Assembly (NCBI GenBank): GCA_041658425.1
Contig: JBBAAF010000003.1
Location: forward strand, 14,267 to 78,266
Reading direction: 5' to 3'
Origin: Bacteroidales bacterium
GTDB taxonomy: Bacteria; Bacteroidota; Bacteroidia; Bacteroidales; UBA12481
Length of the DNA stretch: 64,000 bases
Shown here: positions 1 through 64,000 of the stretch, in pieces
Layout of the letters: each line of letters begins with the position of its first letter
How positions within the stretch are numbered: the first letter of the stretch is position 1
Translations under genes and position numbers: made by a program
The notes under the pieces: generated by a model
Database searches by the model: none
What the model was told of the DNA's origin: nothing
The model's input: the letters and a program-made list of their open reading frames with translations, nothing else

Positions 1-13
1 AGGAGAAGCCAAA

Positions 14-2647
14 TTGTACCGAACTCAGGAACAGCGTGTAATTAGTGAGTTTAGCGGTAAAGTCGAATACAAACCGGATACCAGTAAAGTGATGCATTTC
101 CGGGTGGAATTGGTAAACCCGCAGAAATTGAAAAAGGAATGGGATTGTATCAATTTTTGGAATTTCGGTCCCAAGTGGCTATGGGAAGGTGGTCCGACAA
201 TGACACATTCTTTATTAATCCTTGATGCTAAAGGCAAGGAGCAAAAAATACCTTTTGTACAAGAATGGCTTTGGCCTGATATGTGCTATAAATATTGGTA
301 TTTAGATCATATTAAACTTAGCGATACAATTTCAAAGCCCGTTACTTTAGTGGGAATGGAGTTTATTGGCAGAGGAAATCCCAAAGACTATACCAATATT
401 TTTCTGGGTCCGGTTTATGCTTACAAAGAAGAATTAAACCCATTGGTATTTAAGCCTTTCCCGGAAAAACTTCCTTTTCCGCTCAGGAAACAAACAATAT
501 TACCCACGAATAAAATTAAAGAGTACACCAACGGTATAATTAAAAATTCGGATGTTTATCAATTCAAATACATTGCTGCAGATGCTACTCTTACCTATGA
601 AGTAAACATCTTAAAACCTATCGGAGGTATATCTGTTTTATACAAGGGAGAAAAGAAATCCATTGATTCGAATGCCGAAATAGTTTTTGAAAATAAGGTG
701 CCGGTAAAATGGCGAATTATCAAGAAAAACCTGCTAAACGATACCCTCTTTATACAATATGAAGCAAAAGGCGGGAAAATCTCGGTAATCTTCGACTGTT
801 TCTATACCATCCTGCAAAAGTCATTAATATGGGGTATTGAAGAGAAATCCAACACCGGACGTGTTGAAGAGATCAGGCTGGGAAAAACCGGAAACATTAC
901 GGATGGGAAACTCGTACCGATTCCGATTTTATGTTACAATCCTTTTTCAAATAATTCTTATACTCCCGACAGGCCATACTTACTGTATGCGGATGGCCTG
1001 TTTTACTTTACCATGTTTGATTGGTATTATACAGATGCCTCTATGTTTTTTGGTGGAAATAAAGAAATTAAAGATGGATTTGCAACTTACAATGGAGGAG
1101 TCAGATACATACCACTAATCAATAAGGTAAGGAACCCTCTTCGCGAACGTTTATTCATCAATGTTTCACCTGACGTGCAGGAAGTATTTCCAACAATTGA
1201 TAACCCAAAATCTCCAATGCGTTCCAATCAGGCAAACAGGTTCTGGGCCATTAATGGAGGTAGTGATTTGGATCAACTTGGAAAATTTGTTACCGGATTA
1301 CGATCAAAAGGGGTTGAAAAAGTAAGCATCCGCTACCATGAAGATTTTTGGCGGGAGGGTGGTGAGAGCTTCACATTCCGCTTAGAGCCTAATCCCAAAC
1401 TGGGCCGTGAAAAAATTAAAGATTATGTTCGTTTTGTTCAATCTAACGACTGGCGTGTGGGATTATACAGCAATTACATGGATTTTGCACCCGTTAATGC
1501 ACTTTGGAATGAAGATTGGGTAAGACGCAGTTATTTAGGCGGATGGGGTCCGGCCTGGAGTCGCTGTTATGCTCCAAAAGTTTCAATAGGTTGGGAACAA
1601 GAGGCAATTTTAGCTCCACAAATACAAAAAATTTATGGAACGAATTTTTCCTATTGCGATGTAGAAACCTGCATTTCTCCAATGGATCGGGTTGACTATG
1701 ACTATCGTGCTCCGGGTGCAGGAAAATTCCGCTCCGTATTTGAATATGTTGGACTTACGGTGATGAATGAGCGAAGAGCCTATCAGGGTCCCGTGTATTC
1801 TGAAGGTGGTACTCATTGGTTTTATGCCGGTCTTGTGGATGGGAATTATGCCTATATGGATAATAAGTTACCTGTATTTCCGGATTTTCAACTATTAAAA
1901 ATTCATCCTTTGGAGATGGATGGAATGGCGAATGTTTCAGGAGATGAATACATTCCTTATGCGTTAGCTTTCGGTACAATTGGAATTCTCTCCGAAGGCC
2001 GGGATGCTATTAGAAGATATGCCTTTCTGCAGCCCTTGCAAAATAGCTATTCGATGATTCCTGTCACCGAAATATCTTATTTCGACGGAAATTCTCTTGT
2101 CTCAAGTTCCGAAGCGGTCAGGAAAGATTTAATAGCAGCCCCTAAAATTCACATTAAGTATCAATCAGGCTTGCAGGTTTTCTCTAATTTATCCAAAGAT
2201 TCCTGGTCTGTTGAAGCAAATGGTGTGACATACACGCTTCCAAAAAATGGGGTCTTGTCGTATTTGCCTGAAAATAATTTACTTGCCTATTCAGTAGAAA
2301 ATAAAAACTCAGCAACCAATAAGCGTCTGGATAGGGTATTCTCCGATGATTTGTACTACCTTGATACCTATGGAGAAGAAGTAACCGGTAATCTAGCCGG
2401 AAATGGTTCGTATATGATCAAGAAAGAAAAGTTCGGGTGGGAAATTATTCCGGTTGAAAATACCAAAACTATCGATTTTGATTTATCCCTGATTGGCTTG
2501 AAAGATTTAGGAGTTGACATTAAGGCAGTTGACGAGAATGGTAATACGATAAAAATCATTAACGAGAACCCTATGTCAGGTAAAGTATATTTTGAGCATA
2601 ATCCGGATTATTATAAATACCAGATCTGTCCGGTTGTATCTTACTAA
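14..2647 (+). CDS. Hypothetical large protein, 5'-partial; family not recognised
   Basis: 877-codon open frame. The frame is also open from base 2 to 13 and the listed start is a TTG, so the true start probably lies left of the window. It converges on the GH20 gene. No motif I can assign. Confidence 0.7.
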   Translation: MYRTQEQRVISEFSGKVEYKPDTSKVMHFRVELVNPQKLKKEWDCINFWNFGPKWLWEGGPTMTHSLLILDAKGKEQKIPFVQEWLWPDMCYKYWYLDHIKLSDTISKPVTLVGMEFIGRGNPKDYTNIFLGPVYAYKEELNPLVFKPFPEKLPFPLRKQTILPTNKIKEYTNGIIKNSDVYQFKYIAADATLTYEVNILKPIGGISVLYKGEKKSIDSNAEIVFENKVPVKWRIIKKNLLNDTLFIQYEAKGGKISVIFDCFYTILQKSLIWGIEEKSNTGRVEEIRLGKTGNITDGKLVPIPILCYNPFSNNSYTPDRPYLLYADGLFYFTMFDWYYTDASMFFGGNKEIKDGFATYNGGVRYIPLINKVRNPLRERLFINVSPDVQEVFPTIDNPKSPMRSNQANRFWAINGGSDLDQLGKFVTGLRSKGVEKVSIRYHEDFWREGGESFTFRLEPNPKLGREKIKDYVRFVQSNDWRVGLYSNYMDFAPVNALWNEDWVRRSYLGGWGPAWSRCYAPKVSIGWEQEAILAPQIQKIYGTNFSYCDVETCISPMDRVDYDYRAPGAGKFRSVFEYVGLTVMNERRAYQGPVYSEGGTHWFYAGLVDGNYAYMDNKLPVFPDFQLLKIHPLEMDGMANVSGDEYIPYALAFGTIGILSEGRDAIRRYAFLQPLQNSYSMIPVTEISYFDGNSLVSSSEAVRKDLIAAPKIHIKYQSGLQVFSNLSKDSWSVEANGVTYTLPKNGVLSYLPENNLLAYSVENKNSATNKRLDRVFSDDLYYLDTYGEEVTGNLAGNGSYMIKKEKFGWEIIPVENTKTIDFDLSLIGLKDLGVDIKAVDENGNTIKIINENPMSGKVYFEHNPDYYKYQICPVVSY

Positions 2648-2739
2648 TAGGCAATTCAGCGGACCGAACTCATATTAGATATTGACCAAAGGGCAACCAG
2701 GGGTAGCAACCAAAATTTCATCCTGGTTAAATTTTTCGA

Positions 2740-4590
2740 TTATTTTACCCGCTTTCCTAATTCTGCAAGCGAAACGGTAATCATTTTGCCTGCAGGTTTC
2801 CCATCTCTATAAGTAATGACACGGAATGTATCAGCATCTTTCGGTATCGTCAGCTTTTCTCCATTCATATACATTGGACTATGATGGTCGGGATAGGTGT
2901 TATCGAAGGTGTAATACAATTTCAGCCCTTCAATTTCGGTACTCAGCTGTATGAATAAATTTCCCTTCCCATCTTTTGATGGTGCGATGATTGCATCATA
3001 AAAGCTGGTGGCATAGTTGATATCCGCCTGGGATAACCTTTGCAAATGGACTTCGGTGCGACGAATAAACTCAGTCCAATTCCTGAATGATTTTGGAGAC
3101 CATAGAACTTCTGCCAAGGCAAATGAGCGAGGCCAGAACATATACTCTGCCTGACGGAATGTGGGTACACTTTCTGTCCAGAGGTTTCCTTGCCCTCCCA
3201 GGATAAGCGAGGGATCCACACCTTCGGGAACAGGTTCGAAAGCATATACTTTATTCAAACGCAACATGCTATATGTCGGTGGCTCAATGGCAGGATCGCC
3301 CTGATACAAGTCGAGGTAAGCATAGTCGTTGGGGCTCATCACCACATGATGGTTTGCTTTAGCGGCTGCAATACCTCCTTTCATTCCACGCCAGCTCATT
3401 ACGGAAGCATTAGGTGCTAAACCCCCTTCCAAAATCTCATCCCAGCCCATCAATTTCTTTCCATTTTCCTGCAACATGGTCTCCAGACGATTTATGAAAT
3501 AACTTTGTAATTCATTCACATCCTTCAACCCATTATCTTTCATTCGTTTTTGGCAATCCTTACATTTTTTCCAAAAGCCTTTATAACATTCGTCGCCTCC
3601 AATATGAATGTATTCAAAAGGAAATAATTCGGCCACTTCGGTAAAGACGGTATTCAAAAACTCAAAAGTAGAGTCGTTCCCGGCACAAAGCGAGTTATCA
3701 TCAATTCCATAGAACTTACTGCCCGGATTTACCTGATAAATCAATTTCGAAGAAGACAAATAGGGATAAGCAGCTATAGCGGCTAAAGAGTGTCCGGGAA
3801 CATCTATTTCAGGTAGAATATTCACATAACGTTTTGCAGCATATTTGACAAGGTCTTTGATATCTTCCTGCGTGTAAAAACCACTATACGTAGCTTCTTC
3901 TCCTTCCTGGGGGCGTTCCCTTTCCCACCATAATCCTGTACGCGGCACTCTCCATGCTCCTACCTTAGTGAGTTCGGGCAGCTTTTTAATTTCTAACCTC
4001 CAACCCTGATCGTCGGTTAAATGCAGATGCAGGAGGTTAAATTTATATATCACCATCTGGTCAATAAGGCGCTTTACCTCATCAATAGTAAAGAAATGTC
4101 TGCTGACATCAAGCATCAATCCACGCCATGGAAAGCGGGGTTCATCTTTAATAATAAGGGATGGCACTTTTCTATCATCATTTATTGGAATAAGTTGAAT
4201 CAAACTTTGTACCCCATAGAACATGCCTTGGGAAGTGATGGCCCTGATACTTATTTCTTTCGGCGAAACGCTTAAAAGATATCCTTCCTTTGCTGTGTTT
4301 ACCGTTGAATCAAGTATTAAATTGATTGATTTTGCGGTTAATTTAATTCCACTTTGGATCTTTGCCTGCAATTGTAATTTATTCAGTGATTCTATAGTCG
4401 ACGCAGTGTAATCGGCAAGAAATTTTAATTTCTGATCATTATAACAAATTGGAGTTGACTCGTTTAAAATAAAATTTCCTTCTTTCATTTCAACCTTTTG
4501 GGGTTGAGGAATGATGCTAATGCTTTGGGCTGACAAAACCGCACCCAGGCAAAGCAGGGAAACTGATAATGACAATTTTTTGGAGTTCAT
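2740..4590 (-). CDS. Beta-N-acetylhexosaminidase, glycoside hydrolase family 20
   Basis: Signal peptide MNSKKLSLSVSLLCLGAVLSAQS. Classic GH20 motifs are present: RGLMLDVSRHFF, HLHLTDDQGWRLEIKK and YIHIGGDE. Confidence 0.92.
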   Translation of the reverse strand: MNSKKLSLSVSLLCLGAVLSAQSISIIPQPQKVEMKEGNFILNESTPICYNDQKLKFLADYTASTIESLNKLQLQAKIQSGIKLTAKSINLILDSTVNTAKEGYLLSVSPKEISIRAITSQGMFYGVQSLIQLIPINDDRKVPSLIIKDEPRFPWRGLMLDVSRHFFTIDEVKRLIDQMVIYKFNLLHLHLTDDQGWRLEIKKLPELTKVGAWRVPRTGLWWERERPQEGEEATYSGFYTQEDIKDLVKYAAKRYVNILPEIDVPGHSLAAIAAYPYLSSSKLIYQVNPGSKFYGIDDNSLCAGNDSTFEFLNTVFTEVAELFPFEYIHIGGDECYKGFWKKCKDCQKRMKDNGLKDVNELQSYFINRLETMLQENGKKLMGWDEILEGGLAPNASVMSWRGMKGGIAAAKANHHVVMSPNDYAYLDLYQGDPAIEPPTYSMLRLNKVYAFEPVPEGVDPSLILGGQGNLWTESVPTFRQAEYMFWPRSFALAEVLWSPKSFRNWTEFIRRTEVHLQRLSQADINYATSFYDAIIAPSKDGKGNLFIQLSTEIEGLKLYYTFDNTYPDHHSPMYMNGEKLTIPKDADTFRVITYRDGKPAGKMITVSLAELGKRVK

Positions 4591-4592
4591 AA

Positions 4593-5711
4593 TTAATTCT
4601 GATTTTTTACATAATTAAACGGCAAATTATTGTATGCACGAGTCAGAACAGCGATATTCCGTTCATCCCCTTTTAAACTATCAACAGGTCTGGAAAGATA
4701 ATAATCAACCGGCGGCATCAAAGAACCGATAACGGGTTTGGTAAAACCATAAAGCCCTACTTTTTCTTTAATGGCTGCAGGAATAACTTTGGCCGGATCT
4801 TGTCCATTCCAATTGGCCAGGCAGGTTACCAAACGGGTATGTTTGCCTAACATGGTACGCACGGATTCGGTGGTAGCAATATCGCCGGCTTCATTCAGCA
4901 CCCAATCCACTTCCTTCAGCATATCCGATCCTGCAATATCCTTGCTGGTCAGTTGACAGGATGTTAACCAGATAATGCAATCAGGTTTTGTTTTCTTCAC
5001 CGTTTCCCTGATCCTCTTCCAGCATCTGTCAATGGCTTTACGACGGAACTGGAGCTCAATTTCAGGAGTAATATTATCCTTTCCCGGGAATGGTTCATTC
5101 ATCAATTCACTGAACATTATCTGTTCGCAATCCATCCATTTTAAAGGCGGATATGGCTCCATGGTTGCACCGGGATTCCATAGCCAATCTACAAAAACAC
5201 CATCCATACCGGTCTTTTTTATGGCATCTTCCATGGCAGCACAAAGGTAATCAAGATACGGTTTAGTGTAAGGAATATGTGGGTTTGCAGGAAATCCATA
5301 GCTCAGATCGGGATGTTCCTGCCCCCATTTCGTGTTAGAGCCGGCACAAAAATAGCCAAACACTTTCATGTTTTTTTTATGCGCCAGTTTTACCTGTTCC
5401 GTCAGGAAATCATACTTGAGCCCGGGTTGCTCCGGAACAATACCGTTTTTATACCAGGCATAACCGTTGCATGATACGGCAAATGACTGAATGACGTTGC
5501 AACCAAGAGCTGCGTACCAGTTTACGTGATCAACGGGATTTGCATCGGACCATAAACCCGGTTGGGCAAAACCGTTCGGACCTCCTTCTCCCCAATTAAA
5601 ATCAACGCAGTAAGCTTTTATTAAACCTTCCTGTGTTTTTTTCGAATCACTTTTACAACTGCTAAAAAGTGCGATAAAAATTACTGCTATTATTATCCTG
5701 TTATTTTTCAT
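4593..5711 (-). CDS. Lipoprotein, putative TIM-barrel glycosidase-like protein (family not recognised)
   Basis: Lipobox ALFSSC at the N-terminus. Only a 2-nt gap separates it from the GH20 start, so the two are probably co-translated. Its N-terminal half loosely resembles the N-terminal halves of the 716-aa and 425-aa proteins in this locus (GH29/GH42-like barrel feel). This call is unverified. Confidence 0.7.
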   Translation of the reverse strand: MKNNRIIIAVIFIALFSSCKSDSKKTQEGLIKAYCVDFNWGEGGPNGFAQPGLWSDANPVDHVNWYAALGCNVIQSFAVSCNGYAWYKNGIVPEQPGLKYDFLTEQVKLAHKKNMKVFGYFCAGSNTKWGQEHPDLSYGFPANPHIPYTKPYLDYLCAAMEDAIKKTGMDGVFVDWLWNPGATMEPYPPLKWMDCEQIMFSELMNEPFPGKDNITPEIELQFRRKAIDRCWKRIRETVKKTKPDCIIWLTSCQLTSKDIAGSDMLKEVDWVLNEAGDIATTESVRTMLGKHTRLVTCLANWNGQDPAKVIPAAIKEKVGLYGFTKPVIGSLMPPVDYYLSRPVDSLKGDERNIAVLTRAYNNLPFNYVKNQN

Positions 5712-5792
5712 TTTTGAAAGTTTTGAATTTGACTGTCTCTTTCATTTCACACCTGCTGACCTGATTAAGATTTGTTTTCCCTGAATCAGGCA

Positions 5793-8700
5793 TTACCTGC
5801 TGATTATCAGTATTAATCCTTTTGAGGCCGGGATACTCAATTGTTTCACATTTGCCTCTCCGGCTGTTTGAAGATCGTCGATATTCGGGATTTCAACTTT
5901 TGCAGATGCAGGATTCATCCCCAGTTTCTTCCAATCTACATCTAAACTTATGACCTGGTGGGTATCCGACCAGTTGCCTATGGCTATCATTGCTTTATCT
6001 TTTTTGAGATAAACACTTGCCAGCAAATCATTATTACCGGTTTTTATAGGATTGGCATCATCCCAATAACCAATGTATTCTGAACCCGACATTCCAAAGT
6101 AATTCCATAATTTCCACATGTTCATGGGTTTGCAACCGCTATAATACCGGGTCGACATCCCATAGACCATGCCACGGTAAGGGTTGCCGCAGCCATCAAG
6201 CATTTCTCCGTATAAGCCTAAAGGAATTCCGGATATTTCAACTATCCAGTAATCCGGTTTCGTTGTTTTATAATCATACATTTCGCCCAGCCATAAGCTA
6301 TTAACATAAGGAAAAACTTCCATGCAATCATTGGCAGGACTATTTAATCCATAAGCTGGCTGAAAGGCATTACCAGAGTGAAAATCCATCAAACAGCTAT
6401 CTGCGGCTCTATCCATAGTCTTGCGCATGCGTTTCATTATTTCCCTGTCGTAACCTACTCCATCTAAATATAATCCACGTACGCCATAATTTCTTATCAG
6501 GAAGTTTAACCCTTCAATGTAATAATTATGCCAACGTGATAAGCCTTGCGTCCTTATTGACATATCCCAGTCAGGACCAACACTACGATCATGCCATGCA
6601 GGATCATAATTCGTACGAAGGTGTTCAAACAACCAGGAATGTCCCGTCATTCCATATATGCTGTTAGGATCTCTTTTTTCATGTGTATCAGCCAGGACTA
6701 ACACATTAGTACGGGAATATATCTCGTCATCAAGATGCCGCATTGCCCATAATTCACAGGCATTTGTGGACAATTCCCTGACTGTATAATACAATTTTGT
6801 CCTGATGTTAAGTATTTTTCCTTTATCAATTATCGATTTTAATGTATCTCCTGACAGAAACGGATAATTGATATAAGGATTATAAACATTCGCATGATGA
6901 ATATTCATTATGGTTGCTCCATTTTTAGCAGCTGTTACAGGATTATTATCAGCGTGGTAATATTTTTCGTTCCAATGCTTATCATCCAAGGTCTTAAAAG
7001 GGGTAATGAGAAGGCCAAAGTTTAAAACCATTACATCATCTTTTTTCATTGACTTGGCTCCCACATAGGCGGTAACAATTACTTCTTTTTCTGTGGAAGC
7101 AACATTGCAGCCTCCTTTCCCTTCATTGCTCCAATCCCTGTAGGGACCAACCTTTTCAAACGAAGCCAGCTTCCAATCAGGAATCAGATGTTTTAATTTT
7201 ACCTGCAAGCCCGCATTCACATCTCCCAGCCAGATCATATTATTGGCATATTCCTGATTCCATTTCCACTCCAGCTTTTCAGGAGTATAACCTCCCTGTT
7301 TCCCCATCCCCATCAGGTATTTTGCCGTTGATTTTTCGTAGGGTAGCACCAGTTGGACGTCATCTAAATTGATATCTTTTTTTGCTTTTATTTTCGTTTC
7401 ATAATTAATATATCCATCACATTCCATCTTAGCTTTTATGGTAATTTCGATATCTTCCGAACTTAAAACTGTTTGCCATACAACCGCACCACTTTTTTGC
7501 AGGATTATTTCCGGTTCTTTAGACGAAAATTTAATTAATTTTCCTTTTTGCAAAAGGTCGAGGTGAATTGATCCGGATAGGATATTCTTATCAGGCCCAT
7601 CAATGGAATGATTGCTGCCTGTAAAGGAGGTGGTTATTTTTTCAGGAAACCCCGATTTATTGAAACTTAATTTCCGCCCGAAGATGGATATATTTCTTCC
7701 GCTTAATTTTACCGGAGTGTAGGGCGCAACAACTTCATTGTCGATGCCGATATTCGAATCTAACCAATTCAACCGCGACTGATTTTGCGGTGTATTATAA
7801 CCTCTGTTTTCCGCAATTTTATTTTCTATTTGTAGTTTTACATCTATGACATAGCTCTTTGTACCTTTAGCTGATACTGCTACTTTCCCAAGATAAACTC
7901 CAGGAGCCTGATTTGCTTTTATATCAGATACTATCCACATGGACCGGACTTCACCTTTAGGGACTTTCACATTTTTTACAAACTTGTTACCTAAATGGTC
8001 ATTCCCTCCCATATTAATACATTTGAATGATTTAGAAGATAATATATCTCCTTTTTCAGATTTTAAATCGTAAAACGTTAATTTTAAATTATCTAATTCT
8101 TTGAACGGTGCAAAGATCCCCAATTGCCAGGAGTAGGATTCGTCCTTCATTGCACTTCCTTCAAATGCATTATTCGCCCCTTTTTTGAACCAGCGATAGG
8201 GTATGGTCTCTACCATTCGTGCAGGAAAATTCCTGTTCTCCGGGAAAATCAAAAACTCTTTATCCTGATTCTTATTCAATAATTCTTTCAATTCATTTTG
8301 AGTAACAGGTATTTCCATTGGATAAAAACTATGGTAATCGCTTTTACTTTCAAAAGAAATGATTTTTGCCAACTGACTGTCAATTTTATTGGCAGTACTG
8401 TTTTTCCAGGCAGGATCATACGTATCTGCCGGCTTCTCATAAGTGGCATCTGGGAACCACGACTTTCCGGTATTTCGTCCGGGCATATAATACAAATAGT
8501 AGTTGCCTTCGCCCGAAATCGGTTGAAATACTATCTCGCCAAATTCATTATTCTTTTGTGTGGAATAGATATTTTTTACCCGCAGATTGGTTAAGGCATC
8601 GATGAGAATCAGGTTTTTATCATCAACATTATCCAACCTGCGCCACGGAACAACTACTTTGACCGCATCTGAAGACTTTTCGACATAAATGACAGCACGA

Positions 8701-8813
8701 TGATTTCCAAGTCCTTCGGGATTCCATTGTCCGGTTCCATAACTAATATCCTGTCCATAAAACTGAAATAAGCTTAAAATAAGTGCCGTACTTATTAAAA
8801 TAATTGTTTTCAT
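5793..8813 (-). CDS. Large secreted glycosidase-like protein, possibly DUF6067 / GH123-like (DUF4091)
   Basis: Intact 1006-aa ORF with signal peptide MKTIILISTALILSLFQFYGQ. The N-terminal segment GLGNHRAVIYV...VVVPWRRLD recalls DUF6067-type proteins from memory only, so the family call is tentative. Confidence 0.75.
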   Translation of the reverse strand: MKTIILISTALILSLFQFYGQDISYGTGQWNPEGLGNHRAVIYVEKSSDAVKVVVPWRRLDNVDDKNLILIDALTNLRVKNIYSTQKNNEFGEIVFQPISGEGNYYLYYMPGRNTGKSWFPDATYEKPADTYDPAWKNSTANKIDSQLAKIISFESKSDYHSFYPMEIPVTQNELKELLNKNQDKEFLIFPENRNFPARMVETIPYRWFKKGANNAFEGSAMKDESYSWQLGIFAPFKELDNLKLTFYDLKSEKGDILSSKSFKCINMGGNDHLGNKFVKNVKVPKGEVRSMWIVSDIKANQAPGVYLGKVAVSAKGTKSYVIDVKLQIENKIAENRGYNTPQNQSRLNWLDSNIGIDNEVVAPYTPVKLSGRNISIFGRKLSFNKSGFPEKITTSFTGSNHSIDGPDKNILSGSIHLDLLQKGKLIKFSSKEPEIILQKSGAVVWQTVLSSEDIEITIKAKMECDGYINYETKIKAKKDINLDDVQLVLPYEKSTAKYLMGMGKQGGYTPEKLEWKWNQEYANNMIWLGDVNAGLQVKLKHLIPDWKLASFEKVGPYRDWSNEGKGGCNVASTEKEVIVTAYVGAKSMKKDDVMVLNFGLLITPFKTLDDKHWNEKYYHADNNPVTAAKNGATIMNIHHANVYNPYINYPFLSGDTLKSIIDKGKILNIRTKLYYTVRELSTNACELWAMRHLDDEIYSRTNVLVLADTHEKRDPNSIYGMTGHSWLFEHLRTNYDPAWHDRSVGPDWDMSIRTQGLSRWHNYYIEGLNFLIRNYGVRGLYLDGVGYDREIMKRMRKTMDRAADSCLMDFHSGNAFQPAYGLNSPANDCMEVFPYVNSLWLGEMYDYKTTKPDYWIVEISGIPLGLYGEMLDGCGNPYRGMVYGMSTRYYSGCKPMNMWKLWNYFGMSGSEYIGYWDDANPIKTGNNDLLASVYLKKDKAMIAIGNWSDTHQVISLDVDWKKLGMNPASAKVEIPNIDDLQTAGEANVKQLSIPASKGLILIISR

Positions 8814-8940
8814 AAGTAGTTCAATTTTTATTATTGCTAAATATATTTTTTAACATTAAAATGCGAGCACAATTTACGTAAATTTTGACAAAACAGAGGA
8901 TTTTTCGTTTACTTATTGATGACTTCAATACCTTTTAGCT

Positions 8941-9888
8941 TTACGGTTCCCTTAATGACCGGTTCATCTTCACCGATATTTCCATTCTATCCGAAGTCCA
9001 ACTATCTAAGAACACTTGCACATCTTGTTGATCAATGGAGGATGAAAATTCGAATTTTATGATTTTCTTATCTCCAGGCATCAGGGTAACGTAATTATCC
9101 GAATAGTGAACCGGAAGAATTCGTTTTCCGGTCCGCTTATCGAAAACTTTAACCCGGTTAAAAAAAGAGATGTTATCAAAAGCTGCCAGTTCTAAGGTAC
9201 CGGTGTAGTTACCACCTTCTTTGTTCAATTGTAAAGATGTTTTTGGTTTTGTTGCTGGAAGCTGCTCCAATTGAGAGTAATCTTTATCCTTGGTGGTCAG
9301 CCAGTAAATATTATCCGTTAACTGCACATTTTTATTAAACAAGGTCAGCTTTAAAAAATAGGCCCCATAAATGCCGGTTGGTTTTACTATTTCAAACATC
9401 GGACTTACAGTGTTCGAAAGTGCATCGCATTTATCGGACTTTTCCCAAATTATTTTCCCGTTCAAATTATATAGTTGAGCTTTAACTGTTAAGCCACTGT
9501 AGGATATGAGTGACGAGTTGAGCAGTTCAACTCGTTTGCTTATTAAGTTATACATAGGGTGCAGTGGTTCGCAGCCCTTTTTAGTTCCGTAAAGAGTGGC
9601 GTTGACTTCAATAGGAGCAGAGGTAAGTATATTCCCATCAACTTTGATCTCACTGGCACGCCTGGCCACCCAATTCTAGTGAAGCAATGTTTTTTCGCCG
9701 ATTGCCGGGAGCAACAGGGGCTCAATATTTTGTGCAAATAATGAACAGGTATTACACATAATCAAGCATAGAACCCAAAAAATTGATTGTTTTTTTAATC
9801 TCATTACGATGGGTTTACCGTATTTAGTAAAATTGTTCCAAAACAAAACAGGCTGTTCTTTTTGAAAGCTACCTTGTTTGCAAGACAA
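8941..9888 (-). pseudogene. GH2 (exo-beta-D-glucosaminidase/CsxA-like) remnant: signal peptide plus C-terminal Ig-like domain, catalytic core deleted, in-frame TAG
   Basis: The 70-aa ORF (signal peptide MRLKKQSIFWVLCLIMCNTCSLFAQ) and the 242-aa ORF are in the same frame (219 nt apart = 73 codons). They are separated only by TAG at 9676-9678: ...GEKTLLH*NWVARRASEIKVDGNILTS.... The distal part (DNIYWLTT, ISFFNRVKV, ILPVHYSDNYVTLMPGD) matches the C-terminal Ig-fold domain of GH2 glucosaminidases. No TIM-barrel region is present. Confidence 0.75.
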
Positions 9889-9985
9889 CTTCGTTCGTAT
9901 CGGATTGTAAGGAATTCAATATGTTGAGCATCCGGAATACAACCGGCCAGGATGACTTTTCGAACAATCTGTTCCGGGCAACCGA

Positions 9986-11341
9986 TTACAGGTATTCCTT
10001 CGGGAATTTCCAGGGTGAGCGATATTCCGGTACAACAAGGTCCGAAGCTTCTTTGTCGCCGATAATTTGTTCTTTATCAGGATCGAACCGGATCGAACGT
10101 CCAAGTTTCAGGGAAAGTGTACTGAGTATAATAGGAACATCAATCAGGACGTGGTAGGCAGGATTGCATGATGGCTGATTACGCGACTTAATACATTCGA
10201 GCCATTCGAGTTCATGACCGGGCGAAGGCGGAATGGATTTCGGAGGCGTTTGCATCCCTTTCATCCTGTCACCTTCCGGTAAAATTACGTGATTGTCGTA
10301 ATCGGTATGTAATGTACCGTTAACACCGTGGAAGTATATTCCCAACCTGCGCCTGCTCACCTGACCGCGCAAAAAGTCGAAGCCATAGCTGTTGGTCAGG
10401 GAACTCATCCAGGTCAGGGCAAGATTAGGATAGCGCATGATAACCTCGTGATTATCGTAAGCATCACCGTCATCCTTGATGATGAAACGTCCGCCTGTGG
10501 CACTGACCTCAGTGGGGTAGCCCAGACCAAGCGCCCATACGGGCAGGTCGATGATGTGCGGTGCCATGCCAGGGGTCCATCCACCGCTGAAATCCATCCA
10601 GAAACCATGATAGAAGGCGCCCTTCACCAGATTAGGGTTGAAGGGCTGCATCCGTGCCGGACCAACCCACATATCCCAGTCCATTCCTTTGGGTATGATA
10701 TTCGTATTATTGCCTGATCCAATACCGTTCGGGGCTTCGTTCATCACGAAGAAAGTGCGCACGGTTCCAATTTCACCGAGGTTGCCGGAACGAATGATCT
10801 CAACCACACGACGGTAGTTTTCGCTGGCGTGAATCTGGGTACCGATCTGGCAGATGATCTTGTGTTTTTTTACCGCATTGCGCACCGCCAGGCTTTCTCC
10901 AACATGCATCGTCATCGGTTTCTGCAGGTATATATCCTTGCCTGCCTCGCAAGCGGCGATGGCTATGATGGCATGCCAATGTGCGGGTGTGGCAATAATG
11001 ACTGCATCGAGATCCTTATGCCGTAGCATTTCCCTGAAATCGGTATAGCCGGTGCAAGTACCTTTGAATTTTTCAACGACGGGATCTAACCTTTCTTTCC
11101 AGACATCGCAAGCGGCGGTCACTACAACATTGGGCTGTGCGGCACAGATGTTCAGACTCGCATTACCTAAACCGCCACATCCGATAACCCCGAGATTAAT
11201 ACGATCGCTGGGTGGGTTGCCTTGTCCGTTAAGGATGGAAGATTGCAGAATTATGGGTGCTGCAATAGCTGCGTTGCCGGTAGTTTTTATGAACTGGCGG
11301 CGGGTTAAGAGTGGATTGGTATTATTCATTTGTAAAATCAT
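9986..11341 (-). CDS. TAT-exported Gfo/Idh/MocA-family NAD(P)-dependent oxidoreductase
   Basis: Twin-arginine motif LTRRQFIKTTG and Rossmann motif INLGVIGCGGLGN; 451 aa. The gene is GC-rich relative to its neighbours. Confidence 0.85.
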   Translation of the reverse strand: MILQMNNTNPLLTRRQFIKTTGNAAIAAPIILQSSILNGQGNPPSDRINLGVIGCGGLGNASLNICAAQPNVVVTAACDVWKERLDPVVEKFKGTCTGYTDFREMLRHKDLDAVIIATPAHWHAIIAIAACEAGKDIYLQKPMTMHVGESLAVRNAVKKHKIICQIGTQIHASENYRRVVEIIRSGNLGEIGTVRTFFVMNEAPNGIGSGNNTNIIPKGMDWDMWVGPARMQPFNPNLVKGAFYHGFWMDFSGGWTPGMAPHIIDLPVWALGLGYPTEVSATGGRFIIKDDGDAYDNHEVIMRYPNLALTWMSSLTNSYGFDFLRGQVSRRRLGIYFHGVNGTLHTDYDNHVILPEGDRMKGMQTPPKSIPPSPGHELEWLECIKSRNQPSCNPAYHVLIDVPIILSTLSLKLGRSIRFDPDKEQIIGDKEASDLVVPEYRSPWKFPKEYL

Positions 11342-11408
11342 GATGTTTCAGAATATGATCTATTTCCAAAATTAGTTTTATTTGACGTTTTTGCCCCACG
11401 AAAATCCC

Positions 11409-12629
11409 TTAATTGATGATTAGTTCACTGGATACTCCTAAATCCATAATATCCAAAACATAAAGAAATCCCATCATAAAACCTTCTGCCGGATAGGAAC
11501 TTTCAATTCTGTTGTCAAATATCTTTGCCGGTATGGATTGCCAGATACGCTCTCCATTAATGTTAATTGTATCGTTAGAATAATAGAAATTCGCTTTCTT
11601 AAGCGTGGCTTTACTCTCATAGCTAAATTTTATTATCGAATCCCGTTTTTCAATACCTGTTATTTTTGCCAATGGAATGCCATCTTTAAAGATTGAGTTA
11701 AAAAAAACAGCAATTTCACGGGGTCTCCATCCATCAGGATGATCATGTCCCATATTGGGTGTAATTCTCAGATATCTGTTTTTCTCCGGAATCAGTCTGG
11801 TTGTTTTATCGAAAGGAACAATATCAAAACAGCCATCTTTATTACCATTGATAAAAAGAGTCGGGCACTGTGAAAAAATCAGATAGTTCTTCGGGTCGAT
11901 TTTGCTCATCCAAAGTGCTTTATCCTCTTTTGTCATATTATTGAAATATTTTTTAAAAATGATTTCATCGTGAAATGCACAGCCATATACCGGAGCTGCA
12001 GCTTTAAAACGATTATCAATTCCTGATACAATGCATGTTTGAAAACCGCCCCAGCTGATGCCCGTCACAGCAGTCTTATTTTTTTCAACCTCCGGGAAAC
12101 TAAGCAACAGGGAATGAGCTAACATGGCAATCGCTGCGGTTCGATAGCCCCGAACTGCTTTTGGCCCATACTTTATAGAATCGTAAATGTACCCTAAAGA
12201 TGAGGAGGGGCCACCTTCGTGTAATTTTCTGTTATTCCCATAATCACACGTAATAGCTGCATATCCTTCATGAGCCCAACGTTCAACCCAATCACTCATG
12301 GCATCCTGATCCCCTCCTGAGATCAAAACGACTCCCGGGAACTTATTACCTTGATTAACACCGGTCTTCAAAATATCAGGATTGGAGTAATAGGCAAATA
12401 CTTTAGTTGCTTTACCCAGATGATCGGGCCCTTTAAAAAGAATCTCTCTGACCCTGGATGTACTGTCGAGATACTCAAATTCCGGTGTCTGCTGGAGAAG
12501 ATCTAAATCCCAGATTAAATCAGGCACATTGATTACGGATTGATCAATTCGTGGCAGGTCCGGATTTTCTTGTCTTGAGCAGGATACCAAAGTCAATATG
12601 CAAGCAAGTAATAGTATAATTTTACGCAT
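11409..12629 (-). CDS. Alpha/beta-hydrolase lipoprotein, putative carbohydrate esterase (acetyl-xylan-esterase/dienelactone-hydrolase-like)
   Basis: Lipobox LTLVSC; nucleophile elbow GISWGG; late HDHPDGW segment consistent with a catalytic His region. Confidence 0.7.
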   Translation of the reverse strand: MRKIILLLACILTLVSCSRQENPDLPRIDQSVINVPDLIWDLDLLQQTPEFEYLDSTSRVREILFKGPDHLGKATKVFAYYSNPDILKTGVNQGNKFPGVVLISGGDQDAMSDWVERWAHEGYAAITCDYGNNRKLHEGGPSSSLGYIYDSIKYGPKAVRGYRTAAIAMLAHSLLLSFPEVEKNKTAVTGISWGGFQTCIVSGIDNRFKAAAPVYGCAFHDEIIFKKYFNNMTKEDKALWMSKIDPKNYLIFSQCPTLFINGNKDGCFDIVPFDKTTRLIPEKNRYLRITPNMGHDHPDGWRPREIAVFFNSIFKDGIPLAKITGIEKRDSIIKFSYESKATLKKANFYYSNDTININGERIWQSIPAKIFDNRIESSYPAEGFMMGFLYVLDIMDLGVSSELIIN

Positions 12630-12686
12630 GATGATCTGCTTTCTTTGCTATGATAATAAGGGACTTATCTAATACTATTTTGCCAA

Positions 12687-13721
12687 TTACAATTCTGGAA
12701 ATGAAAAAGTTGGTTGAGTCGAATCTTCAGCATTAAAGGAACCCCACAACCTTGAGGCCTGATTGCCGTCGGGTTTGACCCCGGCATGAATGAAAAGCCG
12801 GTAACGCAGAACCAGTGGCTTACCCCGAACCAATTTGTAACATGTGCCTGAAGCCGGAAAAGTCGGCTGAACCCAGGATAGTTTGGGATACTGAACCCAA
12901 TCGCCCGGATAGTCAGGATTGTTTTTATGCTGAAAAACCATCATCCCGGACGTTGTATCAGCTCCGGCAAAAAATCCGCTCAAGTCAGACCAAACGCGCC
13001 TGGGGACCATTTCAGCCGAATCAGTAAACATGGTAATTTCCTGTTGTTTAGGTGTTTGCATACGAACATTCAAACCTCCGTATAAAGATGTTCCACGACG
13101 GGCAATGGTAATGCTATCCTTCAGGGCAACAAACCAGAATGCCAGATCGATGATTCTGCCCTGCGCCGTTGAGCGATAGGCTCTGATGAGTGCCACTTCG
13201 CGCACGATCGGTACACTATCTTCCCACATCCACAGGTTTTCGGCTTCGATCTGGGCAAATTCTGATCCGTTTTGAAGTTCTATTTTACCGGTTGGACGTG
13301 CGAACACAATCTGCAATGCATGAAGGTCGCCGCGTTTGCTGCCGAAATCCACTTCGGGCCAGGCCCAATAAATTCCACGATGATGTGGATGATCTTTCGA
13401 CCAGTCACGAGTCAAAACCTCTCCACCCGGTCCGTAAACGGGATGGATGTAGTTGCTGCGCGGAACGGCATATATACTTGGATTCGCCATAAATGTGTCG
13501 GTCGGCGTAACAATGTATTGGTTAGCAGGTAACGTATCAATCGCGTCTTTCTCGTAAACTGTTTTGTAATTGTATTGAAGCACCGGTTTGCCATCATCTG
13601 ACAGAATGATCTGCCCGCTTACAGGGTCTTCGATAGCCTGCATATCAGTCCCAAGCTTAGATTTACATGACACAAAAACGGCCACACCTGACAGGAGGAT
13701 GTAAACAATTGATTTTTTCAT
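12687..13721 (-). CDS. DUF6807 / PmoA-family lipoprotein
   Basis: Lipobox VFVSC. The segment YIHPVYGPGGEVLTRDWSKDHPHHRGIYWAWPEVDF matches my recollection of the DUF6807 (PF14100) core. This family is typically found near Gfo/Idh/MocA genes. Confidence 0.6.
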   Translation of the reverse strand: MKKSIVYILLSGVAVFVSCKSKLGTDMQAIEDPVSGQIILSDDGKPVLQYNYKTVYEKDAIDTLPANQYIVTPTDTFMANPSIYAVPRSNYIHPVYGPGGEVLTRDWSKDHPHHRGIYWAWPEVDFGSKRGDLHALQIVFARPTGKIELQNGSEFAQIEAENLWMWEDSVPIVREVALIRAYRSTAQGRIIDLAFWFVALKDSITIARRGTSLYGGLNVRMQTPKQQEITMFTDSAEMVPRRVWSDLSGFFAGADTTSGMMVFQHKNNPDYPGDWVQYPKLSWVQPTFPASGTCYKLVRGKPLVLRYRLFIHAGVKPDGNQASRLWGSFNAEDSTQPTFSFPEL

Positions 13722-13726
13722 AGGTG

Positions 13727-16168
13727 TTATTGTTTTTCAAAGTTTAATTTCCATTTTACGATTTGATTCTCCCTGGTTTTGATTAGAATTCTAAGCCAGC
13801 CCTGTTCTTTTTGGGGCAAAACCTCAATTGTGGCATCATATTGATTTTCAATAATCTCTGCGCTGGCAATTTTCCATTCAGCCCCATCATTCATTCCTCC
13901 TATGCGCAGTTCATAATTATCGCCGCCTATTATTTTGCTTGTTCCGGACAAGGATCCCCTCTGCCATTCTTCAGCAAGTAAATCGATCATGCCTTGGGTA
14001 ACATGCTGGGATGTTGCAACAACAACCGGATGATTCTCCAGGGAACGGACAGCCAAAATACGGCAAGATTCAGATGGAAGTTCCCAGGCAAATGACCCTG
14101 TGATATTGGGAATAGTTTTATTCTCCCAAAAATCGAACGCGTGGTAGGTGGTATTGTCGTTTAATCCTGCCCAACTCATTGAACAGCCAATCTTCTGAGA
14201 AGTTGTGTCCCAATTAAACAGGCCGATTACATTACGCTGAGTGCCTGTATGATGATCAGTAGCAAGCCAGATTGATGGAAGCGTTTTGTCGAAAGCATCA
14301 ACTGGCCTGGCAGTGCCGTTGTGGGAGGCCATGCAGCGTTTCATTATTTCAATCCGATCGTTGGGCAGATCTGGAAGCCAGTCACTGCTGAGGAAAAATT
14401 GACCTGAAACAGCTACAAAAGAGGGTAGTAACCGGGCCCTGGTCAGTCCACCAATTCCGGAACTTGCAGGATCCGCTGTTGATTTGCCGCTTTCCCTTAT
14501 CATTGAGGGGTCAGGATCGTTCCACCAAACCCTGCCGTTTAAAAAATAGAGCCGCGAAGCGCGGATTGCACCCGTGCGGATACTTTGGCCATCGTGGTTG
14601 AAATCAGGGCCAATCCGCATCGAATTGACCAATCCGAAAGAAGCACCGAACGACCGCATATTCTGACTTACACAACATCCCGAAAAAAACACCTCTTGCC
14701 CAACCGCATTTCGTAAAATTTTCAATCCATCCCTAAATGCTTCTATCTGAGTTTTAAATGGGTTGAAGAGTGGTCGACAGTTACCCATACTGTCGTTTTT
14801 ATAACCATCATTGATGTAAACCTGCTCAGTAACAGTACCGGTCCATAAACCATCCATCTTGAAATAATTGAAACCCCAATTGCGCATTGTCCTGGCAATA
14901 GTAGCAATATGATTTTGAACTTCGGGATGGGTAAGATCGAGGGAAGTTCCGCCCCAGGTGGTTTCAAAAGGCTTTCCATCAGGGCGGTAGGCAAACCAAT
15001 GCTGACGGTTGCTGTATTCAGGATCCTGATGATTTCGGGCAAATGGCATCCACCAGATTCCGGCGGTTAATCCTTCTTTTATTATCGCATTTGCTGTCGT
15101 TGACATACCATCAGGATAACCACCTTTGGGATCGGTACGATCGAAACCCCGGCGGGGTCCGTTGTATTGTCCTCCTGCCTGCCACTGATCGTCAATCTGG
15201 AGTACTCCCAGTCCGTAAGATTTAAGTCTGGAGGATATAAATTTCGCCAGTTCAATGGAAGATGATTCGCTTCCAGCCCCTCCGTTTTTTTCGTCGTACC
15301 AGGTACAATAAACCGCGCTGCGGGGTTTTAGCTTTATGTTTTGCTGTCTGGCAATTGCATCGGCAAATTGCTCTTCACCTAAACGGGCATCGTCGAAATA
15401 CCCGATAAGCAGAGTTTCAGAAGCTTCGGTTTTCCCGGCAGGCAAACGAAAATGACCATAGTCTATCTGAGTATTTATTTCAATCAAATTGTCTTTAATG
15501 CTTGAAAACACAACGCCGCTGCCTTTTTCATTTGTTAACCAGCCTGTTACCACACCGTTTCGGGTAGCCGGATCAACAGTTGTCAGAAATACATAACTGC
15601 CCGGATTTTTGTCGGGAGCAAGCAAACTTCCGGTACCCAGTGTTTTTAATCCAGCTGCCGGTTTTTCAAGGTCAATTAAAAAAGAAACCGGATTAAGCTT
15701 CTGAATATTAATATCTTCAGTCTGTGAATTATCAACGGTCTGGTTAATAAAGAGAAACGGTTGCATCGGATAAAGAGCGAACGAAATTGAACCTCCATGA
15801 ACAGACGTGATAACCAGGGAGCTCCCTTCCCCAAAAACCGGACTAAAAGTTTTCTCCTTCATGAAAGTTCCGGTTGCACCATTGGGAATCAGGTTTTTCA
15901 GGAAGGTTTTTTGAGTGGATCTGGCGGTTACTTCCAAGGTTTTCGCACCTGTGTTGAAGGTTACAACCAGGAACGAATTACTGATGCTGTTTCGTTTGTT
16001 TTGGCTTTTAACGGAACTATCCCCGGTCAGGTTATTTATTTCATCAGGAGCAGAGATAAAATTATCAGCACGGGCATATTCAGTCACATGATAATCTTTA
16101 ATTATCTGTTGTGATTGTGAACTGAGAACAAATAGGACGGCAAGGAGGGAGAATAGTTTTTTTTTCAT
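13727..16168 (-). CDS. Clan GH-D (GH27/GH36-type) alpha-galactosidase-like glycoside hydrolase with ~270-aa N-terminal extension
   Basis: Signal peptide present. Clan GH-D motif series: LQIDDQWQ, FNYFKMDGLW (K-x-D nucleophile context), SMRIGPDF (acid/base context) and WWNDPDPSMI. Confidence 0.78.
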   Translation of the reverse strand: MKKKLFSLLAVLFVLSSQSQQIIKDYHVTEYARADNFISAPDEINNLTGDSSVKSQNKRNSISNSFLVVTFNTGAKTLEVTARSTQKTFLKNLIPNGATGTFMKEKTFSPVFGEGSSLVITSVHGGSISFALYPMQPFLFINQTVDNSQTEDINIQKLNPVSFLIDLEKPAAGLKTLGTGSLLAPDKNPGSYVFLTTVDPATRNGVVTGWLTNEKGSGVVFSSIKDNLIEINTQIDYGHFRLPAGKTEASETLLIGYFDDARLGEEQFADAIARQQNIKLKPRSAVYCTWYDEKNGGAGSESSSIELAKFISSRLKSYGLGVLQIDDQWQAGGQYNGPRRGFDRTDPKGGYPDGMSTTANAIIKEGLTAGIWWMPFARNHQDPEYSNRQHWFAYRPDGKPFETTWGGTSLDLTHPEVQNHIATIARTMRNWGFNYFKMDGLWTGTVTEQVYINDGYKNDSMGNCRPLFNPFKTQIEAFRDGLKILRNAVGQEVFFSGCCVSQNMRSFGASFGLVNSMRIGPDFNHDGQSIRTGAIRASRLYFLNGRVWWNDPDPSMIRESGKSTADPASSGIGGLTRARLLPSFVAVSGQFFLSSDWLPDLPNDRIEIMKRCMASHNGTARPVDAFDKTLPSIWLATDHHTGTQRNVIGLFNWDTTSQKIGCSMSWAGLNDNTTYHAFDFWENKTIPNITGSFAWELPSESCRILAVRSLENHPVVVATSQHVTQGMIDLLAEEWQRGSLSGTSKIIGGDNYELRIGGMNDGAEWKIASAEIIENQYDATIEVLPQKEQGWLRILIKTRENQIVKWKLNFEKQ

Positions 16169-16201
16169 ACAGGAGGTTTTTGACTTCGTAGCACTATTAA
16201 A

Positions 16202-18685
16202 TTATTCTCTGATAACGACTGTTTGATTGATTTCCGGTGCAGTGGCAGGCCATTTCATTTTTGTTCCACCCGAGGTTTCTGAAACAATCTGGTATTCGAA
16301 GTCATCGTCAGGGGCGGGGAGTGTGGCGTTCCAAACAGCACGGGCAATATGTTTCGCTTCAATGGTTTCCCATTTTCCACCTCCAAGGGTACGGAACTTT
16401 ACCAGGACAGACTTTACGGGTTGTTTGTCGAGGGCAATAATCCTGAGAAGGAGAGCTTCACCCCGCTTTTGTGTTGTGCGGACAACGAGGTTCACCAGGA
16501 GGGGAGTGCCGCTGTATTCTTTCCGGGGCCTGGCCTCTGCGGGTAAAGGAGCTCCTGCCAGTTTTTCCAGAGTTTCATCCTGAGCAGTAAGGAGTTTACA
16601 ACGAAGAAGGGATTGGAGCTCGATGTTGGCAATCGTTCCCAGCTCGCTTGAGTTGTTGAGGGTTGCAATCATATGCTCATACATCGTTCCCAGGAGATTA
16701 GTCATTTTCAGCCGGATCGGGAGAACTTCGCTGATGGCTGATTTGCGCTGGGCGGCAGGGTCCTTGATTTGTTCGATACCTGCCAATGCCGCATCGAGTT
16801 CACCTCTGGCACATGCGAACATAGCCATGGATTTCATGAATTGAAACTCGTGATTCCACCAATCGAAACGGGCAAGATTACCCGAACCGCGAACACGCGG
16901 ACGTAAGGACTCCATCTCCTCTGCAAAAGCATATTGGTTTTTCACCTCCTGCCAGGACTGTTTATTTATATTGATGACACCCGGTCCACGGTTCCAGGTG
17001 GATGTCCGGGGATAATTCCCGTCCAGTTTTGTGAAGATCGCCGCGATTTCTTTGGCTACTGCAGGACCGAATTGTGCAGCCGTCCAATCCAGATAAAAAT
17101 CGTCTGAAGCAAGATTGCGCGGTAAAGAATCTTTATTGACGGCATCGGAGGAGCGGCCCCAATCACCGAGCTCCCATCCGGCCTGTGCCAGTGCACTGAT
17201 GTTCGGGTTAATGACACGGGTTCGCCAGTGCAGGCAGAACAAACCATCGCAACCATAGGTTTGTGCGTCCACTGCATCGCGGCGCATACGACCCACCAGC
17301 AGTTGAAAGGCTGTTAAATTGCCATCGTCCTCGGCCCATGGAATGGCGAACTTGACACGGCCTTCGAGCCCGGCGAAATTCGGAGATACAGGAGTATTAC
17401 CCACATTGTGACTGATGGAACTGAAAAAAACATCTTTAGGAAGTGTCTTGTCGAACTGGGGAAAGTGTCCTGCCGTCCAACCCCAGCCGCATAAACCGAG
17501 AGAAAAAGGGGCTTCTACGCTTCTGAGGGCAGAGCGGGCAGAATTGATATTTGTGATAAAACGATTTTCATCGATTTCACCTTCATGTCCCCAGATCCAA
17601 TAGTAATCTACCGGATAGGTGCGCTTGATGCGAAGGAACATGCCTTCGTAGAGTTTTTCCAGGGTGGCGGGATCATCTGGGTTGAGCCCCCTGGATTTAA
17701 GTTGTTCGGCGATGGCATCCGGAATGTCGAGTGGCGACTCCGTCCCAACCGCAGTTTTAATGCCGAGTTCCCGGGCATCGGTAAATACCTCATTCAACAT
17801 CTTACCGGATCGGTTCGCCATGTCCACGCAGGCTTCAGGCGTTGGAGGAAATGGGAAGTCATCGGGTCCGTTGATCTCGGGTCCGTAGTCATCCGCCGGG
17901 AAAAGCTGATCGGCGCCAAAACTGAATGTCCCGGTTTCCCCGGGGGCATAACATCCGTAAGGAATGAATTTGGCAGTGGTGTACCAGGAGGATTTATCGG
18001 CGACTTTTACCGTACCATCGGCATTCACGTCTTCCGGCAAACCGATCCAGACGGTTGGCTCGGGACCGAGATCCTTGTTTTTGAAAGGGTACGTGTGCAA
18101 GCCGATGAAATTCATTCGCATTTTAGCAACCTGTCCGGAAATGACTTTCCAGTCGTCCGTTGTCCACCAATCCGGTCCTTCGGGAAAATCATGAAACGGC
18201 TGGATACCACGCAGCCTGAACACCGGTTTATGGGTTTCATCGAGTCCTGGCAAGGAAAAAGGGATCTGTGCATCCGGGATCACATCGCCATCCAGCTGGA
18301 ACCGCACACCGAGCTTTTCCGCGAAAGCATAGGCACCATAGAGCACCGCGACATCGCTGCCGCCCGCGATAACCATCGATTTACCATCGGACTTCAATCG
18401 GAATTGCTGTTCCTCAAGTGTATTGTCTATTCTGAATGAGATGACGTCGCCGGCTGCATCTTCAGCAATTGGTAAAAGCGTGGCAGTGCGCAGATAGAGG
18501 TATCGGCGTACCTCCCTGGCCGCCAGCTTTATATTTGCCGGTGAACTGGCCGGACAGATAATCGTGACAGTATTGCTGCTGCTATGACCAGCCAACAGGC
18601 TATTTGGTTTATTTAATGCATTTTGGGTATTTAGTGTACCACTGGCGAAAAGCAGGAAAAAGTTTAGATATACTATTTTTTTCAT
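16202..18685 (-). CDS. Large secreted protein, glycosidase-like, family not recognised
   Basis: Signal peptide MKKIVYLNFFLLFASGTLNTQN. The N-terminal module (VIAGGSDVAVLYGAYAFAEKLGVRF) resembles the alpha/beta N-domain of GH20/GH67/DUF4838-type enzymes. It is followed by RLRGIQPFHDFPEGPDWW. The gene is GC-rich. Confidence 0.7.
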   Translation of the reverse strand: MKKIVYLNFFLLFASGTLNTQNALNKPNSLLAGHSSSNTVTIICPASSPANIKLAAREVRRYLYLRTATLLPIAEDAAGDVISFRIDNTLEEQQFRLKSDGKSMVIAGGSDVAVLYGAYAFAEKLGVRFQLDGDVIPDAQIPFSLPGLDETHKPVFRLRGIQPFHDFPEGPDWWTTDDWKVISGQVAKMRMNFIGLHTYPFKNKDLGPEPTVWIGLPEDVNADGTVKVADKSSWYTTAKFIPYGCYAPGETGTFSFGADQLFPADDYGPEINGPDDFPFPPTPEACVDMANRSGKMLNEVFTDARELGIKTAVGTESPLDIPDAIAEQLKSRGLNPDDPATLEKLYEGMFLRIKRTYPVDYYWIWGHEGEIDENRFITNINSARSALRSVEAPFSLGLCGWGWTAGHFPQFDKTLPKDVFFSSISHNVGNTPVSPNFAGLEGRVKFAIPWAEDDGNLTAFQLLVGRMRRDAVDAQTYGCDGLFCLHWRTRVINPNISALAQAGWELGDWGRSSDAVNKDSLPRNLASDDFYLDWTAAQFGPAVAKEIAAIFTKLDGNYPRTSTWNRGPGVININKQSWQEVKNQYAFAEEMESLRPRVRGSGNLARFDWWNHEFQFMKSMAMFACARGELDAALAGIEQIKDPAAQRKSAISEVLPIRLKMTNLLGTMYEHMIATLNNSSELGTIANIELQSLLRCKLLTAQDETLEKLAGAPLPAEARPRKEYSGTPLLVNLVVRTTQKRGEALLLRIIALDKQPVKSVLVKFRTLGGGKWETIEAKHIARAVWNATLPAPDDDFEYQIVSETSGGTKMKWPATAPEINQTVVIRE

Positions 18686-18754
18686 TGATTTTTTTTAGTG
18701 AATTCGTATCCCGGTTGAAGCTATCAGATTTATTCTAAATAATTGATCTACAAT

Positions 18755-21337
18755 TCATTTTATTTTAGGTGCATCAACTTTATATAATTCATATTCATTT
18801 TTAAGGTTTTCTTCCCGTCGTCTGTCAAATTCATGGAGGAATGTTTTTAACACAAAGTCAAAGCTTAACAGATCTGTCTGATTTTTCTTCTCACTATCCA
18901 GGAGAAAAGGCTGATGCTGCTTAACTATTTGAAATCCTTTACTATCAACGCCTTCAAAAGAGTTACTGCTTCTGTATGCTGTAAGCAAATCTTCAAAGAG
19001 CCCTTTTCCTGCATTGGGCTTATCCTTCCAGGTTATCATGATGGTTTTAGCATCCGGACTCACAGTGATGCAATCACCCTCCAATTTTGAGACTTTAGCA
19101 TCGGATTCAAATTTTACCAATTCTTTAAAATAGGGTATTCTAACCTTGAAAAAACGCGGTTGTTCATTGAAAGAAGGTGTAATGGTTACCGAAGCACCGT
19201 TCACGGTAAAAGTCATGCGTGCCGAAATACTTCCAAATTCAGTGGGGGCATTATTGATAGCTATATGTTTGTCTTTTTCAACCCATGCAGGTGAAATGGT
19301 CGGGAACAGATAAATATCACGTTTCCCCTTTTCTATGCCTGCTTTTCCTCCGAATTCATAAATGAGTAAATTTCTGATGATTGTGGCAATTTTTGCAGCG
19401 CCCCAGGCATGCGGAGGCGGACAAAATTCCACTTGCCTGTCGGTCCAGGGACGTACTAAATTTTCAAACCCTTCATAAGTAGAACCACTATGCAATAAGA
19501 GATGATAAAAATCGATCAATGCCTGTTTACTTTCTCCCATTACCATGTATTGCTCAATCAAATTGGCTGTTATATACTGATGAAGGTGCTGTCCGTGCCG
19601 GTAGGTCATAATACCTTCGGCATAACCTTTTCTTACACGATCAACAGTCCCTTTCACATATCTGTTGCCGGGCATCAAAGTTTCTGAAGGAAAAGCAAGT
19701 AACATATTCTCCCAGTCGGAATGTGTCTGATACTCATAAAAACCCCGGCGGGCAGCTTTGCCGGTTAAATAGTGATAAAGCCCGGGCGGAACATAGCCGT
19801 CTTCCTTGACTGATGCCTCAATACCTTTAATAATGCTTGCACTGTATTGTTTTTCCAATGCTTCCCAATCTTGTACATCATTAGTTTCACCCATCTCTCT
19901 GGCTAACCTTATAGCAAATCTGAGTCCGCACAAAGCCCAAAGATTGTTAGTAGTATAATGCCCGTCGATCATCTCGGCATCATAAGGCATAGCAGGCGGC
20001 AGCAGGCCATATTGGTTCTTTTTTGTTTCCGTAGATATATACCCGATCGCTTTTTTGATATTAGGATATATCTCGTTAATAGTTTCCAGATCGTGGGTAA
20101 ACAGGCTATAGGCACATAGGGAAAACAAGACAATGCCATGTGAAGCAGGCGGTTCTCCATTTCCCTGTTCTAATGCCATATCTGCAAATCTTCCATTCGA
20201 CTGTTGTTTCTTTACTGCGTTCAATGATAAGATTTTAGCATACGATGGAAGCCCCATATACAGGTAAGCCAATGTCATTTCGGGTGTAGAATAAAGAAAA
20301 AAACTCTGGTACGGCAAACCATCGGTCTGCACTATTTTGCCATCAACTGTTCTAGTTGCCAAAAGCAGGTGAACGGCAGATGCTTTTTGTGCATTCTGAA
20401 CACATAATTCGGGAACTTCATAAGTTACTTTTTCTTCCAATGTTTGTTCCCAATATTTTATGGTCTTTTCTCTGTAATAATTATAATCTGCTTGATTGAT
20501 CTTTTCTATAAACTTGAAATCACTTTTAGCTACCGGTGTTTTTGGCATTTTAAAAACTAACTCGGTACTTTGATTGGGTTTTAGTTTCAGTTGATAACGG
20601 GACAGGGCCACCGCTGTTTCCTTTTTTACATTATAATCCTTCCCGAGGAATGGTTTTATATATTCCACTCCGCATACCGCCTCATTTTTGTTTGGTTTTG
20701 GAAAGGTATAAATCAGCTTATCCTCACGGAGTACCGATGAATTGGTTATTTCATATTGGTTATCGGGAGAAAATCCAACCAAATCTCCTTCCCGGCAATC
20801 GGGATATTTGCCTCTCGCTACTGTTGTAAAATAAGCATCTTGTACAGACTTTGCTGTATTTGTCATTTTCACTTTCACCAAATTCAGCGTATTTTCTTCA
20901 GTATAGCCATCCACTATGGTTGCAAGCATTTCTATATCGTAGCGTATTCCTTCGTGGTTCCATGAATATTCCACTATCGGGATCCATCCCTTATAAAATG
21001 TCTTTTGCCGCGCCATTAATGGAATATCATTTTTACCATAAAAGAATCCAAGCTCAGCGTTATTGGTAAATAAGGAACCGTCATAAGTTACCTGAGTAAC
21101 TGCCCCATAAGTATAGATGGCTGTTTCCGGAGTTCCGGAAGTATATCCCGATTGGTGCGGCACTCCAATTACGGTGGTGGATTTGGCCAGATAACACCAG
21201 GGTTTGGCTGGGTCGTCGATGCCTGGATCAATCATTTTTTTATAAGAGCCAAAGGCTTGGGAAAATACATTCAGATTGATTAATAACAACGCAATAAGAA
21301 ATAATACTGTTTTCATGGAATTCCAGGTATTTAGCAT
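18755..21337 (-). CDS. Large secreted protein, possibly (alpha/alpha)6-barrel glycosidase-like, family not recognised
   Basis: 860-aa ORF. The likely true start is MKTVLFLIALLLINLNVFSQ at about 21316. The central region has a six-hairpin-like helical character by impression only. Confidence 0.7.
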   Translation of the reverse strand: MLNTWNSMKTVLFLIALLLINLNVFSQAFGSYKKMIDPGIDDPAKPWCYLAKSTTVIGVPHQSGYTSGTPETAIYTYGAVTQVTYDGSLFTNNAELGFFYGKNDIPLMARQKTFYKGWIPIVEYSWNHEGIRYDIEMLATIVDGYTEENTLNLVKVKMTNTAKSVQDAYFTTVARGKYPDCREGDLVGFSPDNQYEITNSSVLREDKLIYTFPKPNKNEAVCGVEYIKPFLGKDYNVKKETAVALSRYQLKLKPNQSTELVFKMPKTPVAKSDFKFIEKINQADYNYYREKTIKYWEQTLEEKVTYEVPELCVQNAQKASAVHLLLATRTVDGKIVQTDGLPYQSFFLYSTPEMTLAYLYMGLPSYAKILSLNAVKKQQSNGRFADMALEQGNGEPPASHGIVLFSLCAYSLFTHDLETINEIYPNIKKAIGYISTETKKNQYGLLPPAMPYDAEMIDGHYTTNNLWALCGLRFAIRLAREMGETNDVQDWEALEKQYSASIIKGIEASVKEDGYVPPGLYHYLTGKAARRGFYEYQTHSDWENMLLAFPSETLMPGNRYVKGTVDRVRKGYAEGIMTYRHGQHLHQYITANLIEQYMVMGESKQALIDFYHLLLHSGSTYEGFENLVRPWTDRQVEFCPPPHAWGAAKIATIIRNLLIYEFGGKAGIEKGKRDIYLFPTISPAWVEKDKHIAINNAPTEFGSISARMTFTVNGASVTITPSFNEQPRFFKVRIPYFKELVKFESDAKVSKLEGDCITVSPDAKTIMITWKDKPNAGKGLFEDLLTAYRSSNSFEGVDSKGFQIVKQHQPFLLDSEKKNQTDLLSFDFVLKTFLHEFDRRREENLKNEYELYKVDAPKIK

Positions 21338-21356
21338 GATAATTATTTAGCGGAAT

Positions 21357-22034
21357 TTATTCAATTCCCAGGCTTTTAATGATGTAGGGTGTTACCAAAG
21401 TTTTCCAGGCCAATCCCTCGGGATGTATGCCATCGGGAACGTATTTCAGGTAATTGGATTCACCTTATTCTAAAATTGGTTTCCAGTAAGTACAGTGATC
21501 TATCAGAAAGAGATTTCTCTTTTTTGCGACTTTTCGGTAGATATCATAATAAGATTCAATATCCGGACGAGCTTCTAAGTGCACTCCGATAGGCAAATTC
21601 ATTATTTGCAGTACGACATCGCACATTGGATTATGCTCTAAAACCCTGTCAATCAGATACTCAAGATTGATCTGGCATACCTTGAGTGATGTTTTATAGG
21701 GCAGATAGGCATCGTTTATAGCAAACTCAATCAGAAATAAATCAGGATTTTTGGATAATACCCTTTCATCCAGATTTTGCACTCCCCAGGTAGACCACAT
21801 CGCACCCTGTGCCATATTCTCAACCTTTACCAGTGATGGATAGCGCTTATCTATCTCATTTTCAAGCATAGCGGGCCAACCTTTTGGGTTTGCCGATAAA
21901 CTGGTACCGTATACCACAATTGTTTGGTGTTTGCCTGACTTCAGATTTTGCAGAAAATTGCTTTGAGCAGGTGTTTTTTTTACTATTGCCGTTAGGCTTG
22001 TTGCCAATAACAGGAAGATCAAATTTTTTTTCAT
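21357..22034 (-). pseudogene. SGNH/GDSL-family esterase interrupted by an in-frame TAA before catalytic block V
   Basis: Signal peptide; block I VVYGTSLS; block III EFAINDA. The ORF stops at TAA 21465-21467, but the same frame continues: ...YWKPILE*GESNYLKYVPDGIHPEGLAWKTLVTPYIIKSLGIE*. DGIHP is the SGNH block V Asp/His motif. Confidence 0.8.
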
Positions 22035-22134
22035 AATGTGTTTATCCTATCAATTAATCAGTAATCATGATTTTCTATTGTGGCATTTGCCAACCAGTCG
22101 GAAGAATTACATCTTTTAGGCTGGTTGTGGTCTG

Positions 22135-23679
22135 TTACCTGCCATACCAGAAGCAGGCCAAAGCATAATTCACAGGGCCTCCGTACATTTGCCATGATTC
22201 CATATCGAGTTTAAGAGAAGTTTTAAATGGTATGGCATCGAGGCTGCGAACCCGGGAGTTTACCGAATTGCCTCCAATCGTACCCATATTTGCATTTCCG
22301 ATCGGTTGACCAACAAAAATATTGCTAAAGGTTTCCGGATGACCCCAGGCGTACCCATAATAATCTTCGGAACCCGTGCCGAAATGATCAGGGAATTTGC
22401 TCCCATCAATGTAAACCTTTTCATCGCCTTCGCCCCACCAGCCCCGAAAGGTTTTAAAAGCCTGCAGAATATCCCCGGCATAAACTCCGGCCTGGTCTTT
22501 CAGATCAATATAGTTGAAGTCTTTAGTAATCTTTGCCGGCATCTCATCCAGCCTTTTGAAATTGGTATGGAAATACATCGACCGGTTGTTCCATTGCCAG
22601 TCACCAATAGCCACTTCAATGGACCCCGAAATGGGTTTATTTCCCTTGTTTTGCAAGCGAATGATCGCATTTTTCTGGTAAGGCATCACCCAAAAGCCCG
22701 CCATATTACCATCCATATCAATCTTCCGATACCAATCTTTTGCTGTAACTAACTGATCACCACATCCAAAGAAGAACCCAACTGGAACATCGATGGTTAT
22801 TATACCATCAAATTCGATCTGTAGCCATGTATTCTTCACCGCTTCATCCATATCTTCCGCCTTCAGCGAGATACGTAATCGTTTTATAGCCCCCTGTTCT
22901 TTAATGTCCAAGGTTTTCGAATCATTGGAGTTTAAAGAAAAGGTTGATTCTTTTGCCTTTCTCTCTCCTGGTACACGGGCGGATAACGGGGGTAAACCCA
23001 TAAATTCACTCAATTGTTTATTGGTATTCTTCAGGATTTCAGCGTATCGGGCCGGAGTCTCTTTTGAAAAGCTTTCCACTTCTGCCTTTCCATCATAAAG
23101 GCGGTAGTTGATATTGTACCAGAAACCGGTCCCGGCATCTCCCTTGGGTACATCACTCGTGATTTTTATTCGTTTGGCAAAAGGTATGGGGGCGTACAAA
23201 TTATGGCCGGGCTGCGCTCCTTTGTTGATATTCAGCGAATCCTGGTCGACCGATCGCTGTGAAAGAGGAATGCCTATGGATTTATTCTGACCGATCAGAG
23301 CTCCCGTGTGGTCAGCCTCCCAGAAAGGCGTATCCTGCCCATCGATATAAAAACGGAGGTTATTTTTCTGATTCGGATGGCCGCCGGTCCAGAACCGGGT
23401 AATCGCTCCGGGACCTTCAACATCCATCAGCACATATTCCTCCCTTCCCTGGTTGATCTCTTTTCGCACATAATTGCTCCAGTCTTCATTGGCAAACCAG
23501 CCTTCTTTGTCCTTTTCGGTTGATCTGCGGTCATAACTGCTGGCCTGTAAAAGGCGGAACTCCGGAGCAGGCCATTGGGCAATACCTGACCGGTCGGTCA
23601 ATTCCTGCAAAAGGGATTCAAACGTTATACCGCCTGTCGTCATTGCCATCGCAACAAGCACAATGAGAAATCTGTTCAT
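22135..23679 (-). CDS. DUF2961 protein, glycoside hydrolase family 172
   Basis: The motif series GPGAITRFW, YAPIPFAKRIKI, MYFHTNFKR, WWGEGDEKVYIDG and GTGSEDYYGYAWG matches the DUF2961 pattern. Confidence 0.8.
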   Translation of the reverse strand: MNRFLIVLVAMAMTTGGITFESLLQELTDRSGIAQWPAPEFRLLQASSYDRRSTEKDKEGWFANEDWSNYVRKEINQGREEYVLMDVEGPGAITRFWTGGHPNQKNNLRFYIDGQDTPFWEADHTGALIGQNKSIGIPLSQRSVDQDSLNINKGAQPGHNLYAPIPFAKRIKITSDVPKGDAGTGFWYNINYRLYDGKAEVESFSKETPARYAEILKNTNKQLSEFMGLPPLSARVPGERKAKESTFSLNSNDSKTLDIKEQGAIKRLRISLKAEDMDEAVKNTWLQIEFDGIITIDVPVGFFFGCGDQLVTAKDWYRKIDMDGNMAGFWVMPYQKNAIIRLQNKGNKPISGSIEVAIGDWQWNNRSMYFHTNFKRLDEMPAKITKDFNYIDLKDQAGVYAGDILQAFKTFRGWWGEGDEKVYIDGSKFPDHFGTGSEDYYGYAWGHPETFSNIFVGQPIGNANMGTIGGNSVNSRVRSLDAIPFKTSLKLDMESWQMYGGPVNYALACFWYGR

Positions 23680-23686
23680 TGTTTTT

Positions 23687-25063
23687 TTATCTCCCGTAGC
23701 AAGAAAGGTCTCTGATTAATGGCGTCCCTTCAGATTTCGTAACTTCAAGCCTGACCGCCGAGAAAACTCCTTCTTTGATGATTTCAATTCTTTTGTGGCC
23801 GATACAGGTCCCGCTGCTCAACTGCTGCCATTTTCCATCTGCCATTCCGGAGAGTTTGTATTCAAGAACCCGTTCCCCTCCCTTAATATCTTCCATGATA
23901 ACAACATAGGCAACAGGGTTCGGAGCTTTAAATTTTACGGTAAATTCATTGCCCGGGCCGGCAGTTTTCCCCAGCAGATCCGAAAAGTTCTTTTTGATCA
24001 GTTGTCCGAAATCTTTTAATCGCTGAACATCCGCATCGGGCACCAATCCCCTGTTATCCACAACAAGCCCCAGCAGCATATTGGTGTTTCTGCCAACACT
24101 TTTGCAGTACTTATTCATCAGTTCGTCGAGACTGCGGAGTTTATTATCCTGATCTTTATGCCAGAACCAGCCTCCCTGAAAAGAAGAATTCAGGCGGAGG
24201 GGAAAATCGGACTCACCCGGGCACCAGAATAATCCGTTTGGATTCCCATTCAGGCCTTTAATTTCGATCACTCCGGAAGCCGAAGTTGTGGAATCAGCCC
24301 TCGACCAGCAGGGGTAGGGAGCTACACCTTCTTCATTGCCAACCCATCGAATGTTGTTTTCATACCCGTAAGGACCCTGAAAAGCAATCGCTTCCGGTTG
24401 GTATTTCCTCAACATCCCCAGTACATCGAACCCGCCTTTTTCAGGGGGCAATACTCCTCCGTCGAACCACACTTCAAACAGATCGCCATATTCCGACCAC
24501 AGCTCGGTCAGCTGCATTTCAACGATTTCGTTGTATTTTTTCTGTTCCGCAGGATCCCCCGAAACTACCTTTCCCGGATTGTCCACTTTCAGATATCCAT
24601 TAGCTGTTGTACTGGCATAAATACCGGGTTTTAACCCGTATTTTTTACAGGAAGCAACGAAATCCTTAACAATATCGCCTTGTCCGTTCCGCCACGGTGT
24701 GTTTTTTACACTGTAAGGATGTGCTTTCGTTGGCCATAAACTGAAACCGCTGCAATGCTTTGCCACCAGAACTGCATAAGTCGCCCCTGCAGTTCTGGCA
24801 GCCTCTATCCACTGATCGGTATTCAGTTCCTTTGGATTAAAAATGGAAAGATCGGGGTGATAATTCCAGTCTTTTCTAAAGTTGTACCCGGGTTCAAAAA
24901 CCGGCATATCGAAATGAATCAGCACACCAATCTCCGAATCAGCCCATTTTAACTGGGCTTTTGATGGCAGGTCCGGTTGGGCATACTGTGCAACAGAAAT
25001 CACAGATAGAGCATAGACCAATAAAAAAGTACCGATAGTTCTTTTCATAATAGTAGCATCCAT
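23687..25063 (-). CDS. Alpha-L-fucosidase, GH29, with C-terminal beta-sandwich (F5/8-type-C-like) domain
   Basis: Motifs EIGVLIHFDM, FNPKELNTDQWIEAARTAGATYAVLVAKHCSGFSLWPT and FEVWFDGG. The probable start is MKRTIG, 5 codons inside the ORF. Confidence 0.88.
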   Translation of the reverse strand: MDATIMKRTIGTFLLVYALSVISVAQYAQPDLPSKAQLKWADSEIGVLIHFDMPVFEPGYNFRKDWNYHPDLSIFNPKELNTDQWIEAARTAGATYAVLVAKHCSGFSLWPTKAHPYSVKNTPWRNGQGDIVKDFVASCKKYGLKPGIYASTTANGYLKVDNPGKVVSGDPAEQKKYNEIVEMQLTELWSEYGDLFEVWFDGGVLPPEKGGFDVLGMLRKYQPEAIAFQGPYGYENNIRWVGNEEGVAPYPCWSRADSTTSASGVIEIKGLNGNPNGLFWCPGESDFPLRLNSSFQGGWFWHKDQDNKLRSLDELMNKYCKSVGRNTNMLLGLVVDNRGLVPDADVQRLKDFGQLIKKNFSDLLGKTAGPGNEFTVKFKAPNPVAYVVIMEDIKGGERVLEYKLSGMADGKWQQLSSGTCIGHKRIEIIKEGVFSAVRLEVTKSEGTPLIRDLSCYGR

Positions 25064-25076
25064 TTCTTAAGATAAT

Positions 25077-28058
25077 TTATTCAATTACTAACCAGGTATA
25101 GCCACCGGCTTTCACCGTTACGGGCACAACCGCTTCATAATCATGATTTAAAGTATACTCACCCGACATTCCTTCCTGTTCCCTGATCCTGACTGAGTTG
25201 CGGATGCCGGTATAGTAAAGAGGAATTTTGAAATCCCTTTGAATATCTTGTTCTGTAGGATTAAAGATGATGAGCATACCCTTGTTTTTCAGCTGCGGAT
25301 TAACGTGAAATATCGCATCCAGATCCCTGCCGGTGGGACGGGAAATGTGTATAATATCAGAAGTCAAAATATCCCGGTATTTCTTGAACCAATCGATCCA
25401 CTTTTTCACCACTGCTTTTGTTGCCGGCGTATCGTACAACCGGTTGCCCCTGACTGAAAATTGGCAGCCGCTGGCCAGATACTGAAACAACCCGATCTCA
25501 TACCGGTCGATGTTTTCCGATAAAGGCTCCAGACCTATTCGTGGGTCATTACTGTAAAAACCGACCAGCTGTAAACCTATCCAACCCATGGAAGGCGCTT
25601 TGTGCCAGGTGCCATCATAAATGTATTGACGGCTCAGCAATAATTGTTGCTGCGGGGTCAGGTTGGCACTGGCCTCCCGGTACCCCATGCCGGTTGATGC
25701 CTGCCCGTTCAGGAAGTACCAGTCTGGCATCGGAGCGTACATGTTTCGTTGCTGCACCTCATGGATCACGCTAACCTGAAACTTCCATTGCTCCCATTGC
25801 GAATCGTAATAACCATTATGGTGCGGATGAATGGTTGAAGCGCAGGCATCACCGTGGTAAGGGCCATCAACGTTCAGCGACATCAATCCGGTTTTATCAA
25901 AGAATTGCCACATTTTCGGGTAATAAACATCCTGCCATTTACTGGCAATACAAACGCTTTGTCCAAAGAAGCTGCCGGGCTTTCCGGTTTTAACTTCTAT
26001 GCAATCATACTCGGCGCCTCTCCCTCTTGAGGCAACCTGAAGTTCGTAACCTCCTGTAATAATGTTCTTTGCTTTAGCATAACCTGCGATATCTTTCCAC
26101 AGGGTAATATTTTTATCACTTAAATCATCATGACTGATACCGGGCCAGGCCTGAATGTCTAATCTTTCAAAGCCCAATTCATACATCTGATCAATAAATG
26201 ATTTAAGTTTTTCAGGATCATGCGAAGTGATGCCACCTGTAATCAGTGATTCCGTTACCTGCGGTGCCAGTTTGCGGTAAAATTTGCGATGTCCCAATGT
26301 CTGACGTTCCCGGTCATCGTTATCAAACAACAACTCGAAGGTGCTGAATGATTCGAATAAAGAATCGGAAGAAACATGAGCCGACGGCCCGAAAAGCAAT
26401 GTGCTTTTCAGCAAGCATAAATGCGGGAATTTCAAATAATAATCCTCTGCCATATTGTGAGTAGCCCAGGTGGAATATTCAGGATCTGTTTCCCACTGGG
26501 TGGTTGTTTGACCAAAACGGGCCGGAGTTGGCGCCTCTCCTGCAGGATAGAGTGTATTACTGCTCGACTCAATAGCATTATTCACCATTGCGAAAGAATA
26601 ATCGCTTTCGATTTGCATTCGGCTTTTTTGATCCTGGGCCACAGCCAACACTTCACACTCCATTTTATTGACCACAATCTCTCTCCCGCTGCTATTCCTT
26701 AGAGTGATCCACTTGCGGATAGCGGGCAAACCTTCATACATTTCATAATGCACATCGACCAAAATTCCGGGGGCACTTACCGGGGGCTGATAGTGCATGA
26801 TCAAATGCAAACCCTTGGGCGGCCAATCTGTGTTTACGGCGTTGAATTTTACCTGCCAGGGGTATCGGGCCTTCGGCTGTTCCATATCCATCCCCGAAAA
26901 AAGAAATGATCCGGGGTTTGCAGTCAAATCTTTACACCAGCTTTCTAAAAAATAGGCTTTCTCGGGTTGCCCGGATAATCCACCGACATCATACCAAACG
27001 CTGTCCAACATTAATTTTGCTTCGGGTTTAACTGCACGGATATATTCTGAATCATTAGACAGATTTTTAAAACTGATACACGTGAGATTATCAGCAAGAT
27101 AAAAAGTGCGGCTCGCTAAACCATTTGTCAGCAATAATTTACAAGTTTCACCATTGTTTCCGGTTTGTAAAAACAATTGAACTTTTTGTCTCACCGGTGT
27201 AATCAGCCAATCTTCTTTTACGGCATCGGCCTTCAATTCGTTGACCGCAGTTATTCCGGATAATTTTGACAGAGTAGCAATTAATTGTATCTGTTTATCT
27301 GTAACCGCTTTACGTGCCTTAGTCAACTCCTCAACATTAAGCAATAAATTTTTACCGGGATTAAACTTTGCCGAACCGTAGTTGCTTAACCTGACTTCGT
27401 AAACCATCCCTTTGAAATAACCGTTTTTCCCGTTGAAGCCAACGGAAAAGTTGGGTGCAATCTCTTTTGCTAATTCAAATGGGTCTCTTTTCTCGCCGTT
27501 AATGTAAACGGTTCCCTGCCTGCCATCACTGATCAAAGCGATATGAATCCAATCGTTGGCAGAAACCTTGGCAATTGGTTTGGTCACCACCTTGCCATCA
27601 ATGACCAGGATCCAATCTTCCGCCCGCTGCGCAATGAGGTAACCCTTATTATTATCTCCAAAAGCTAAAGCGGTACTGTACCGGTTCGGGCGATCAGGAT
27701 CAGGATTAATGGAACTGGCATTGAGCCAGGTCTCCAAAATGAATTTTTCAGATGGGTGGCCTAATGTTTTGTTTAGGCTGTAACCTCCGGCATCTTTAAA
27801 CAGTATGGAACCTTCACCTTCTAATTTTTTATCAGCGGGAGCATCTGCAAAAAATTGGGGGCTCCCGCTTCTTGTCAGGTCATTCCCCTGTCCGCTCAGG
27901 TCTTTTAATACATCCGGAGCAGCCGCAAAAGTGACGGAACCTGCTTTCCCGGTATTAAAATATGCTTTGATGACTTGCTGCGATTGCGCGCCGGTATAAA
28001 TCAAGATAGCTGACAGGAAGGTAAAAACTGTTTTTAAAGTTGATGTATTTGCCTTCAT
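25077..28058 (-). CDS. Uncharacterised ~930-990 aa family, copy A (N-terminal LamG/concanavalin-like domain plus conserved core)
   Basis: Signal peptide present. A LamG-like N-terminal ~230 aa ends ...GYFKGMVYEVRLSNYG. The core is shared with copies B and C: VDVHYEMYEGLPAIRKWITL, NVDGPYHGDAC, HPHHNGYYDSQW, GMGYRE and AVVKKWIDWFKKYRDILTSDIIH. Confidence 0.85.
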   Translation of the reverse strand: MKANTSTLKTVFTFLSAILIYTGAQSQQVIKAYFNTGKAGSVTFAAAPDVLKDLSGQGNDLTRSGSPQFFADAPADKKLEGEGSILFKDAGGYSLNKTLGHPSEKFILETWLNASSINPDPDRPNRYSTALAFGDNNKGYLIAQRAEDWILVIDGKVVTKPIAKVSANDWIHIALISDGRQGTVYINGEKRDPFELAKEIAPNFSVGFNGKNGYFKGMVYEVRLSNYGSAKFNPGKNLLLNVEELTKARKAVTDKQIQLIATLSKLSGITAVNELKADAVKEDWLITPVRQKVQLFLQTGNNGETCKLLLTNGLASRTFYLADNLTCISFKNLSNDSEYIRAVKPEAKLMLDSVWYDVGGLSGQPEKAYFLESWCKDLTANPGSFLFSGMDMEQPKARYPWQVKFNAVNTDWPPKGLHLIMHYQPPVSAPGILVDVHYEMYEGLPAIRKWITLRNSSGREIVVNKMECEVLAVAQDQKSRMQIESDYSFAMVNNAIESSSNTLYPAGEAPTPARFGQTTTQWETDPEYSTWATHNMAEDYYLKFPHLCLLKSTLLFGPSAHVSSDSLFESFSTFELLFDNDDRERQTLGHRKFYRKLAPQVTESLITGGITSHDPEKLKSFIDQMYELGFERLDIQAWPGISHDDLSDKNITLWKDIAGYAKAKNIITGGYELQVASRGRGAEYDCIEVKTGKPGSFFGQSVCIASKWQDVYYPKMWQFFDKTGLMSLNVDGPYHGDACASTIHPHHNGYYDSQWEQWKFQVSVIHEVQQRNMYAPMPDWYFLNGQASTGMGYREASANLTPQQQLLLSRQYIYDGTWHKAPSMGWIGLQLVGFYSNDPRIGLEPLSENIDRYEIGLFQYLASGCQFSVRGNRLYDTPATKAVVKKWIDWFKKYRDILTSDIIHISRPTGRDLDAIFHVNPQLKNKGMLIIFNPTEQDIQRDFKIPLYYTGIRNSVRIREQEGMSGEYTLNHDYEAVVPVTVKAGGYTWLVIE

Positions 28059-28085
28059 AATTTCTGCTTTTTTGGATAAGTAAGT

Positions 28086-29345
28086 CTAGAAAAATTCACT
28101 GAAGGGACGATTTTCAACAATAGCAGTAAGTCCCATCATGGGAACTGCAATTGCTGCCAGAAAACCTACAGCACCTCCTCCGGTGCCATCTGCAGAAATG
28201 TATTCCCGGAATTCATATTTTACCAGATTGTCGACCAAATCTTGAGCAATTTCCAACGCGAACCCTGGATTCTGGCCGGCAATGGCAGGCAAAACCCAGC
28301 CGGTACCAACCGACCAGAAACCACCGTTCGTATAGCTGCCAACTGTTGAAGGGAAAAAGTGTCGTTGCCATCCGTCCGGTTCTGCAATCTGACGGGTAAA
28401 TCCATTCAGAAAAATCGCTTTTCGATTCCGGTAATAATATTCTGCAATGGTCTTTTGAACATCTGGTTTAACCAGCCAGTAGGCGAGTCCATTGGCCCAA
28501 ACATTTATTTGACGGCAATCTTTGGAGCCGGCGAAAAAGGCTCCCTGTTCCTTATCGAATAGCCGGTAGAGATTATTTAATATCCCTTCCGACAAACGGG
28601 TCCACCTATTTATCTCTGATTCCTCAATATGGCCCTTAAATAAACGCGCAGCCCGCTTTAGCCCAAAATGAAGAACCAGAGAGCTCATCAATTCAAATCC
28701 CGTAATTGCTTCCGGGTCATGAAACCCAAAGCCAACCCTGGGGCTTTGAGGATCGACATAGGCCAATCCGCAGGAGAATGGCACAATATCAATGCTGCGT
28801 TTAAAAACCCTGGCCCAGTCATCCTTTCTGGGAATCGTTGCACCCATTTTTTCGAGATTATCCAGGAGCCGAACCCAGGCAGCAGGCAGGTGAAGCGGCA
28901 TAACCCGTGCATGTGGCCGTGATAGGCCGCCCGGTTGCATAACAGGCATTCCATCAGCTTCTACCCGATCCGGGAAACATTCCAGGTCAACGATGCTGTT
29001 TGTCAGGAACCCGGCAATCTGAGTGAGCTTTTCACTATCGTAAAAACCCGGTTGCACAAGCAAGGGGTATAGAAAATCATCCGGCCATATCCCGCGATAG
29101 GTTTCACTGATACAGGGGGAATGCAATAAAAGATCAGTATCAAATACCACCTTCGACCGTTCAAATGATTCAACCAATTGCTTCCTCAGGATCTCCAGTA
29201 AAGCAACAAATTGCTTTTTTTCATCTGCGTAGCCGGCAAGCAAGTCAATTGGTGACAGGGTATATAGGGCTCCTGCCGCACCTGAAACGGTTAAAAAGGT
29301 TCGTCTATCCATTCCCCTTTTCGATAATTCGTCAGCATTTTTCAT
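28086..29345 (-). CDS. TAT-exported hypothetical protein (helical, possibly alpha/alpha-barrel-like)
   Basis: Twin-arginine motif GMDRRTFLTVSGAAG. 419 aa with no recognisable family. It sits between copies A and B of the uncharacterised family. Confidence 0.75.
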   Translation of the reverse strand: MKNADELSKRGMDRRTFLTVSGAAGALYTLSPIDLLAGYADEKKQFVALLEILRKQLVESFERSKVVFDTDLLLHSPCISETYRGIWPDDFLYPLLVQPGFYDSEKLTQIAGFLTNSIVDLECFPDRVEADGMPVMQPGGLSRPHARVMPLHLPAAWVRLLDNLEKMGATIPRKDDWARVFKRSIDIVPFSCGLAYVDPQSPRVGFGFHDPEAITGFELMSSLVLHFGLKRAARLFKGHIEESEINRWTRLSEGILNNLYRLFDKEQGAFFAGSKDCRQINVWANGLAYWLVKPDVQKTIAEYYYRNRKAIFLNGFTRQIAEPDGWQRHFFPSTVGSYTNGGFWSVGTGWVLPAIAGQNPGFALEIAQDLVDNLVKYEFREYISADGTGGGAVGFLAAIAVPMMGLTAIVENRPFSEFF

Positions 29346-29384
29346 TGTTATAAATTTAAATACTTAGGCAAATCTCCTTGTCGA

Positions 29385-32180
29385 TTATTTCAGGATATAA
29401 TACTGATAGCCTTTTGCCGGGATAGTTACCGTTAAGATAATTTCATAATCCCGATTGATGGAATATGTTTTTGCCTGTCCCTCCTGTTGGGCAACCTGTA
29501 CTTTATCGCTTAGTCCGGTATAATAAACCGGGATTTTTAATTCACGGGTAATCGGTTCTTCGAGTGGATTGTAGAGCATCAACAATCCATTTTCAGTTCC
29601 CGATGGGTTTACGTGGAGAAGCCCGTCCCAATCCCTTCCGTCCGCTCTGCGCAGGTGAATAATATCAGAATCAAGTATTTGCCGGTGTTTTTTGTAGAAA
29701 CTGACCCATTTTTTTACAACTGCTTTTGTTGAATCCGTGTCGTAAAGTCTGGGTCCGCGGTAACATGCCTGCACTCCGGCGCCGAATAAATTTGCCAAAC
29801 GCTGGCCATAATGCTCCAGATGCTCATTCAGCGGCTCGATCGTAGCAGCTGCGCCACCTCCCTGATATTCCGTCAGCGGAACAAACATCCATCCCATGCT
29901 GGGCGTTTTGGTCCAGGTGCCGTCATAAATGTTTTGCCTTTCGATGATCTCCTGCTGAGCCCGTGGCAGCGACCAGTTCACTTCACGGTAGCCCATTGCA
30001 CACTTGGATGAACCATTCAGGTAATACCAGTCCGGAACATTCAGGTAAATCCTCTCCGAACGGCACCACTGATAAAATTCGGCTATCGTACGGAACTGGC
30101 TCCATTGTGAATCTTCCAGTCCTTTATGGCCGGGATGTACGGTTGAACCGCAAATATCGCCGGGATAGGAGCCATCATGTTCAATGATATCGAGACCGGT
30201 GGCTTCATACATCTCTTTGATCTTCCGGAAATAATTGATACCCCATTCGCTTCCCAGGCATGGAGAGTTTCCATAGTAGGCTATACCTCCGGGCTTTCCG
30301 GTTGCAGGATTTATAATATCGTCTTTAGTACCAACCGAGCGGCTGGCCAACAAAGAATATCCTCCTAAGGCAATCCCTTTACTATGCGCATAATCAGCCA
30401 GTTCCTTTATTTTCCGGTAATATGCTGTATCTCCGCTTTCCATCGTAAATCCGCTGCCAAAAGTCATGATCACCATCTCGAAACCTACTTCGGCACATTG
30501 ATCGACTGCAAGTTTAACTGCATCCGGGTTGGCACTGCGAACATGCATGAGCACCGGGTTTTCGGTTACCCAGGGAGCTATCGTCCGGTACATCTTCCGG
30601 GCAGTCAGCCCTTTTCGTTCCTTGTCAGATGAATCGAAATACAATTCCCATGCGCGAAAGGTTTCAAAATCCTGTCCGGGCTTAATCTCCCATTCCGGTC
30701 CGATAGGCGGACGGACCTCCAATAAACAAGGGGTTTTCAGTGCGTAGTTTACCTGCGAGGTGTAAGTCGAATCGGTCATCCAGTGAACGGCAGCATTGTT
30801 TGCTTTCCGGTTACTCATCGACGAGAAGGCATAATCGGTCTCCACATGCATATTCGGCAATTGCCAGTCTGTTTCGCCTTCCACACTCGATTCACCCTCA
30901 ACGGCAGCCAGAATTTCACTGACGAAACGGTTAAGTACAAAGCTCTTTCCGGAATGATTATGAACCGTGATCCATTTGCTGATCAAGGGTAACCCGTCAT
31001 ATATTTCATAATGAACCTTCACCACAAGTCCTTTCACCATGGAAGGCTCAGCCTGGTTAAGTTTAGGCTTGCCCAAGAAGGAAAAATATTTAATATGGCA
31101 GCGTTCGATATTTCCGGGATTTCGGGAATCAGAATTATTCCCGCCACGATCCATTTTACCGATTCTCACTGATAAAGGTACTTCAGCGCAATAGATTTTT
31201 GTCAGCTCGCTCCAGGTTTTCCCATCTTCGGATACTTCACAAAGAATATTATTGCTGAAAAATTTCATTCTCAAATGATAGGATTGACCATCTGTCAGCT
31301 TGCCAAATTCCTGTTCACGGTTGCCATCCCATATTCCAAAACAGCCTTTTCCGGGTTTCAGGTTGAATTTTATTATTTTATCACTGAAAACCAATGCCAC
31401 GCCCGGTCCCCAGGTGGAACTTTTATCGGTTCCGGGGCTAACAAAGCACTCCACTCCGGTTGCATCTTCCGGAAAAACACGTTCAGCATAAACTGAAGCA
31501 TTTTCATTGGCCATGATTTCTCCGGGTTTGCCTTCATTGATAAATGAGTTTCGCTCATTTGCCGGACTGGCATAAATTTTCCAGACAGGGTCCATCTTTA
31601 CGAAATTATCGGAATAGAGAATTTCCCGCGGTGCCTCCTTTACTTTAAATTCAGGTGCTTTAAACTCAACAATCAGTTCTTTACCGGAGGCCGGCCATTT
31701 GGGATCGCCGGAAATCCAATCCTTACGGATTTTCCAGTCGAAACGCGGTTTAAGATTTTCAACGGTGTACCTGACAAACTGAAACGATTCATCGTCATTC
31801 GTAAGCTTGTCGATCCATTGCTTGAGCAAATAGTTCTGGACAGGTTGCCCCGAAAGCCCTCCAATATTGAACTTCTGACCGTTAACGGTTATTTCTGCCT
31901 CCGGACGTACTGATCTTAGATAATTCTGTCCCGAAACGAGATTTTCAATGCCTGTGGTAGCAAAATTTGGGGTAATCCGAAAGCTTCGTACAATTAGACC
32001 GTTCGTTATCACCAAATCTTTCCCGTCTGATGACGGAACTATTTTAGAGATGTATTTCTCCCCGTTGATGAGCCAGTCATTTTGCTGACTGGTACTTTCT
32101 TTCTGACTAATGCATTCACTGGTAAATGCATTGATAATCAGAAGGAGAAACAAAACTGATAATTTATGATTCATTTTCAA
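29385..32180 (-). CDS. Uncharacterised ~930-990 aa family, copy B (internal ~215-aa jelly-roll-like insert)
   Basis: Signal peptide present. It shares long identical runs with copy C, for example GGGAAATIEPLNEHLEHY and RLANLFGAGVQACYRGPRLYDTDSTKAVVKKWV. Motifs EHDGSYPGDIC and HPGHKGLEDSQW are present. Confidence 0.85.
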   Translation of the reverse strand: MKMNHKLSVLFLLLIINAFTSECISQKESTSQQNDWLINGEKYISKIVPSSDGKDLVITNGLIVRSFRITPNFATTGIENLVSGQNYLRSVRPEAEITVNGQKFNIGGLSGQPVQNYLLKQWIDKLTNDDESFQFVRYTVENLKPRFDWKIRKDWISGDPKWPASGKELIVEFKAPEFKVKEAPREILYSDNFVKMDPVWKIYASPANERNSFINEGKPGEIMANENASVYAERVFPEDATGVECFVSPGTDKSSTWGPGVALVFSDKIIKFNLKPGKGCFGIWDGNREQEFGKLTDGQSYHLRMKFFSNNILCEVSEDGKTWSELTKIYCAEVPLSVRIGKMDRGGNNSDSRNPGNIERCHIKYFSFLGKPKLNQAEPSMVKGLVVKVHYEIYDGLPLISKWITVHNHSGKSFVLNRFVSEILAAVEGESSVEGETDWQLPNMHVETDYAFSSMSNRKANNAAVHWMTDSTYTSQVNYALKTPCLLEVRPPIGPEWEIKPGQDFETFRAWELYFDSSDKERKGLTARKMYRTIAPWVTENPVLMHVRSANPDAVKLAVDQCAEVGFEMVIMTFGSGFTMESGDTAYYRKIKELADYAHSKGIALGGYSLLASRSVGTKDDIINPATGKPGGIAYYGNSPCLGSEWGINYFRKIKEMYEATGLDIIEHDGSYPGDICGSTVHPGHKGLEDSQWSQFRTIAEFYQWCRSERIYLNVPDWYYLNGSSKCAMGYREVNWSLPRAQQEIIERQNIYDGTWTKTPSMGWMFVPLTEYQGGGAAATIEPLNEHLEHYGQRLANLFGAGVQACYRGPRLYDTDSTKAVVKKWVSFYKKHRQILDSDIIHLRRADGRDWDGLLHVNPSGTENGLLMLYNPLEEPITRELKIPVYYTGLSDKVQVAQQEGQAKTYSINRDYEIILTVTIPAKGYQYYILK

Positions 32181-32191
32181 AACGATTATGA

Positions 32192-34168
32192 TTAATGGAA
32201 TAAATGTGTACCCTTAACACTCTTTTTCAGCCACATCTCCCGGCCTTCGACCATATACTGCCAGACACCATCATCCCAGGTCGCCAGCCGCTGGCGTTCC
32301 AGGTCATTCGAAGCCATATCACGGGCTTTCTCCATCAGTGATCGAAGTTCCGTCATAACATCCTCCGTTCCAAGGTATTTCCAGGCCATCTCTTCAGTCT
32401 GATGAAACTGGTCATCCTGGGTTGCCACGGATTCCGGATACCGGGAGGTGTCCCAGAAAATGGTTTCGGTCCGATCGAAGAAGGCCTTCATCGGTAAAGC
32501 CGATGCGCCAAAGTATAGCTCGAAAAACTCGTCAATCAATGCATCTGAATTCAATGTTGGATCATCGTACATTTTCAAGGTGAGATAGTAATCGAGTTGT
32601 TCGCCGATACCGCAAAGAAAAACGCCCCGGACACTGTCGGCATAATACATCCGTATTATTTCAGAAAGATGGCGTGCACTGGATCCGGGGAAGCAGTGCC
32701 AACCCTGCATGTTGGCAGCTTCCGTAGGGAAGCAGTAATAATTCCACAGGTAAATGGGGCGATCGTGTGGCTCGACCCACTGCTTATACCATACCATCTC
32801 CGCCTGACGGATGCGCGGTGCCCAGTAGTTCCGGGGCTGAAGACAGGGAGCCACTGAAACGTTAGGTTCAAGTTTAAAACCTTCAGGCGGCCATGCATAA
32901 ACATGGTAGGCCAGTGTAGCAATGCGTTTTGTGGGATGGGTTTTTGCTACCTCCTTAGCAACTGCATTCACAAAACCGAAAAGGTAACGCGAGGCCGTTC
33001 CGGAGTTGAAGTGCCCGCCCACATGGTTGTCCTTATCTAAAGCAAGGGTTGCCTGACATTGGTCACACAAACACCAGGCGCTGTTGTCGTTTGGAACAAT
33101 AGCAAAGTAATCGCCCATTGCGATTTGATAACCCTTGATTCCCTTGCCGTCGAAATAGTCGCATGCATCTCTGGCCATCTGTTTAATCAGACCCTCATTG
33201 GAATAACAAAACTGCAGGTTTCCCGAGGTGCCACTTCGTCCTTTTGCGAAAAACTCAGGATGCTCGCCTTCCCATAGTTCAGGGGCCTCGGGGTTCTTTT
33301 TTAGAAATCGGTCGTAATAGGTGCGAATCGAATGATTGCCCCCCCATTTTTCCCCTCCTAACCGCAAGCGGCGCTGATAGAGATTGATTTGATCGGGGGT
33401 AGGGTCGTTCCATTGTTTTCCGAGAATCGGACCACCATTCCCGCCTGTTGCATCGCGATATTTGAACGCTGGAGAGCGTCGGATATCCTTCCCATCGACA
33501 ACTACCTCAGTCATTTTTCGGGTAATGGTGGTCAAGGGTGTTGGGCCGAAAAACCGTACGCCCAGGAAACGTTCAAGGAAGTCGTAAGCTGCGTATAAAG
33601 TTGACTGGTCGTCAAATGGACCGGGAAGCTCGAGGGCGGTTGATGCATCAGGTGAATCGCTGGCTGCCGCCAGGGCATAGTTGATTACCAGCCGGGTTTC
33701 GGCGAGGGAGGATTCCCAATTTGTACCGCGACCTGCCTCAGCGCGATTCTCAGGTGTATCGGACCAATCGCGGCCAATCAAAATAATCGTGTTGGGACGA
33801 AATGCGATAGCGTATTCCTGAGGTTGAAAATCATCAGCCCGGAAACCAAGCTTGCGGGTTGCGGAGCTTTCCCCGACAAGTATTCGTGACTGGCCTTTCG
33901 GGACCTTGATGGCATCATTCGAAATGGTGAGCCTTACACCGGTGATGCGCTCAACAAGGGTTTGTATTTCCAAAGCTGCCAGTTGGACCGAAGGGGTCGG
34001 CTTCTCCGCCGTCACAATAACGCCAGGTGCTTCATTTGAACGAACCAGCACGACAGGGATGGATGATTCTGTCGTCGAATGGGTCTGACTTCTGTTGCAA
34101 GAGACAACAAAAGTGATTATGATCAGCAGAATCAAACGCAACAGGTAATTTTTAAATATGTTCAGCAT
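32192..34168 (-). CDS. DUF4838 domain lipoprotein (GH20-like fold family)
   Basis: Lipobox FVVSC. Motifs HPEFFAKGRSG...LQFCYSNEG, WCLCDQCQA, IATLAYHVYAWPP and IYLWNYYCFP fit the DUF4838 pattern. The gene is GC-rich. Confidence 0.78.
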   Translation of the reverse strand: MLNIFKNYLLRLILLIIITFVVSCNRSQTHSTTESSIPVVLVRSNEAPGVIVTAEKPTPSVQLAALEIQTLVERITGVRLTISNDAIKVPKGQSRILVGESSATRKLGFRADDFQPQEYAIAFRPNTIILIGRDWSDTPENRAEAGRGTNWESSLAETRLVINYALAAASDSPDASTALELPGPFDDQSTLYAAYDFLERFLGVRFFGPTPLTTITRKMTEVVVDGKDIRRSPAFKYRDATGGNGGPILGKQWNDPTPDQINLYQRRLRLGGEKWGGNHSIRTYYDRFLKKNPEAPELWEGEHPEFFAKGRSGTSGNLQFCYSNEGLIKQMARDACDYFDGKGIKGYQIAMGDYFAIVPNDNSAWCLCDQCQATLALDKDNHVGGHFNSGTASRYLFGFVNAVAKEVAKTHPTKRIATLAYHVYAWPPEGFKLEPNVSVAPCLQPRNYWAPRIRQAEMVWYKQWVEPHDRPIYLWNYYCFPTEAANMQGWHCFPGSSARHLSEIIRMYYADSVRGVFLCGIGEQLDYYLTLKMYDDPTLNSDALIDEFFELYFGASALPMKAFFDRTETIFWDTSRYPESVATQDDQFHQTEEMAWKYLGTEDVMTELRSLMEKARDMASNDLERQRLATWDDGVWQYMVEGREMWLKKSVKGTHLFH

Positions 34169-34224
34169 AACAGTTTCCTTTTTACGCCCGCAAAGGAATG
34201 CGAGGTATTTAATTTAGTATTCAT

Positions 34225-35811
34225 TTAATTGGTCAACAGCTCATTCAGCCGTTGACCAGCTTCGGCTTCGGAAAGTACACCTTTTTCGGATAAAAGTCTG
34301 ACCGCCAGTTTCGATACTTCAGCAGGGTTCCTGATGTTACATGAGCACCAGTCGCGCAATTGAGTAACCTGTGAACTGTGGACATAACTCCAGCCGAATG
34401 GTTCCTCACCACTGCCATTGTTCACGTAACGATGAACCTTCCACCAATTTACCAGAGAGGTAATCCCGGCGGTCACACCCTCAGCAGCCTGTTTGTCGGA
34501 GACCGCGGGTTTTGAAATAGCATGGAGTAACCCGATACGGCTTTCGGTTTGTTGTGCCAGGATTTCAAGGTACCGCTCCGGCCCGCCAGGGATAAAAGTC
34601 GCCGGCTCAGCGGTCAGCTTGGCAATACGCAGGCGCCGGGGGAGGTCAGAGGGCAGCGCATCAAGACCGCGTTGAAAGCAATCCCATGCAGGTACCAGCA
34701 ATTCCGAAGGTCCTCCGAGAAAGACGGCAAAGTCCTTCAGGATTTGTTCGTCTGTTTTATTCAGATAAGAAAGATCGATTGATCCGCGGGAGAAAAAATA
34801 GATATTCGGCAAAACCATAATGGGTTGTTGGGCATTGCCGAAAACACCCTTGGCCGACCCGGCGTATTTTGATTCTTCCTTAAGTATGCGACGTATGTGG
34901 TCGAACTGCAGGAAGGCAGCCGGTGGAGTTGGTTCGAACTCGATAGCCTCGTAACAAAAAATCGTCGAACGATTCATCAGACCCAGCGAGTCGGCCAGTT
35001 CGATGTTGACACGACCGTTGGCCCAGTTGTCGCGATTCGATCTCCCGGGAAGCATTTCCCATGGTTCCGGCATTGCGGTTTTTAACAGCTCCATGGAAGC
35101 TTTCGTGTATGTCTCTATCAGGGATGGCGGATTGTTGGGGTTGCCGCCCCACACGCTTTTTATACCCCAGCTGCACCATATCCACGGAATGAGGCGCTGC
35201 CCCGATGGATTGGTTCCGTGGCGATCGAGCGCAGCGCGGTCGGACAAGAAAACTTTTAACCAGTCTTCGGGCTTGGCTCCCTCGTATCCCCCCGGATCAC
35301 CATCGATGGTTACGTAGGCATCTGCATTATTCAAAATGGCCATCATAGCGGTGCGATGTGCCAGGTAAGGCCCGGCTTGTGCAGGATCATCCAGACGCAC
35401 ATTCCTCCATACCGGGTAAGGATTTCGCTGCTGCCAGGGCTTCGCTGTAATCGACGGATCCGGTGTGAGGTTGGGGCACTGCATGATCCAACACTCCAGC
35501 GGAGTGGAATGCGCATCTTCGATCGTGAGGCGGAACTCTTTCAGCGCCAGTGAATCAACCTTGCTCAGCGGCATGGGAATAGCCTCCAGCATGGGCCAGA
35601 TACCTACCTGATCGTATCCCATCCTGCGAAGCAAGTGGAACATGTTGGAGAAATCCTCCCGCTGCCAGGTGCGAACCGAAAACGGGTAATTGAAGAACCA
35701 GCCTTCGTGCAGATAAAACCCGCGGTGCCTGAATGCGGGCTCTTCAGCACCAACAGATACGGATAGCAACACGAATAAGACAAAAAAAATCGTATGTTTC
35801 AAAAACTTCAT
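34225..35811 (-). CDS. Secreted hypothetical protein, family not recognised
   Basis: Signal peptide MKFLKHTIFFVLFVLLSVSVGA. 528-aa intact ORF beginning FRHRGFYLHEGWFFNYPF (barrel-like feel only). The gene is GC-rich. Confidence 0.7.
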   Translation of the reverse strand: MKFLKHTIFFVLFVLLSVSVGAEEPAFRHRGFYLHEGWFFNYPFSVRTWQREDFSNMFHLLRRMGYDQVGIWPMLEAIPMPLSKVDSLALKEFRLTIEDAHSTPLECWIMQCPNLTPDPSITAKPWQQRNPYPVWRNVRLDDPAQAGPYLAHRTAMMAILNNADAYVTIDGDPGGYEGAKPEDWLKVFLSDRAALDRHGTNPSGQRLIPWIWCSWGIKSVWGGNPNNPPSLIETYTKASMELLKTAMPEPWEMLPGRSNRDNWANGRVNIELADSLGLMNRSTIFCYEAIEFEPTPPAAFLQFDHIRRILKEESKYAGSAKGVFGNAQQPIMVLPNIYFFSRGSIDLSYLNKTDEQILKDFAVFLGGPSELLVPAWDCFQRGLDALPSDLPRRLRIAKLTAEPATFIPGGPERYLEILAQQTESRIGLLHAISKPAVSDKQAAEGVTAGITSLVNWWKVHRYVNNGSGEEPFGWSYVHSSQVTQLRDWCSCNIRNPAEVSKLAVRLLSEKGVLSEAEAGQRLNELLTN

Positions 35812-35832
35812 GTTTTGCCAATTCCTTACTAT

Positions 35833-38286
35833 TTACTTAGCTGCGGGGGCTTTCACCGGTTCACCGTTACCAATGGATTTCATCTCGATTTTAATATTTG
35901 ATGGACCTTCACCGTTGAATACCGCATCGAAAATGATTTTGTTGCTGCCTTTCACCAAATTGGGTAATTTTTCCTTCAGGTCAATGACTTTCAATACTTT
36001 CCAGTTTCTGTCATATACCTGTAGCTTTCCTGTTTCATCTAATTTCAGATTTTGGAACGATTCCAGATTAACCGGTATTTCTATCTTGTTGTGGTTATTC
36101 ACTTCAAGAGAAATTGTTTCCACTGTTGATACACTGGCTTTATCAACCGGAAGCAGGGTCAGTATGAACCTCATCGGCTGATCATTATAGGGATTTTCGA
36201 ATTCGAAGGAACTGAAAACAGGTTCTCCGGGTTGCCTGACTTTTTGCTCATGAACAAAGCGTTTAACCTGATAAGGATAAAGGGTCCATTCTCCCGTTCC
36301 TGCTGATTCGAGGTGATATTCGTTGCTGATATCTTCCATCCTCAGTTTTTGTTCAGGGGTAAAGGCTCCTGCCATTCTTGCTGTTTCCCAGGTATTCATG
36401 GCTTTAAAAATGGCTTCGCTTTGTCCGTTTCTTTCTACATTTCTGTAGCTCAGATTGAAAGCAAAGCCCGCATCAAAGCCGGCAGCCCGTGCAAGCAGCC
36501 ATTCGGTATCTTCAACGCTGGTTTCGCCCGACATGCTAAACCACCCTAACATGGATGGTAAAAAATTGCGACGGTAAAAATCCTGGTTCATCAGCCGGTA
36601 GTTGGTCTGGCTTTCGCGAAATCCGGCATACCAGGGTTCACCCCAGTTATAGCGGGTATTGATGTGCCAGTTGAAATGCGATGGATTACTGGCATCGTTG
36701 ATTACCTTTCCCTGCAGTTCGGGTTTCAGATTATCGTACCACGTTTTGGTAAACAAACTCCTGGCATACTGTCCCATACCGGTCGACCATACTCCCTCTA
36801 ATCCGTCGAATGAGACTTGCATGAGTCCTGTTTCATTGAAAAGCCTGGCGATATTTTTAGCAATTTCCTCGGACAAGCTGGCATCGCTTAAAAAAACCTT
36901 ATAACCATGATCCATTAACTTCCCGATGACATCGCCCTTTTGATGAGCCGAGGTTTTCGTGTTAAATGCACCGCGAATGCACCCCGTTAGTTTCCAGGGC
37001 TCGCTCGCTGATACTTCTTTGTAGCGAATAATCTCATCACCGATTACTACGGAACTGAGCGTATTGTTTTTCATTTGATTGAAAAATTGGGGGGAGCTTA
37101 TGGAAACCTCATCCGATTTTTCATCAATGTCGGCGGTAATAGTACCTTCTCCCACTTTTGCCAACCGTTTATCCGGCACGGGCGTTACATAAGCATCGTT
37201 GGTGGTGATAAAGTTCGTCAGGGTGTGAGCACCCAGTTTTATGCCCTGTTCATTGGCCCTGTCGACATATTTTTTCATACTGGTCCAATTCTCCGGATAC
37301 GACCTTTCATTTAAAACAAAGTGTCCCCAGGTTGTAAACGGACCACCATCGTACAGATATTTCAATCCGGCTTTTTTAGTCAGTTCCAGTGCCTGGTCGA
37401 GGTTATCTTCATTGAACCCGATGATAAGATAGGAGGCTGTTGCCGAACGGGCTGTTTTTGCCCATTCACCATCAATTGTAGGATGGGGAAGTCCTTCCTC
37501 AAGTTCAATCTGTCCGATAATTTCCAGGACCTTTTCGGCAGGGCAACCAAAAAGTGCAATTTTTGAGCCGATAACCCCCCCGTCATTAAAAGCAGGAGCA
37601 ACGTAGAATTCATGAGCCCAATTGGCAATAATACGCTCCTTGTTCCTGTTTCTGCAATAGGCCTGGAGAACGCTGCCAAAATCCTGAACCCTGGCGGTTT
37701 GCCCCCGGTATGCTTTCTTATTTTTCCACTCGGCACCTACATCGACAATACTACCCGATGAAAAAATATCATAAGAGGGCTCAATATCGTTCTCTTCGCT
37801 GGGATAACCTCCCATGGTTTTTACAGTAAGCGACTGAATACCGATGGCAAACTCTTTGTTTCGAACCACTCCGACACATTCACCGATTGTTTCGTGTATG
37901 GTTGTAGGGTAGGGGCCCCAAATCACCAGTTCAATGATTTCCGGCTTGGATATTCCGGTGAGTTCAAAGGAGATGTATCCGGATTTAGTGATGGCTTTTA
38001 CCTGTACCTCCACTTTATTGGCGGTAAAAGAAAGTGTCAGAATGTTATTCTTCTGTTTGAGCAGGGAGGGGTGTTCAATGACGTTGTTCACACGAATACT
38101 TATTAGCGGAGCAATCTGAGCTCCGGAAAGATATTCCGTATTCTTCAGCTTGTCGAAAATGCTGACGATGTTACCGTTTTCATCAATATCCAATTTGAAA
38201 TCAGCCGTTTCATACGTAATATTTCTGGCATAAAGATTCAGTATCATAATAAAGCCAGTAATAAAAAGCAGTGTAAATTTTTTCAT
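35833..38286 (-). CDS. Secreted hypothetical protein, family not recognised
   Basis: Signal peptide MKKFTLLFITGFIMILNLYA. 817-aa intact ORF, tightly packed with its neighbours. Confidence 0.7.
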   Translation of the reverse strand: MKKFTLLFITGFIMILNLYARNITYETADFKLDIDENGNIVSIFDKLKNTEYLSGAQIAPLISIRVNNVIEHPSLLKQKNNILTLSFTANKVEVQVKAITKSGYISFELTGISKPEIIELVIWGPYPTTIHETIGECVGVVRNKEFAIGIQSLTVKTMGGYPSEENDIEPSYDIFSSGSIVDVGAEWKNKKAYRGQTARVQDFGSVLQAYCRNRNKERIIANWAHEFYVAPAFNDGGVIGSKIALFGCPAEKVLEIIGQIELEEGLPHPTIDGEWAKTARSATASYLIIGFNEDNLDQALELTKKAGLKYLYDGGPFTTWGHFVLNERSYPENWTSMKKYVDRANEQGIKLGAHTLTNFITTNDAYVTPVPDKRLAKVGEGTITADIDEKSDEVSISSPQFFNQMKNNTLSSVVIGDEIIRYKEVSASEPWKLTGCIRGAFNTKTSAHQKGDVIGKLMDHGYKVFLSDASLSEEIAKNIARLFNETGLMQVSFDGLEGVWSTGMGQYARSLFTKTWYDNLKPELQGKVINDASNPSHFNWHINTRYNWGEPWYAGFRESQTNYRLMNQDFYRRNFLPSMLGWFSMSGETSVEDTEWLLARAAGFDAGFAFNLSYRNVERNGQSEAIFKAMNTWETARMAGAFTPEQKLRMEDISNEYHLESAGTGEWTLYPYQVKRFVHEQKVRQPGEPVFSSFEFENPYNDQPMRFILTLLPVDKASVSTVETISLEVNNHNKIEIPVNLESFQNLKLDETGKLQVYDRNWKVLKVIDLKEKLPNLVKGSNKIIFDAVFNGEGPSNIKIEMKSIGNGEPVKAPAAK

Positions 38287-38308
38287 TTCTTTATTTTTTT
38301 CAGGTCAA

Positions 38309-39388
38309 TCAGTACAATCTTCCGTGAGTAATCAATCCTCTTTTCTCAAGTTCCTGGTGAATGATTAATCCGTTGCGGATATCATAATCTGCTTCAAGGT
38401 GATATGCGATTTGCAGCGGACCACCCTGGTTTTCCGACAAGGTCTTGTCGAGCCAGCTGATTGCCTCTGATTGCGGGACTCCATCAAGTAATACATCAAT
38501 CGGAGGAAACACATTAATCTCAAAATCTTTGCCCATAGATTCACGAATCTTCAGAATGGATGTTCCTGAACCGGTATCAATGATTTTCAGATTGTGAATG
38601 ACAGAAGCGGGTTCGATCAGATGGTTCGAGATACCGCAGGAATGGAGGCGAACAGCACCTAATCTGTCCCCCAGCTGACTGATATAGGGAACCACAAACT
38701 CTTCATACAATTCTGAGGAGATCATAGTCCCGGCACACTCTCCAACGTGCACCGACGTAACAGGCAGGTTCCCTAAAGCTGCAAAATGCTGTATCAGTAT
38801 CACATAGGCATCAACGATCCATTGATGGATGGCGTGGGCAAGATCCGGATCTGACATCATGATCATCATGATGTTGTCGCCGGTTAATTTCAGCGAAGTC
38901 GTAATCACTCCATGAATCGTGGCACGACCTGATTCATCCCAGAAAAATGGCGGGATAATCCGCAATTCGGGATGGCTTTCCCGGATCTCCTGCATCTGCT
39001 TTTCCATCTCTTTGATCAGAGAATGTTCCAGTATTGCATCCAACGAAGGCAACTCCTGAATATTGGATATGTGCTCCAATGGCTTACCCAATACATCCGA
39101 GTCTGTATCTTCGAAAAAGGAAAACCGGGCTCCCAACAGGGCAGCCAGGATCATATTCGGTTGAATAGCACCGACAAGAACTTGATTTTCTTTTACATAA
39201 TCCGCCTGAACAAGATTGGCTTCCATGTTGTAAATGGCAAATTCGGGGAACTGTTCCCTGACAAAGCGGTTTATTTTTTTATCCTGTTCCCACCGGAATG
39301 TCGGATCAAGGTAATATTGGTCGGGAAAAACAAAACCCCCATGCTTGTTTAGCCATCCTTTGGAAACGCTGGCCTGAATTTTTATCAT
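38309..39388 (-). CDS. Cytoplasmic uroporphyrinogen-decarboxylase (URO-D/MtaA)-superfamily-like protein
   Basis: I place the start at ATG 39386-39388 (MIKIQASV...). The longer listed ORF would overlap the GH109 gene by 116 nt. No signal peptide. The layout resembles URO-D/MtaA: GECAGTMISSELYEEFVVPY, then VRLHSCG (H-x-C-G), then a C-terminal ...GGPLQIAYHLEADYD segment. Confidence 0.5.
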   Translation of the reverse strand: MIKIQASVSKGWLNKHGGFVFPDQYYLDPTFRWEQDKKINRFVREQFPEFAIYNMEANLVQADYVKENQVLVGAIQPNMILAALLGARFSFFEDTDSDVLGKPLEHISNIQELPSLDAILEHSLIKEMEKQMQEIRESHPELRIIPPFFWDESGRATIHGVITTSLKLTGDNIMMIMMSDPDLAHAIHQWIVDAYVILIQHFAALGNLPVTSVHVGECAGTMISSELYEEFVVPYISQLGDRLGAVRLHSCGISNHLIEPASVIHNLKIIDTGSGTSILKIRESMGKDFEINVFPPIDVLLDGVPQSEAISWLDKTLSENQGGPLQIAYHLEADYDIRNGLIIHQELEKRGLITHGRLY

Positions 39389-39407
39389 AACTATAATTTT
39401 GTTTGGA

Positions 39408-40718
39408 TTAAATGGTTTTATCCAAGGCAAAATAGGGTTTATTGGTTTGCCATTTACCCTTTGTAAAATCAGGGAAGGGGATTGGTGCATTTTTTGCAAT
39501 TGAAATACCGGAAAGTTCGACAATCGCCGTCATCACTGCTGAATCATATACGTCAATTGGTGTCGGCCCCTTCGCTTTTACTGCATTTAATAATTGGCAC
39601 AACATAACATAGTCGGTTCCACCGTGTCCTTCGGCTGAAAAATCGCTATGCCACCATTTATGATTAAACTTCTCCTCGTAAGGTTTCCAAGGCTCCCATA
39701 TGTGGTATTCAGGACTTCTCCCCTCTAAATAAATTGAACTCTTTTCTTCATCATATACTCCCAATGTTCCTTCAAGCATCCAGCGGTTGGAATAAGGCCG
39801 GGGCAATTGCATATCATAATTGATGACCAGTGTTTTCCCCATTTTTGTCTTAAGAAGGGAAGTCACAATGTCTCCCTGGCGATAATTCAAATTTACATTT
39901 GGGTGATCGTTGCCAAACTTTCTCTTAAAGTAGGCATTAATGCCTTTCGACGCTGAGGCTGTAGAATAGATCTCCGTAAAGATATCTCCGCGGTTTATAT
40001 CCATCCAACTGATAATTGGCCCCACGCTATGGGTAGGATATTGATCCCTATTGTATTTAAGCAGGTACTCGGCAGGCCATTTTTGTGCACCTGTTTTATT
40101 GTCGAAGAACCAGTGATCAATGCAATCGTGCGAATGAGCGCAATGGCAATGAACAATTTCACCAAACATCCCAAGACGTTTCATATTTAGTGCGGCCAGA
40201 TTGTCCTGGCGAAAGCTCCAGTTCTCAAGCATCATACAAGGGATCCCGGTTTTCTCTGACATTTCTACTAATTGCCATGTGTCATCAACCGTTAAGGCAG
40301 CAGGCACCTCAATACCCGGATACACGCCATTTTTCATAGCATAAAGTGCAATGGCAGTATGTGAATCCCAATAAGTTGCAATAATGACGCAATCCAATTT
40401 TTCTTTGTCCAACAATTCCTTCCAGGTGTTTTCATCCTTGCAATATATCCTGGGGCGGTTTTTCCCGGCCTTCTGGCAAAGATCAGCAGCATTCTCTGCC
40501 TTGGATTGTATCAGGTCGCATACTGCAACAATCTCAGTACCCTCAATACCTAACAAGGTATTTATATGGCCTGTTCCACGCCCTCCTGTACCAATTATTC
40601 CAATTTTCACCGTTTTTTGAATCTCGTTCTTTGCTCTAAGAGAAATTGGTAAAACACTCATCCCCAGAGTGGCAATGGTTCCTTTCTCAAGGAAACCTCT
40701 TCTTGATATGTTTTTCAT
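39408..40718 (-). CDS. Alpha-N-acetylgalactosaminidase, GH109 (NAD-dependent, Gfo/Idh/MocA fold), TAT-exported
   Basis: TAT motif ISRRGFLEKG and Rossmann motif KIGIIGTGGRG. Collinear similarity to my recollection of Elizabethkingia NagA: MLENWSFRQDNLAALNMKRLGMFGEIVH, YPTHSVGPIISWMDINRGD, GHGGTDY and PFPDFTKGKWQ. Confidence 0.88.
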   Translation of the reverse strand: MKNISRRGFLEKGTIATLGMSVLPISLRAKNEIQKTVKIGIIGTGGRGTGHINTLLGIEGTEIVAVCDLIQSKAENAADLCQKAGKNRPRIYCKDENTWKELLDKEKLDCVIIATYWDSHTAIALYAMKNGVYPGIEVPAALTVDDTWQLVEMSEKTGIPCMMLENWSFRQDNLAALNMKRLGMFGEIVHCHCAHSHDCIDHWFFDNKTGAQKWPAEYLLKYNRDQYPTHSVGPIISWMDINRGDIFTEIYSTASASKGINAYFKRKFGNDHPNVNLNYRQGDIVTSLLKTKMGKTLVINYDMQLPRPYSNRWMLEGTLGVYDEEKSSIYLEGRSPEYHIWEPWKPYEEKFNHKWWHSDFSAEGHGGTDYVMLCQLLNAVKAKGPTPIDVYDSAVMTAIVELSGISIAKNAPIPFPDFTKGKWQTNKPYFALDKTI

Positions 40719-40784
40719 ATTAGATAATTTTGAATTATTTGCTTTAAAATAGCTTCAAGCTTTTATGTAATTGGAAAAATCAAG

Positions 40785-43760
40785 TTAATATATCGCTTTC
40801 AAAGTTACAAACCCATTGGCAGGGACAGTTACTTCGTTGTTGACTTTCCTGCCTGACACCTCTTCAACATCACAGATATTCAATGACCTGGGATTCTCGG
40901 CCGGCCATAACAATTTGATCTTTTCGTCCTTATCCGATACCGAGCGTAAGCGCATGATTACCGTTTTGCCTTCCTCTGTGGATTTTAAAACCGACACGGT
41001 TATTGCCGGTGAACCTTCCAAACCGACCATCGGTTTAGAAATTGCATTGGAGTTGGCCGCGACATGCACCAAAGGTTGTGCCTGTTCCAGACCAAAACGA
41101 TTGGCAGTGGCAGCATTATACGGACCGTGCGGCAGGATACGGTAACGGAAGGTGACGGGTCCGTCCTGCGTCAGCGGAAAGTTGGTGAACCAGTGATTGT
41201 TCATCACCCACGAGTATATGGCGGAGCTGGGTTCGAGCTTTTTGAGCCAGGGTTTCCGTTCCCCGCTCCAGCTGCCGGTCTGGTTTGCCGTCATGCCTCC
41301 GTATTCAAACAGCGCGGCATCGAGCGAGCACCAGGTGATGCCAACCTTGTCGTTGGAGATGTCGAGCCAGCGCTGCATAGTGAGCCAGTTGCGGTTTCCG
41401 GCGGCCCATTGATCGTCCTCCACGCGCATCACGCCCCACGGGATGTCCACGCGGGTCGTGGCTTGCGGAATGTCGAACCCGAATCCGAAGTGGATTCCGT
41501 CTTTGGCTGGTAGCGGCAGTTTGTCCACGACGTTGGCAATGTCAACCCAGAGCTGGCCATAAACCAGGCGCACTGAGCGGGTGACGGTTCGACAGCCGGT
41601 CGCTTTGGAGGCGACGCGCAATTCCACGACCAGCGGCCCGGATTCGACGGTAGATATGGAGATAACGGTATCAGGCCGGGCGTTATCGCTGTCGCCGGGC
41701 ATCCAGCGGAATGCGTTTAGTCCGCCGTTGACCTTTGCATCCACGAAATTGCGTCCGGTAGTAAGATTGACGAGGTGAGTGATGTTGCCTGTAGCCGGGT
41801 CAATCGTCACACGCACCTGTTGGTTGCCCAGCGTCGTGCCATCCAGTCTGCAACCATTGGTCAGCGGGCATTTGCCAGCGACAACGCGGTAATGGCGTGA
41901 GCCGAATGCCGGTACATCGGAAGCCAGAAACGCCAGTTCTCCCGTCGAGAGCCTCTGCGCCGGTACATCATCGCCCCGGTCGTCGGTAACACGATCGCCG
42001 CGCAAGCTTTCAGCTTTCGATAGCGTTACCAGTCCGCCGTGGGACCAGGATTGGGTGTTGAAAACTGACACGCCACCATTGGCGGGACCGTCTGCCGGCC
42101 CGAGCGCTCCGGAGGATTTGTCGGTCGCGGGCGCCAAGGCGTTATCGAACAGGGTCTGCGTGCGGTCGTCGGCTTCGCGGAAGTAGCTCTGCTTGACCTT
42201 CCAAATCGCATCCTGGAAGAACGGTTCGGTGGGATTCTCAGCGCACCAGGTGTGTTCTGTGCCGAGAGCGATGTATCGCCAGGCTTCGTTAAACTCCGCT
42301 TGCGGCGCAGGTTGTCCCGGATGCAGCATGGTCCACAATGTTTCGGCCTGCACAAGCCGCTCTTTGGCATTGCGGTTGATGGCGGTCAGGCGAGCCGCAG
42401 TGCCCAAACCGTCAGTCCAGTATTCGGTGAAATCGCCTTTGACGGTTGGGAGCTTGTCGCCATATTTCGTCTCGATCATCTGCATGATCTCTTGAGCACC
42501 GGCGATTACCAGATGCGGATAAGCATATTCATCATTCCAGGCTTTGACCGCGCCAGGCAAATCCGCATCCAGCGGCGTGTTATCCCACAGCGACCAAGAA
42601 ACGACATAGAAATCGTATGGATTTTGCGGGTGCTCACGCGCCGACAAAGCACCCAGGAAATTCACATCCGCGCTACCAGTTTTGATGACGGATGGAACCT
42701 TGTCGGGGTCGCGCTGGCCGAACCATGGGCGGCCGATGGCCCCCCCCTTACTCATGCTGCCGCTGTTGGCATAACCGCCGGGTTGGAAGAAAAGGATTTT
42801 GGATTTGCCGTCCGGACCCACCCACCAAAAAGGTTTTTCATCAAGACTGCGGCCATTGCCGGCACGGCAGGAGTTTGGCCACGACATGATATAACGCACG
42901 CCCTGCTGCGCCATAACCGGCACCAGACCCCATGACATGCCGGGAATATCCATCTGCTGAAAGGTGTTCATCGGCACTCCGGTCAGTTTCTGCATCTCGC
43001 GGCTGAAACGAAACACCTGAAACAGTTCTTCGTCGGAGCAACTGCTGGTGTTGAGATTCAAATAACCGGCATCAATGCATAGATAGCCACTCTGAATGGC
43101 CTTAACAACACACTCTTTTTGCTCTGGTGTCGCCGTATGCCAGTAGCGTTCCAGCGGCCAGGTGACTTCGGGATTCCATCGGTAACGAGCGCCAGCCGGG
43201 TAATCCTTCGTCGCTTCGGCGAGTTTGATGCCCTCGTCAATATTGCGTTTGTGGAGGATTTCGACATTCGCCTGAGTGTTGGTGTAGCCGATATCCACAT
43301 GAGAATGTGGATAGACGTAGACCGTCCAATGGCGCAGAGCCGTTACCGTGATGGTCTGCTTCAATTCCTTGGTGCCTTGACGCAGCGTCAGGCTGACTTT
43401 CGATTCCTGTTTCACCCCGACATTGGCCGGCAACAGTATGCGGCAGACAGAACGACCGTTCACCATAGGCGACACCTCGGTGATTTCCGTCAGTCCATCC
43501 ACCGTTACGTACACCTGCGCCTTGCTGAGAAGCTTTTCGCCTTTGAGATTGAGAGTGATTTCGCGACCCGGCTTGCCGTCAGCACGGCGGCGATATACCG
43601 GTTGCGGCACACACTCGATATCGCTGGGGAACGGCAAATACGCTTCCGCCACTTCGCGGCGGACAACATTTTGATTTACAGATTTAGGATTGGATTGCTT
43701 ATTTTGCCCAAATGCTGCTACCATAAACAGCAGTAAGAAAATTAGGTTGATTTCTTTCAT
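40785..43760 (-). CDS. Alpha-mannosidase, GH38
   Basis: Signal peptide present. The GH38 N-terminal metal-site motif VYVYPHSHVDIGYT is present; 991 aa. The gene is strongly GC-rich compared with flanking genes, and its many antisense ORFs are spurious. Confidence 0.82.
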   Translation of the reverse strand: MKEINLIFLLLFMVAAFGQNKQSNPKSVNQNVVRREVAEAYLPFPSDIECVPQPVYRRRADGKPGREITLNLKGEKLLSKAQVYVTVDGLTEITEVSPMVNGRSVCRILLPANVGVKQESKVSLTLRQGTKELKQTITVTALRHWTVYVYPHSHVDIGYTNTQANVEILHKRNIDEGIKLAEATKDYPAGARYRWNPEVTWPLERYWHTATPEQKECVVKAIQSGYLCIDAGYLNLNTSSCSDEELFQVFRFSREMQKLTGVPMNTFQQMDIPGMSWGLVPVMAQQGVRYIMSWPNSCRAGNGRSLDEKPFWWVGPDGKSKILFFQPGGYANSGSMSKGGAIGRPWFGQRDPDKVPSVIKTGSADVNFLGALSAREHPQNPYDFYVVSWSLWDNTPLDADLPGAVKAWNDEYAYPHLVIAGAQEIMQMIETKYGDKLPTVKGDFTEYWTDGLGTAARLTAINRNAKERLVQAETLWTMLHPGQPAPQAEFNEAWRYIALGTEHTWCAENPTEPFFQDAIWKVKQSYFREADDRTQTLFDNALAPATDKSSGALGPADGPANGGVSVFNTQSWSHGGLVTLSKAESLRGDRVTDDRGDDVPAQRLSTGELAFLASDVPAFGSRHYRVVAGKCPLTNGCRLDGTTLGNQQVRVTIDPATGNITHLVNLTTGRNFVDAKVNGGLNAFRWMPGDSDNARPDTVISISTVESGPLVVELRVASKATGCRTVTRSVRLVYGQLWVDIANVVDKLPLPAKDGIHFGFGFDIPQATTRVDIPWGVMRVEDDQWAAGNRNWLTMQRWLDISNDKVGITWCSLDAALFEYGGMTANQTGSWSGERKPWLKKLEPSSAIYSWVMNNHWFTNFPLTQDGPVTFRYRILPHGPYNAATANRFGLEQAQPLVHVAANSNAISKPMVGLEGSPAITVSVLKSTEEGKTVIMRLRSVSDKDEKIKLLWPAENPRSLNICDVEEVSGRKVNNEVTVPANGFVTLKAIY

Positions 43761-43785
43761 AATTTTTGATTTGAGATTAAGGAAT

Positions 43786-43853
43786 GCCGCTTACATTGAC
43801 CACCCTCCGCCGATTGAAGTTGACCACCTCTCGCCGAAGTAGTTGACCACCTC
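43786..43853. repeat. Three imperfect tandem ~23-bp repeats, consensus CGCCG-N5/6-(G)TTGACCACC(C)TC
   Basis: Read directly: GCCGCTTACATTGACCACCCTC / CGCCGATTGAAGTTGACCACCTC / (T)CGCCGAAGTAGTTGACCACCTC. They lie 26-93 nt upstream of the GH38 start codon. Confidence 0.85.
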
Positions 43854-43919
43854 GTTTTGTTATCCTTTAAAAAGCTCATTTACGCAACTGTTTAGCAAAT
43901 CTTAAAGCTAACCATTTAG

Positions 43920-44230
43920 TTAGTCTGGTTCAATAAGTTCACGTCGTTTGCCAAAAAACATTTTCTGCAATGATTCTCCTTGTAATTCAATACCGCGATT
44001 TACAACCGAAATCCTCTGTAGCAAGCTTGTACACCTGACCCGTAATATTGAACCATTAACTGCTCATAATCTTTCAAATGTTTAGAAAGTGGCTCTAATG
44101 TAGCATCTTCAAGACCTCCTCCATAAGCGGTTAGTGGAATAAATTCCCAGTTCATTGAAGGAGTTTTCTCCCATAACGCATCGAAGATATTTTGTCGATT
44201 AAGTATCTTTTGTTGTTCTCTTGACAACAT
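43920..44230 (-). pseudogene. Fragment (about 110 codons, frameshifted) of a fourth copy of the uncharacterised 930-aa family
   Basis: The 76-aa ORF LSREQQKILNRQNIFDALWEKTPSMNWEFIPLTAYGGG...SGVQACYRGFRL aligns with LPRAQQEIIERQNIYDGTWTKTPSMGWMFVPLTEYQGGG...AGVQACYRGPRL of copy B. After the stop, a shifted frame continues ...ESLQKMFFGKRRELIEPD (compare AVVKKWVSFYKKHRQILDSD). A stop lies directly upstream of the fragment. Confidence 0.8.
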
Positions 44231-44262
44231 GAAATTTTAAATGGCTCTCTTCTAACAGCATG

Positions 44263-44919
44263 TCATTGGGCTAAGCGGAACGAGTCGGCCGTCCACTCAA
44301 TGGGCGAGAACTTGAGCCTAAACTGCCCGTCGCGGCCCACCATGCCTGTCAGGTACCACTGGCCGGAAAACTCCATAACCTCGTGGGCAAAGCCAGCGCC
44401 ATCATAATCGGCCTGACAGTTGGTTCCGTCGCCCCAGGTGCCGCTGGCAGGTACGCCAGCGGCGGGTCCGTGTCAGCCCGACTTGAACGAATACGGTTGG
44501 ATAGGTGGAAACTGGAGTGGACTGTCCGACACTGAATGCCCGCCGTTGAGGAAGATCATCCACTTCCCGGATTGCGGATGCTTCATCACAAACGGGCTTT
44601 CCGCTGGGTTGCCCGAACTTGTGGCGCCGTTCATGTCAGCCGCCCTGAGCGCGATGCCACCCATCGTCTTGTCAAAGTAGCCCTCGCGTCCGCTGGCCGC
44701 AACGGCCGTGCCCAGTGGTGCGAAGAGGTGAAACTTCTGATTCTTCAGCACAAAACAATGGTCTTTCATGTACCGTCCCCGTGGTGCATATCGGACCGCG
44801 GCAATGTCTCTTTTCCTATCACGTGTATTTCCGGCGTTCTTTGCAATGTTCTGATTTTTAAAGCTTGCCAGGTAACCGGCAAATATTATAACCAGAATAA
44901 GGTATTTAGCTGCTCTCAT
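44263..44919 (-). pseudogene. Short GC-rich beta-propeller-glycosidase-like (GH43/GH32-clan feel) gene, frameshifted
   Basis: The 148-aa ORF (signal anchor, KDHCFVLKNQKFHLFAP, PFVMKHPQSGKWMIF) ends at TGA. A protein-like frame offset by one base continues ...GTWGDGTNCQADYDGAGFAHEVMEFSGQWYLTGMVGRDGQFRLKFSPIEWTADSFRLAQ*. The family assignment is weak. Confidence 0.45.
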
Positions 44920-44958
44920 GATTTTGATTACTTATTATGTTGATCTTGTAAAACAGTG

Positions 44959-47109
44959 TCATTCAATAACTACGATGGAATATATGTCCAATTTCGGAAC
45001 GGTAATGGAAATTGCACCGTTATCCAATGTATTCCAGGTTAAAACCTGATTTTCAGGCATCAATTTAACCGAAGAAGGCGGCGTATTCACTTTAACCTTC
45101 ACCCCAATATTGAAAATGGGAATGATATTTTCCGTATATGCAATGGTGTTATTAAAAGACCTTTCCCCATTATGATTTATCAAATGGACAAGAGTTCTAT
45201 TTTCCTGCTTTTTTAATACAACTTCAACATTATCGGGAGCATCAATACTGATCAGTGTCTCCGGCAGTGCCATATCAACCAGATTCCTGAACATATTTTT
45301 GAGATTCCAATTATTTCGCTCCGTATAGGCGCCAAAAATATCCCCGGATATGTAGACAGCTTTTCCTTTCCCATACCGGTTAACTGTTATGGAGGGATAT
45401 CCGGTATTTTTTCCTACAGGGGATGAACCGCTCTGATAATATTCTCCATCCCTTCGGATATAGACATCCCATAAATCAGCCAGTTTCCCGGCAGTTGTGG
45501 GCTGAACATACGTGAATTCCCCCCATACCTGATGGGGCATATCCAGAACCTTGTCTTTCAGCCGTTTATCATTTAGAACAATATACCCATTCGTATAAGG
45601 ATAGTTACCGGTTAATTTCACTCCTAAAACATCTTCCAAAATAAATTTCCCAGTCGGTTTATAAGCTTCATCCTGGGATCCTGTGAGAACGCTTGCGATT
45701 ACTCCCCCGCCATTGCGAACAAATTTTTCCAGCGCATCGGCAAGTTCCTCACTGATATACCTTTGATCGGGAAGAATAACTACTTTGTAATCGCTAAGAT
45801 TTTCAAGCAACGTTTTCTCATTAAGGATATTATAGTGAAATCCACCCTGCATAAGCATTTTATGAACGCTGTAAAGTGTTTTTTCGTCAAGACGCTGTGT
45901 GGGCTCTTTTGTATAGAGTTGATGAGTGGAATGCAGCACCGCTATATAAGGTACCGGTTCTGAATTACGGCAGAATTCTTCCCGTTCTTTCACAAACTTC
46001 ATCGTTTTACCCAGTTCCTCCATAACAGCAGGTTCTACCCCAAATTGTGCAGGCATCATATAACCAAGCCATGTCTTTCCGCCATTAGCAATGATTGTCG
46101 CACATTCCTGTTGCATTGCCGCTGCCGGTTTGCACCCCCAATCTCCCCACCAGCGAAGAAACGCCGAGTTCATTATGTCAAAAGATCTTCCGAGTGTTGC
46201 CCAGTATTTGCCCAGATAGCTCCCTGAAAACAACTGGTCATCAGGAAAGATATCGCAGGTTAAAAATCCAACATCATCAGGCACTATTTCAGGCTGGCGG
46301 GGTGTGTACGACCAGTTGAAGGAAACCAGTACTTCCGGCTTTTCATCATGAACCGCATCCATTATCTTTTGGCGGAGTTCGCTCGATTCTTTATTCAGCC
46401 ATTTTACATGATCAAGCCATTGCGGGCTATCTTTGGATAAAGGAATATCAAACCCTGTATCGTTCTGAAATCCTTTGCGACAGTCATTACAATAGCACAT
46501 TCCGATATTCGTACCATCAAAAAAGATTCCGTCAATATCATAATTACGCACAATTTCCCTGATTTGGGGCAGTATGTGTTCTTCCAAAAGAGGGGTTTTC
46601 ATACAAAGTCCTCTGGGTTCATTTTTTGAGTTCTTCCCCATCCATTCAGGATGAAGCTCCTCGAGTTTTTTGCTACCGAATGTATGATAATAGGCAATAG
46701 CCTTTATCCCTCTTTTATGGCAGGCATTAACCACATTACCAAGCATATCCAGACCGGGCGGCATTTCAGGATGAACCCAACCCACGTCTCCTTTCAGATA
46801 ATACCGCCATCCCTGAGCACACTTTGCAAATACCGATACGCCTTCAACATCCGCTGCCTGCAGTTGTTCTGCCCATTTCTCAGCGTCGAAATTTTCTGCA
46901 AGGCCCCAATTATCCATGTGATTATGATAATCGAAAAACAGTTTTCTGAAAATCTGGTTGTGCCAGTTATCATACTTTTCCTTAACAGTCTGAGCTTTCA
47001 CAGACGATTGACTTCCCAGTGATGAAGTGAATAAAATGATTAGTATAAGGAATGGGATCTTATTGAGATTTATCGTTTTTTTCATTATATGTATTGATAA
47101 GAAAAACAT
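44959..47109 (-). CDS. Secreted glycosidase-like protein with GH42-like architecture (TIM barrel plus GATase1-like middle domain)
   Basis: The likely start is MKKTINLNKIPFLILIILF at about 47085. The middle segment VVILPDQRYISEELADALEKFVRNGGGVIAS resembles the GH42 trimerisation (class-I glutamine-amidotransferase-like) domain. The family is unverified. Confidence 0.7.
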   Translation of the reverse strand: MFFLSIHIMKKTINLNKIPFLILIILFTSSLGSQSSVKAQTVKEKYDNWHNQIFRKLFFDYHNHMDNWGLAENFDAEKWAEQLQAADVEGVSVFAKCAQGWRYYLKGDVGWVHPEMPPGLDMLGNVVNACHKRGIKAIAYYHTFGSKKLEELHPEWMGKNSKNEPRGLCMKTPLLEEHILPQIREIVRNYDIDGIFFDGTNIGMCYCNDCRKGFQNDTGFDIPLSKDSPQWLDHVKWLNKESSELRQKIMDAVHDEKPEVLVSFNWSYTPRQPEIVPDDVGFLTCDIFPDDQLFSGSYLGKYWATLGRSFDIMNSAFLRWWGDWGCKPAAAMQQECATIIANGGKTWLGYMMPAQFGVEPAVMEELGKTMKFVKEREEFCRNSEPVPYIAVLHSTHQLYTKEPTQRLDEKTLYSVHKMLMQGGFHYNILNEKTLLENLSDYKVVILPDQRYISEELADALEKFVRNGGGVIASVLTGSQDEAYKPTGKFILEDVLGVKLTGNYPYTNGYIVLNDKRLKDKVLDMPHQVWGEFTYVQPTTAGKLADLWDVYIRRDGEYYQSGSSPVGKNTGYPSITVNRYGKGKAVYISGDIFGAYTERNNWNLKNMFRNLVDMALPETLISIDAPDNVEVVLKKQENRTLVHLINHNGERSFNNTIAYTENIIPIFNIGVKVKVNTPPSSVKLMPENQVLTWNTLDNGAISITVPKLDIYSIVVIE

Positions 47110-47127
47110 GAATAACCATTACGGATA

Positions 47128-48438
47128 TTAATATTCTTTTACCCGTTTCCCGACTTTGTGGCCCAGAGCGGCATAGTATAAAATAAAAAGGTAACAAGGG
47201 ATAACAATGATATAGGCCTGTTGCGGATTAACAATGTCGGCCAGGCGACCGTAGAGAAGCGGCAACAGTGCCCCGCCCAAATTACCCATAATAAGCAGAG
47301 AGGATCCGATGCGTGTAAACCGGCCTAGTCCCTCTAAAGCTAAAGGCCATACGGATGGCCATATCAATGCATTGGCCATTCCAAGTAACGCAATGAACAC
47401 CACCGATGCTAATTTTGGCAGTCCAATTGCTGCAATAGTCAGGACAATTCCAAGGATCGCACATATTTTAAGTGCTTTCCCCTGAGAAATGTATTTAGGG
47501 ATGGCAACGATCCCGATCGAATAACCCAAAATCGAAGCCAGCATAGTCAGAGAGGTAAAATGTTTTGCAATGGAAATTGGAATTCCCTGACTAAGTCCAT
47601 AGCTTATGATCGTGTCGCCTGCGATAATCTCCAGTCCCACATCACAAAAGATAGCCACCACCCCCAGCAGCAGGAATGGATATTGAAAAATACTGGTTCT
47701 GGATGTGTGTCCTGTTTTATCGTCTCCGGCATTTTGCACATTGGGATCGATCTCCGGCAATCCCGAAACTTTCACCAGTACTCCTATTAATGCCAGAATC
47801 GCTGCCATTGCAAGATAAGGAACGATTATCCTGGAAGCCAGCTCGTCCAATGCTACGGCTTTTTGCATCACATCCATTGAATTAAGCTTGGCAAGCAGGG
47901 CGTCACCATCTTTAAGCGCCATTACTCCAAAAAGATAGGTGGCAATCACGCCGGCCGACTTATTGCATATTCCCATGATGCTTATTCTTTGGGCAGCGCT
48001 TTCAATAGGTCCTAAAATGGTAATGTAGGGATTGGCAGCGGTTTGCAATATCGCCAGTCCTGTTCCCATGATGAAGAGCCCTGAAAGGAAAAAGAAATAA
48101 GTCCTTGTGATGGCAGCAGGAATAAATAAAAGGGCTCCGGCTGCCATTACGAACAAGCCCATCATCATTCCCTGCTTTAATCCGGTCCTTTTCAGAATCC
48201 AGGAGGAGGGAATGGCCATTAACACATAAGCAATATAAAACGAAAATGCAACGAGATAGGATTCGAAATGGTTAAGTTCACAGGAAATTTTCAGATAGGG
48301 TATCAGTATTCCGTTTAACCAGGTAATAAATCCGAATATGAAAAAAAATACCCCAATGGTTCCGATCGTTATCCAGGTTGCCTGTGTGCCTCTTTTATCT
48401 GTTCTTTTCATAATAATACTTAGTAAATGACATACCAA
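47128..48438 (-). CDS. MFS sugar permease, FHS family (fucose / glucose-galactose transporter type, TC 2.A.1.7)
   Basis: FGFITWLNGILIPYLK...YLVAFSFYIAYVLMAIPSSWILKRTGLKQGMMMGL matches the FucP/GluP N-terminal signature, and the protein has about 12 hydrophobic segments. The likely start is MKRTDK at about 48411. Confidence 0.85.
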   Translation of the reverse strand: MVCHLLSIIMKRTDKRGTQATWITIGTIGVFFFIFGFITWLNGILIPYLKISCELNHFESYLVAFSFYIAYVLMAIPSSWILKRTGLKQGMMMGLFVMAAGALLFIPAAITRTYFFFLSGLFIMGTGLAILQTAANPYITILGPIESAAQRISIMGICNKSAGVIATYLFGVMALKDGDALLAKLNSMDVMQKAVALDELASRIIVPYLAMAAILALIGVLVKVSGLPEIDPNVQNAGDDKTGHTSRTSIFQYPFLLLGVVAIFCDVGLEIIAGDTIISYGLSQGIPISIAKHFTSLTMLASILGYSIGIVAIPKYISQGKALKICAILGIVLTIAAIGLPKLASVVFIALLGMANALIWPSVWPLALEGLGRFTRIGSSLLIMGNLGGALLPLLYGRLADIVNPQQAYIIVIPCYLFILYYAALGHKVGKRVKEY

Positions 48439-51212
48439 TTATACCCCCTGGAAGGTAAGGTTATGTGGAGCGTTATTTTATAATCCCGGCTGATTGTATA
48501 CTTCCGGGTTTTTCCATCGGGCTCACGCACATTTGCAGTATTGCTCAGCCCGGTATAATATACCGGAATCTGCAGAGTTCTGGTGATTTCTTGATTCAAA
48601 GGATTATAGAGCATTAACAATCCCTTTTCTTTACCTGAAGGATTCACATGCAAAAATCCGTCCCAGTCGCGGCCATCAGGGCGACGCAAATGAATAATGT
48701 CGGAATCGAGGATTTGACGATGTTCTTTATAAAAATCAACCCATTTTTTCACAACTGCTTTAGTTGAATCAGTATCGTACAACCGGGGACCGCGATAACA
48801 AGCCTGCACGCCGGCACCAAAAAGGTTGGCCAATCGCTGGTTGTAATGTTCCAGGTGTTCGTTCAACGGTTCAATAGTAGCTGCAGCGCCGCCCCCGTGA
48901 TATTGCGTCAGCGGTACAAACATCCATCCCATACTTGGAGTTTTGTCCCAGGTTCCTTCATAAATATTCTGGCGCTCGATAATCTCCTGCTGTACACGGG
49001 GAAGCGACCAGTTCACTTCCCGGTATCCCATGCCACATTTGGAAGATCCATTCAGATAATAGACATCCGGAACGTTTAAATAGATTCCTTTTGAACGGCA
49101 CCACTTATAAAAATCAGTGATGGTTTTGCGCTGGTTCCATTGCGAATCGCTAAGACCTTTGTGCCCGGGGTGTGTAGTTGAAGCGCACACGTCGCCGGGA
49201 TAGGAACCGTCGTGCTCGATTATGTCAAGCCCTGAAGATTCGTATAATTCATATATTTTACGGAAGTACTCCTGTCCCCACTCGCTGCCCAGACAGGGTG
49301 AATTTTCAAAAACAGCGAATCCCCCTGGTTTGCCTGTCTTCGGGTTAATAACATCATCCTTCTCACTGATTGAACGGCTGGCTAAAAGGCTGTATCCACC
49401 CAGGGCGATTCCTTTTGAATGGGCATAATCGGCATATTTTTTCATTTTTTGATAATAGGCCGGGTTACCGCTTTCCATATTAAACCCGCTGCCAAATGTC
49501 ATAATCACCATTTCAAATCCAACTTCGGCACATTGGTCAATGGCCAGTTTTACCGATGCCGAATCCGCTCTCAATACATGCATAAGTATCGGATTTTCAG
49601 TAACCCAGGGTGCTATGGTCCGGTACATCCTTCGCAGTGACAAGGATTTTCTCTCCCTTTCATAACTGTCGTAAAATAACTCCCAGGTATGGAATGATTC
49701 AAAACTTTTTCCGGTTTCGATCATCTGTTCCGGCCCCAATGGAGTTTGGACCTCAAGCAAGCAGGGCGTTGCAAGTTCCCAGCTGATCTGTGATGTATAG
49801 ATCGAATCCGGAACCCAGCTAACCACTTTTTCATAATCCGTTCTTCCACGGATAGCTGAGCCGTAATCCGTTTCTACATGAATATTCGGTTTCTCCCAGC
49901 CTGATTGTTCATCTTCCTCCGATTTCCCTTCCACCGCTGCAATGATTTCACTGGTATAACCGTTCAAAGTTACACTTTTACCTATCTGATTATCAATAGT
50001 TATCCACTTACTCATTAATGGGATTCCATCATAAATTTCATAATGCACCCTAACTTTAAGGCCTTTTAAATCGGATGGTTCAGCTTTTGAAAGGTCGGGT
50101 TCCCCAAATATTATAAAGTTCCGGACATGAGATCGTGTTAAATCTCCCTTCTTATTACCATCCCTCGCGTTCCCCGAACGACCCATTTTACCGATTCTGA
50201 CAAATTGCGGCTTTTCATTGACCGTAATCCTGCTAATCTCCTCCCATTTTTTTGAATCGGAAGAGATCTCACAAATAATCATGTTTCCGGCAACTGTCAT
50301 TTTTAAATAGTATGCTTTGCCATCTTCAGCTTTACCATAGCTGAATTCCTGTCCTAATGCCCCATTAAAAATTCCGAATTTTCCTTCTCCGGGACGAATG
50401 TTAAACTTGATCGTAAATGTTTGAAATACAAGTGCTATGCCGGGACCAAAGGTCACACCTTTGTCTGTGCCTGGATCAAAAAGGCATTGGACAACCTGGG
50501 CATCCGGTGGAAAGTCGCGTTCTGCAAAGCAAAAACTATTGGGAAGGGCCATTATTTCCCCGATCTTACCCTCATTGGTGAAGGATATACGTTCGTTTGC
50601 ACTGCTTTTCTGAATGCGCCAACCGGTATCCAGCTTCGTAAAATTATCCGAAAGCAATTCTTTCCGGGGAACTTCCAAAACATTATAATCAGGGGCTTTA
50701 AAATCGAGGATCAATTCAACTCCCTTCGGAGGCCAGGGCAAATCTTCAGGCATCCATTCCAACCGCTTTTTCCAGGGAAACCGCGGCTGAATATTGTTTA
50801 CGGAGTACCCGGTATATTCGAATGAGTTGGGCTCACTTTTAAGATCGTCGAGCCATTCGGGCAATAAGTAGCTATGAACAGGTTGCCCGGTTAACCCGCC
50901 AATAGTAAACTTGTGTCCGTCAACAATTATTTTTGCCTCAGGCCGCACAGACCTTAGATATTCCTGTGATGTGACAAAGTTTTTAATGCTGATGGTTGCC
51001 AGATTTGGTGCAATCCTGAACCGCCTTTCTATTAAACCGTTGGATAGTAGCAGTTCCTTTCCGTCTTTCGATTTTCCAGCTTTGGCAATGTAGTCTTTGC
51101 CGTTAATGAGCCAGTCATTTCTTTGTACATTATTTTCCGGCTTACATCTGCATAAACCAAACAGGGTAATACAGATTACCGCAAAAACGAAAGTCAATTT
51201 TCTTGAGTTCAT
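48420..51212 (-). CDS. Uncharacterised ~930-990 aa family, copy C (close paralogue of copy B)
   Basis: Collinear with copy B along its whole length, including the internal insert. The C-terminal third is nearly identical, for example ILDSDIIHLRR, EHDGSYPGDVC and HPGHKGLSDSQW. Confidence 0.85.
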   Translation of the reverse strand: MNSRKLTFVFAVICITLFGLCRCKPENNVQRNDWLINGKDYIAKAGKSKDGKELLLSNGLIERRFRIAPNLATISIKNFVTSQEYLRSVRPEAKIIVDGHKFTIGGLTGQPVHSYLLPEWLDDLKSEPNSFEYTGYSVNNIQPRFPWKKRLEWMPEDLPWPPKGVELILDFKAPDYNVLEVPRKELLSDNFTKLDTGWRIQKSSANERISFTNEGKIGEIMALPNSFCFAERDFPPDAQVVQCLFDPGTDKGVTFGPGIALVFQTFTIKFNIRPGEGKFGIFNGALGQEFSYGKAEDGKAYYLKMTVAGNMIICEISSDSKKWEEISRITVNEKPQFVRIGKMGRSGNARDGNKKGDLTRSHVRNFIIFGEPDLSKAEPSDLKGLKVRVHYEIYDGIPLMSKWITIDNQIGKSVTLNGYTSEIIAAVEGKSEEDEQSGWEKPNIHVETDYGSAIRGRTDYEKVVSWVPDSIYTSQISWELATPCLLEVQTPLGPEQMIETGKSFESFHTWELFYDSYERERKSLSLRRMYRTIAPWVTENPILMHVLRADSASVKLAIDQCAEVGFEMVIMTFGSGFNMESGNPAYYQKMKKYADYAHSKGIALGGYSLLASRSISEKDDVINPKTGKPGGFAVFENSPCLGSEWGQEYFRKIYELYESSGLDIIEHDGSYPGDVCASTTHPGHKGLSDSQWNQRKTITDFYKWCRSKGIYLNVPDVYYLNGSSKCGMGYREVNWSLPRVQQEIIERQNIYEGTWDKTPSMGWMFVPLTQYHGGGAAATIEPLNEHLEHYNQRLANLFGAGVQACYRGPRLYDTDSTKAVVKKWVDFYKEHRQILDSDIIHLRRPDGRDWDGFLHVNPSGKEKGLLMLYNPLNQEITRTLQIPVYYTGLSNTANVREPDGKTRKYTISRDYKITLHITLPSRGYNWYVIY

Positions 51213-51241
51213 AATTTCAGACTTATTAGGAAACGTGTTTA

Positions 51242-52519
51242 TTACCTGACTTTTCCGAGTTTTTTACCGACAGCCTTAATCTGTTCCAGGTGATGCGGAA
51301 GGATTTCTCCTGTGGCTTCAGGTACCACTTCGAGACATAATACTCCCTCATTTTTTACAATTTCTTCTGCCATTCCGGTCAGTTTTTCAGTTTCAAATTG
51401 TTGTCCTTTTCCACCCCATTTCTCTCCCAGATAGGTGAATAAAAACCACTGTACACCATCTGCAACCCATCTGCCTGATGGAAACTCATCAATTGTACTC
51501 TTTTCTCCGGAACTGTAATCGCAATAGGGTGTATTGACCTTAATTTTTCCAAAACCGCTGTTATAGGTTACGATACTATTCTTATTGCCAGCTTTTGCTG
51601 CAAGAGTGTGCGTACTGATATTATGTTTAAGCGACATATCCATTCGTGTACTCCTGATGGCATTCCACGAATATAAACCATCAAACCACCACCCTTTGAC
51701 ACCATTACCATACCTCAGGCTCCATTCCCTGATCATATCTTCCAGGATAGGCTGGTTATATTGACTGGTCGCTGAGTCTTTTTTATATGGATATTTGAAT
51801 TTCTCCGACACCAGTTTGTTTCTCACTGGAGGATTACTGGGCAGATATAATATTAACGGAATATTGTACTTTTTTAGCTCTTTCATTAAATCCATCGGCA
51901 AATCGCGTTTTGAGCATAAATCTCCTGGTTTTACCCCGACAGCGCTGTCAAAGGCTGAGTTAGGGGAACAGTAATAACCGGAATTTTGCCCAAGTGTAAA
52001 CATCACATACCCAACACCTGCTTCATTGGCCTGATTGGTAAATTTTTCAACATTGAAGCTATTCACTGCATCATTCCACTCCTTTGCACCACCATCAGGA
52101 GTAAAGACCTCCTTTAAAAAGTGAACCATGATGCCAAAACCAGCATCCCGGAACCAGTCGGTGTTGGGATTTCCTTTGTATTCGATAGGTTTTGAGGATA
52201 TTACGGAGGTAGTAATTCTTTCATCACCATCGTTTACCTTGCAGGATATTTCGCATTTAAGATATTTGTCGACATAAGAAGTCAGCAATACAATCTCGTT
52301 GGTCCAGATACCCTGAAGCTTTTCCCATCCACCATCCGGAGACGGAGCGATATACCAGCAATACTCCGTTTCTTGTACATTATTTGGCAGTTTACATTCT
52401 ACACCTACCACATTTTTTGCAATCAGCTCGCCTTCAAGCGTCACGTTTTTTATCTCCTTATTCTGACAAGAAATGACAGGTAAAAGGATACACATTAATA
52501 ATAAACTGTTTATTTTCAT
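51242..52519 (-). CDS. Lipoprotein, GH29-like/fucosidase-superfamily-like barrel with N-terminal Ig-like module (family unverified)
   Basis: Lipobox LPVISC. The segment DWFRDAGFGIMVHFL resembles the GH29 start-of-barrel motif. This is the first gene after the susD terminator. Confidence 0.65.
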   Translation of the reverse strand: MKINSLLLMCILLPVISCQNKEIKNVTLEGELIAKNVVGVECKLPNNVQETEYCWYIAPSPDGGWEKLQGIWTNEIVLLTSYVDKYLKCEISCKVNDGDERITTSVISSKPIEYKGNPNTDWFRDAGFGIMVHFLKEVFTPDGGAKEWNDAVNSFNVEKFTNQANEAGVGYVMFTLGQNSGYYCSPNSAFDSAVGVKPGDLCSKRDLPMDLMKELKKYNIPLILYLPSNPPVRNKLVSEKFKYPYKKDSATSQYNQPILEDMIREWSLRYGNGVKGWWFDGLYSWNAIRSTRMDMSLKHNISTHTLAAKAGNKNSIVTYNSGFGKIKVNTPYCDYSSGEKSTIDEFPSGRWVADGVQWFLFTYLGEKWGGKGQQFETEKLTGMAEEIVKNEGVLCLEVVPEATGEILPHHLEQIKAVGKKLGKVR

Positions 52520-52620
52520 GAGAATGAGTGGATTAAAAATTACGAAATTATATAAATGGATAGTTGCAATCAGGGTTAAGAGCAGAAGGATAAAGAACTA
52601 AGGCACACGTAGCTAAAACA

Positions 52621-52651
52621 AAAAGCCTCTCGTTTTTAACGAGAGGCTTTT
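52621..52651 (-). terminator. Strong intrinsic (rho-independent) terminator downstream of susD
   Basis: AAAAGCCTCTCGTT-TTT-AACGAGAGGCTTTT is a perfect 14-bp stem with core GCCTCTCG and a 3-nt loop. On the minus strand it is followed by TGTTTTAGC (T-rich). It lies 59 nt after the susD stop. Confidence 0.8.
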
Positions 52652-52709
52652 ATGTTTAGAGATTCGTCTCGCTAATAGCTAAACTTATCAATCCCAAAAA
52701 ATAATTTGG

Positions 52710-54491
52710 TTATTTCAATGGATCAAAAGCGCCTCCCCAGGTATTGTTCTGCTCAATTTTGCTGTTACGCTCAAGAATAGCTTTTGGAATACCAAAGAAT
52801 GAATACTTGTCTTCATCCAGCACGACTACTTTTGCATATCCATTGATAACCGATGCAGAGAACTGATCCAAGACGGTATTGATATCCGTTAACCTATCCG
52901 GAGCGTTTGCAGTTGGTCCGTTCCATTCCATTCTTAAACCATGAAGGTAGCTATCCTTCAGAGCGTTCATTGTGGAAGTAAAGATACGCCACCTGCGCAG
53001 ATCCCAGAAACGTTTCCCTTCAAATGCGAACTCAACGAAACGTTCGTCCTGAATGGCTTTTCTGATATCAGCAGCAGATGAGGCAGTGACCCCATAAGTT
53101 GGACCATCAATACCCGCCCTCTGGCGGATTTTGTAAAGGACATCGAGAGCTTCAGCGGTTTTGCCGGTTTCATTGGCAGCTTCAGCCATGTTCATCAGCA
53201 CCTCGGCATAACGGATCTCGATCCAGTCAACCTGTCCGTCTTCAACAGTTGTTCTGGTGATAGTCTGATCCATCATTTTTGCAGGGTAAAAACCGGAATG
53301 GGAAAATAAATTCTCAGCACCAGTTCCGAATACCGATTTGTTAGCTGCACTTGCTTCTTTACCGTTGATACCGGTTGCCGCGTTGTTGTCAAGATCATAG
53401 AAATAGGTCCACATGTTTTCATTCCCGAACATTGGTGAAATAAAAGGAGCTGACCCGTTATAGGCGATCGAAGCATAAAAACGCCCTTCCCTGTTTTGGA
53501 AGAATGTCTTGTAATCCATTGTTGCCGGGTCCCATTTCGAACCGTCTTTCATGGCATAAGCATCTACTAACTCCAGGGTCGGATAATTTGATCCGACACA
53601 ACCCCTTGCATAAAGCAACGGGCGCATGCAGGCCTGAGAGTAACCATTGGCGAAACTGGGGTATTGGTACCTTCTTACCATGATAACCTCCTTGTTCATT
53701 TCGTCGAGCCACAGTTCCCTGTATTTGCTGTATAAGCCTTTACCCTGTGCATCCAGGAATGCCAAAGCTGCTTTGTTGGCCTCATAGGCTGCAGTCCAAC
53801 GCGCAACATCATTGGTACGGTTAAACTGGGGGCTGGCCCAGTACAACAGAACCCGGCCTTTGAATGACATGCCCACGCACTTGTCAACGCGTCCGATTAC
53901 GCTTTTGTTCTCCAATAATTCGATGGCAGCATCAAGATCCTTTAAAATTTGCGTCATGCAGGCGGATGTCGAACTCCGGGGGATAAAAGTAGCCTCAATA
54001 TTTGCAGGGTCTCCCGGTTCCAAAACCAGTTCGACACCGCCATAGGCTTTAACTGCCGCGAAGTAAACCCATGCACGCCAGAAAAGCATCTGACCTTTCA
54101 GTGATTGTTTATTGGCATCGGCAAAAGTTGCTGCGTCTATCCCGGCAAGGAATATGTTTATCCTTCTGATAACAGCATAGTTGTCATAACCATTATACGT
54201 ATCAACGGTCATGCTTCCCTTGAGGTAAGCCGATAATCCGTCGCCTCCGTTGACATCGTTTGACTGGTCGTCCCATCTGGGCGTATTCCAGTCGGCAGGC
54301 ATTAAACTTCCGTAAATGTCATTCACATAAGCTTCCGCCACAGCAGGATTTCCCCAGACGTCCTCGGTTTGAATGGCCCCCAGATTCTCTTTACTGAGAG
54401 GATCGCATCCTATAAAACATAGCAGTATAAACACACTACCAATTAATCTCTTTAATGTTTTCATATTTTTATTATTATAAAATATTAACAA
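52710..54491 (-). CDS. susD: SusD/RagB-family nutrient-binding outer-membrane lipoprotein
   Basis: The likely start is MKTLKRLIGSVFILLCFIGC (lipobox) at about 54464. Motifs RYAEVLMNMAEAANE and IQDERFVEFAFEGKRFWDLRRW are present. It lies immediately downstream of susC. Confidence 0.93.
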   Translation of the reverse strand: MLIFYNNKNMKTLKRLIGSVFILLCFIGCDPLSKENLGAIQTEDVWGNPAVAEAYVNDIYGSLMPADWNTPRWDDQSNDVNGGDGLSAYLKGSMTVDTYNGYDNYAVIRRINIFLAGIDAATFADANKQSLKGQMLFWRAWVYFAAVKAYGGVELVLEPGDPANIEATFIPRSSTSACMTQILKDLDAAIELLENKSVIGRVDKCVGMSFKGRVLLYWASPQFNRTNDVARWTAAYEANKAALAFLDAQGKGLYSKYRELWLDEMNKEVIMVRRYQYPSFANGYSQACMRPLLYARGCVGSNYPTLELVDAYAMKDGSKWDPATMDYKTFFQNREGRFYASIAYNGSAPFISPMFGNENMWTYFYDLDNNAATGINGKEASAANKSVFGTGAENLFSHSGFYPAKMMDQTITRTTVEDGQVDWIEIRYAEVLMNMAEAANETGKTAEALDVLYKIRQRAGIDGPTYGVTASSAADIRKAIQDERFVEFAFEGKRFWDLRRWRIFTSTMNALKDSYLHGLRMEWNGPTANAPDRLTDINTVLDQFSASVINGYAKVVVLDEDKYSFFGIPKAILERNSKIEQNNTWGGAFDPLK

Positions 54492-54496
54492 GCAGC

Positions 54497-57400
54497 TTAG
54501 AATGTAATATTTGCACCCATTGTAAAGGATTTCATCGTAGGATATGATCTCATCTCAGAACCGCTGGGGTCAAAATAATCAAATTTCGTCATGGTGAATA
54601 AATTAGTTCCTGACAGTATTAAAGTTACATCAGCAATTTTAATTTTTTGACAAAGACTTTTTGGGAGCGAGTAGGTAAAGTTCAAATATTGCAACCGTAG
54701 GTAACTGCTATTTTTTAACCAGAAAGTTGATTCCAGGTGGTCCATACTCCGGTCCCAGGTAATTGGTCTTGGGTAAGCCGCATCAGTATTATCCGGTGAC
54801 CATGAATCCAGCCAGAATGAGGGTGGCCTTGCGCCGTCGAAGAACCTTCTGCCGTATCCGTCGTTATAGAATTTTGATACGCCGGTGATTCCCTGCAGAA
54901 ATACGTCAATTCCAAATCCTTTCCAGTTAACGCTGAGATTTAACCCAACCATATAGGGAGCCAAAGCGTGTGACCCTTCAATGATTTGCCGGTCATAGCT
55001 GTCGATCTTGCCGTCAGCAACCCCGTCGGTAACGCCGCTGACATCCTCAAAATTGATCATACCCAGTTTTGGCTTCAGACCATAAATGGTATAACCTGCG
55101 GGAAGTGCATCAAGATCAGCCTGGGTGCGGATGATATCCGTAGCAACGAGGCACCTGATATAATCGGTCGACTTGCCGTTAGGATCATCAAGGGCACGGA
55201 CGTTCTGAGCCACGTCGCGCAGGATAACCTTATTCACTGAATATCCGAAGTTACCCTTTATCTGATAGGAGAAATCTCCTTTATTGCCAACGTAGCCTAA
55301 CTCGAGTTCAACTCCTTGACCATCAACTATACCATAGTTTACAGGTGGCATGGCTCCTCCAAAAGAATTCGGTAAAGACAATATCCTGGAATCAAGGATA
55401 TCATAGTTGTGCCTCTTGTAATACTCTGCACTGAACATGATGCCCTTTAAAAAGCGTGCGTCAATACCCACGTTCAATTCACTGGTTTTTTCCCAGGTCA
55501 GGTCTGGATTTATAATACCACTGTATCTGACACGAGGCTGCGCTGCGGTACCCAATAAGTAATCACCGGCTGTTGCAAAGGATTCACTCCATCTCCATCC
55601 CCCGACAGCATCATTCCCGGCTAATCCCCAGGAAGCACGCAGTTTTAAGTCATCAATAAAGCTTACTTTAAAGAAATTCTCTCTTGATAACATCCAGCCT
55701 GCTGAAACGGAAGGGAATGTTCCCCAACGTTTATCAGGGGCAAACAGCATGGATCCGTCGCGACGGGCTGTGGCATTGATAAAGTATTTATCACCAAAAC
55801 TATAGGCCAGCCTTCCGATAAAAGATGCACGGCCAAATTCACTTTCAGTTCCGCTAACCTGTCCATCGGTTCTTGCAGCGGATGTTGCCCAGAACTGGTC
55901 CTTTTGTAACAGTGGGAATCCTTCTCTCAAGCCATAGAAATAATCGTAGTTGCCTTCACTTTGCTCATAAACCAAAACGGCATTAATATCGTGCTGCCCA
56001 AATTTCTTGGCATAATTTGCAGCAAAGTTCAACTGATAACTTTGGGTTGCTTCCTGAACCCTTACTAATCTCTCTTTATTCGGATAGGCTGATTTTATCG
56101 TTCCTGTGATCTCGTCGGTATAGATGGCGCTGTTTGTACCGAGTTTTTTTACCTGGTATAAAGTGGTTTTAAGTTCGTACTGTTTCATGGTCATGCCTGC
56201 ATATTTTGGGGCAAATTTTCCTGAAACAGACAATCCGTCAACAAATGGGATATTATACGTTAACCCGAGCAACATATCTACGTTGCGTTCGATACGGGTA
56301 TTCATACCACCTTCTTCAACAAATGCCAGCATGTTTCCGATCCAGCCCGGATCGATGAACTTTCCATCTTTTGTTTTCGGTGGCACAGTAGGCAGGTAAT
56401 ATAATAAACGTCCCCAAAGAGCACCAAAATCTGCGTTTGTATCAAAACCGACGTTATCTTCCTGCATAACGAACCTTGTTTTTGTTCCCTGGCTATAGGC
56501 CACATTGAAGATACCCTTCAGATTCTTGGTAAAATCAACATCGATATTGGAGCGGAAGGTGTATCTCTGGTAATCTGCATTTTTGATGAAGGCGGTTTGA
56601 TCGAAGAAAGTACCGGCAAGGAAATATTTAACCTTATCGGTTCCTCCGGATGCGGTAAGGGAATGTTTTTGTAAGGTAGGATCCTTATAAGCTAAAGTAT
56701 ACCAGGCTCTTGCGGGGTCGTTTTCATTAAAGAAAGCAACTTCCTGAGCATCATACGCCGGTGGTAAATTTTCGTTTGCCCGGGCATCATTCATCAGTCT
56801 GACCATATCCTTTGCATCGACATAAGAAGGTATCTTTGAAGGCTGGTCAAAACTGTATGAGTAGTTGTAATTCAGCTGGAATTTGCCAACGTTCCCTGTT
56901 TTGGTGGTTACCAGGATAACCCCGTTAGCAGCCCGGGCACCATAAATAGCTCCCGAAGCGGCATCTTTCAAAACAGTGATATTGTCCACCGCGGAAACAT
57001 CCAATGCATCAAACGCCCGTTTATCGGAAACAATACCGTCTATGACATAAAGCGGATCAAGACCGGTACTTTTCCAGGTGTTAATGGCACGTACCCGGAT
57101 GGATGCGGCAAATCCCGGGGCACCTGATCTCTGGGTCACATATACTCCGCTCAACCGGCCGGCCAGGGTATTGGACAGTGCGGGTACAGGTATGAACTTA
57201 ACATCTTCAGCCTTCATCGAGGTGAGTGCACCTGTGACTGATGATTTTTTCTGGGTTCCGTATCCGACCACCACAACTTCTTCGAGTGATACAGCCTCCG
57301 TCTGAAGTGTGACATTGATTACAGAACTGTTTCCAACTGCCACTTCCTGTGTAGTGTAGCCTACGAAGCTGACCACTAAGGTGGCACCAGTCGTAGGAAC

Positions 57401-57592
57401 AGTAATGGTATACTTACCATTGGCATCGGTTGTTGCCCCAGTCTGCGTCCCTTTCACGACAATATTTGCACCAGGAACCGGCTGCCGGTCTTGGTCAGTG
57501 ACAGTTCCGGTTACTGTTCTCTGAGCATAAATACCGGCGGTACTTACGATTGAGAACATAAGCAATAGAAATACTTTTAGTAATGTTTTCAT
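54497..57592 (-). CDS. susC: SusC/RagA-family TonB-dependent outer-membrane transporter
   Basis: Signal peptide; carboxypeptidase-regulatory-like domain TVTGTVTDQDRQPVPGANIVVKG; plug region VVVVGYGTQKKSSVTGA; C-terminal ...MGANITF. There is no N-terminal STN (anti-sigma signalling) extension. Confidence 0.95.
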   Translation of the reverse strand: MKTLLKVFLLLMFSIVSTAGIYAQRTVTGTVTDQDRQPVPGANIVVKGTQTGATTDANGKYTITVPTTGATLVVSFVGYTTQEVAVGNSSVINVTLQTEAVSLEEVVVVGYGTQKKSSVTGALTSMKAEDVKFIPVPALSNTLAGRLSGVYVTQRSGAPGFAASIRVRAINTWKSTGLDPLYVIDGIVSDKRAFDALDVSAVDNITVLKDAASGAIYGARAANGVILVTTKTGNVGKFQLNYNYSYSFDQPSKIPSYVDAKDMVRLMNDARANENLPPAYDAQEVAFFNENDPARAWYTLAYKDPTLQKHSLTASGGTDKVKYFLAGTFFDQTAFIKNADYQRYTFRSNIDVDFTKNLKGIFNVAYSQGTKTRFVMQEDNVGFDTNADFGALWGRLLYYLPTVPPKTKDGKFIDPGWIGNMLAFVEEGGMNTRIERNVDMLLGLTYNIPFVDGLSVSGKFAPKYAGMTMKQYELKTTLYQVKKLGTNSAIYTDEITGTIKSAYPNKERLVRVQEATQSYQLNFAANYAKKFGQHDINAVLVYEQSEGNYDYFYGLREGFPLLQKDQFWATSAARTDGQVSGTESEFGRASFIGRLAYSFGDKYFINATARRDGSMLFAPDKRWGTFPSVSAGWMLSRENFFKVSFIDDLKLRASWGLAGNDAVGGWRWSESFATAGDYLLGTAAQPRVRYSGIINPDLTWEKTSELNVGIDARFLKGIMFSAEYYKRHNYDILDSRILSLPNSFGGAMPPVNYGIVDGQGVELELGYVGNKGDFSYQIKGNFGYSVNKVILRDVAQNVRALDDPNGKSTDYIRCLVATDIIRTQADLDALPAGYTIYGLKPKLGMINFEDVSGVTDGVADGKIDSYDRQIIEGSHALAPYMVGLNLSVNWKGFGIDVFLQGITGVSKFYNDGYGRRFFDGARPPSFWLDSWSPDNTDAAYPRPITWDRSMDHLESTFWLKNSSYLRLQYLNFTYSLPKSLCQKIKIADVTLILSGTNLFTMTKFDYFDPSGSEMRSYPTMKSFTMGANITF

Positions 57593-57956
57593 AGATTAAT
57601 TAGTTTTGTTTAATAATTGGAACGAAATAATTAATTTTATGCATGTTAAGGTTTCTGAAATCACGATTCAATTGGGTATGTGTCATAGGCAATTAGTATT
57701 AGTTAATTATTCAGACAAATTCTTATATTAACATACATTTCCTTTTTGCGCACTTCTAACCACTACTTTTTTAATGCTGTTTCGGCCACAAGGTAGAGAA
57801 CGGATTTAAGAAAAGCAAATTTTTTCAATCAATTTTTTATAGAATAAAATTTGAATACAAATATGAATGCGTTACAAATAAGTGTCGTTCACGCTCGGGG
57901 CTCCGCCCTCTCTTTTCTTTATCCTTAAAAACAAAATTGCTGCTTTGGAAGCTTAG

Positions 57957-57976
57957 ATTGAAACCTATTGAAACCT
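57957..57976. repeat. Perfect tandem duplication of the 10-mer ATTGAAACCT
   Basis: Read directly at 57957-57966 and 57967-57976. It overlaps the stop codon of the GH78 remnant (minus strand ...AGG TTT CAA TAG GTT TCA ATC TAA). Confidence 0.9.
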
Positions 57977-59090
57977 ATAGTTCCCGGAAACAATACTATA
58001 CACTGCAGAATTATTTTCCATATGTAAGAACTTCACTCCCTTAACTTTATCGACAGGATTTCCCGACACGGCAATGTTTGCTGCATCGTTTGCTGGAACA
58101 AAGACGGTGGCTGTGGTGTTGGATGGGATAGTAACGTCCATAACTAGTTGAGTGCCGCGCTTGTGCCAATTGCTGATGATGCGTCCCTGCACGGAGTCAT
58201 AGAAACCCTCATCCCAGTGCAGGTCGCCAACGATATTGGGCTTGATAATGATCTTCCCTAATCCCGGTCCGGAGGGATCGGGGCACCAATCCGCCAGACC
58301 CCAATCCTGCATTTCCTCCGTGGTGATGCTTCCGGAATACTCGCCAGGGATAGCGGCAGCCATTCCGAGATAGTCAACATAGCGCTTCATTGCCGGAAAA
58401 CTTTCTTTCAGCAGTGAATTGTCGCCGTAATATTGGTACCACTGCCATGGCAGCCACACAACACACCCGCCCCACCATGGGCTGTTGTAGCCGTCGAAGT
58501 AGGCGCCTGGTGTTACGTTCCGGCAGTTGCCATCCTCTCGCTGGGTCTCAACCATGGCCCATTGCCACCGCTCGTACATCGTCTGGGAATCAAAGAGAAA
58601 GGCCGAGGACCGGGACATATTCTCAATATCCTCAGTCCACGCCTTCCATTCCCGTACCGGATCGTTGGGCAAAAAGGTAGTGTAAGCCTCCACTGTTCGT
58701 CGGGTGGCATCGTTCAGCCAGTTCGCAACATCATCGGAACAGCGAAACGAACCCGAAGACGACCAACCCATCGAAACGAGGCATCCGGTCAGATCCTCCA
58801 GTGCCGGCGGGCGGGCCGTGCCCCTGATCACGACTTGCCGCATGCCTGCATAAAAGAAGCGGTGCTCATAGACTTCACTTCCGCCTGTCGATATCTTCAT
58901 GGACGATTCCGCTTGAGGTAATTTCGCCGTCGGCCCATTTCCAACTCCGGTCGGAAACGACTACTGTCTCCGTCCCGTCGGTGAGTTTCGATACTGACCA
59001 GCCGTCCCCTTCCAACGATGACGCGGTGTTGGGGATAGGCTCCCATAGACGATATCGTTTTATTTTGACTCCGGGGATTTGACTGTAAAA
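57965..59090 (-). pseudogene. Alpha-L-rhamnosidase (GH78) remnant: 5'-truncated, frameshifted, with at least two internal deletions
   Basis: The 311-aa ORF has GH78-like segments (EHRFFYAGMRQVVIRG, FRCSDDVANWLN, GLADWCP then directly PGLGKIIIKPNIVGDLHW...). An upstream piece in another frame reads GDGWSVSKLTDGTETVVVSDRSWKWADGEITSSGIVHEDIDRRK*. The signal peptide and N-terminus are missing, and the gene abuts the IS remnant. It is GC-rich. Confidence 0.75.
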
Positions 59091-59141
59091 CTATTTCACT
59101 CAACCCAGATCAGACAGCCAATGATTTATATTTTTTCACTA

Positions 59142-59268
59142 CTGTCCGACTAAAAAAATAAAGTAGGGGCTACTCCCAGATGGTTTCGCCCCATGTTGTA
59201 CTTTTAGGTTTGCGTACATAAAACGATACAACATGGGTAAAGATACCGAAATAAAATTAGTCGGACAG
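59142..59268. repeat. 12-bp perfect inverted repeat CTGTCCGACTAA / TTAGTCGGACAG bracketing the transposase start codon
   Basis: The arms lie at 59142-59153 and 59257-59268. The core GTCGGACAGCCGA recurs as an exact 13-mer direct repeat at 59260-59272 and 59586-59598. Confidence 0.85.
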
Positions 59269-59937
59269 CCGATTTTTAAACAGGTACTTGATTTGATTGA
59301 CAGGGTTAACATACAAGGATTGATTAAAAAGCACGATGCTGACCGATATTACAAGGCGTTCAAGGCAAAGACACAACTTACAACCATGCTTTTTGGTATT
59401 CTTAGCCGGTGCGACTCTATGAATGAGATTTGCGAAGGGTTAAGGGCCATGGGAGGCAAGTTGAATCACCTGGGTTTGACGAAAGCGCCGGCCAAGAGCA
59501 AGGCCTGCGATGGTTTAAGAAACAGACCGAGTAAATTCTTTGAGGATGTATACTTCAGTTTGGTAGACAGGTATAAGAGTTTTTTGTCGGACAGCCGAAC
59601 TTATGGACTGACCTTCAAAGAAGTTCTGCTGATAGATTCTACTACGATCCGGTTGTTCAGCGATATCCTCAAAGGCGTCGGTCGCAACCCGAAGAATGAC
59701 GGAAAAAAGAAAGGCGGGCTCAAAGTCCATATGCTTATAGATGCTGTTCAGTCTGTTGGGCGGTTTATCAAGATCACTGCTGCCAAAGTTCACGACAAAA
59801 ATTTTCTGAAAGAACTAGAGCTGATCTCCCATAGTATGGTTGTATTTGACCGTGCGTACAATTACTACATGCAATTTGCACTCTGGACTGAGCAAAAGGT
59901 CTATTTTGTAACCCGGATGAAGAAAAGAAGAACCTAA
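59233..59937 (+). mobile_element. IS4-family transposase (DUF4372 N-terminus plus DDE domain), 3'-truncated
   Basis: LVGQPIFKQVLDLI...DRYYKAF... (DUF4372-like); LLIDSTTIRLF (first D); KKKGGLKVHMLID; VVFDRAYNYY (second D); VYFVTRMKK, then a stop. The C-terminal third carrying the catalytic E is absent. Confidence 0.85.
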
Positions 59938-59944
59938 TAAGTCA

Positions 59945-60763
59945 ATGGAACCATGGACCTCGGAACACACTAAATGGCTGGTCGACACTGGCGAAAGACT
60001 GAAGACCATTGATGGCAAGGAGGTCGAAGTATGGGAATTCCAACATCAAGAGGATGTCAACGTGCTCTCGGCATGGGCCAAGCACTACCAAAATCACTAT
60101 TGCTTTGATACCGAGATTGATTATTGGCGAAGGGGATATAAATGCTCAAGAGCAGAATACCTCAATAAGATTAAGTTCCCGGACTTAATAGAAGCCCCAG
60201 GACCAAGCATTCGTGCAGGTGATTTTGGCGAAGTACTGGTAGCTGATTTTTTGGAATATTTACTTAGTTATTGGGTCCCACGAACGCGCTTTGGCGACAA
60301 AACAATTCGAAACGAGTCTACAAAGGGCAGTGATATTATCGGATTCCAGTTTGTTGAAAAGACCAAATATTCACCAAAGGACACGCTGGCCATATTTGAG
60401 GCCAAGACACAATTCTCTGGCAAGAAAGCTAAAGCGTGACTTCAGGATGCAGTGGATGGTTCCGCCAAAGATATTGTCAGGAAGGCTGAGTCTCTAAATG
60501 CCATTAAGCAAAGATTGCATGGGCGTCACGAACTCGAGAATGCCGAAAAAATTGAGCGGTTTCAAAACGAAGTAGACTACCCGTACAAGGAGGTTTACGG
60601 AGCTGTAGCACTTTTTGAAAATGCTCTTTTTGATGACGAACTCACCTTATCTAGATATTCCGGCCAACTTGGGCACCCAAAAACGGGGTCAGTAACAGTT
60701 TTGTTAGCATGCAGGAATACAATTGCTTATCATCCGGAACACACTGCTCAATTAAAATCATAA
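59945..60763 (+). pseudogene. PD-(D/E)xK-like nuclease-fold gene (possibly DUF1837/HamA-like) interrupted by an in-frame TGA
   Basis: ORFs 59945-60439 and 60452-60763 are in the same frame (507 nt = 169 codons apart): ...AIFEAKTQFSGKKAKA*LQDAVDGSAKDIV.... A candidate nuclease motif is GSDIIGF...IFEAKT (D...E-x-K), preceded by GDFGEVLVADFLEY. The HamA-like call is from memory and weak. Confidence 0.5.
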
Positions 60764-60778
60764 TGGACTGCTCAATTA
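60743..60778. repeat. 12-bp direct repeat ACTGCTCAATTA x2, 24-bp period
   Basis: The copies lie at 60743-60754 and 60767-60778. They straddle the stop of the nuclease-like ORF, next to the end of the GH99-like fragment. Confidence 0.85.
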
Positions 60779-60785
60779 GGCCGTT

Positions 60786-61049
60786 TTATCTAATGTAGCC
60801 CCAAAGCGGGATCTTTGGCTGCTTTTGTCCTCCAAAAAGCGGAATAGCATTTTTCACCAAATCCCATTCCGACCATCCTTTTCCATAACGCAATTCATTC
60901 CGGGTATCGTCAGCATGATAATTCGGGAAATAGTAAAGAGTAATATCGTATCCTGGCGAATTAACAATGAACCTATTATCTGTTTTTTGAGCATTTATAT
61001 TATTAACTGGGAACAAGAAGAACAGGAACAATGGCAGTCCTGATGGCAA
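60786..61049 (-). pseudogene. N-terminal fragment of a GH99-like / WbsX-family (PF14307-type) protein
   Basis: A signal-peptide-like LPLFLFFLFPVNNINAQ is followed by LYYFPNYHADDTRNELRYGKGWSEWDLVKNAIPLFGGQKQPKIPLWGY. This matches the family start motif (YYLPQFH...WWGKGFTEW...A.PLF.GH.QP). It stops after 87 codons. Confidence 0.65.
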
Positions 61050-61707
61050 TAGCCGTTTTAGAATTATCGGGTATCATGCTCAAAGCAAAGTCAATCAGTT
61101 CGTCTCTGTCGTTTTCTACAAAAGCAGCGCTTTCGAGCGAGGCAGTAAATATTTCGGCAATGGTACCTTCAGCTACCCCATGATCCACGCAAGCATCTTC
61201 CCACGCAAACTTGGCAGCAAGCATTGGGTTTCCCGGCGCGATACAAGCCCATATTTCTGACCGTATCCATGCACCATTGCTGTTTTTCCATTTACTGTTA
61301 TTGTATTCACCTGATAACGGGGGCATAATACCCATTTTCATATTTGCTTTACCAACCCCGTATTCGTTCCAATCAACCGGGACATACTTAAGCCAGTACT
61401 GCCCTAACGTATAAGCATTCACTCTGGCATTGTTTTCTTCCAATGCCTTAAGCCATAGCAGCTGCAAGTCAAGGTCGTCATTTGCAGCCGGTTCGTCGGT
61501 TTTAAGATTTGTATAAAAGCTGATATTATTCACGTCAGTTTTGCCCTCGAAAGGCATACCCAGTGTGCCGCCAATATTTTTCCCAAGCCAGCAGGCATAT
61601 ATTTTATCTCTGAACTCGGTTTCGTTTAAATTTTGGCTTTGACAACTGCATTTTATCCCAAACATTACTAGGATGGGCAACAATGACGTATAAATTATAC
61701 TTTTCAT
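61003..61707 (-). pseudogene. Secreted ADP-ribosylglycohydrolase-family protein, 3'-truncated
   Basis: Signal peptide present, then the N-terminal family motif ACWLGKNIGGTLGMPFEG. The ORF ends at 234 aa without the C-terminal metal-binding D-x-D-T-type segment. Its end overlaps the GH99-like fragment in another frame. Confidence 0.65.
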
Positions 61708-61742
61708 GGGTGCAATTTTATCATTTTAAAACCGACACTAAA

Positions 61743-61786
61743 GATAAATGAGAAAAACTCATGTTACTGAATTTTACTCATTTATC
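61743..61786. repeat. 10-bp perfect inverted repeat GATAAATGAG ... CTCATTTATC (24-nt spacer)
   Basis: Read directly. It lies between the ADP-ribosylglycohydrolase start (61707) and the beginning of the transposase remnant frame (about 61795). Confidence 0.8.
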
Positions 61787-61814
61787 AAAAAACTAAGGCC
61801 ACAGCAGCAAAAAC

Positions 61815-62024
61815 ATGGAAACCCGATTGAAGAAATGGCGGAGCACCGCCGAAGCGATCATCTCCAATCTGAAGCGTGGCTTTCATTTGGAACGCTATAA
61901 CTGGAAAGGGTGGACACATTTTCAGGCGAAAGAACTGTGGAGTGCGCTGGCGTATAATTTCCGGGTGTTCATTGCTTTGGTCATGGGCAGCATCCTGGAG
62001 GGGCGCCTCAGGCAGGCGGCCTAA
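61815..62024 (+). mobile_element. C-terminal remnant of a DDE transposase (IS5/IS1380-like tail)
   Basis: WRSTAEAIISNLKRGFHLERYNWKG...ALAYNF carries the R-(3)-E-(6)-K spacing of the IS4/IS5 Y(2)R(3)E(6)K signature. Only about 70 codons are present, with a stop directly upstream. Confidence 0.6.
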
Positions 62025-62288
62025 CAAGAACCCGTGATTTTTGCCATTTCATTAGCCGGTAGTTCAAAACCAGAGAAAAGTATGCAAGAAATCTTGGTAA
62101 ATCGCTGTAAGTCGCAATAAATGAATCATTTGCACTGAAAGTATTAATAAAAATGATGATCGTAACAAAAACGGAGAGCAGGGAATCTGAAAACAGACTT
62201 GGAATACCACGTATCTATGGCTATATCTGAATTTGGTGAGACTTTATGGACAGACACCAGTTAAAGAAATATTTCACGAAAAAATATT

Positions 62289-62323
62289 TTTGTAAAACAT
62301 TAAACTGCATATTTTTATATTTG
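62289..62323 (+). promoter_or_regulatory. Candidate Bacteroidota sigma-A promoter (-33 TTTG, -7 TATATTTG)
   Basis: TATATTTG at 62316-62323 fits the TAnnTTTG consensus, and TTTG lies at 62289-62292. The -7 box is 39 nt upstream of the ATG at 62362. The spacing between the two boxes is slightly longer than consensus. Confidence 0.4.
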
Positions 62324-62361
62324 CAACAATTACACCTATAAACTTTTAAAAAAAATCAGCT

Positions 62362-63984
62362 ATGAAAAAACACATCATCATTTTATTGATTTCACTGCTT
62401 TTCTTTCCTTTTATGCTTTCTGCATATACAGGAGAGATCATTAAATCTTACGATACACCCGGTTCGTTCACCACAGGATTAACTTATGACGGAAAATACA
62501 TATGGCTATCCGACAGGAAAGCCGATCTTATCTACTGCATCGATCCTGCAAACGGAAAAGTAGTAAGAAGTATAAAATCACCTGCATACTGGCCTACAGG
62601 ATTGGCCTGGGATGGCGAATATATATGGAATGCGGATATCAGGGGTGGAATTCCTCTTGCAGAGAATTTTGTCGGTAAAATTTATCGTGTTGATCCGAAA
62701 GACGGAACAATTAAAAAGACCATTCCCGCTCCTTCCAATTCGCCTATGGGACTTGCATGGGATGGAAAATATTTATGGTGCGCCGATAATGAATCTGACG
62801 AAATTATTCAATTCAGTTCTGAAGACGGCACTACTATCAAATCGTTAAAATCACCTGCTGCTGATGCAAACGGACTTGCTTTTGACGGAAAATATTTATG
62901 GATTTCTGACAGAATAAAAAATGAAATTTATATGATGGATACCGTAACAGGTTGCGTTCTTATCATCGCTGATGCTCCAGGCCCGTATACCAACAGTCTT
63001 TGCTACGACGGGAAATACTTGTGGGCTGCGGATTATCAGAATGACAAACTTTATCAATTAAAAATTCATGATAACGATGCATACAAAACAAGTAACGAAC
63101 GTAAATCAAAAGTAACTTATACATACACAATAACGAATTTCGGACCCGGCACAGTCAAAACAATGGACGTGCATCTAGCAGTCCCCACTAACAGGGCAAA
63201 TCAGATCATCACCGATAAAATATCCTATACGCCAAATTTCACGGATATCATTACTGACCAATGGGGACAGAAGACAACACGTTTTCATTTTGCAGATATA
63301 AAATCGGGGGAATCCAAAGAAATAAAAATGGTTTCTACGATCACTACTTATGATGTGCGTTATTTTATTTATCCCGATAAAGTTGATTCTCTTTCGAAAA
63401 TTCCCGATAGTATAAAGAACAAATACCTTACGAATAACGATAAATTCAACTATGACGATCCCATCATAAAAGATGCGTTGAAAGAAGCGGTAGGCAGTGA
63501 CAAAAATCCTTATTGGATTGCCCGCAAGATATACAATTATATTATCGATCACATGTTTTACGAAAGGGTTGGCGGATGGAACACAGCACCCACCGTGCTG
63601 AAGCGAGGAAATGGTTCCTGTTCTGAATATTCTTTCGTTTATATTTCCATGTGCAGAGCAGCAGGATTGCCGGCACGTTATGTAGGATCGGTAGTCGTGA
63701 GGGGTGACGATGCCTCGATGGATGATGTTTTTCACCGCTGGGTGGAAGTATATTTGCCAGGATATGGCTGGATTCCTATTGATCCGAGCGGCGGCGATAA
63801 AACTTCACCGAGAGATCAGGCTGATTGCTTTGGTTCGCTATCCAACAGGTTTTACATTACAACTCAAAGCGGTGGTGGTTCTGAAACCATGGGCTGGTCT
63901 TATAATTCAAACGAATTCTGGACAACAGATCCTCAGACCAATATCGTTTATGAGAATTTTGCCGAATGGGAACCTTTGAAATAA
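62362..63984 (+). CDS. Secreted beta-propeller (glutaminyl-cyclase-like repeats) fused to a transglutaminase-like cysteine protease domain
   Basis: Signal peptide present. Five repeats of about 45 aa are built around DGKY(I/L)W. The C-terminal transglutaminase core has GNGSCSEYSFVY (Cys), FHRWVEVY (His) and GWIPIDPS (Asp). Confidence 0.85.
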   Translation: MKKHIIILLISLLFFPFMLSAYTGEIIKSYDTPGSFTTGLTYDGKYIWLSDRKADLIYCIDPANGKVVRSIKSPAYWPTGLAWDGEYIWNADIRGGIPLAENFVGKIYRVDPKDGTIKKTIPAPSNSPMGLAWDGKYLWCADNESDEIIQFSSEDGTTIKSLKSPAADANGLAFDGKYLWISDRIKNEIYMMDTVTGCVLIIADAPGPYTNSLCYDGKYLWAADYQNDKLYQLKIHDNDAYKTSNERKSKVTYTYTITNFGPGTVKTMDVHLAVPTNRANQIITDKISYTPNFTDIITDQWGQKTTRFHFADIKSGESKEIKMVSTITTYDVRYFIYPDKVDSLSKIPDSIKNKYLTNNDKFNYDDPIIKDALKEAVGSDKNPYWIARKIYNYIIDHMFYERVGGWNTAPTVLKRGNGSCSEYSFVYISMCRAAGLPARYVGSVVVRGDDASMDDVFHRWVEVYLPGYGWIPIDPSGGDKTSPRDQADCFGSLSNRFYITTQSGGGSETMGWSYNSNEFWTTDPQTNIVYENFAEWEPLK

Positions 63985-64000
63985 TTTAAATTTTCTTCAT

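Follow-up and report, generated by a model that had tools for sequence, protein, structure and literature searches.

Introduction

The rhamnogalacturonan-II (RG-II) PUL of Bacteroides thetaiotaomicron is a very large PUL for a single glycan, with 22 enzymes (PMC12282258). In marine Planctomycetota and Verrucomicrobiota, PULs for fucoidan combine exo-fucosidases with GH109, GH172, GH116 and GH115-type accessory enzymes (PMC11685898). The B. thetaiotaomicron N-glycan apparatus includes GH163 (BT1035), a family founded on an enzyme that cuts GlcNAc-beta1,2-Man in complex N-glycans, and GH163 and GH185 both fall in the Pfam family DUF4838 (PF16126) (PMC10570127). Microbacterium arabinogalactanolyticum has two exo-D-arabinofuranosidases, one of GH172 (ExoMA1, 8ic8) and one of GH116 (ExoMA2, 8ic6).

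The locus analysed here is like Sus-like PULs, that for RG-II among them, in that a SusC/SusD pair is followed on the same strand by a series of genes for exported glycosidases and esterases; it also resembles the RG-II PUL in its many different linkage-specific exo-enzymes and, as was the case there before characterisation, in several members without a prior family. Unlike that PUL, it has a mosaic composition and pseudogenes, lacks pectin-type families (PL, GH28, intact GH78, GH95, GH137-143), and has no regulator (HTCS, ECF sigma/anti-sigma or SusR) within the window, that is, the whole stretch of 64,000 nucleotides analysed. Exo-fucosidases are paired with GH109, GH172, GH116- and GH115-type accessory proteins as in fucoidan PULs, but the window is devoid of sulfatases and recognisable endo-fucanases (GH107, GH168, GH174), and HexNAc- and mannose-directed enzymes are added. 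With the N-glycan apparatus the locus shares a DUF4838 gene accompanied by GH20, GH29, GH2-type and mannosidase genes, whereas its DUF4838 protein has no C-terminal F5/8 domain, GH18, GH85, GH92 and PNGase are missing, and the N-glycan-type genes are additions to a conserved backbone. Like the ExoMA1/ExoMA2 system it holds a GH172 gene and an 860-aa relative of GH116, but no GH183 endo-arabinanase, and its context is fucose-rich instead of mycobacterial arabinan.

Results

A 55-kb single-strand gene cluster headed by susC and susD

The ORF listing gave an uninterrupted minus-strand run from susC (57592) down to a GH20 gene (2740), and all features described below lie on this strand. The 55-kb run comprises 26 intact and four decayed genes, which the listing shows as 28 ORFs (150 aa or longer) and, inside a 1.2-kb gap (43760-44959), two remnants. 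The median intergenic gap is 33 nt, 20 of the 27 gaps measure 70 nt or less, and the 28 consecutive same-strand neighbours far exceed chance expectation (~2^-27). A run of this extent and content had been proposed by the sequence-only reading, with which the ORF listing, gap statistics and pseudogene inspection all agree. Three plus-strand ORFs (17585-18439, 42252-42935 and 43119-43736) were rejected as genes, being shadow ORFs inside high-GC genes. The ENA contig ERZ27247322 k141_89551 matches the locus DNA, pseudogenes included, at 100% identity in stretches of 22,976 and 14,590 bp, and Logan contigs of SRR8449812 carry it without differences. The 55-kb region is a real glycan-harvesting gene cluster.

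The cluster is headed by a susC-like gene for a TonB-dependent transporter of 1031 aa (54497-57592; CarbopepD_reg_2 and Plug domains), whose 5′ flank holds fragments of a GH78 gene and of an IS, and by a susD-like gene for a 593-aa lipoprotein (52710-54491; SusD_RagB, E 4e-46; SusD-like_3). Directly 3′ of susD lies a terminator-like hairpin (52621-52651) with a 14-bp stem followed by a T run, the single strong intergenic hairpin in the locus. Export signals of the Sec, lipoprotein or TAT type are carried by nearly all products, with TAT motifs on the GH109 protein, the GFO oxidoreductase and a 419-aa protein. The host is an uncultured member of the Bacteroidota, and the record names of the closest relatives point to freshwater lakes.

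Enzymes of recognised families

A focus on fucose is indicated by three fucosidases and a fucose permease. These are a GH29-like alpha-L-fucosidase lipoprotein of 425 aa (51242-52519; Alpha_L_fucos, E 6e-16; PDB 9pnj, E 5e-10); a GH29 alpha-L-fucosidase of 458 aa (23687-25063; PDB 3gza, E 2e-102), which also matched the alpha-1,3/4-fucosidases 3ues and 3mo4 in the PDB sequence search (E 4e-41); a GH151 alpha-L-fucosidase of 716 aa (44959-47109; PDB 6tvk, E 9e-42 over residues 52-716) with further Pfam matches to GHL6, Alpha_L_fucos and Glyco_hydro_42M; and FucP, an L-fucose:H+ symporter-like MFS permease (47128-48438; PDB 3o7q, E 9e-40; MFS_1). A GHL6 lipoprotein of 372 aa (4593-5711; PF14871, E 4e-14) has weak similarity to GH151.

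Three further proteins are candidates for the removal of beta-HexNAc: a GH20 beta-hexosaminidase of 616 aa (2740-4590; Glyco_hydro_20, E 3e-118), a DUF4838 lipoprotein of 658 aa (32192-34168; PF16126, E 1e-30; gene GC 0.504), and a 1006-aa protein matching PF19543 (‘GH123_N’) over its full length with 1150 bits (5793-8813). PF19543 has been mapped to GH123 (PMC13355591), and the family profile reaches solved GH123 enzymes via residues 220-333 only. The GH38 alpha-mannosidase of 991 aa (40785-43760; Glyco_hydro_38N and 38C) is a compositional outlier, with a gene GC of 0.555 and GC3 of 0.643 versus 0.444 for the whole window. The set also includes a TAT-exported GH109 NAD-dependent glycosidase of 436 aa (39408-40718; Glyco_hydro_109_C, E 5e-50; GFO_IDH_MocA; RRGFL motif), a GH36-like alpha-galactosidase/GalNAc-ase of 813 aa (13727-16168; PDB 1zy9 and 5m0x, E 2e-15; Pfam Melibiase below threshold), a GH172 (DUF2961) protein of 514 aa (22135-23679; PF11175, E 4e-52; PDB 4kq7, 7v1v and 8ic8), and an alpha/beta-hydrolase esterase lipoprotein of 406 aa (11409-12629; DLH, Peptidase_S9, AXE1). 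A TAT-exported GFO/IDH/MocA oxidoreductase of 451 aa (9986-11341; Pfam) matched the dehydrogenases 8tdf (E 6e-37) and 8tdh (E 5e-35) and, more weakly, the glucuronide-3-dehydrogenase 8tdi; a DUF6807 lipoprotein of 344 aa (12687-13721; PF14100, E 3e-31) is encoded nearby, and its gene adjoins a GFO homologue in two loci of other genomes (L010 and L044).

One cytoplasmic URO-D/MtaA-like protein (38309-39388; URO-D, E 2e-7) showed weak MtaA/CmuA subfamily matches and an HSCG motif invariant in five homologues, and its gene adjoins a GH109-like gene in all of L054, L055 and L063. Its 404-aa ORF, with a TTG start and a 116-nt overlap with GH109, was rejected in favour of a 359-aa product starting at 39388, as in the homologues.

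The families named earlier from the sequence were thus recovered by HMM or PDB-sequence searches (GH20, GH29, GH109, GH38, GH172 and two esterases), with its ‘clan GH-D’ member proving to be GH36 and its ‘FHS permease’ FucP. Since all of them were confirmed, the sugars deduced from them (Fuc, HexNAc, alpha-Gal/GalNAc, Man, furanosides and acetyl groups) are reasonable.

The locus is partly in decay: four of its 30 genes are pseudogenes. Of the GH2 gene (8941-9804; Ig_GlcNase, Mannosidase_ig) there remain a signal peptide and 17 residues, a stop codon (9676-9678) and, beyond it, the C-terminal Ig domains alone. An SGNH/GDSL esterase gene (21357-22034; Lipase_GDSL_2) is interrupted by a single in-frame stop (21465-21467) that cuts off the catalytic DGIH block. 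A frameshifted GH43/32-like gene (44266-44919) retains a 148-aa N-terminal ORF with a signal peptide, while its other frame aligns at 51% identity to residues 182-337 of an intact gene with Glyco_hydro_32N/43 on the related contig L001. The fourth remnant (44003-44236) is a 78-aa internal fragment of an additional copy of family X (see below), matching residues 735-812 of the 931-aa paralogue at 57% identity.

Uncharacterised families with predicted glycosidase-like folds

Ten large proteins had been listed from the sequence as lacking a family. Three of them were assigned as GH151 (716 aa), PF19543 (1006 aa) and GHL6 (372 aa), while the other seven (993, 931, 930, 817, 827, 528 and 860 aa) had no Pfam, NCBIfam or PDB-sequence assignment and collapsed into four groups: X, Y, Z with the 528-aa protein, and the 860-aa protein. 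For all four groups the predicted folds or the domains are glycosidase-like. Another dark protein, absent from that list, is TAT-exported and 419 aa long (28086-29345): a TAT-signal match was its sole hit, with no NCBIfam or PDB match. Its gene comes after X in L001 (88% identity), and the closed MAG OW818689.1 also has a homologue.

Group X comprises the paralogues of 993 aa (25077-28058), with an extra N-terminal Laminin_G_3 domain, 931 aa (29385-32180) and 930 aa (48420-51212), together with the decayed fragment. The latter two paralogues share 64% identity, and the 993-aa form is 38% identical to them over 580 aa. At least 1500 homologues were found, annotated as ‘hypothetical’ and without a Pfam family. 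The medium-confidence AF2 model of X (pLDDT 79) gave GH36 alpha-galactosidases as its best matches (7e-20), and residues D669, D717 and E733, conserved in 83-84 of 84 sequences from several phyla, are candidate catalytic residues. In model numbering, invariant Asp residues follow the predicted strands 663-667 and 710-712, the places of the clan GH-D nucleophile and acid/base. At the profile level X had no similarity to GH36 (hhalign probability 2.5% versus the locus's own GH36) or to Y, and the Pfam GH27/GH36 models did not match it.

Family Y (817 aa; 35833-38286), without a Pfam match and with at least 2193 homologues, all ‘hypothetical’, is predicted to be TIM-barrel alpha-glycosidase-like; its AF2 model, likewise of medium confidence (pLDDT 76), best matched GH101 EngBF (2e-12) and GH36 FpGalNase (1e-10), and several of its low-confidence segments (495-505, 531-564) overlap its most conserved motifs. 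As in GH36 and GH101, both X and Y have a predicted N-terminal beta-sandwich, a (beta/alpha)8 barrel and a C-terminal beta-sandwich, but they show just 8-13% identity to their structural matches, and X carries an inserted jelly-roll domain. Of 80 X-centred loci only 6 also contained Y, and of 80 Y-centred loci only 3-4 also contained X, so that the two families are no obligate pair. In other genomes, Y neighbourhoods are enriched in GH95-like and GH29 genes, and X shared its locus with S1 sulfatases in 15 of 80 cases, in other taxa.

Family Z (827 aa; 16202-18685; gene GC 0.51) combines a GH20b/GH67N/GH115-like N-domain with a barrel and had no Pfam match above threshold; its PDB matches were all weak and confined to GH20 and GH115 N-domains. 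It has at least 2490 ‘hypothetical’ homologues, with a malectin domain in many variants. The 528-aa TIM-barrel protein (34225-35811; gene GC 0.526), which has no N-domain and no Pfam match, aligned to Z with an hhalign probability of 98.8%, and its family profile matched BtGH115A (7e-8) and GH67 (6e-5); it is represented by only 325 clusters among 1.84 billion proteins. On these profile comparisons, Z and the 528-aa protein form one superfamily with a GH115/GH67-like N-domain. The 860-aa protein (18755-21337), also without Pfam, hit TIGR01577 at E 5e-10, far under that model's cutoff, and its family profile reached the GH116 exo-beta-D-arabinofuranosidase 8ic6 through a local match of ~90 residues (E 1.5e-5). 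It is thus distantly GH116/GH15-like.

An expanded version of a smaller recurring PUL

About 12 genes are collinear, at 53-87% amino acid identity, with a PUL of OW818689.1 (GCA_942493325.1; loci L165/L166) that is itself uncharacterised. The shared backbone there starts with SusC, SusD, X, FucP, GH109, URO-D-like and Y, followed by X, GH29-like, GH29, GH172, 860-family, a second GH172 and 419-family. Identities are 82% for SusC, 77% for SusD, 85% for GH109, 81% for the 860-aa protein, and 82% between the 930-aa X and a short X form. The OW818689.1 PUL differs in having a SASA-GH172 fusion besides its second GH172 and a SusC with an STN-type N-terminus (weak match), and its order GH172, 860-family, GH172 parallels the ExoMA1/ExoMA2 pairing. 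Over the stretch read, it lacks GH151, GH38, the 528-aa protein, DUF4838, the 993-aa X, Z, GH36, DUF6807, GFO, PF19543, GHL6 and GH20; these genes and the esterase make up the roughly dozen extra to the backbone here. Genes absent from the backbone span a GC of 0.385-0.555 versus 0.40-0.46 for backbone genes. By synteny and composition, the locus is therefore an expanded mosaic of a smaller PUL recurring in other genomes, with about a dozen genes, many of deviating GC, inserted in and around the conserved backbone.

L001 carries another subset of the genes behind its own SusC/SusD, and partial versions of the gene set occur in Draconibacterium, Dyadobacter, Maribellus, Echinicola, Saprospiraceae and a Tannerella MAG. 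As relatives hold parts of the set in separate PULs, the locus may serve more than one glycan. The proposal that the system is undescribed holds insofar as no described PUL in the literature searched matched it, but the locus is not unique, being an expanded form of a recurring PUL.

Discussion

We favour, with somewhat better than even confidence, a Sus-like PUL of composite make-up, backbone plus additions, for the periplasmic exo-deconstruction of an acetylated, fucose-rich heteroglycan. Assuming that its genes are co-expressed, SusC/SusD would import oligosaccharides of this branched glycan, and nearly all other products, putatively including the Z, 528-aa and 419-aa proteins, would dismantle them residue by residue in the periplasm. 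Fucose caps would be removed by GH29, the GH29-like enzyme, GH151 and perhaps GHL6; alpha-Gal/GalNAc by GH109, GH36 and, because their predicted folds resemble retaining alpha-galactosidases and alpha-GalNAc-ases, probably X and Y; beta-HexNAc by GH20, DUF4838 and PF19543; alpha-Man by GH38; furanosides by GH172 and the GH116-like 860-aa protein; and acetyl groups by the esterases, with the GFO oxidoreductase and DUF6807 as a possible oxidative route. The fucose set free would then enter the cell through FucP. The backbone resembles the accessory enzymes of fucoidan-type PULs, and the added genes look like N-glycan tools; as the known families fit two substrate classes, one locus may not mean one substrate.

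A further step away from a single substrate is a CAZyme island, in which at least two ancestral PULs were fused or shuffled and are partly decaying, the regulator being lost and the enzymes serving several unrelated glycans or none. Relatives keep the gene sets in different PULs that have a SusC/SusD pair each (L001 versus L165/L166), which fits this history, as do the per-gene GC range of 0.385-0.555, the four internal pseudogenes, the GH78 and IS fragments alongside, and the absence of a regulator from the window. Moreover, the homologue of the GH43-like pseudogene directly follows susD in L001, and the pseudogene adjoins the X fragment, a junction that is a plausible recombination scar. Nevertheless, 26 long ORFs (maximum 1031 aa) are intact, spacing on the single strand is tight with the usual post-susD hairpin as the sole strong one, backbone order is kept at 53-87% identity, and the dark families, found conserved in different phyla, retain invariant acidic residues, which makes an island an unlikely account.

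Somewhat less probable again is a dedicated PUL for eukaryotic N-glycans (complex or paucimannose, with Lewis-type fucosylation, on glycoproteins of plants, algae or animals). It would correspond, in the environment, to the apparatus that B. thetaiotaomicron has for complex N-glycans, with the dark proteins covering unusual decorations. The window does hold the GH163 domain (DUF4838), GH38, GH20, a GH29 near alpha-1,3/4-fucosidases and the remains of a GH2 gene whose Ig domains are of the mannosidase type, and X of Gaoshiqia hydrogeniformans lies among a PNGase-like gene (N-glycanase_C), a DUF4838+F5/8 gene and GH38. However, GH38, DUF4838, GH20 and the GH2 remnant are precisely those absent from the conserved backbone, and three of these four are compositional outliers or decayed; GH18, GH85, GH92, GH130 and PNGase were not found in the window, and no part in N-glycan breakdown is established for GH172, GH109, GH36, the GH116-like protein or the three X copies. 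The strong gene-to-gene GC variation and the metagenomic source contig (80,186 bp) might also suggest that the assembly joined several metagenome genomes, so that the 30 genes do not occur in one cell. Such a chimera is very improbable, given that every junction keeps reading frames, signal peptides and short gaps, and that k141_89551 (MEGAHIT-style, from another ENA analysis) and the Logan contigs, assemblies that may share reads and so need not be independent, are 100% identical across high/low-GC junctions and pseudogenes.

About one-third of the protein length of the locus looks like glycan-cutting enzymes of uncharacterised families, and its dark proteins are good targets in the search for new GH families.

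Gene array, transporter pair and control signals

Between positions 2740 and 57592, all ORFs of at least 150 aa in the ORF table lie on the minus strand, the shadows of high-GC genes excepted. Twenty-eight such ORFs and two remnants in the 1.2-kb gap 43760–44959 together make 30 loci on the same strand, the number that the sequence-only reading had arrived at. The median intergenic gap is 33 nt, and 20 of 27 gaps do not exceed 70 nt; a 404-aa minus-strand ORF overlapping the GH109 gene is an over-extended call, its homologues being 359 aa long. The array is headed by a SusC protein with Plug and CarbopepD_reg_2 domains and a SusD protein with SusD_RagB, whose genes are spaced by only 5 nt as in a Sus-like polysaccharide utilization locus (PUL), and it includes at least 15 co-oriented genes of recognised glycoside hydrolase (GH) or esterase families with signal peptides. 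The locus is thus a PUL, a well-known kind of system.

A hairpin with a perfect 14-bp stem and a T tail (52621–52651, minus strand) was found in the 190-nt gap 3′ of susD, and is the sole strong intergenic terminator-like site across the 55 kb. It is probably an attenuator that splits transporter from enzyme expression. Transporter transcript in excess is the usual pattern, and a terminator after susD fits it; the genes are observed, while the expression pattern is one we infer. Upstream of susC there was no exact match to the Bacteroidetes promoter motif TAnnTTTG, a sigma-70 promoter scan gave no more than background, and Rfam and tRNA scans returned no match. Nor was any sensor or regulator (HTCS, ECF sigma/anti-sigma, SusR and the like) encoded in the 64-kb window of the 80-kb contig.

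Three gene fragments occupy 57965–60439, upstream of susC: the C-terminal 311 aa of a GH78 rhamnosidase (GC 0.53), a truncated IS4-like transposase (DUF4372 and DDE_Tnp_1) and, beside them, a piece of the Hachiman defence protein HamA. The 5′ boundary of the PUL therefore appears remodelled by insertion, with no regulator left there. Beyond this flank, at 61003–63984, lie a minus-strand ADP-ribosylglycohydrolase gene and a plus-strand gene for a beta-propeller/transglutaminase-core protein, both unrelated to glycan use. At the left edge, 14–2647 (plus strand) encodes part of a 948-aa protein without a Pfam match; in the identical contig of another assembly (L167:11944–20319) this gene is followed by those of an 825-aa protein without a Pfam match and a second PF19543 protein (878 aa), so that the dark, CAZyme-like island extends beyond the PUL described here.

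Recognised enzymes

Pfam, NCBIfam and PDB-sequence searches bore out every family that had been named from the sequence. The recognised set comprises GH20 (616 aa), GH29 (458 aa; 3gza at 2e-102, alpha-1,3/4-fucosidases at 4e-41), a divergent GH29-like lipoprotein (425 aa), GH36 (813 aa; 1zy9 at 2e-15), GH38 (991 aa), GH172 (514 aa), two esterases (406 aa and the pseudogene psiSGNH), a FucP-type MFS permease (436 aa; 3o7q at 9e-40), and a TAT-exported GH109 protein (436 aa) with both GH109 domains, PF21252 (E 5e-50) and PF01408 (E 2e-13). Ten large proteins had been set aside as lacking a family, which holds for those of 827, 860, 931, 930, 993, 528 and 817 aa, whereas the other three could be placed. 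The 716-aa protein belongs to GH151, with full-length similarity to 6tvk (E 9e-42, residues 52–716) and GHL6, Alpha_L_fucos and Glyco_hydro_42M domains; the 372-aa protein was assigned to GHL6; and the 1006-aa protein matches over its full length PF19543 (1150 bits, residues 29–1005), a Pfam/InterPro model that PMC13355591 maps to GH123 and treats as its domain. The PF19543 family profile reached the GH123 structures 5fqe, 5l7r and 8k2f only via its N-terminal beta-sandwich (residues 220–333, E 8e-6 to 2e-4), and its barrel region had no significant similarity to solved GH123 enzymes.

A 658-aa protein carries the catalytic domain DUF4838 (PF16126, E 1e-30), found in GH163 and GH185 (PMC10570127), and, unlike BT1035, has no F5/8 domain. 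The 451-aa TAT-exported GFO/IDH/MocA oxidoreductase (hereafter GFO) resembles 8tdf (6e-37) and 8tdh (5e-35) and, more weakly, the glucuronide-3-dehydrogenase 8tdi. Its gene lies two genes downstream of that of a DUF6807 lipoprotein, with the esterase gene intervening; in comparison locus L010 the two families are immediate neighbours, and they also co-occur in L044. Literature searches for DUF6807, PF19543 or URO-D in PULs gave no match.

Family X, a predicted clan GH-D fold

Eight proteins of the locus are dark and make up 37% of its intact coding length. Seven intact proteins (827, 860, 419, 931, 528, 817 and 930 aa) have no Pfam match at all, and the sole domain of the 993-aa protein is the accessory Laminin_G_3. 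NCBIfam gave the dark proteins no usable name, and concatenated PDB sequence searches returned nothing for families X (930, 931 and 993 aa), Y (817 aa) and Z (827 aa) or for the 528-, 419- and 404-aa proteins.

Among the three X paralogues, the 931- and 930-aa copies share 64% identity; their identity to the 993-aa copy is 38%. At least 1500 homologues lack a precomputed Pfam domain and are named "hypothetical" or, for a few in UniRef, "alpha-galactosidase". The AF2 model (pLDDT 79) shows a predicted three-domain fold with a (beta/alpha)8 barrel, as in GH36/clan GH-D, and an inserted jelly-roll domain; its best Foldseek matches were the GH36 structures 2xn0, 3mi6 and 4fnq (E 7e-20 to 1e-17, TM 0.4–0.5), followed by GH97 and GH27. 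At the level of sequence profiles X is not GH36: it did not match Pfam Melibiase/GH36 at E 0.01, its sole match in the PDB was GH27 6f4c at E 0.27, and hhalign against the GH36 of the same locus gave 2.5% probability. In GH36 and clan GH-D, the catalytic Asp nucleophile and Asp acid/base lie where barrel strands 4 and 6 end. In X, D669 is conserved in 84/84 sequences, D717 in 83/84 and E733 in 83–84/84, and D669 and D717 come after the predicted strands 663–667 and 710–712 (model numbering).

Scanning one genome for each species confirmed at least 586 X-encoding stretches, the best 80 of which come from Bacteroidota, Verrucomicrobiota, Planctomycetota, Lentisphaerota, Armatimonadota and Spirochaetota. 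The commonest neighbours in these best 80 X-centred loci were SusC (16), SusD (15), S1 sulfatases (15), FecR (11) and GH172 (9). In other phyla, S1 sulfatases (15/80 of the X-centred loci L005–L084) and FecR anti-sigma factors (11/80) accompany X; neither occurs in the window. X also exists in a long form of about 930 aa (48420–51212) and a short form of about 735 aa (L166:1376–3595 and L010:10001–12193), which seems to be missing a large part of its N-terminal half, the jelly-roll of about 190 residues (model residues ~180–370) among it. Over the shared part the two forms are 82–87% identical, so the change is recent.

Family Y, family Z and the remaining dark proteins

Family Y has at least 2193 homologues, all "hypothetical", and gave no Pfam, NCBIfam or PDB-sequence match even with a 20-sequence profile at E 5. 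Its model (pLDDT 76, pTM 0.77) is a TIM barrel for which Foldseek found GH101 EngBF (2e-12) and the GH36 enzyme FpGalNase (1e-10), with a TM of only 0.24–0.41; several segments have pLDDT <50, among them 495–505 and 531–564, which coincide with the most conserved motifs. Assignment of Y to GH139 was rejected, as GH139 is an (alpha/alpha)6 GH95-like toroid (PMC12282258) and the Y model a TIM barrel. No PDB-sequence match of the dark proteins was named as a 2-O-methyl-fucosidase. In 80 Y-centred metagenome loci, the neighbours included GH95-like proteins (7), GH29 (about 7–9) and X (only 3–4). X–Y homology was not significant at the profile level, and an obligate X–Y pair was likewise rejected, the two being co-localised in only about 5–8% of loci. 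These counts indicate that X and Y are frequent PUL residents amid fucosidase-rich genes.

For family Z, at least 2490 homologues were found, many with a C-terminal malectin domain, and its profile had at most weak N-domain matches in the PDB. Many of the homologues P0242–P0360 are about 960 aa long with C-terminal malectin (PF11721), some also with an N-terminal SGNH (GDSL-type esterase) domain; the window copy (16202–18685) has neither. Z is homologous to the 528 family (hhalign 98.8%, E 9e-17), which is rarer, forming 325 representative clusters in a set of 1.84 billion proteins. In enzymes of the GH115, GH67 and GH20 type, an alpha/beta domain stands N-terminal to a TIM barrel. Members of the 528 family usually have a GH67N-like N-domain (GH67N was found in 7/37), which the 528-aa protein of the window itself lacks, and the family profile reached BtGH115A (7e-8) and GH67 (6e-5) almost only through this domain. 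A relationship of Z/528 to DUF4838 was rejected, hhalign being not significant. The 860-aa family profile, built from 4 sequences, matched the GH116 exo-beta-D-arabinofuranosidase 8ic6 significantly (E 1.5e-5) but only locally, over about 90 residues and not across the whole (alpha/alpha)6 catalytic domain, and the protein scored 38.5 bits against TIGR01577, for which the cutoff is 820. The 419-aa TAT-exported protein was placed in no family by any search and is completely dark.

A conserved backbone PUL extended by insertions

Gene order and identity make the window locus an enlarged form of a smaller, conserved PUL. Its counterpart in the closed MAG OW818689.1 reads, with identity to the window proteins in brackets, SusC (82%), SusD (77%), X short form (82%), FucP (87%), GH109 (85%), URO-D-like (81%), Y (77%), X (53%), GH29-like (54%), GH29 (81%), SASA-GH172 (77%), 860-family (81%), a second GH172 and 419-family (62%). 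Backbone genes in the window follow the same order with two exceptions: GH29-like comes straight after susD, and the 419-aa gene straight after X-931. Its backbone is interrupted by GH151, two pseudogenes and GH38; by the 528-aa protein and DUF4838; by X-993; by Z, GH36 and DUF6807; and by GFO, psiGH2, PF19543, GHL6 and GH20. The esterase is another extra gene; it was not seen in the stretch of the OW818689.1 PUL that was read, and has homologues in L001, L054 and L035. Backbone genes have a GC content of 0.40–0.46 and extra genes of 0.385–0.555, as in GH38 (0.555), the 528-aa gene (0.526), Z (0.51), DUF4838 (0.504) and GFO (0.499).

Four decayed loci within the PUL, all on the minus strand, are genuine. 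Only the signal peptide and C-terminal Ig domains are left of psiGH2 (8941–9804); psiSGNH (21357–22034) has a single in-frame stop (21465–21467) ahead of the DGIH catalytic block; psiGH43/32-like (44266–44919) is frameshifted; and a 78-residue internal piece of a fourth X copy lies at 44003–44236. The related contig L001 carries its own SusC/SusD, then GH43/32-like, DUF4838, PF19543, X, 419, 860, esterase, GH29-like and X, at 78–88% identity. The psiGH43-like gene of the window, a homologue of the gene after susD in L001, adjoins the X fragment, and the two together look like a recombination scar.

Reduced forms of the locus are found in Dyadobacter (SusCD, PF19543-like, GH172, X, Y, GH109-like), Echinicola (SusCD, Y, X) and Maribellus (SusCD, Y, GH29, X), with further subsets in Draconibacterium, a Saprospiraceae MAG and a Tannerella MAG. 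In OW818689.1, SASA-GH172, 860-family and GH172 stand in a row (L166:15598–22426); GH172 and GH116-like are the families to which the D-arabinofuranosidases of PDB 8ic8 (exo-alpha) and 8ic6 (exo-beta) belong, and the pairing hints at a furanoside sub-module.

Another backbone member is the cytoplasmic URO-D/MtaA-like protein (359 aa; 38309–39388, minus strand). MtaA/CmuA-type methyltransferases have a His-x-Cys ... Cys Zn site and a corrinoid-protein partner. The HSCG motif is invariant in the URO-D-like protein, which has no conserved downstream Cys and scored far under the NCBIfam cutoffs, and the locus contains no corrinoid-protein gene. Its gene and the GH109-like gene (39408–40718) are adjacent in the window, L054, L055/L166 and L063; one possibility is that the pair is linked to O-methyl sugar processing.

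Proposed function and substrate

Nearly all non-transporter products carry Sec, lipoprotein or TAT signals. SusC/SusD would bind and import oligosaccharides, and the exported products would work in the periplasm or at the surface, mostly as exo-acting, linkage-specific enzymes. Fucose may be removed by GH29, GH29-like, GH151 and perhaps GHL6; alpha-Gal/GalNAc by GH109 and GH36 and, by analogy of their predicted folds, X and Y; beta-HexNAc by GH20, DUF4838 and PF19543; and mannose by the GH38 mannosidase. Furanosides would fall to GH172 and the GH116-like 860-aa protein, and acetyl groups to the acetyl esterases. The TAT-exported oxidoreductase and DUF6807 could open an oxidative route, a lead taken from PDB names; FucP would take up fucose, and the cytoplasmic MtaA-like protein might, as pure inference, work on a modified sugar taken into the cell. 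The glycan targeted is best seen as a branched heteroglycan, acetylated and rich in L-fucose.

The known families of the backbone, GH29, GH109, GH172 and GH116-like, are shared with planctomycetal fucoidan PULs, where they are accessory enzymes (PMC11685898). No sulfatase or known endo-fucanase was found in the window, which fits an unsulfated, fucose-rich polymer of freshwater algae or cyanobacteria. The inserted GH38, DUF4838, GH20 and psiGH2, together with the X context in Gaoshiqia (PNGase-like, DUF4838+F5/8, X, GH38), point to N-glycan-type structures. A fucoidan-like backbone with N-glycan-type insertions favours a composite locus that gained range by accretion, the reading we regard as probable. 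The decayed loci and the scar could also belong to a partly defunct island fused from separate parts, which is unlikely beside a backbone so largely collinear with that of OW818689.1. That the locus is a dedicated N-glycan PUL would account for the insertions and the Gaoshiqia context and leave the fucoidan-like backbone aside, and appears less likely still. An assembly chimera, which the discordant GC might suggest, is very improbable, as contig k141_89551 (ENA analysis ERZ27247322) and Logan contigs of SRR8449812 carry this DNA at 100% identity and span both the GC-discordant junctions and the pseudogenes.

We tentatively entertain, at rather low confidence, a joint reading in which the backbone (SusCD, X, FucP, GH109, URO-D-like, Y, X, GH29s, GH172, 860, 419) would represent a widespread undescribed PUL class. 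In this reading its substrate would be a heteroglycan of algae or cyanobacteria that contains fucose and furanosides and possibly carries O-methyl groups; X, Y, Z/528, 860 and 419 would found up to five new GH families, and the MtaA-like protein would handle a modified sugar after its import.

Candidate glycosidase families and PUL growth

Large PULs with hypothetical proteins are common, and literature searches found no described PUL with the same family combination. What is new is the content, namely four or five protein groups, conserved and widespread, whose predicted folds resemble those of glycosidases and which fall outside every sequence model tested, and also the recurrent backbone PUL. 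Homologues of X, Y and Z, drawn from searches over at most 8,000 scored candidates, are essentially all "hypothetical", some Z variants being "malectin domain-containing"; for none of these families does Pfam model the catalytic region or a sequence search reach a solved relative. That they are glycosidases is suggested by their predicted folds, their export signals and the genes around them. Parts of the locus are carried by the cultured Gaoshiqia hydrogeniformans, Maribellus luteus, Dyadobacter sp. 32 and Echinicola salinicaeni, which makes the substrate question experimentally tractable.

The locus shows how a PUL grows, its conserved core having been extended gene by gene with enzymes of foreign GC and pseudogene scars left behind. 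Its value is a well-delimited list of candidate new GH families, open to experiment; if X, Y and Z are glycosidases, an activity established for one of the three would carry an annotation to thousands of genes for glycan turnover in the environment.

Follow-up and report, generated by a model that had tools for sequence, protein, structure and literature searches.

This locus raises the question of what kind of enzyme is encoded by two long, divergent genes that lie on both sides of a gene for a protein with a twin-arginine (TAT) export motif. The original prediction, made from the window (the whole stretch of 64,000 nucleotides analysed here), described the two products, copies A and B, as members of an unnamed enzyme-like family. 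The genes concerned are as follows.

25077..28058, minus strand: copy A, an ORF of 993 aa with a signal peptide, an N-terminal LamG domain and a predicted GH36-fold core; exact match to the public record P0001.
28086..29345, minus strand: the TAT protein, an ORF of 419 aa, predicted (alpha/alpha)6-barrel candidate glycosidase.
29385..32180, minus strand: copy B, an ORF of 931 aa with a TTG start, a signal peptide, a predicted GH36-fold core and a jelly-roll insert.
48420..51212, minus strand: copy C, 930 aa, of the B type with the insert; corresponds to the public record P0150 on the same public contig.

The ORFs of A and B were found as described, with that of the TAT protein between them, but two copies were one too few, as the third paralogue, copy C, was absent from the earlier list. 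The public record of copy B (P0121) has 929 aa, the annotated ATG being two codons downstream of the TTG. BLASTP aligned A with B at 38% identity over 580 aa (E 1e-138) and their N-terminal blocks at 29% identity over 158 aa; judged from this similarity, which is well above chance, A and B are paralogues. Copy C, whose gene follows closely after SusC/SusD and a GH29-like gene, is 64% identical to B over 929 aa, insert included, and 38% identical to A. Two family copies within +-10 kb were seen in only about 4 of 80 other loci, and such clustering of paralogues is not typical of the family.

The copies differ in the accessory modules that they carry.

27381..27737, minus strand: LamG/ConA-like domain of copy A, residues 108-226 (Pfam PF13385, E 2.2e-7, 31.5 bits against a cutoff of 27.6).
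31047..31652, minus strand: jelly-roll insert of copy B, 202 aa, residues 177-378, ConA-like, of the GH43_C2/DUF1349 type, splitting the N-terminal sandwich.

The LamG domain that had been predicted at the N-terminus of A is thus above the Pfam threshold, and it was found in nearly all A-type homologues. The jelly-roll nature of the insert in B was also upheld: it is modelled as all-beta with pLDDT 92-97, its fold is matched by GH43 beta-xylosidases in Foldseek, and GH43_C2 recurs near the Pfam threshold on it (best E 1.2e-4). Copy A is contiguous at the junction as proposed, but the insert measures 202 aa and not about 215. In B-type homologues it is 201-218 aa long, and the same site holds 2-12 aa in A-type homologues and in most of the bare-core relatives (about 730 aa) that exist, one of which has 40 aa. 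The term "domain shuffling", taken as the relocation of one module, had to be given up: hhalign compared the insert with the LamG domain at a probability of 0.7%, and the insert as a relocated copy of the LamG of A was rejected. Since there is no detectable sequence homology between them, the LamG of A and the ConA-like insert of B and C look like independently acquired accessory modules.

Searches of the cores of A and B against Pfam, NCBIfam and PDB sequences (phmmer) returned no covering model, so that at the sequence level the family is indeed unnamed; besides the LamG of A, they gave sub-threshold hints of GH36N and GH97. The AlphaFold2 model of copy B (pLDDT 90.1, pTM 0.86) was compared with the PDB by Foldseek. 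The results showed that the best 20 matches were all GH36 alpha-galactosidases, with E values from 5e-21 to 3e-17 at 10-13% identity, followed by GH101, GH27, GH31 and GH13 (E 1e-12 to 1e-8). In profile comparisons, the family matched the GH36 structure 2xn0 at E 0.02, the A1 profile matched the GH36 alignment by hhalign at E 5.7e-4, and a more diverse family profile did so at 64.6% probability and E 6.2e-5 over 516 collinear columns. GH36N, sub-threshold in A and B, passes the threshold in P0534, a divergent member (30.4 against 27 bits), and precomputed annotation places it on several homologues.

According to the model, the core of A, B and C is composed of an N-terminal beta-sandwich, a long linker helix (residues 520-539 in copy B by DSSP), a (beta/alpha)8 barrel and an eight-stranded C-terminal sandwich. 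The last two of these in copy B are located as follows.

29673..30551, minus strand: (beta/alpha)8 barrel, residues 544-836, from DSSP and hhalign to the GH36 barrel; holds the conserved motifs.
29388..29666, minus strand: C-terminal eight-stranded beta-sandwich, residues 839-931, from DSSP and hhalign to the GH36 C-terminal domain.

The C-terminal sandwich carries the DIIH842...R845...D852...H856 part of a tail motif in which a GH36/GH31-type layout had been seen. At the fold level that view was right, as KKW...SDIIH...HV corresponds to the last barrel helix and the first strands of the GH36 C-terminal sandwich. The alternative of a xylose-isomerase-like TIM barrel was not borne out, because no AP_endonuc_2 or xylose-isomerase-like match was obtained from Pfam or was present among the 50 best Foldseek matches listed. 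By fold and profile alignment, the family has the trait of clan GH-D, a homologous (beta/alpha)8 barrel with a nucleophile Asp on beta4. The core thus matches a characterised CAZy family, GH36, confidently by fold but not in the residues that define GH36; as the GH36 fold matches hold and these residues fail, the family is placed in a known superfamily without being a member of a known family.

The following positions were taken from the alignments, with GH36 residues numbered by reference to 2xn0 and to the AgaA mutant entries D478A/D548N.

30174..30176, minus strand: codon of D669 (IEHDG) of copy B, predicted nucleophile at the C-terminal end of barrel strand beta4.
29982..29984, minus strand: codon of E733 (GYRE) of copy B, second conserved carboxylate of the predicted catalytic site.
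25866-25868, minus strand: codon of D731 of copy A, predicted nucleophile.
25674-25676, minus strand: codon of E795, the GYRE Glu of copy A.
49209-49211, minus strand: codon of D668 of copy C, predicted nucleophile.
30126..30260, minus strand: Cys2His2 set C641, C677, H682 and H685 of copy B, in the beta3-alpha3 and beta4-alpha4 loops.

Conservation was counted in 150 diverse representatives of the family, the denominators varying by column. D669, the last residue of strand 665-669 by DSSP of the model, falls on D482, the nucleophile in the KWD motif of GH36, in both hhalign comparisons and is conserved in 137/141 representatives. E733, which aligns beside GH36 R536/D538, is a Glu in 123/130 representatives, with Asp in another 5. 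Other conserved columns are Y731 (128/130), R748 (127/128), D690 (127/136) and D717 (117/131). All the motifs originally quoted occur in both A and B, and they hold across the representatives with D669, Y672, C677, H685, D690, S691, Y731, E733, W764, H842, D852 and H856 strongly conserved; D675 (the second Asp of DG.Y.GD), R732 of GYRE and Q692/W693 of DSQW vary in the wider homologues. The roles proposed for these residues are drawn from DSSP topology and profile alignment, and strand topology suggests that D669, E733, D690, D717 and the Cys/His set are close in space.

The Cys2His2 set has no GH36 counterpart by hhalign and is conserved at C641 in 125/139, C677 in 128/138, H682 in 107/136 and H685 in 123/137 representatives. 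Its place in loops after beta3 and beta4, beside the predicted nucleophile, together with the strong conservation of H842, D852 and H856, would agree with a catalytic metal centre built from the His/Cys/Asp motifs, either isomerase-like or of a metal-assisted glycosidase as in GH97/GH38. This is very unlikely in view of one subclade in which all four Cys/His residues are replaced jointly (by A/S, D, P and Q) while D669, D690, D717, E733 and D814 are kept; H842 aligns to the invariant R643 of GH36, which hints at a structural role, and the failure to find a xylose-isomerase-like or AP-endonuclease-2 fold or Pfam match also speaks against it. As the four are lost together while the Asp/Glu core stays, the set probably has a structural role, as a Zn site or as a disulfide with a His pair, rather than being the catalytic centre.

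The protein between A and B has the motif DRRTFL at residues 13-18, and DRRTFLTVSGAAGALY is present at its N-terminus. A TAT signal is suggested by this motif and by RRxFL being the consensus in 57 homologues, but the Pfam TAT_signal score of 16.4 bits is below the cutoff of 22.7. Although no Pfam or NCBIfam model matches the protein, its AF2 model (pLDDT 91.5) gave GH100 invertases as the best Foldseek matches (E 2e-9, TM 0.65), then GH63, GH116 and a rhamnosidase, and there is a weak profile match to alpha-L-rhamnosidase. It has invariant D89, D90, D126, D210 and E381 and many Trp/Tyr residues. On the model, it is predicted to be an (alpha/alpha)6-barrel candidate glycosidase, which resembles GH100, GH63, GH116 and GH78-like enzymes (clan GH-G-like) in the barrel and in the conserved acidic and aromatic residues expected of a sugar pocket, and differs from them in its putative twin-arginine signal, at 12-16% identity. 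It had been suggested to check whether family members always co-occur with this protein. They do not: its gene was found within +-10 kb in 0 of 80 other loci, and in L001-L003 it is not adjacent to the family gene. Its homologues are linked in genomes to GH123-like genes, the usual neighbour, and in a close relative such a gene lies between the TAT gene and A. The TAT protein as an obligate partner is ruled out by the 0/80 loci and by L001-L003, and A-TAT-B as a functional unit is not supported by the 80 loci or by the close relative; the protein belongs to the locus and is not an obligate partner of the family.

A, B and C are encoded in a SusC/SusD polysaccharide-utilisation locus (PUL) of about 55 kb with about 30 other glycosidase-like genes. 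Its genes, on one strand with short gaps, include SusC/SusD, three GH29, GH151-like, GH20, GH123-like, GH109, GH38-like, GH172 and DUF4838 genes. The one that bears on the family elsewhere is two genes downstream of copy A.

22135..23679, minus strand: GH172 (DUF2961) gene, Pfam PF11175, E 4e-52.

GH172 directly adjoins 10 of 83 family genes (12%) on the same strand, in Bacteroidota and Planctomycetota, and adjoins copy A in the close relative L091; no other gene recurs directly beside family members elsewhere. Neighbours in the 80 other loci were SusC/D (16), sulfatases (15), ECF sigma/anti-sigma (11), GH172 (10, always adjacent) and GH29 (8). The adjacency suggests that GH172 and the family enzyme may act on the same oligosaccharide.

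The family comprises 2,044 clusters at 50% identity (E<=1e-3) in at least 588 species genomes from five or more phyla, and its members include abundant gut Parabacteroides and Muribaculaceae proteins. Databases label members "LamG domain-containing" or "hypothetical", and some UniRef/NCBI automatic names read "Alpha-galactosidase"; apart from the latter, nothing about function could be read from the public names in the clusters. A literature search for a characterised member gave no direct match, and biochemical data were located for none of the members. The paper on the D. gadei D-arabinan PUL states that several PUL42 proteins "lacked annotation" and mentions no such protein. A phage, plasmid or mobile-element origin was ruled out, as hundreds of genomes carry the gene on the chromosome as part of a PUL.

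GH36 (LaMel36A 2xn0, AgaA/AgaB 4fnq-4fnu, SpAga 6phu) is the best fold match and has the same three-domain architecture, with the nucleophile Asp at the end of beta4 in common. The beta3 aromatic Y608 (W415 in GH36), R748 (R559) and the start of the C-terminal domain also align, and GH36 has conserved R643 and D661 on the first C-terminal strands, where the family has the H842 region, so that the alignment suggests a shared structural role of the conserved residues there. The two families are 10-16% identical, at which level the local register around the acid/base region is uncertain. In the K-x-D motif of GH36 the Asp (D482 in 2xn0, D478 in AgaA) is aligned, but the Lys K480 is E667 in B and Asn in A. 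The W549-S-D552 acid/base motif on beta6 (AgaA D548) falls in a 7-residue gap of the family in both hhalign runs; of the Asp pair after beta2 (DDGW, galactose O4/O6), D370 is matched by T573 and D371-G-W falls in a gap (family consensus MTFGSGF), and W340/E341 on beta1 is gapped. To the GH36 layout the family adds the Cys2His2 motif, a longer beta3-alpha3 loop and the ConA-like accessory modules. That A, B and C are ordinary GH36 alpha-galactosidases, too divergent for the Pfam Melibiase model, would account for the fold matches, the aligned nucleophile and the automatic names, and is quite unlikely: Melibiase (PF02065) did not match A or B at E<=0.1, C at E<=0.01 or 7 divergent members at E<=0.001, the galactose-recognition and catalytic residues listed above are substituted or gapped, the Asp pair and Lys common to GH27, GH36 and the GH_New2 family described below are missing, and the window encodes a separate protein (13727-16168) that carries the GH36-type motifs IDDQW, FKMDG and WWNDPD.

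From sequence and model, we consider it likely that the three copies are glycoside hydrolases that are secreted, probably into the periplasm, and that belong to a large family so far unclassified, a distant GH36/GH27/GH31 (clan GH-D) offshoot; the family is probably a new clan GH-D-like family of periplasmic glycosidases, the location being read from the N-terminal hydrophobic segments. By analogy with the rest of the clan, D669 would attack the anomeric carbon in a retaining double displacement, the sugar being axially linked (of alpha-D or beta-L type). E733 could be its partner carboxylate, as a candidate acid/base or as the residue corresponding to the "pKa modulator" Asp of clan GH-D. In GH13 and GH101 the acid/base is a Glu on another strand than the GH36 Asp, a precedent for E733. 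As the WxSD loop of GH36 seems to be deleted, proton donation may be relocated or non-canonical, as in GH_New2. Galactose bound in the way known from GH27/GH36 is an improbable substrate, since both Asp and the Lys that contact O4/O6 are missing. The LamG and ConA-like modules probably shape or extend substrate binding, and because of them the three paralogues may differ in specificity on a single complex glycan, which would contain fucose and might be sulfated or bear furanosides. More tentatively, and as a possibility that we would not put at even odds, this would be a new CAZy family in clan GH-D with a sugar specificity new to the clan and re-wired catalysis, in which the Asp nucleophile is kept, E733 or some other residue stands in for the deleted acid/base loop, and a module of the Cys2His2 residues, binding metal or forming a disulfide, lies by the active site. 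As GH172 exo-alpha-D-arabinofuranosidase-type enzymes, fucosidases and sulfatases are recurrently encoded nearby, the target could for example be a residue in alpha linkage within a microbial or algal glycan that bears fucose or furanosides.

Assignment of an activity would annotate thousands of genes, fill a gap in the degradation pathway of very large PULs and reveal in what way the GH36 scaffold was re-tooled, with the canonical acid/base and galactose-binding residues lost and a Cys/His module gained. Three paralogues at one locus with two types of accessory module are a natural experiment in specificity diversification; the family is a directly testable target for enzyme discovery and not a new kind of biology.

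Of the other retaining families, GH27, GH31, GH101 and GH13 have, like the family, a barrel with a nucleophile Asp on beta4, with weaker matches than GH36 and no signature motifs in common; GH27 is without the N-terminal sandwich (10.64898/2026.05.19.726164). GH_New2, a family of clan GH-D alpha-D-galactosidases from a bioRxiv preprint of May 2026 (10.64898/2026.05.19.726164), includes B2K_10610, ZOBELLIA_334, Bovatus_03161 and STSP1_01769 (AFH61168.1, CAZ94407.1, ALJ47769.1 and ARN57364.1; structures 29RM and 29SO). According to the same preprint, its members have an N-terminal sandwich of about 281 aa, an extended linker helix, a TIM barrel and a 91-aa eight-stranded C-terminal sandwich, are remote from GH36/GH27, are found in PULs, and are without an Asp acid/base, using Asn492/Thr472. 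They conserve the D345/D346 pair and the K435-x-D437 nucleophile motif, and GH27, GH36 and GH_New2 share two Asp and one Lys for O4/O6 and two stacking Trp (10.64898/2026.05.19.726164). If A, B and C were members of GH_New2, they would already be characterised, and this is unlikely. The tripartite layout, linker helix and eight-stranded C-terminal domain are matched by copy B but do not discriminate, as GH36 has them too; remoteness from GH36/GH27 and the missing Asp acid/base also agree, the founding member of 80 kDa is near the bare-core size, and the source taxa overlap (Flavobacteriia, Bacteroides, Sedimentisphaerales). Against the published residue list, however, D345/D346 and K435 have no counterpart in the conserved columns of the family. 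The loops differ as well: in GH_New2, beta2-alpha2 has 40 residues (346-386) and W403 is about 32 residues from K435, whereas in the model of copy B beta2-alpha2 has 12 residues and beta3 to beta4 spans 59 residues carrying the Cys/His motif, a family feature that is not mentioned in the preprint. The family therefore appears distinct from both GH36 and GH_New2, the latter being set apart by published residues and loop lengths, not by its sequences.

Two genes of the family under study, copies A and B, lie on either side of the gene for a protein with an N-terminal twin-arginine motif (the TAT protein). An all-against-all comparison of the ORFs in the window yielded a third paralogue, copy C, which was not listed in the original prediction. 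The positions of the four ORFs are as follows:

25077-28058, minus strand: copy A, 993 aa
28086-29345, minus strand: TAT gene, between copies A and B, 419 aa
29385-32180, minus strand: copy B, 931 aa from a TTG start
48420-51212, minus strand: copy C, 930 aa

For copy A, the TAT gene and copy B, the positions agree exactly with the original prediction, and all the motifs quoted there were found. In the public annotation of this contig the start of copy B is placed two codons downstream, for a product of 929 aa. Copies A and B show 38% identity over 580 aa (E 1e-138) and 29% over a 158-aa N-terminal block and are, as judged by sequence, clear paralogues; copy C shares 64% identity with B along its whole length, insert included, and 38% with A. 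The alignment of A with B breaks at the predicted junction, where B has 202 extra residues (177-378) and A is contiguous.

Nearly the entire window is a single minus-strand polysaccharide-utilisation locus (PUL), which begins with the following genes:

54497-57592, minus strand: SusC, opening the locus
52710-54491, minus strand: SusD, after SusC

These are followed in order by genes for a GH29-like protein, copy C (directly downstream of SusC/SusD and the GH29-like gene), an MFS transporter, GH151-like, GH38-like, GH109 and URO-D-like proteins, two proteins without a Pfam match, DUF4838, copy B, the TAT protein, copy A, GH29, GH172 (DUF2961), an SGNH-like protein, two further unknowns, a divergent melibiase-like protein, DUF6807, an esterase, a GFO/IDH oxidoreductase, a GH123-like protein, GHL6 and GH20. 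The gaps between genes around copies A and B and the TAT gene are 7-39 nt, which is consistent with co-transcription.

The melibiase-like gene (13727-16168, minus strand) encodes an 813-aa protein whose Melibiase matches are sub-threshold only; its motifs IDDQW, FKMDG, RIGPD and WWNDPD are clearly of GH27/36 type and mark it as a separate, divergent, putative clan GH-D alpha-galactosidase-like enzyme within the same PUL. It showed no significant similarity to copies A, B and C outside the signal peptide. No Pfam or NCBIfam family matched four large minus-strand ORFs, 34225-35811 (528 aa), 35833-38286 (817 aa), 18755-21337 (860 aa) and 16202-18685 (827 aa); since the synteny of the 817-aa and 528-aa pair is kept in a close relative (locus L091), these four proteins are further candidate unknown CAZymes. 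The URO-D-like gene (uroporphyrinogen decarboxylase/methyltransferase fold) is directly downstream of GH109 in the window (38309-39523 and 39408-40718, respectively, minus strand) and in two other genomes (L091 and L092), an odd but conserved pairing for a glycan locus. As called, its ORF is 404 aa long and runs 116 nt into GH109; since its homologues have 359 aa, its true start is probably later. Two short ORFs contain glycosidase domains in partial form only: 8941-9669 (minus strand, 242 aa) has GH2-type Ig/mannosidase Ig domains, and 57965-58900 (minus strand, 311 aa) has a GH78 rhamnosidase six-hairpin domain reduced to its C-terminal half. Each of them could be the remnant of a gene or have a mis-called start. 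The G+C content, in 2-kb windows, is 42-53% over most of the PUL but lower, at 37-41%, within the first 10 kb and between 62 and 64 kb.

Pfam analysis of the core gave LamG in A only (PF13385, residues 108-226) plus sub-threshold GH36N/GH97 hints, and NCBIfam and PDB sequence searches gave no match. The core therefore has no name in these libraries, in line with the original statement that the family could not be placed. A confident model of copy B was built by AlphaFold2 from a 63-sequence alignment covering both subfamilies (A1), with a mean pLDDT of 90.1 and a pTM of 0.86. The modelled domains are as follows:

residues about 40-176 and 380-515: N-terminal beta-sandwich, split by the all-beta insert
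residues 520-539: long linker helix
residues 544-836: (beta/alpha)8 barrel
residues 839-931: eight-stranded C-terminal beta-sandwich

In a Foldseek comparison of this model with the PDB, the top 20 matches were GH36 alpha-galactosidases (E 5e-21 to 3e-17, 10-13% identity), and GH101, GH27, GH31 and GH13 ranked after them. The original interpretation was thus partly right: the suggested likeness to GH36 stood, in fold and in remote homology, but the xylose-isomerase-like barrel offered as an alternative did not, as no such protein was among the 50 best PDB matches listed.

An exhaustive profile search of 1.84 billion representatives recovered 2,044 clusters at E<=1e-3, of which 455 reach E<=1e-30; when one genome was scanned for each species, the family was present in at least 588 species. 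The phyla among the matches listed are Bacteroidota, Verrucomicrobiota, Planctomycetota, Lentisphaerota, Armatimonadota and Spirochaetota. Conservation was counted in an alignment of the best 150 mutually diverse representatives (copy B numbering): D669 137/141, Y672 129/139, C641 125/139, C677 128/138, H685 123/137, H682 107/136, D690 127/136, S691 130/136, P716 128/132, D717 117/131, G723 130/130, Y731 128/130, E733 123/130, R748 127/128, W764 119/127, R808 112/117, H842 106/111, D852 110/111 and H856 99/111. The motifs proposed as family features are thus strongly conserved in these wider homologues, except that D675, R732 and Q692/W693, like E782, are far more weakly conserved.

In one subclade (P0432, P0438, P0439, P0445 and two partial sequences), C641, C677, H682 and H685 are jointly replaced (by A/S, D, P and Q), whereas all the conserved Asp and Glu are kept. 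The joint loss indicates that the four residues behave as one dispensable unit, as a Zn site with a structural role would, or a disulfide flanked by His; it argues against a catalytic centre formed by this set.

The family has three architectures: a core preceded by LamG (~990 aa), a core interrupted by an insert of 201-218 aa (~930 aa) and a core by itself (~730 aa). Some proteins of the last, bare-core type share 70-87% identity with B when the insert is disregarded. Distant members, which reach 3,121 aa, are surface-anchored and multidomain, with SLH, FIVAR, Big, fn3 and F5/8-C modules and with LamG at the C-terminus. The insert of copy B gave recurrent near-threshold Pfam matches to GH43_C2 (best E 1.2e-4) and DUF1349, both of which are ConA-like jelly rolls, in agreement with Foldseek matches to the GH43 beta-xylosidase fold. 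Since hhalign detected no sequence homology between this insert and the LamG of A (probability 0.7%), what had been described as domain shuffling is instead ordinary CAZyme modularity with independently acquired modules. Natural fusions were also observed. P0020 of Rapidithrix thailandica (1,220 aa) is an A-type member fused to a GDSL/SGNH esterase, and the 1,238-aa and 1,239-aa genes of locus L092 join GH123-like with GDSL, and RhaT, GH29 and GH172 within a single polypeptide. They give a hint that the substrates are acylated and that components of the locus are functionally coupled.

Neighbours were counted by de novo clustering of ORFs across 80 family loci: SusC 16, SusD 16, sulfatases 15, ECF sigma 11, anti-sigma 11, GH172 10, GH29 8, GFO/IDH 6 and GH2 5. 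The only recurrent immediate neighbour was GH172, which was on the same strand and directly adjacent in 10/10 of the loci having it; these loci are from Bacteroidota and Planctomycetota, and two of them have GH172 genes on both sides of the family gene. GH172 enzymes of characterised activity are either exo-alpha-D-arabinofuranosidases or difructose-dianhydride synthases/hydrolases (PMC10115798). This adjacency, together with the known activities, suggests that the family and GH172 may act on a shared furanoside-bearing, fucosylated, possibly sulfated glycan.

The TAT protein was confidently modelled (pLDDT 91.5) as an (alpha/alpha)6 barrel, with GH100 invertases as the closest folds (E 2e-9, TM 0.65), then GH63, GH116 and a rhamnosidase; a weak profile match to the alpha-L-rhamnosidase 4xhc points in the same direction. 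Its homologues conserve RRxFL, and D89, D90, D126, D210, E381 and many aromatic residues are invariant. Most likely this protein, too, is an unclassified glycosidase. It is no partner of the A/B family: the suggested check on whether homologues always co-occur with it had a negative outcome, as 0/80 family loci have a TAT gene within +-10 kb. A GH123-like gene was adjacent or near in 4/5 TAT contexts examined, and the gene order in a close relative is B, TAT, GH123-like, A. Elsewhere (loci L001, L002, L091 and L092) the TAT gene repeatedly adjoins a gene for a ~1,000-aa GH123_N-family protein. Within the window the TAT gene and the GH123-like gene (5793-8813) are about 19 kb apart, and this separation, compared with L091, implies a local rearrangement.

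As a reference for GH36, five genuine GH36 enzymes (plasmid records) were aligned (A3), and the numbering was anchored on 2xn0 and the AgaA mutant entries D478A/D548N. AgaA D478 and D548 are the nucleophile and the acid/base, consistent with the titles of the mutant entries; in 2xn0 numbering these are D482 in K-W-D and D552 in W-x-S-D, respectively. Profile-profile alignment with GH36 was weak but collinear: the A1 profile gave E 5.7e-4, and a more diverse 88-sequence family profile gave a probability of 64.6% and E 6.2e-5 over 516 columns, from the N-domain to the C-terminal sandwich. In both alignments D669 (IEHDG) matched D482, Y608 matched W415 and R748 matched R559, and the DIIH...HV tail fell where the C-terminal domain of GH36 begins.

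In the copy B model, barrel strand beta4 ends with D669, and the end of this strand is the nucleophile position throughout clan GH-D, which leads us to propose that the enzyme is a retaining glycosidase acting by double displacement, D669 being the predicted nucleophile. The GH36 acid/base segment W549-S-D552 is inside a 7-residue gap of the family; with this canonical loop missing, proton donation would be relocated or non-canonical. E733, the only other near-invariant carboxylate aligning to the GH36 active-site region, beside R536/D538, may be the acid/base or the counterpart of the clan's second, pKa-modulating Asp.

A tripartite architecture and the lack of an Asp acid/base are also features of GH_New2, a clan GH-D alpha-D-galactosidase family remote from GH36/GH27 (May 2026 preprint, 10.64898/2026.05.19.726164), and copies A, B and C might therefore be members of it. 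However, among the residues given as highly conserved in GH_New2 are the pair D345/D346 and, two positions before the nucleophile D437, K435 (10.64898/2026.05.19.726164), and neither the pair nor the Lys is found in our family. The beta2-alpha2 loop is 40 residues long in GH_New2, which has about 32 residues from W403 to K435 (10.64898/2026.05.19.726164), whereas the copy B model has a loop of 12 residues and 59 residues from beta3 to beta4; this latter stretch carries the Cys/His motif, and the preprint makes no mention of one. We consider membership in GH_New2 improbable: by this indirect comparison, with the residues and loop lengths given in the preprint, the family does not fit it.

The best explanation of the sequence and model data is that copies A, B and C represent a large, unclassified, clan GH-D-like family of putative glycosidases with a re-wired active site, and the family is a good, testable target for enzyme discovery. 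Relative to GH36, W340/E341 are gapped, the D370/D371 pair is replaced by T573 and a gap, and K480 by Glu or Asn. As the Asp pair and the Lys for galactose O4/O6 are missing, the name 'alpha-galactosidase' given automatically to some homologues in databases is unsupported. By predicted fold and remote homology the family is placed within the GH36 superfamily, yet, since the signature residues are absent, it falls outside GH36 by residue-level definition.
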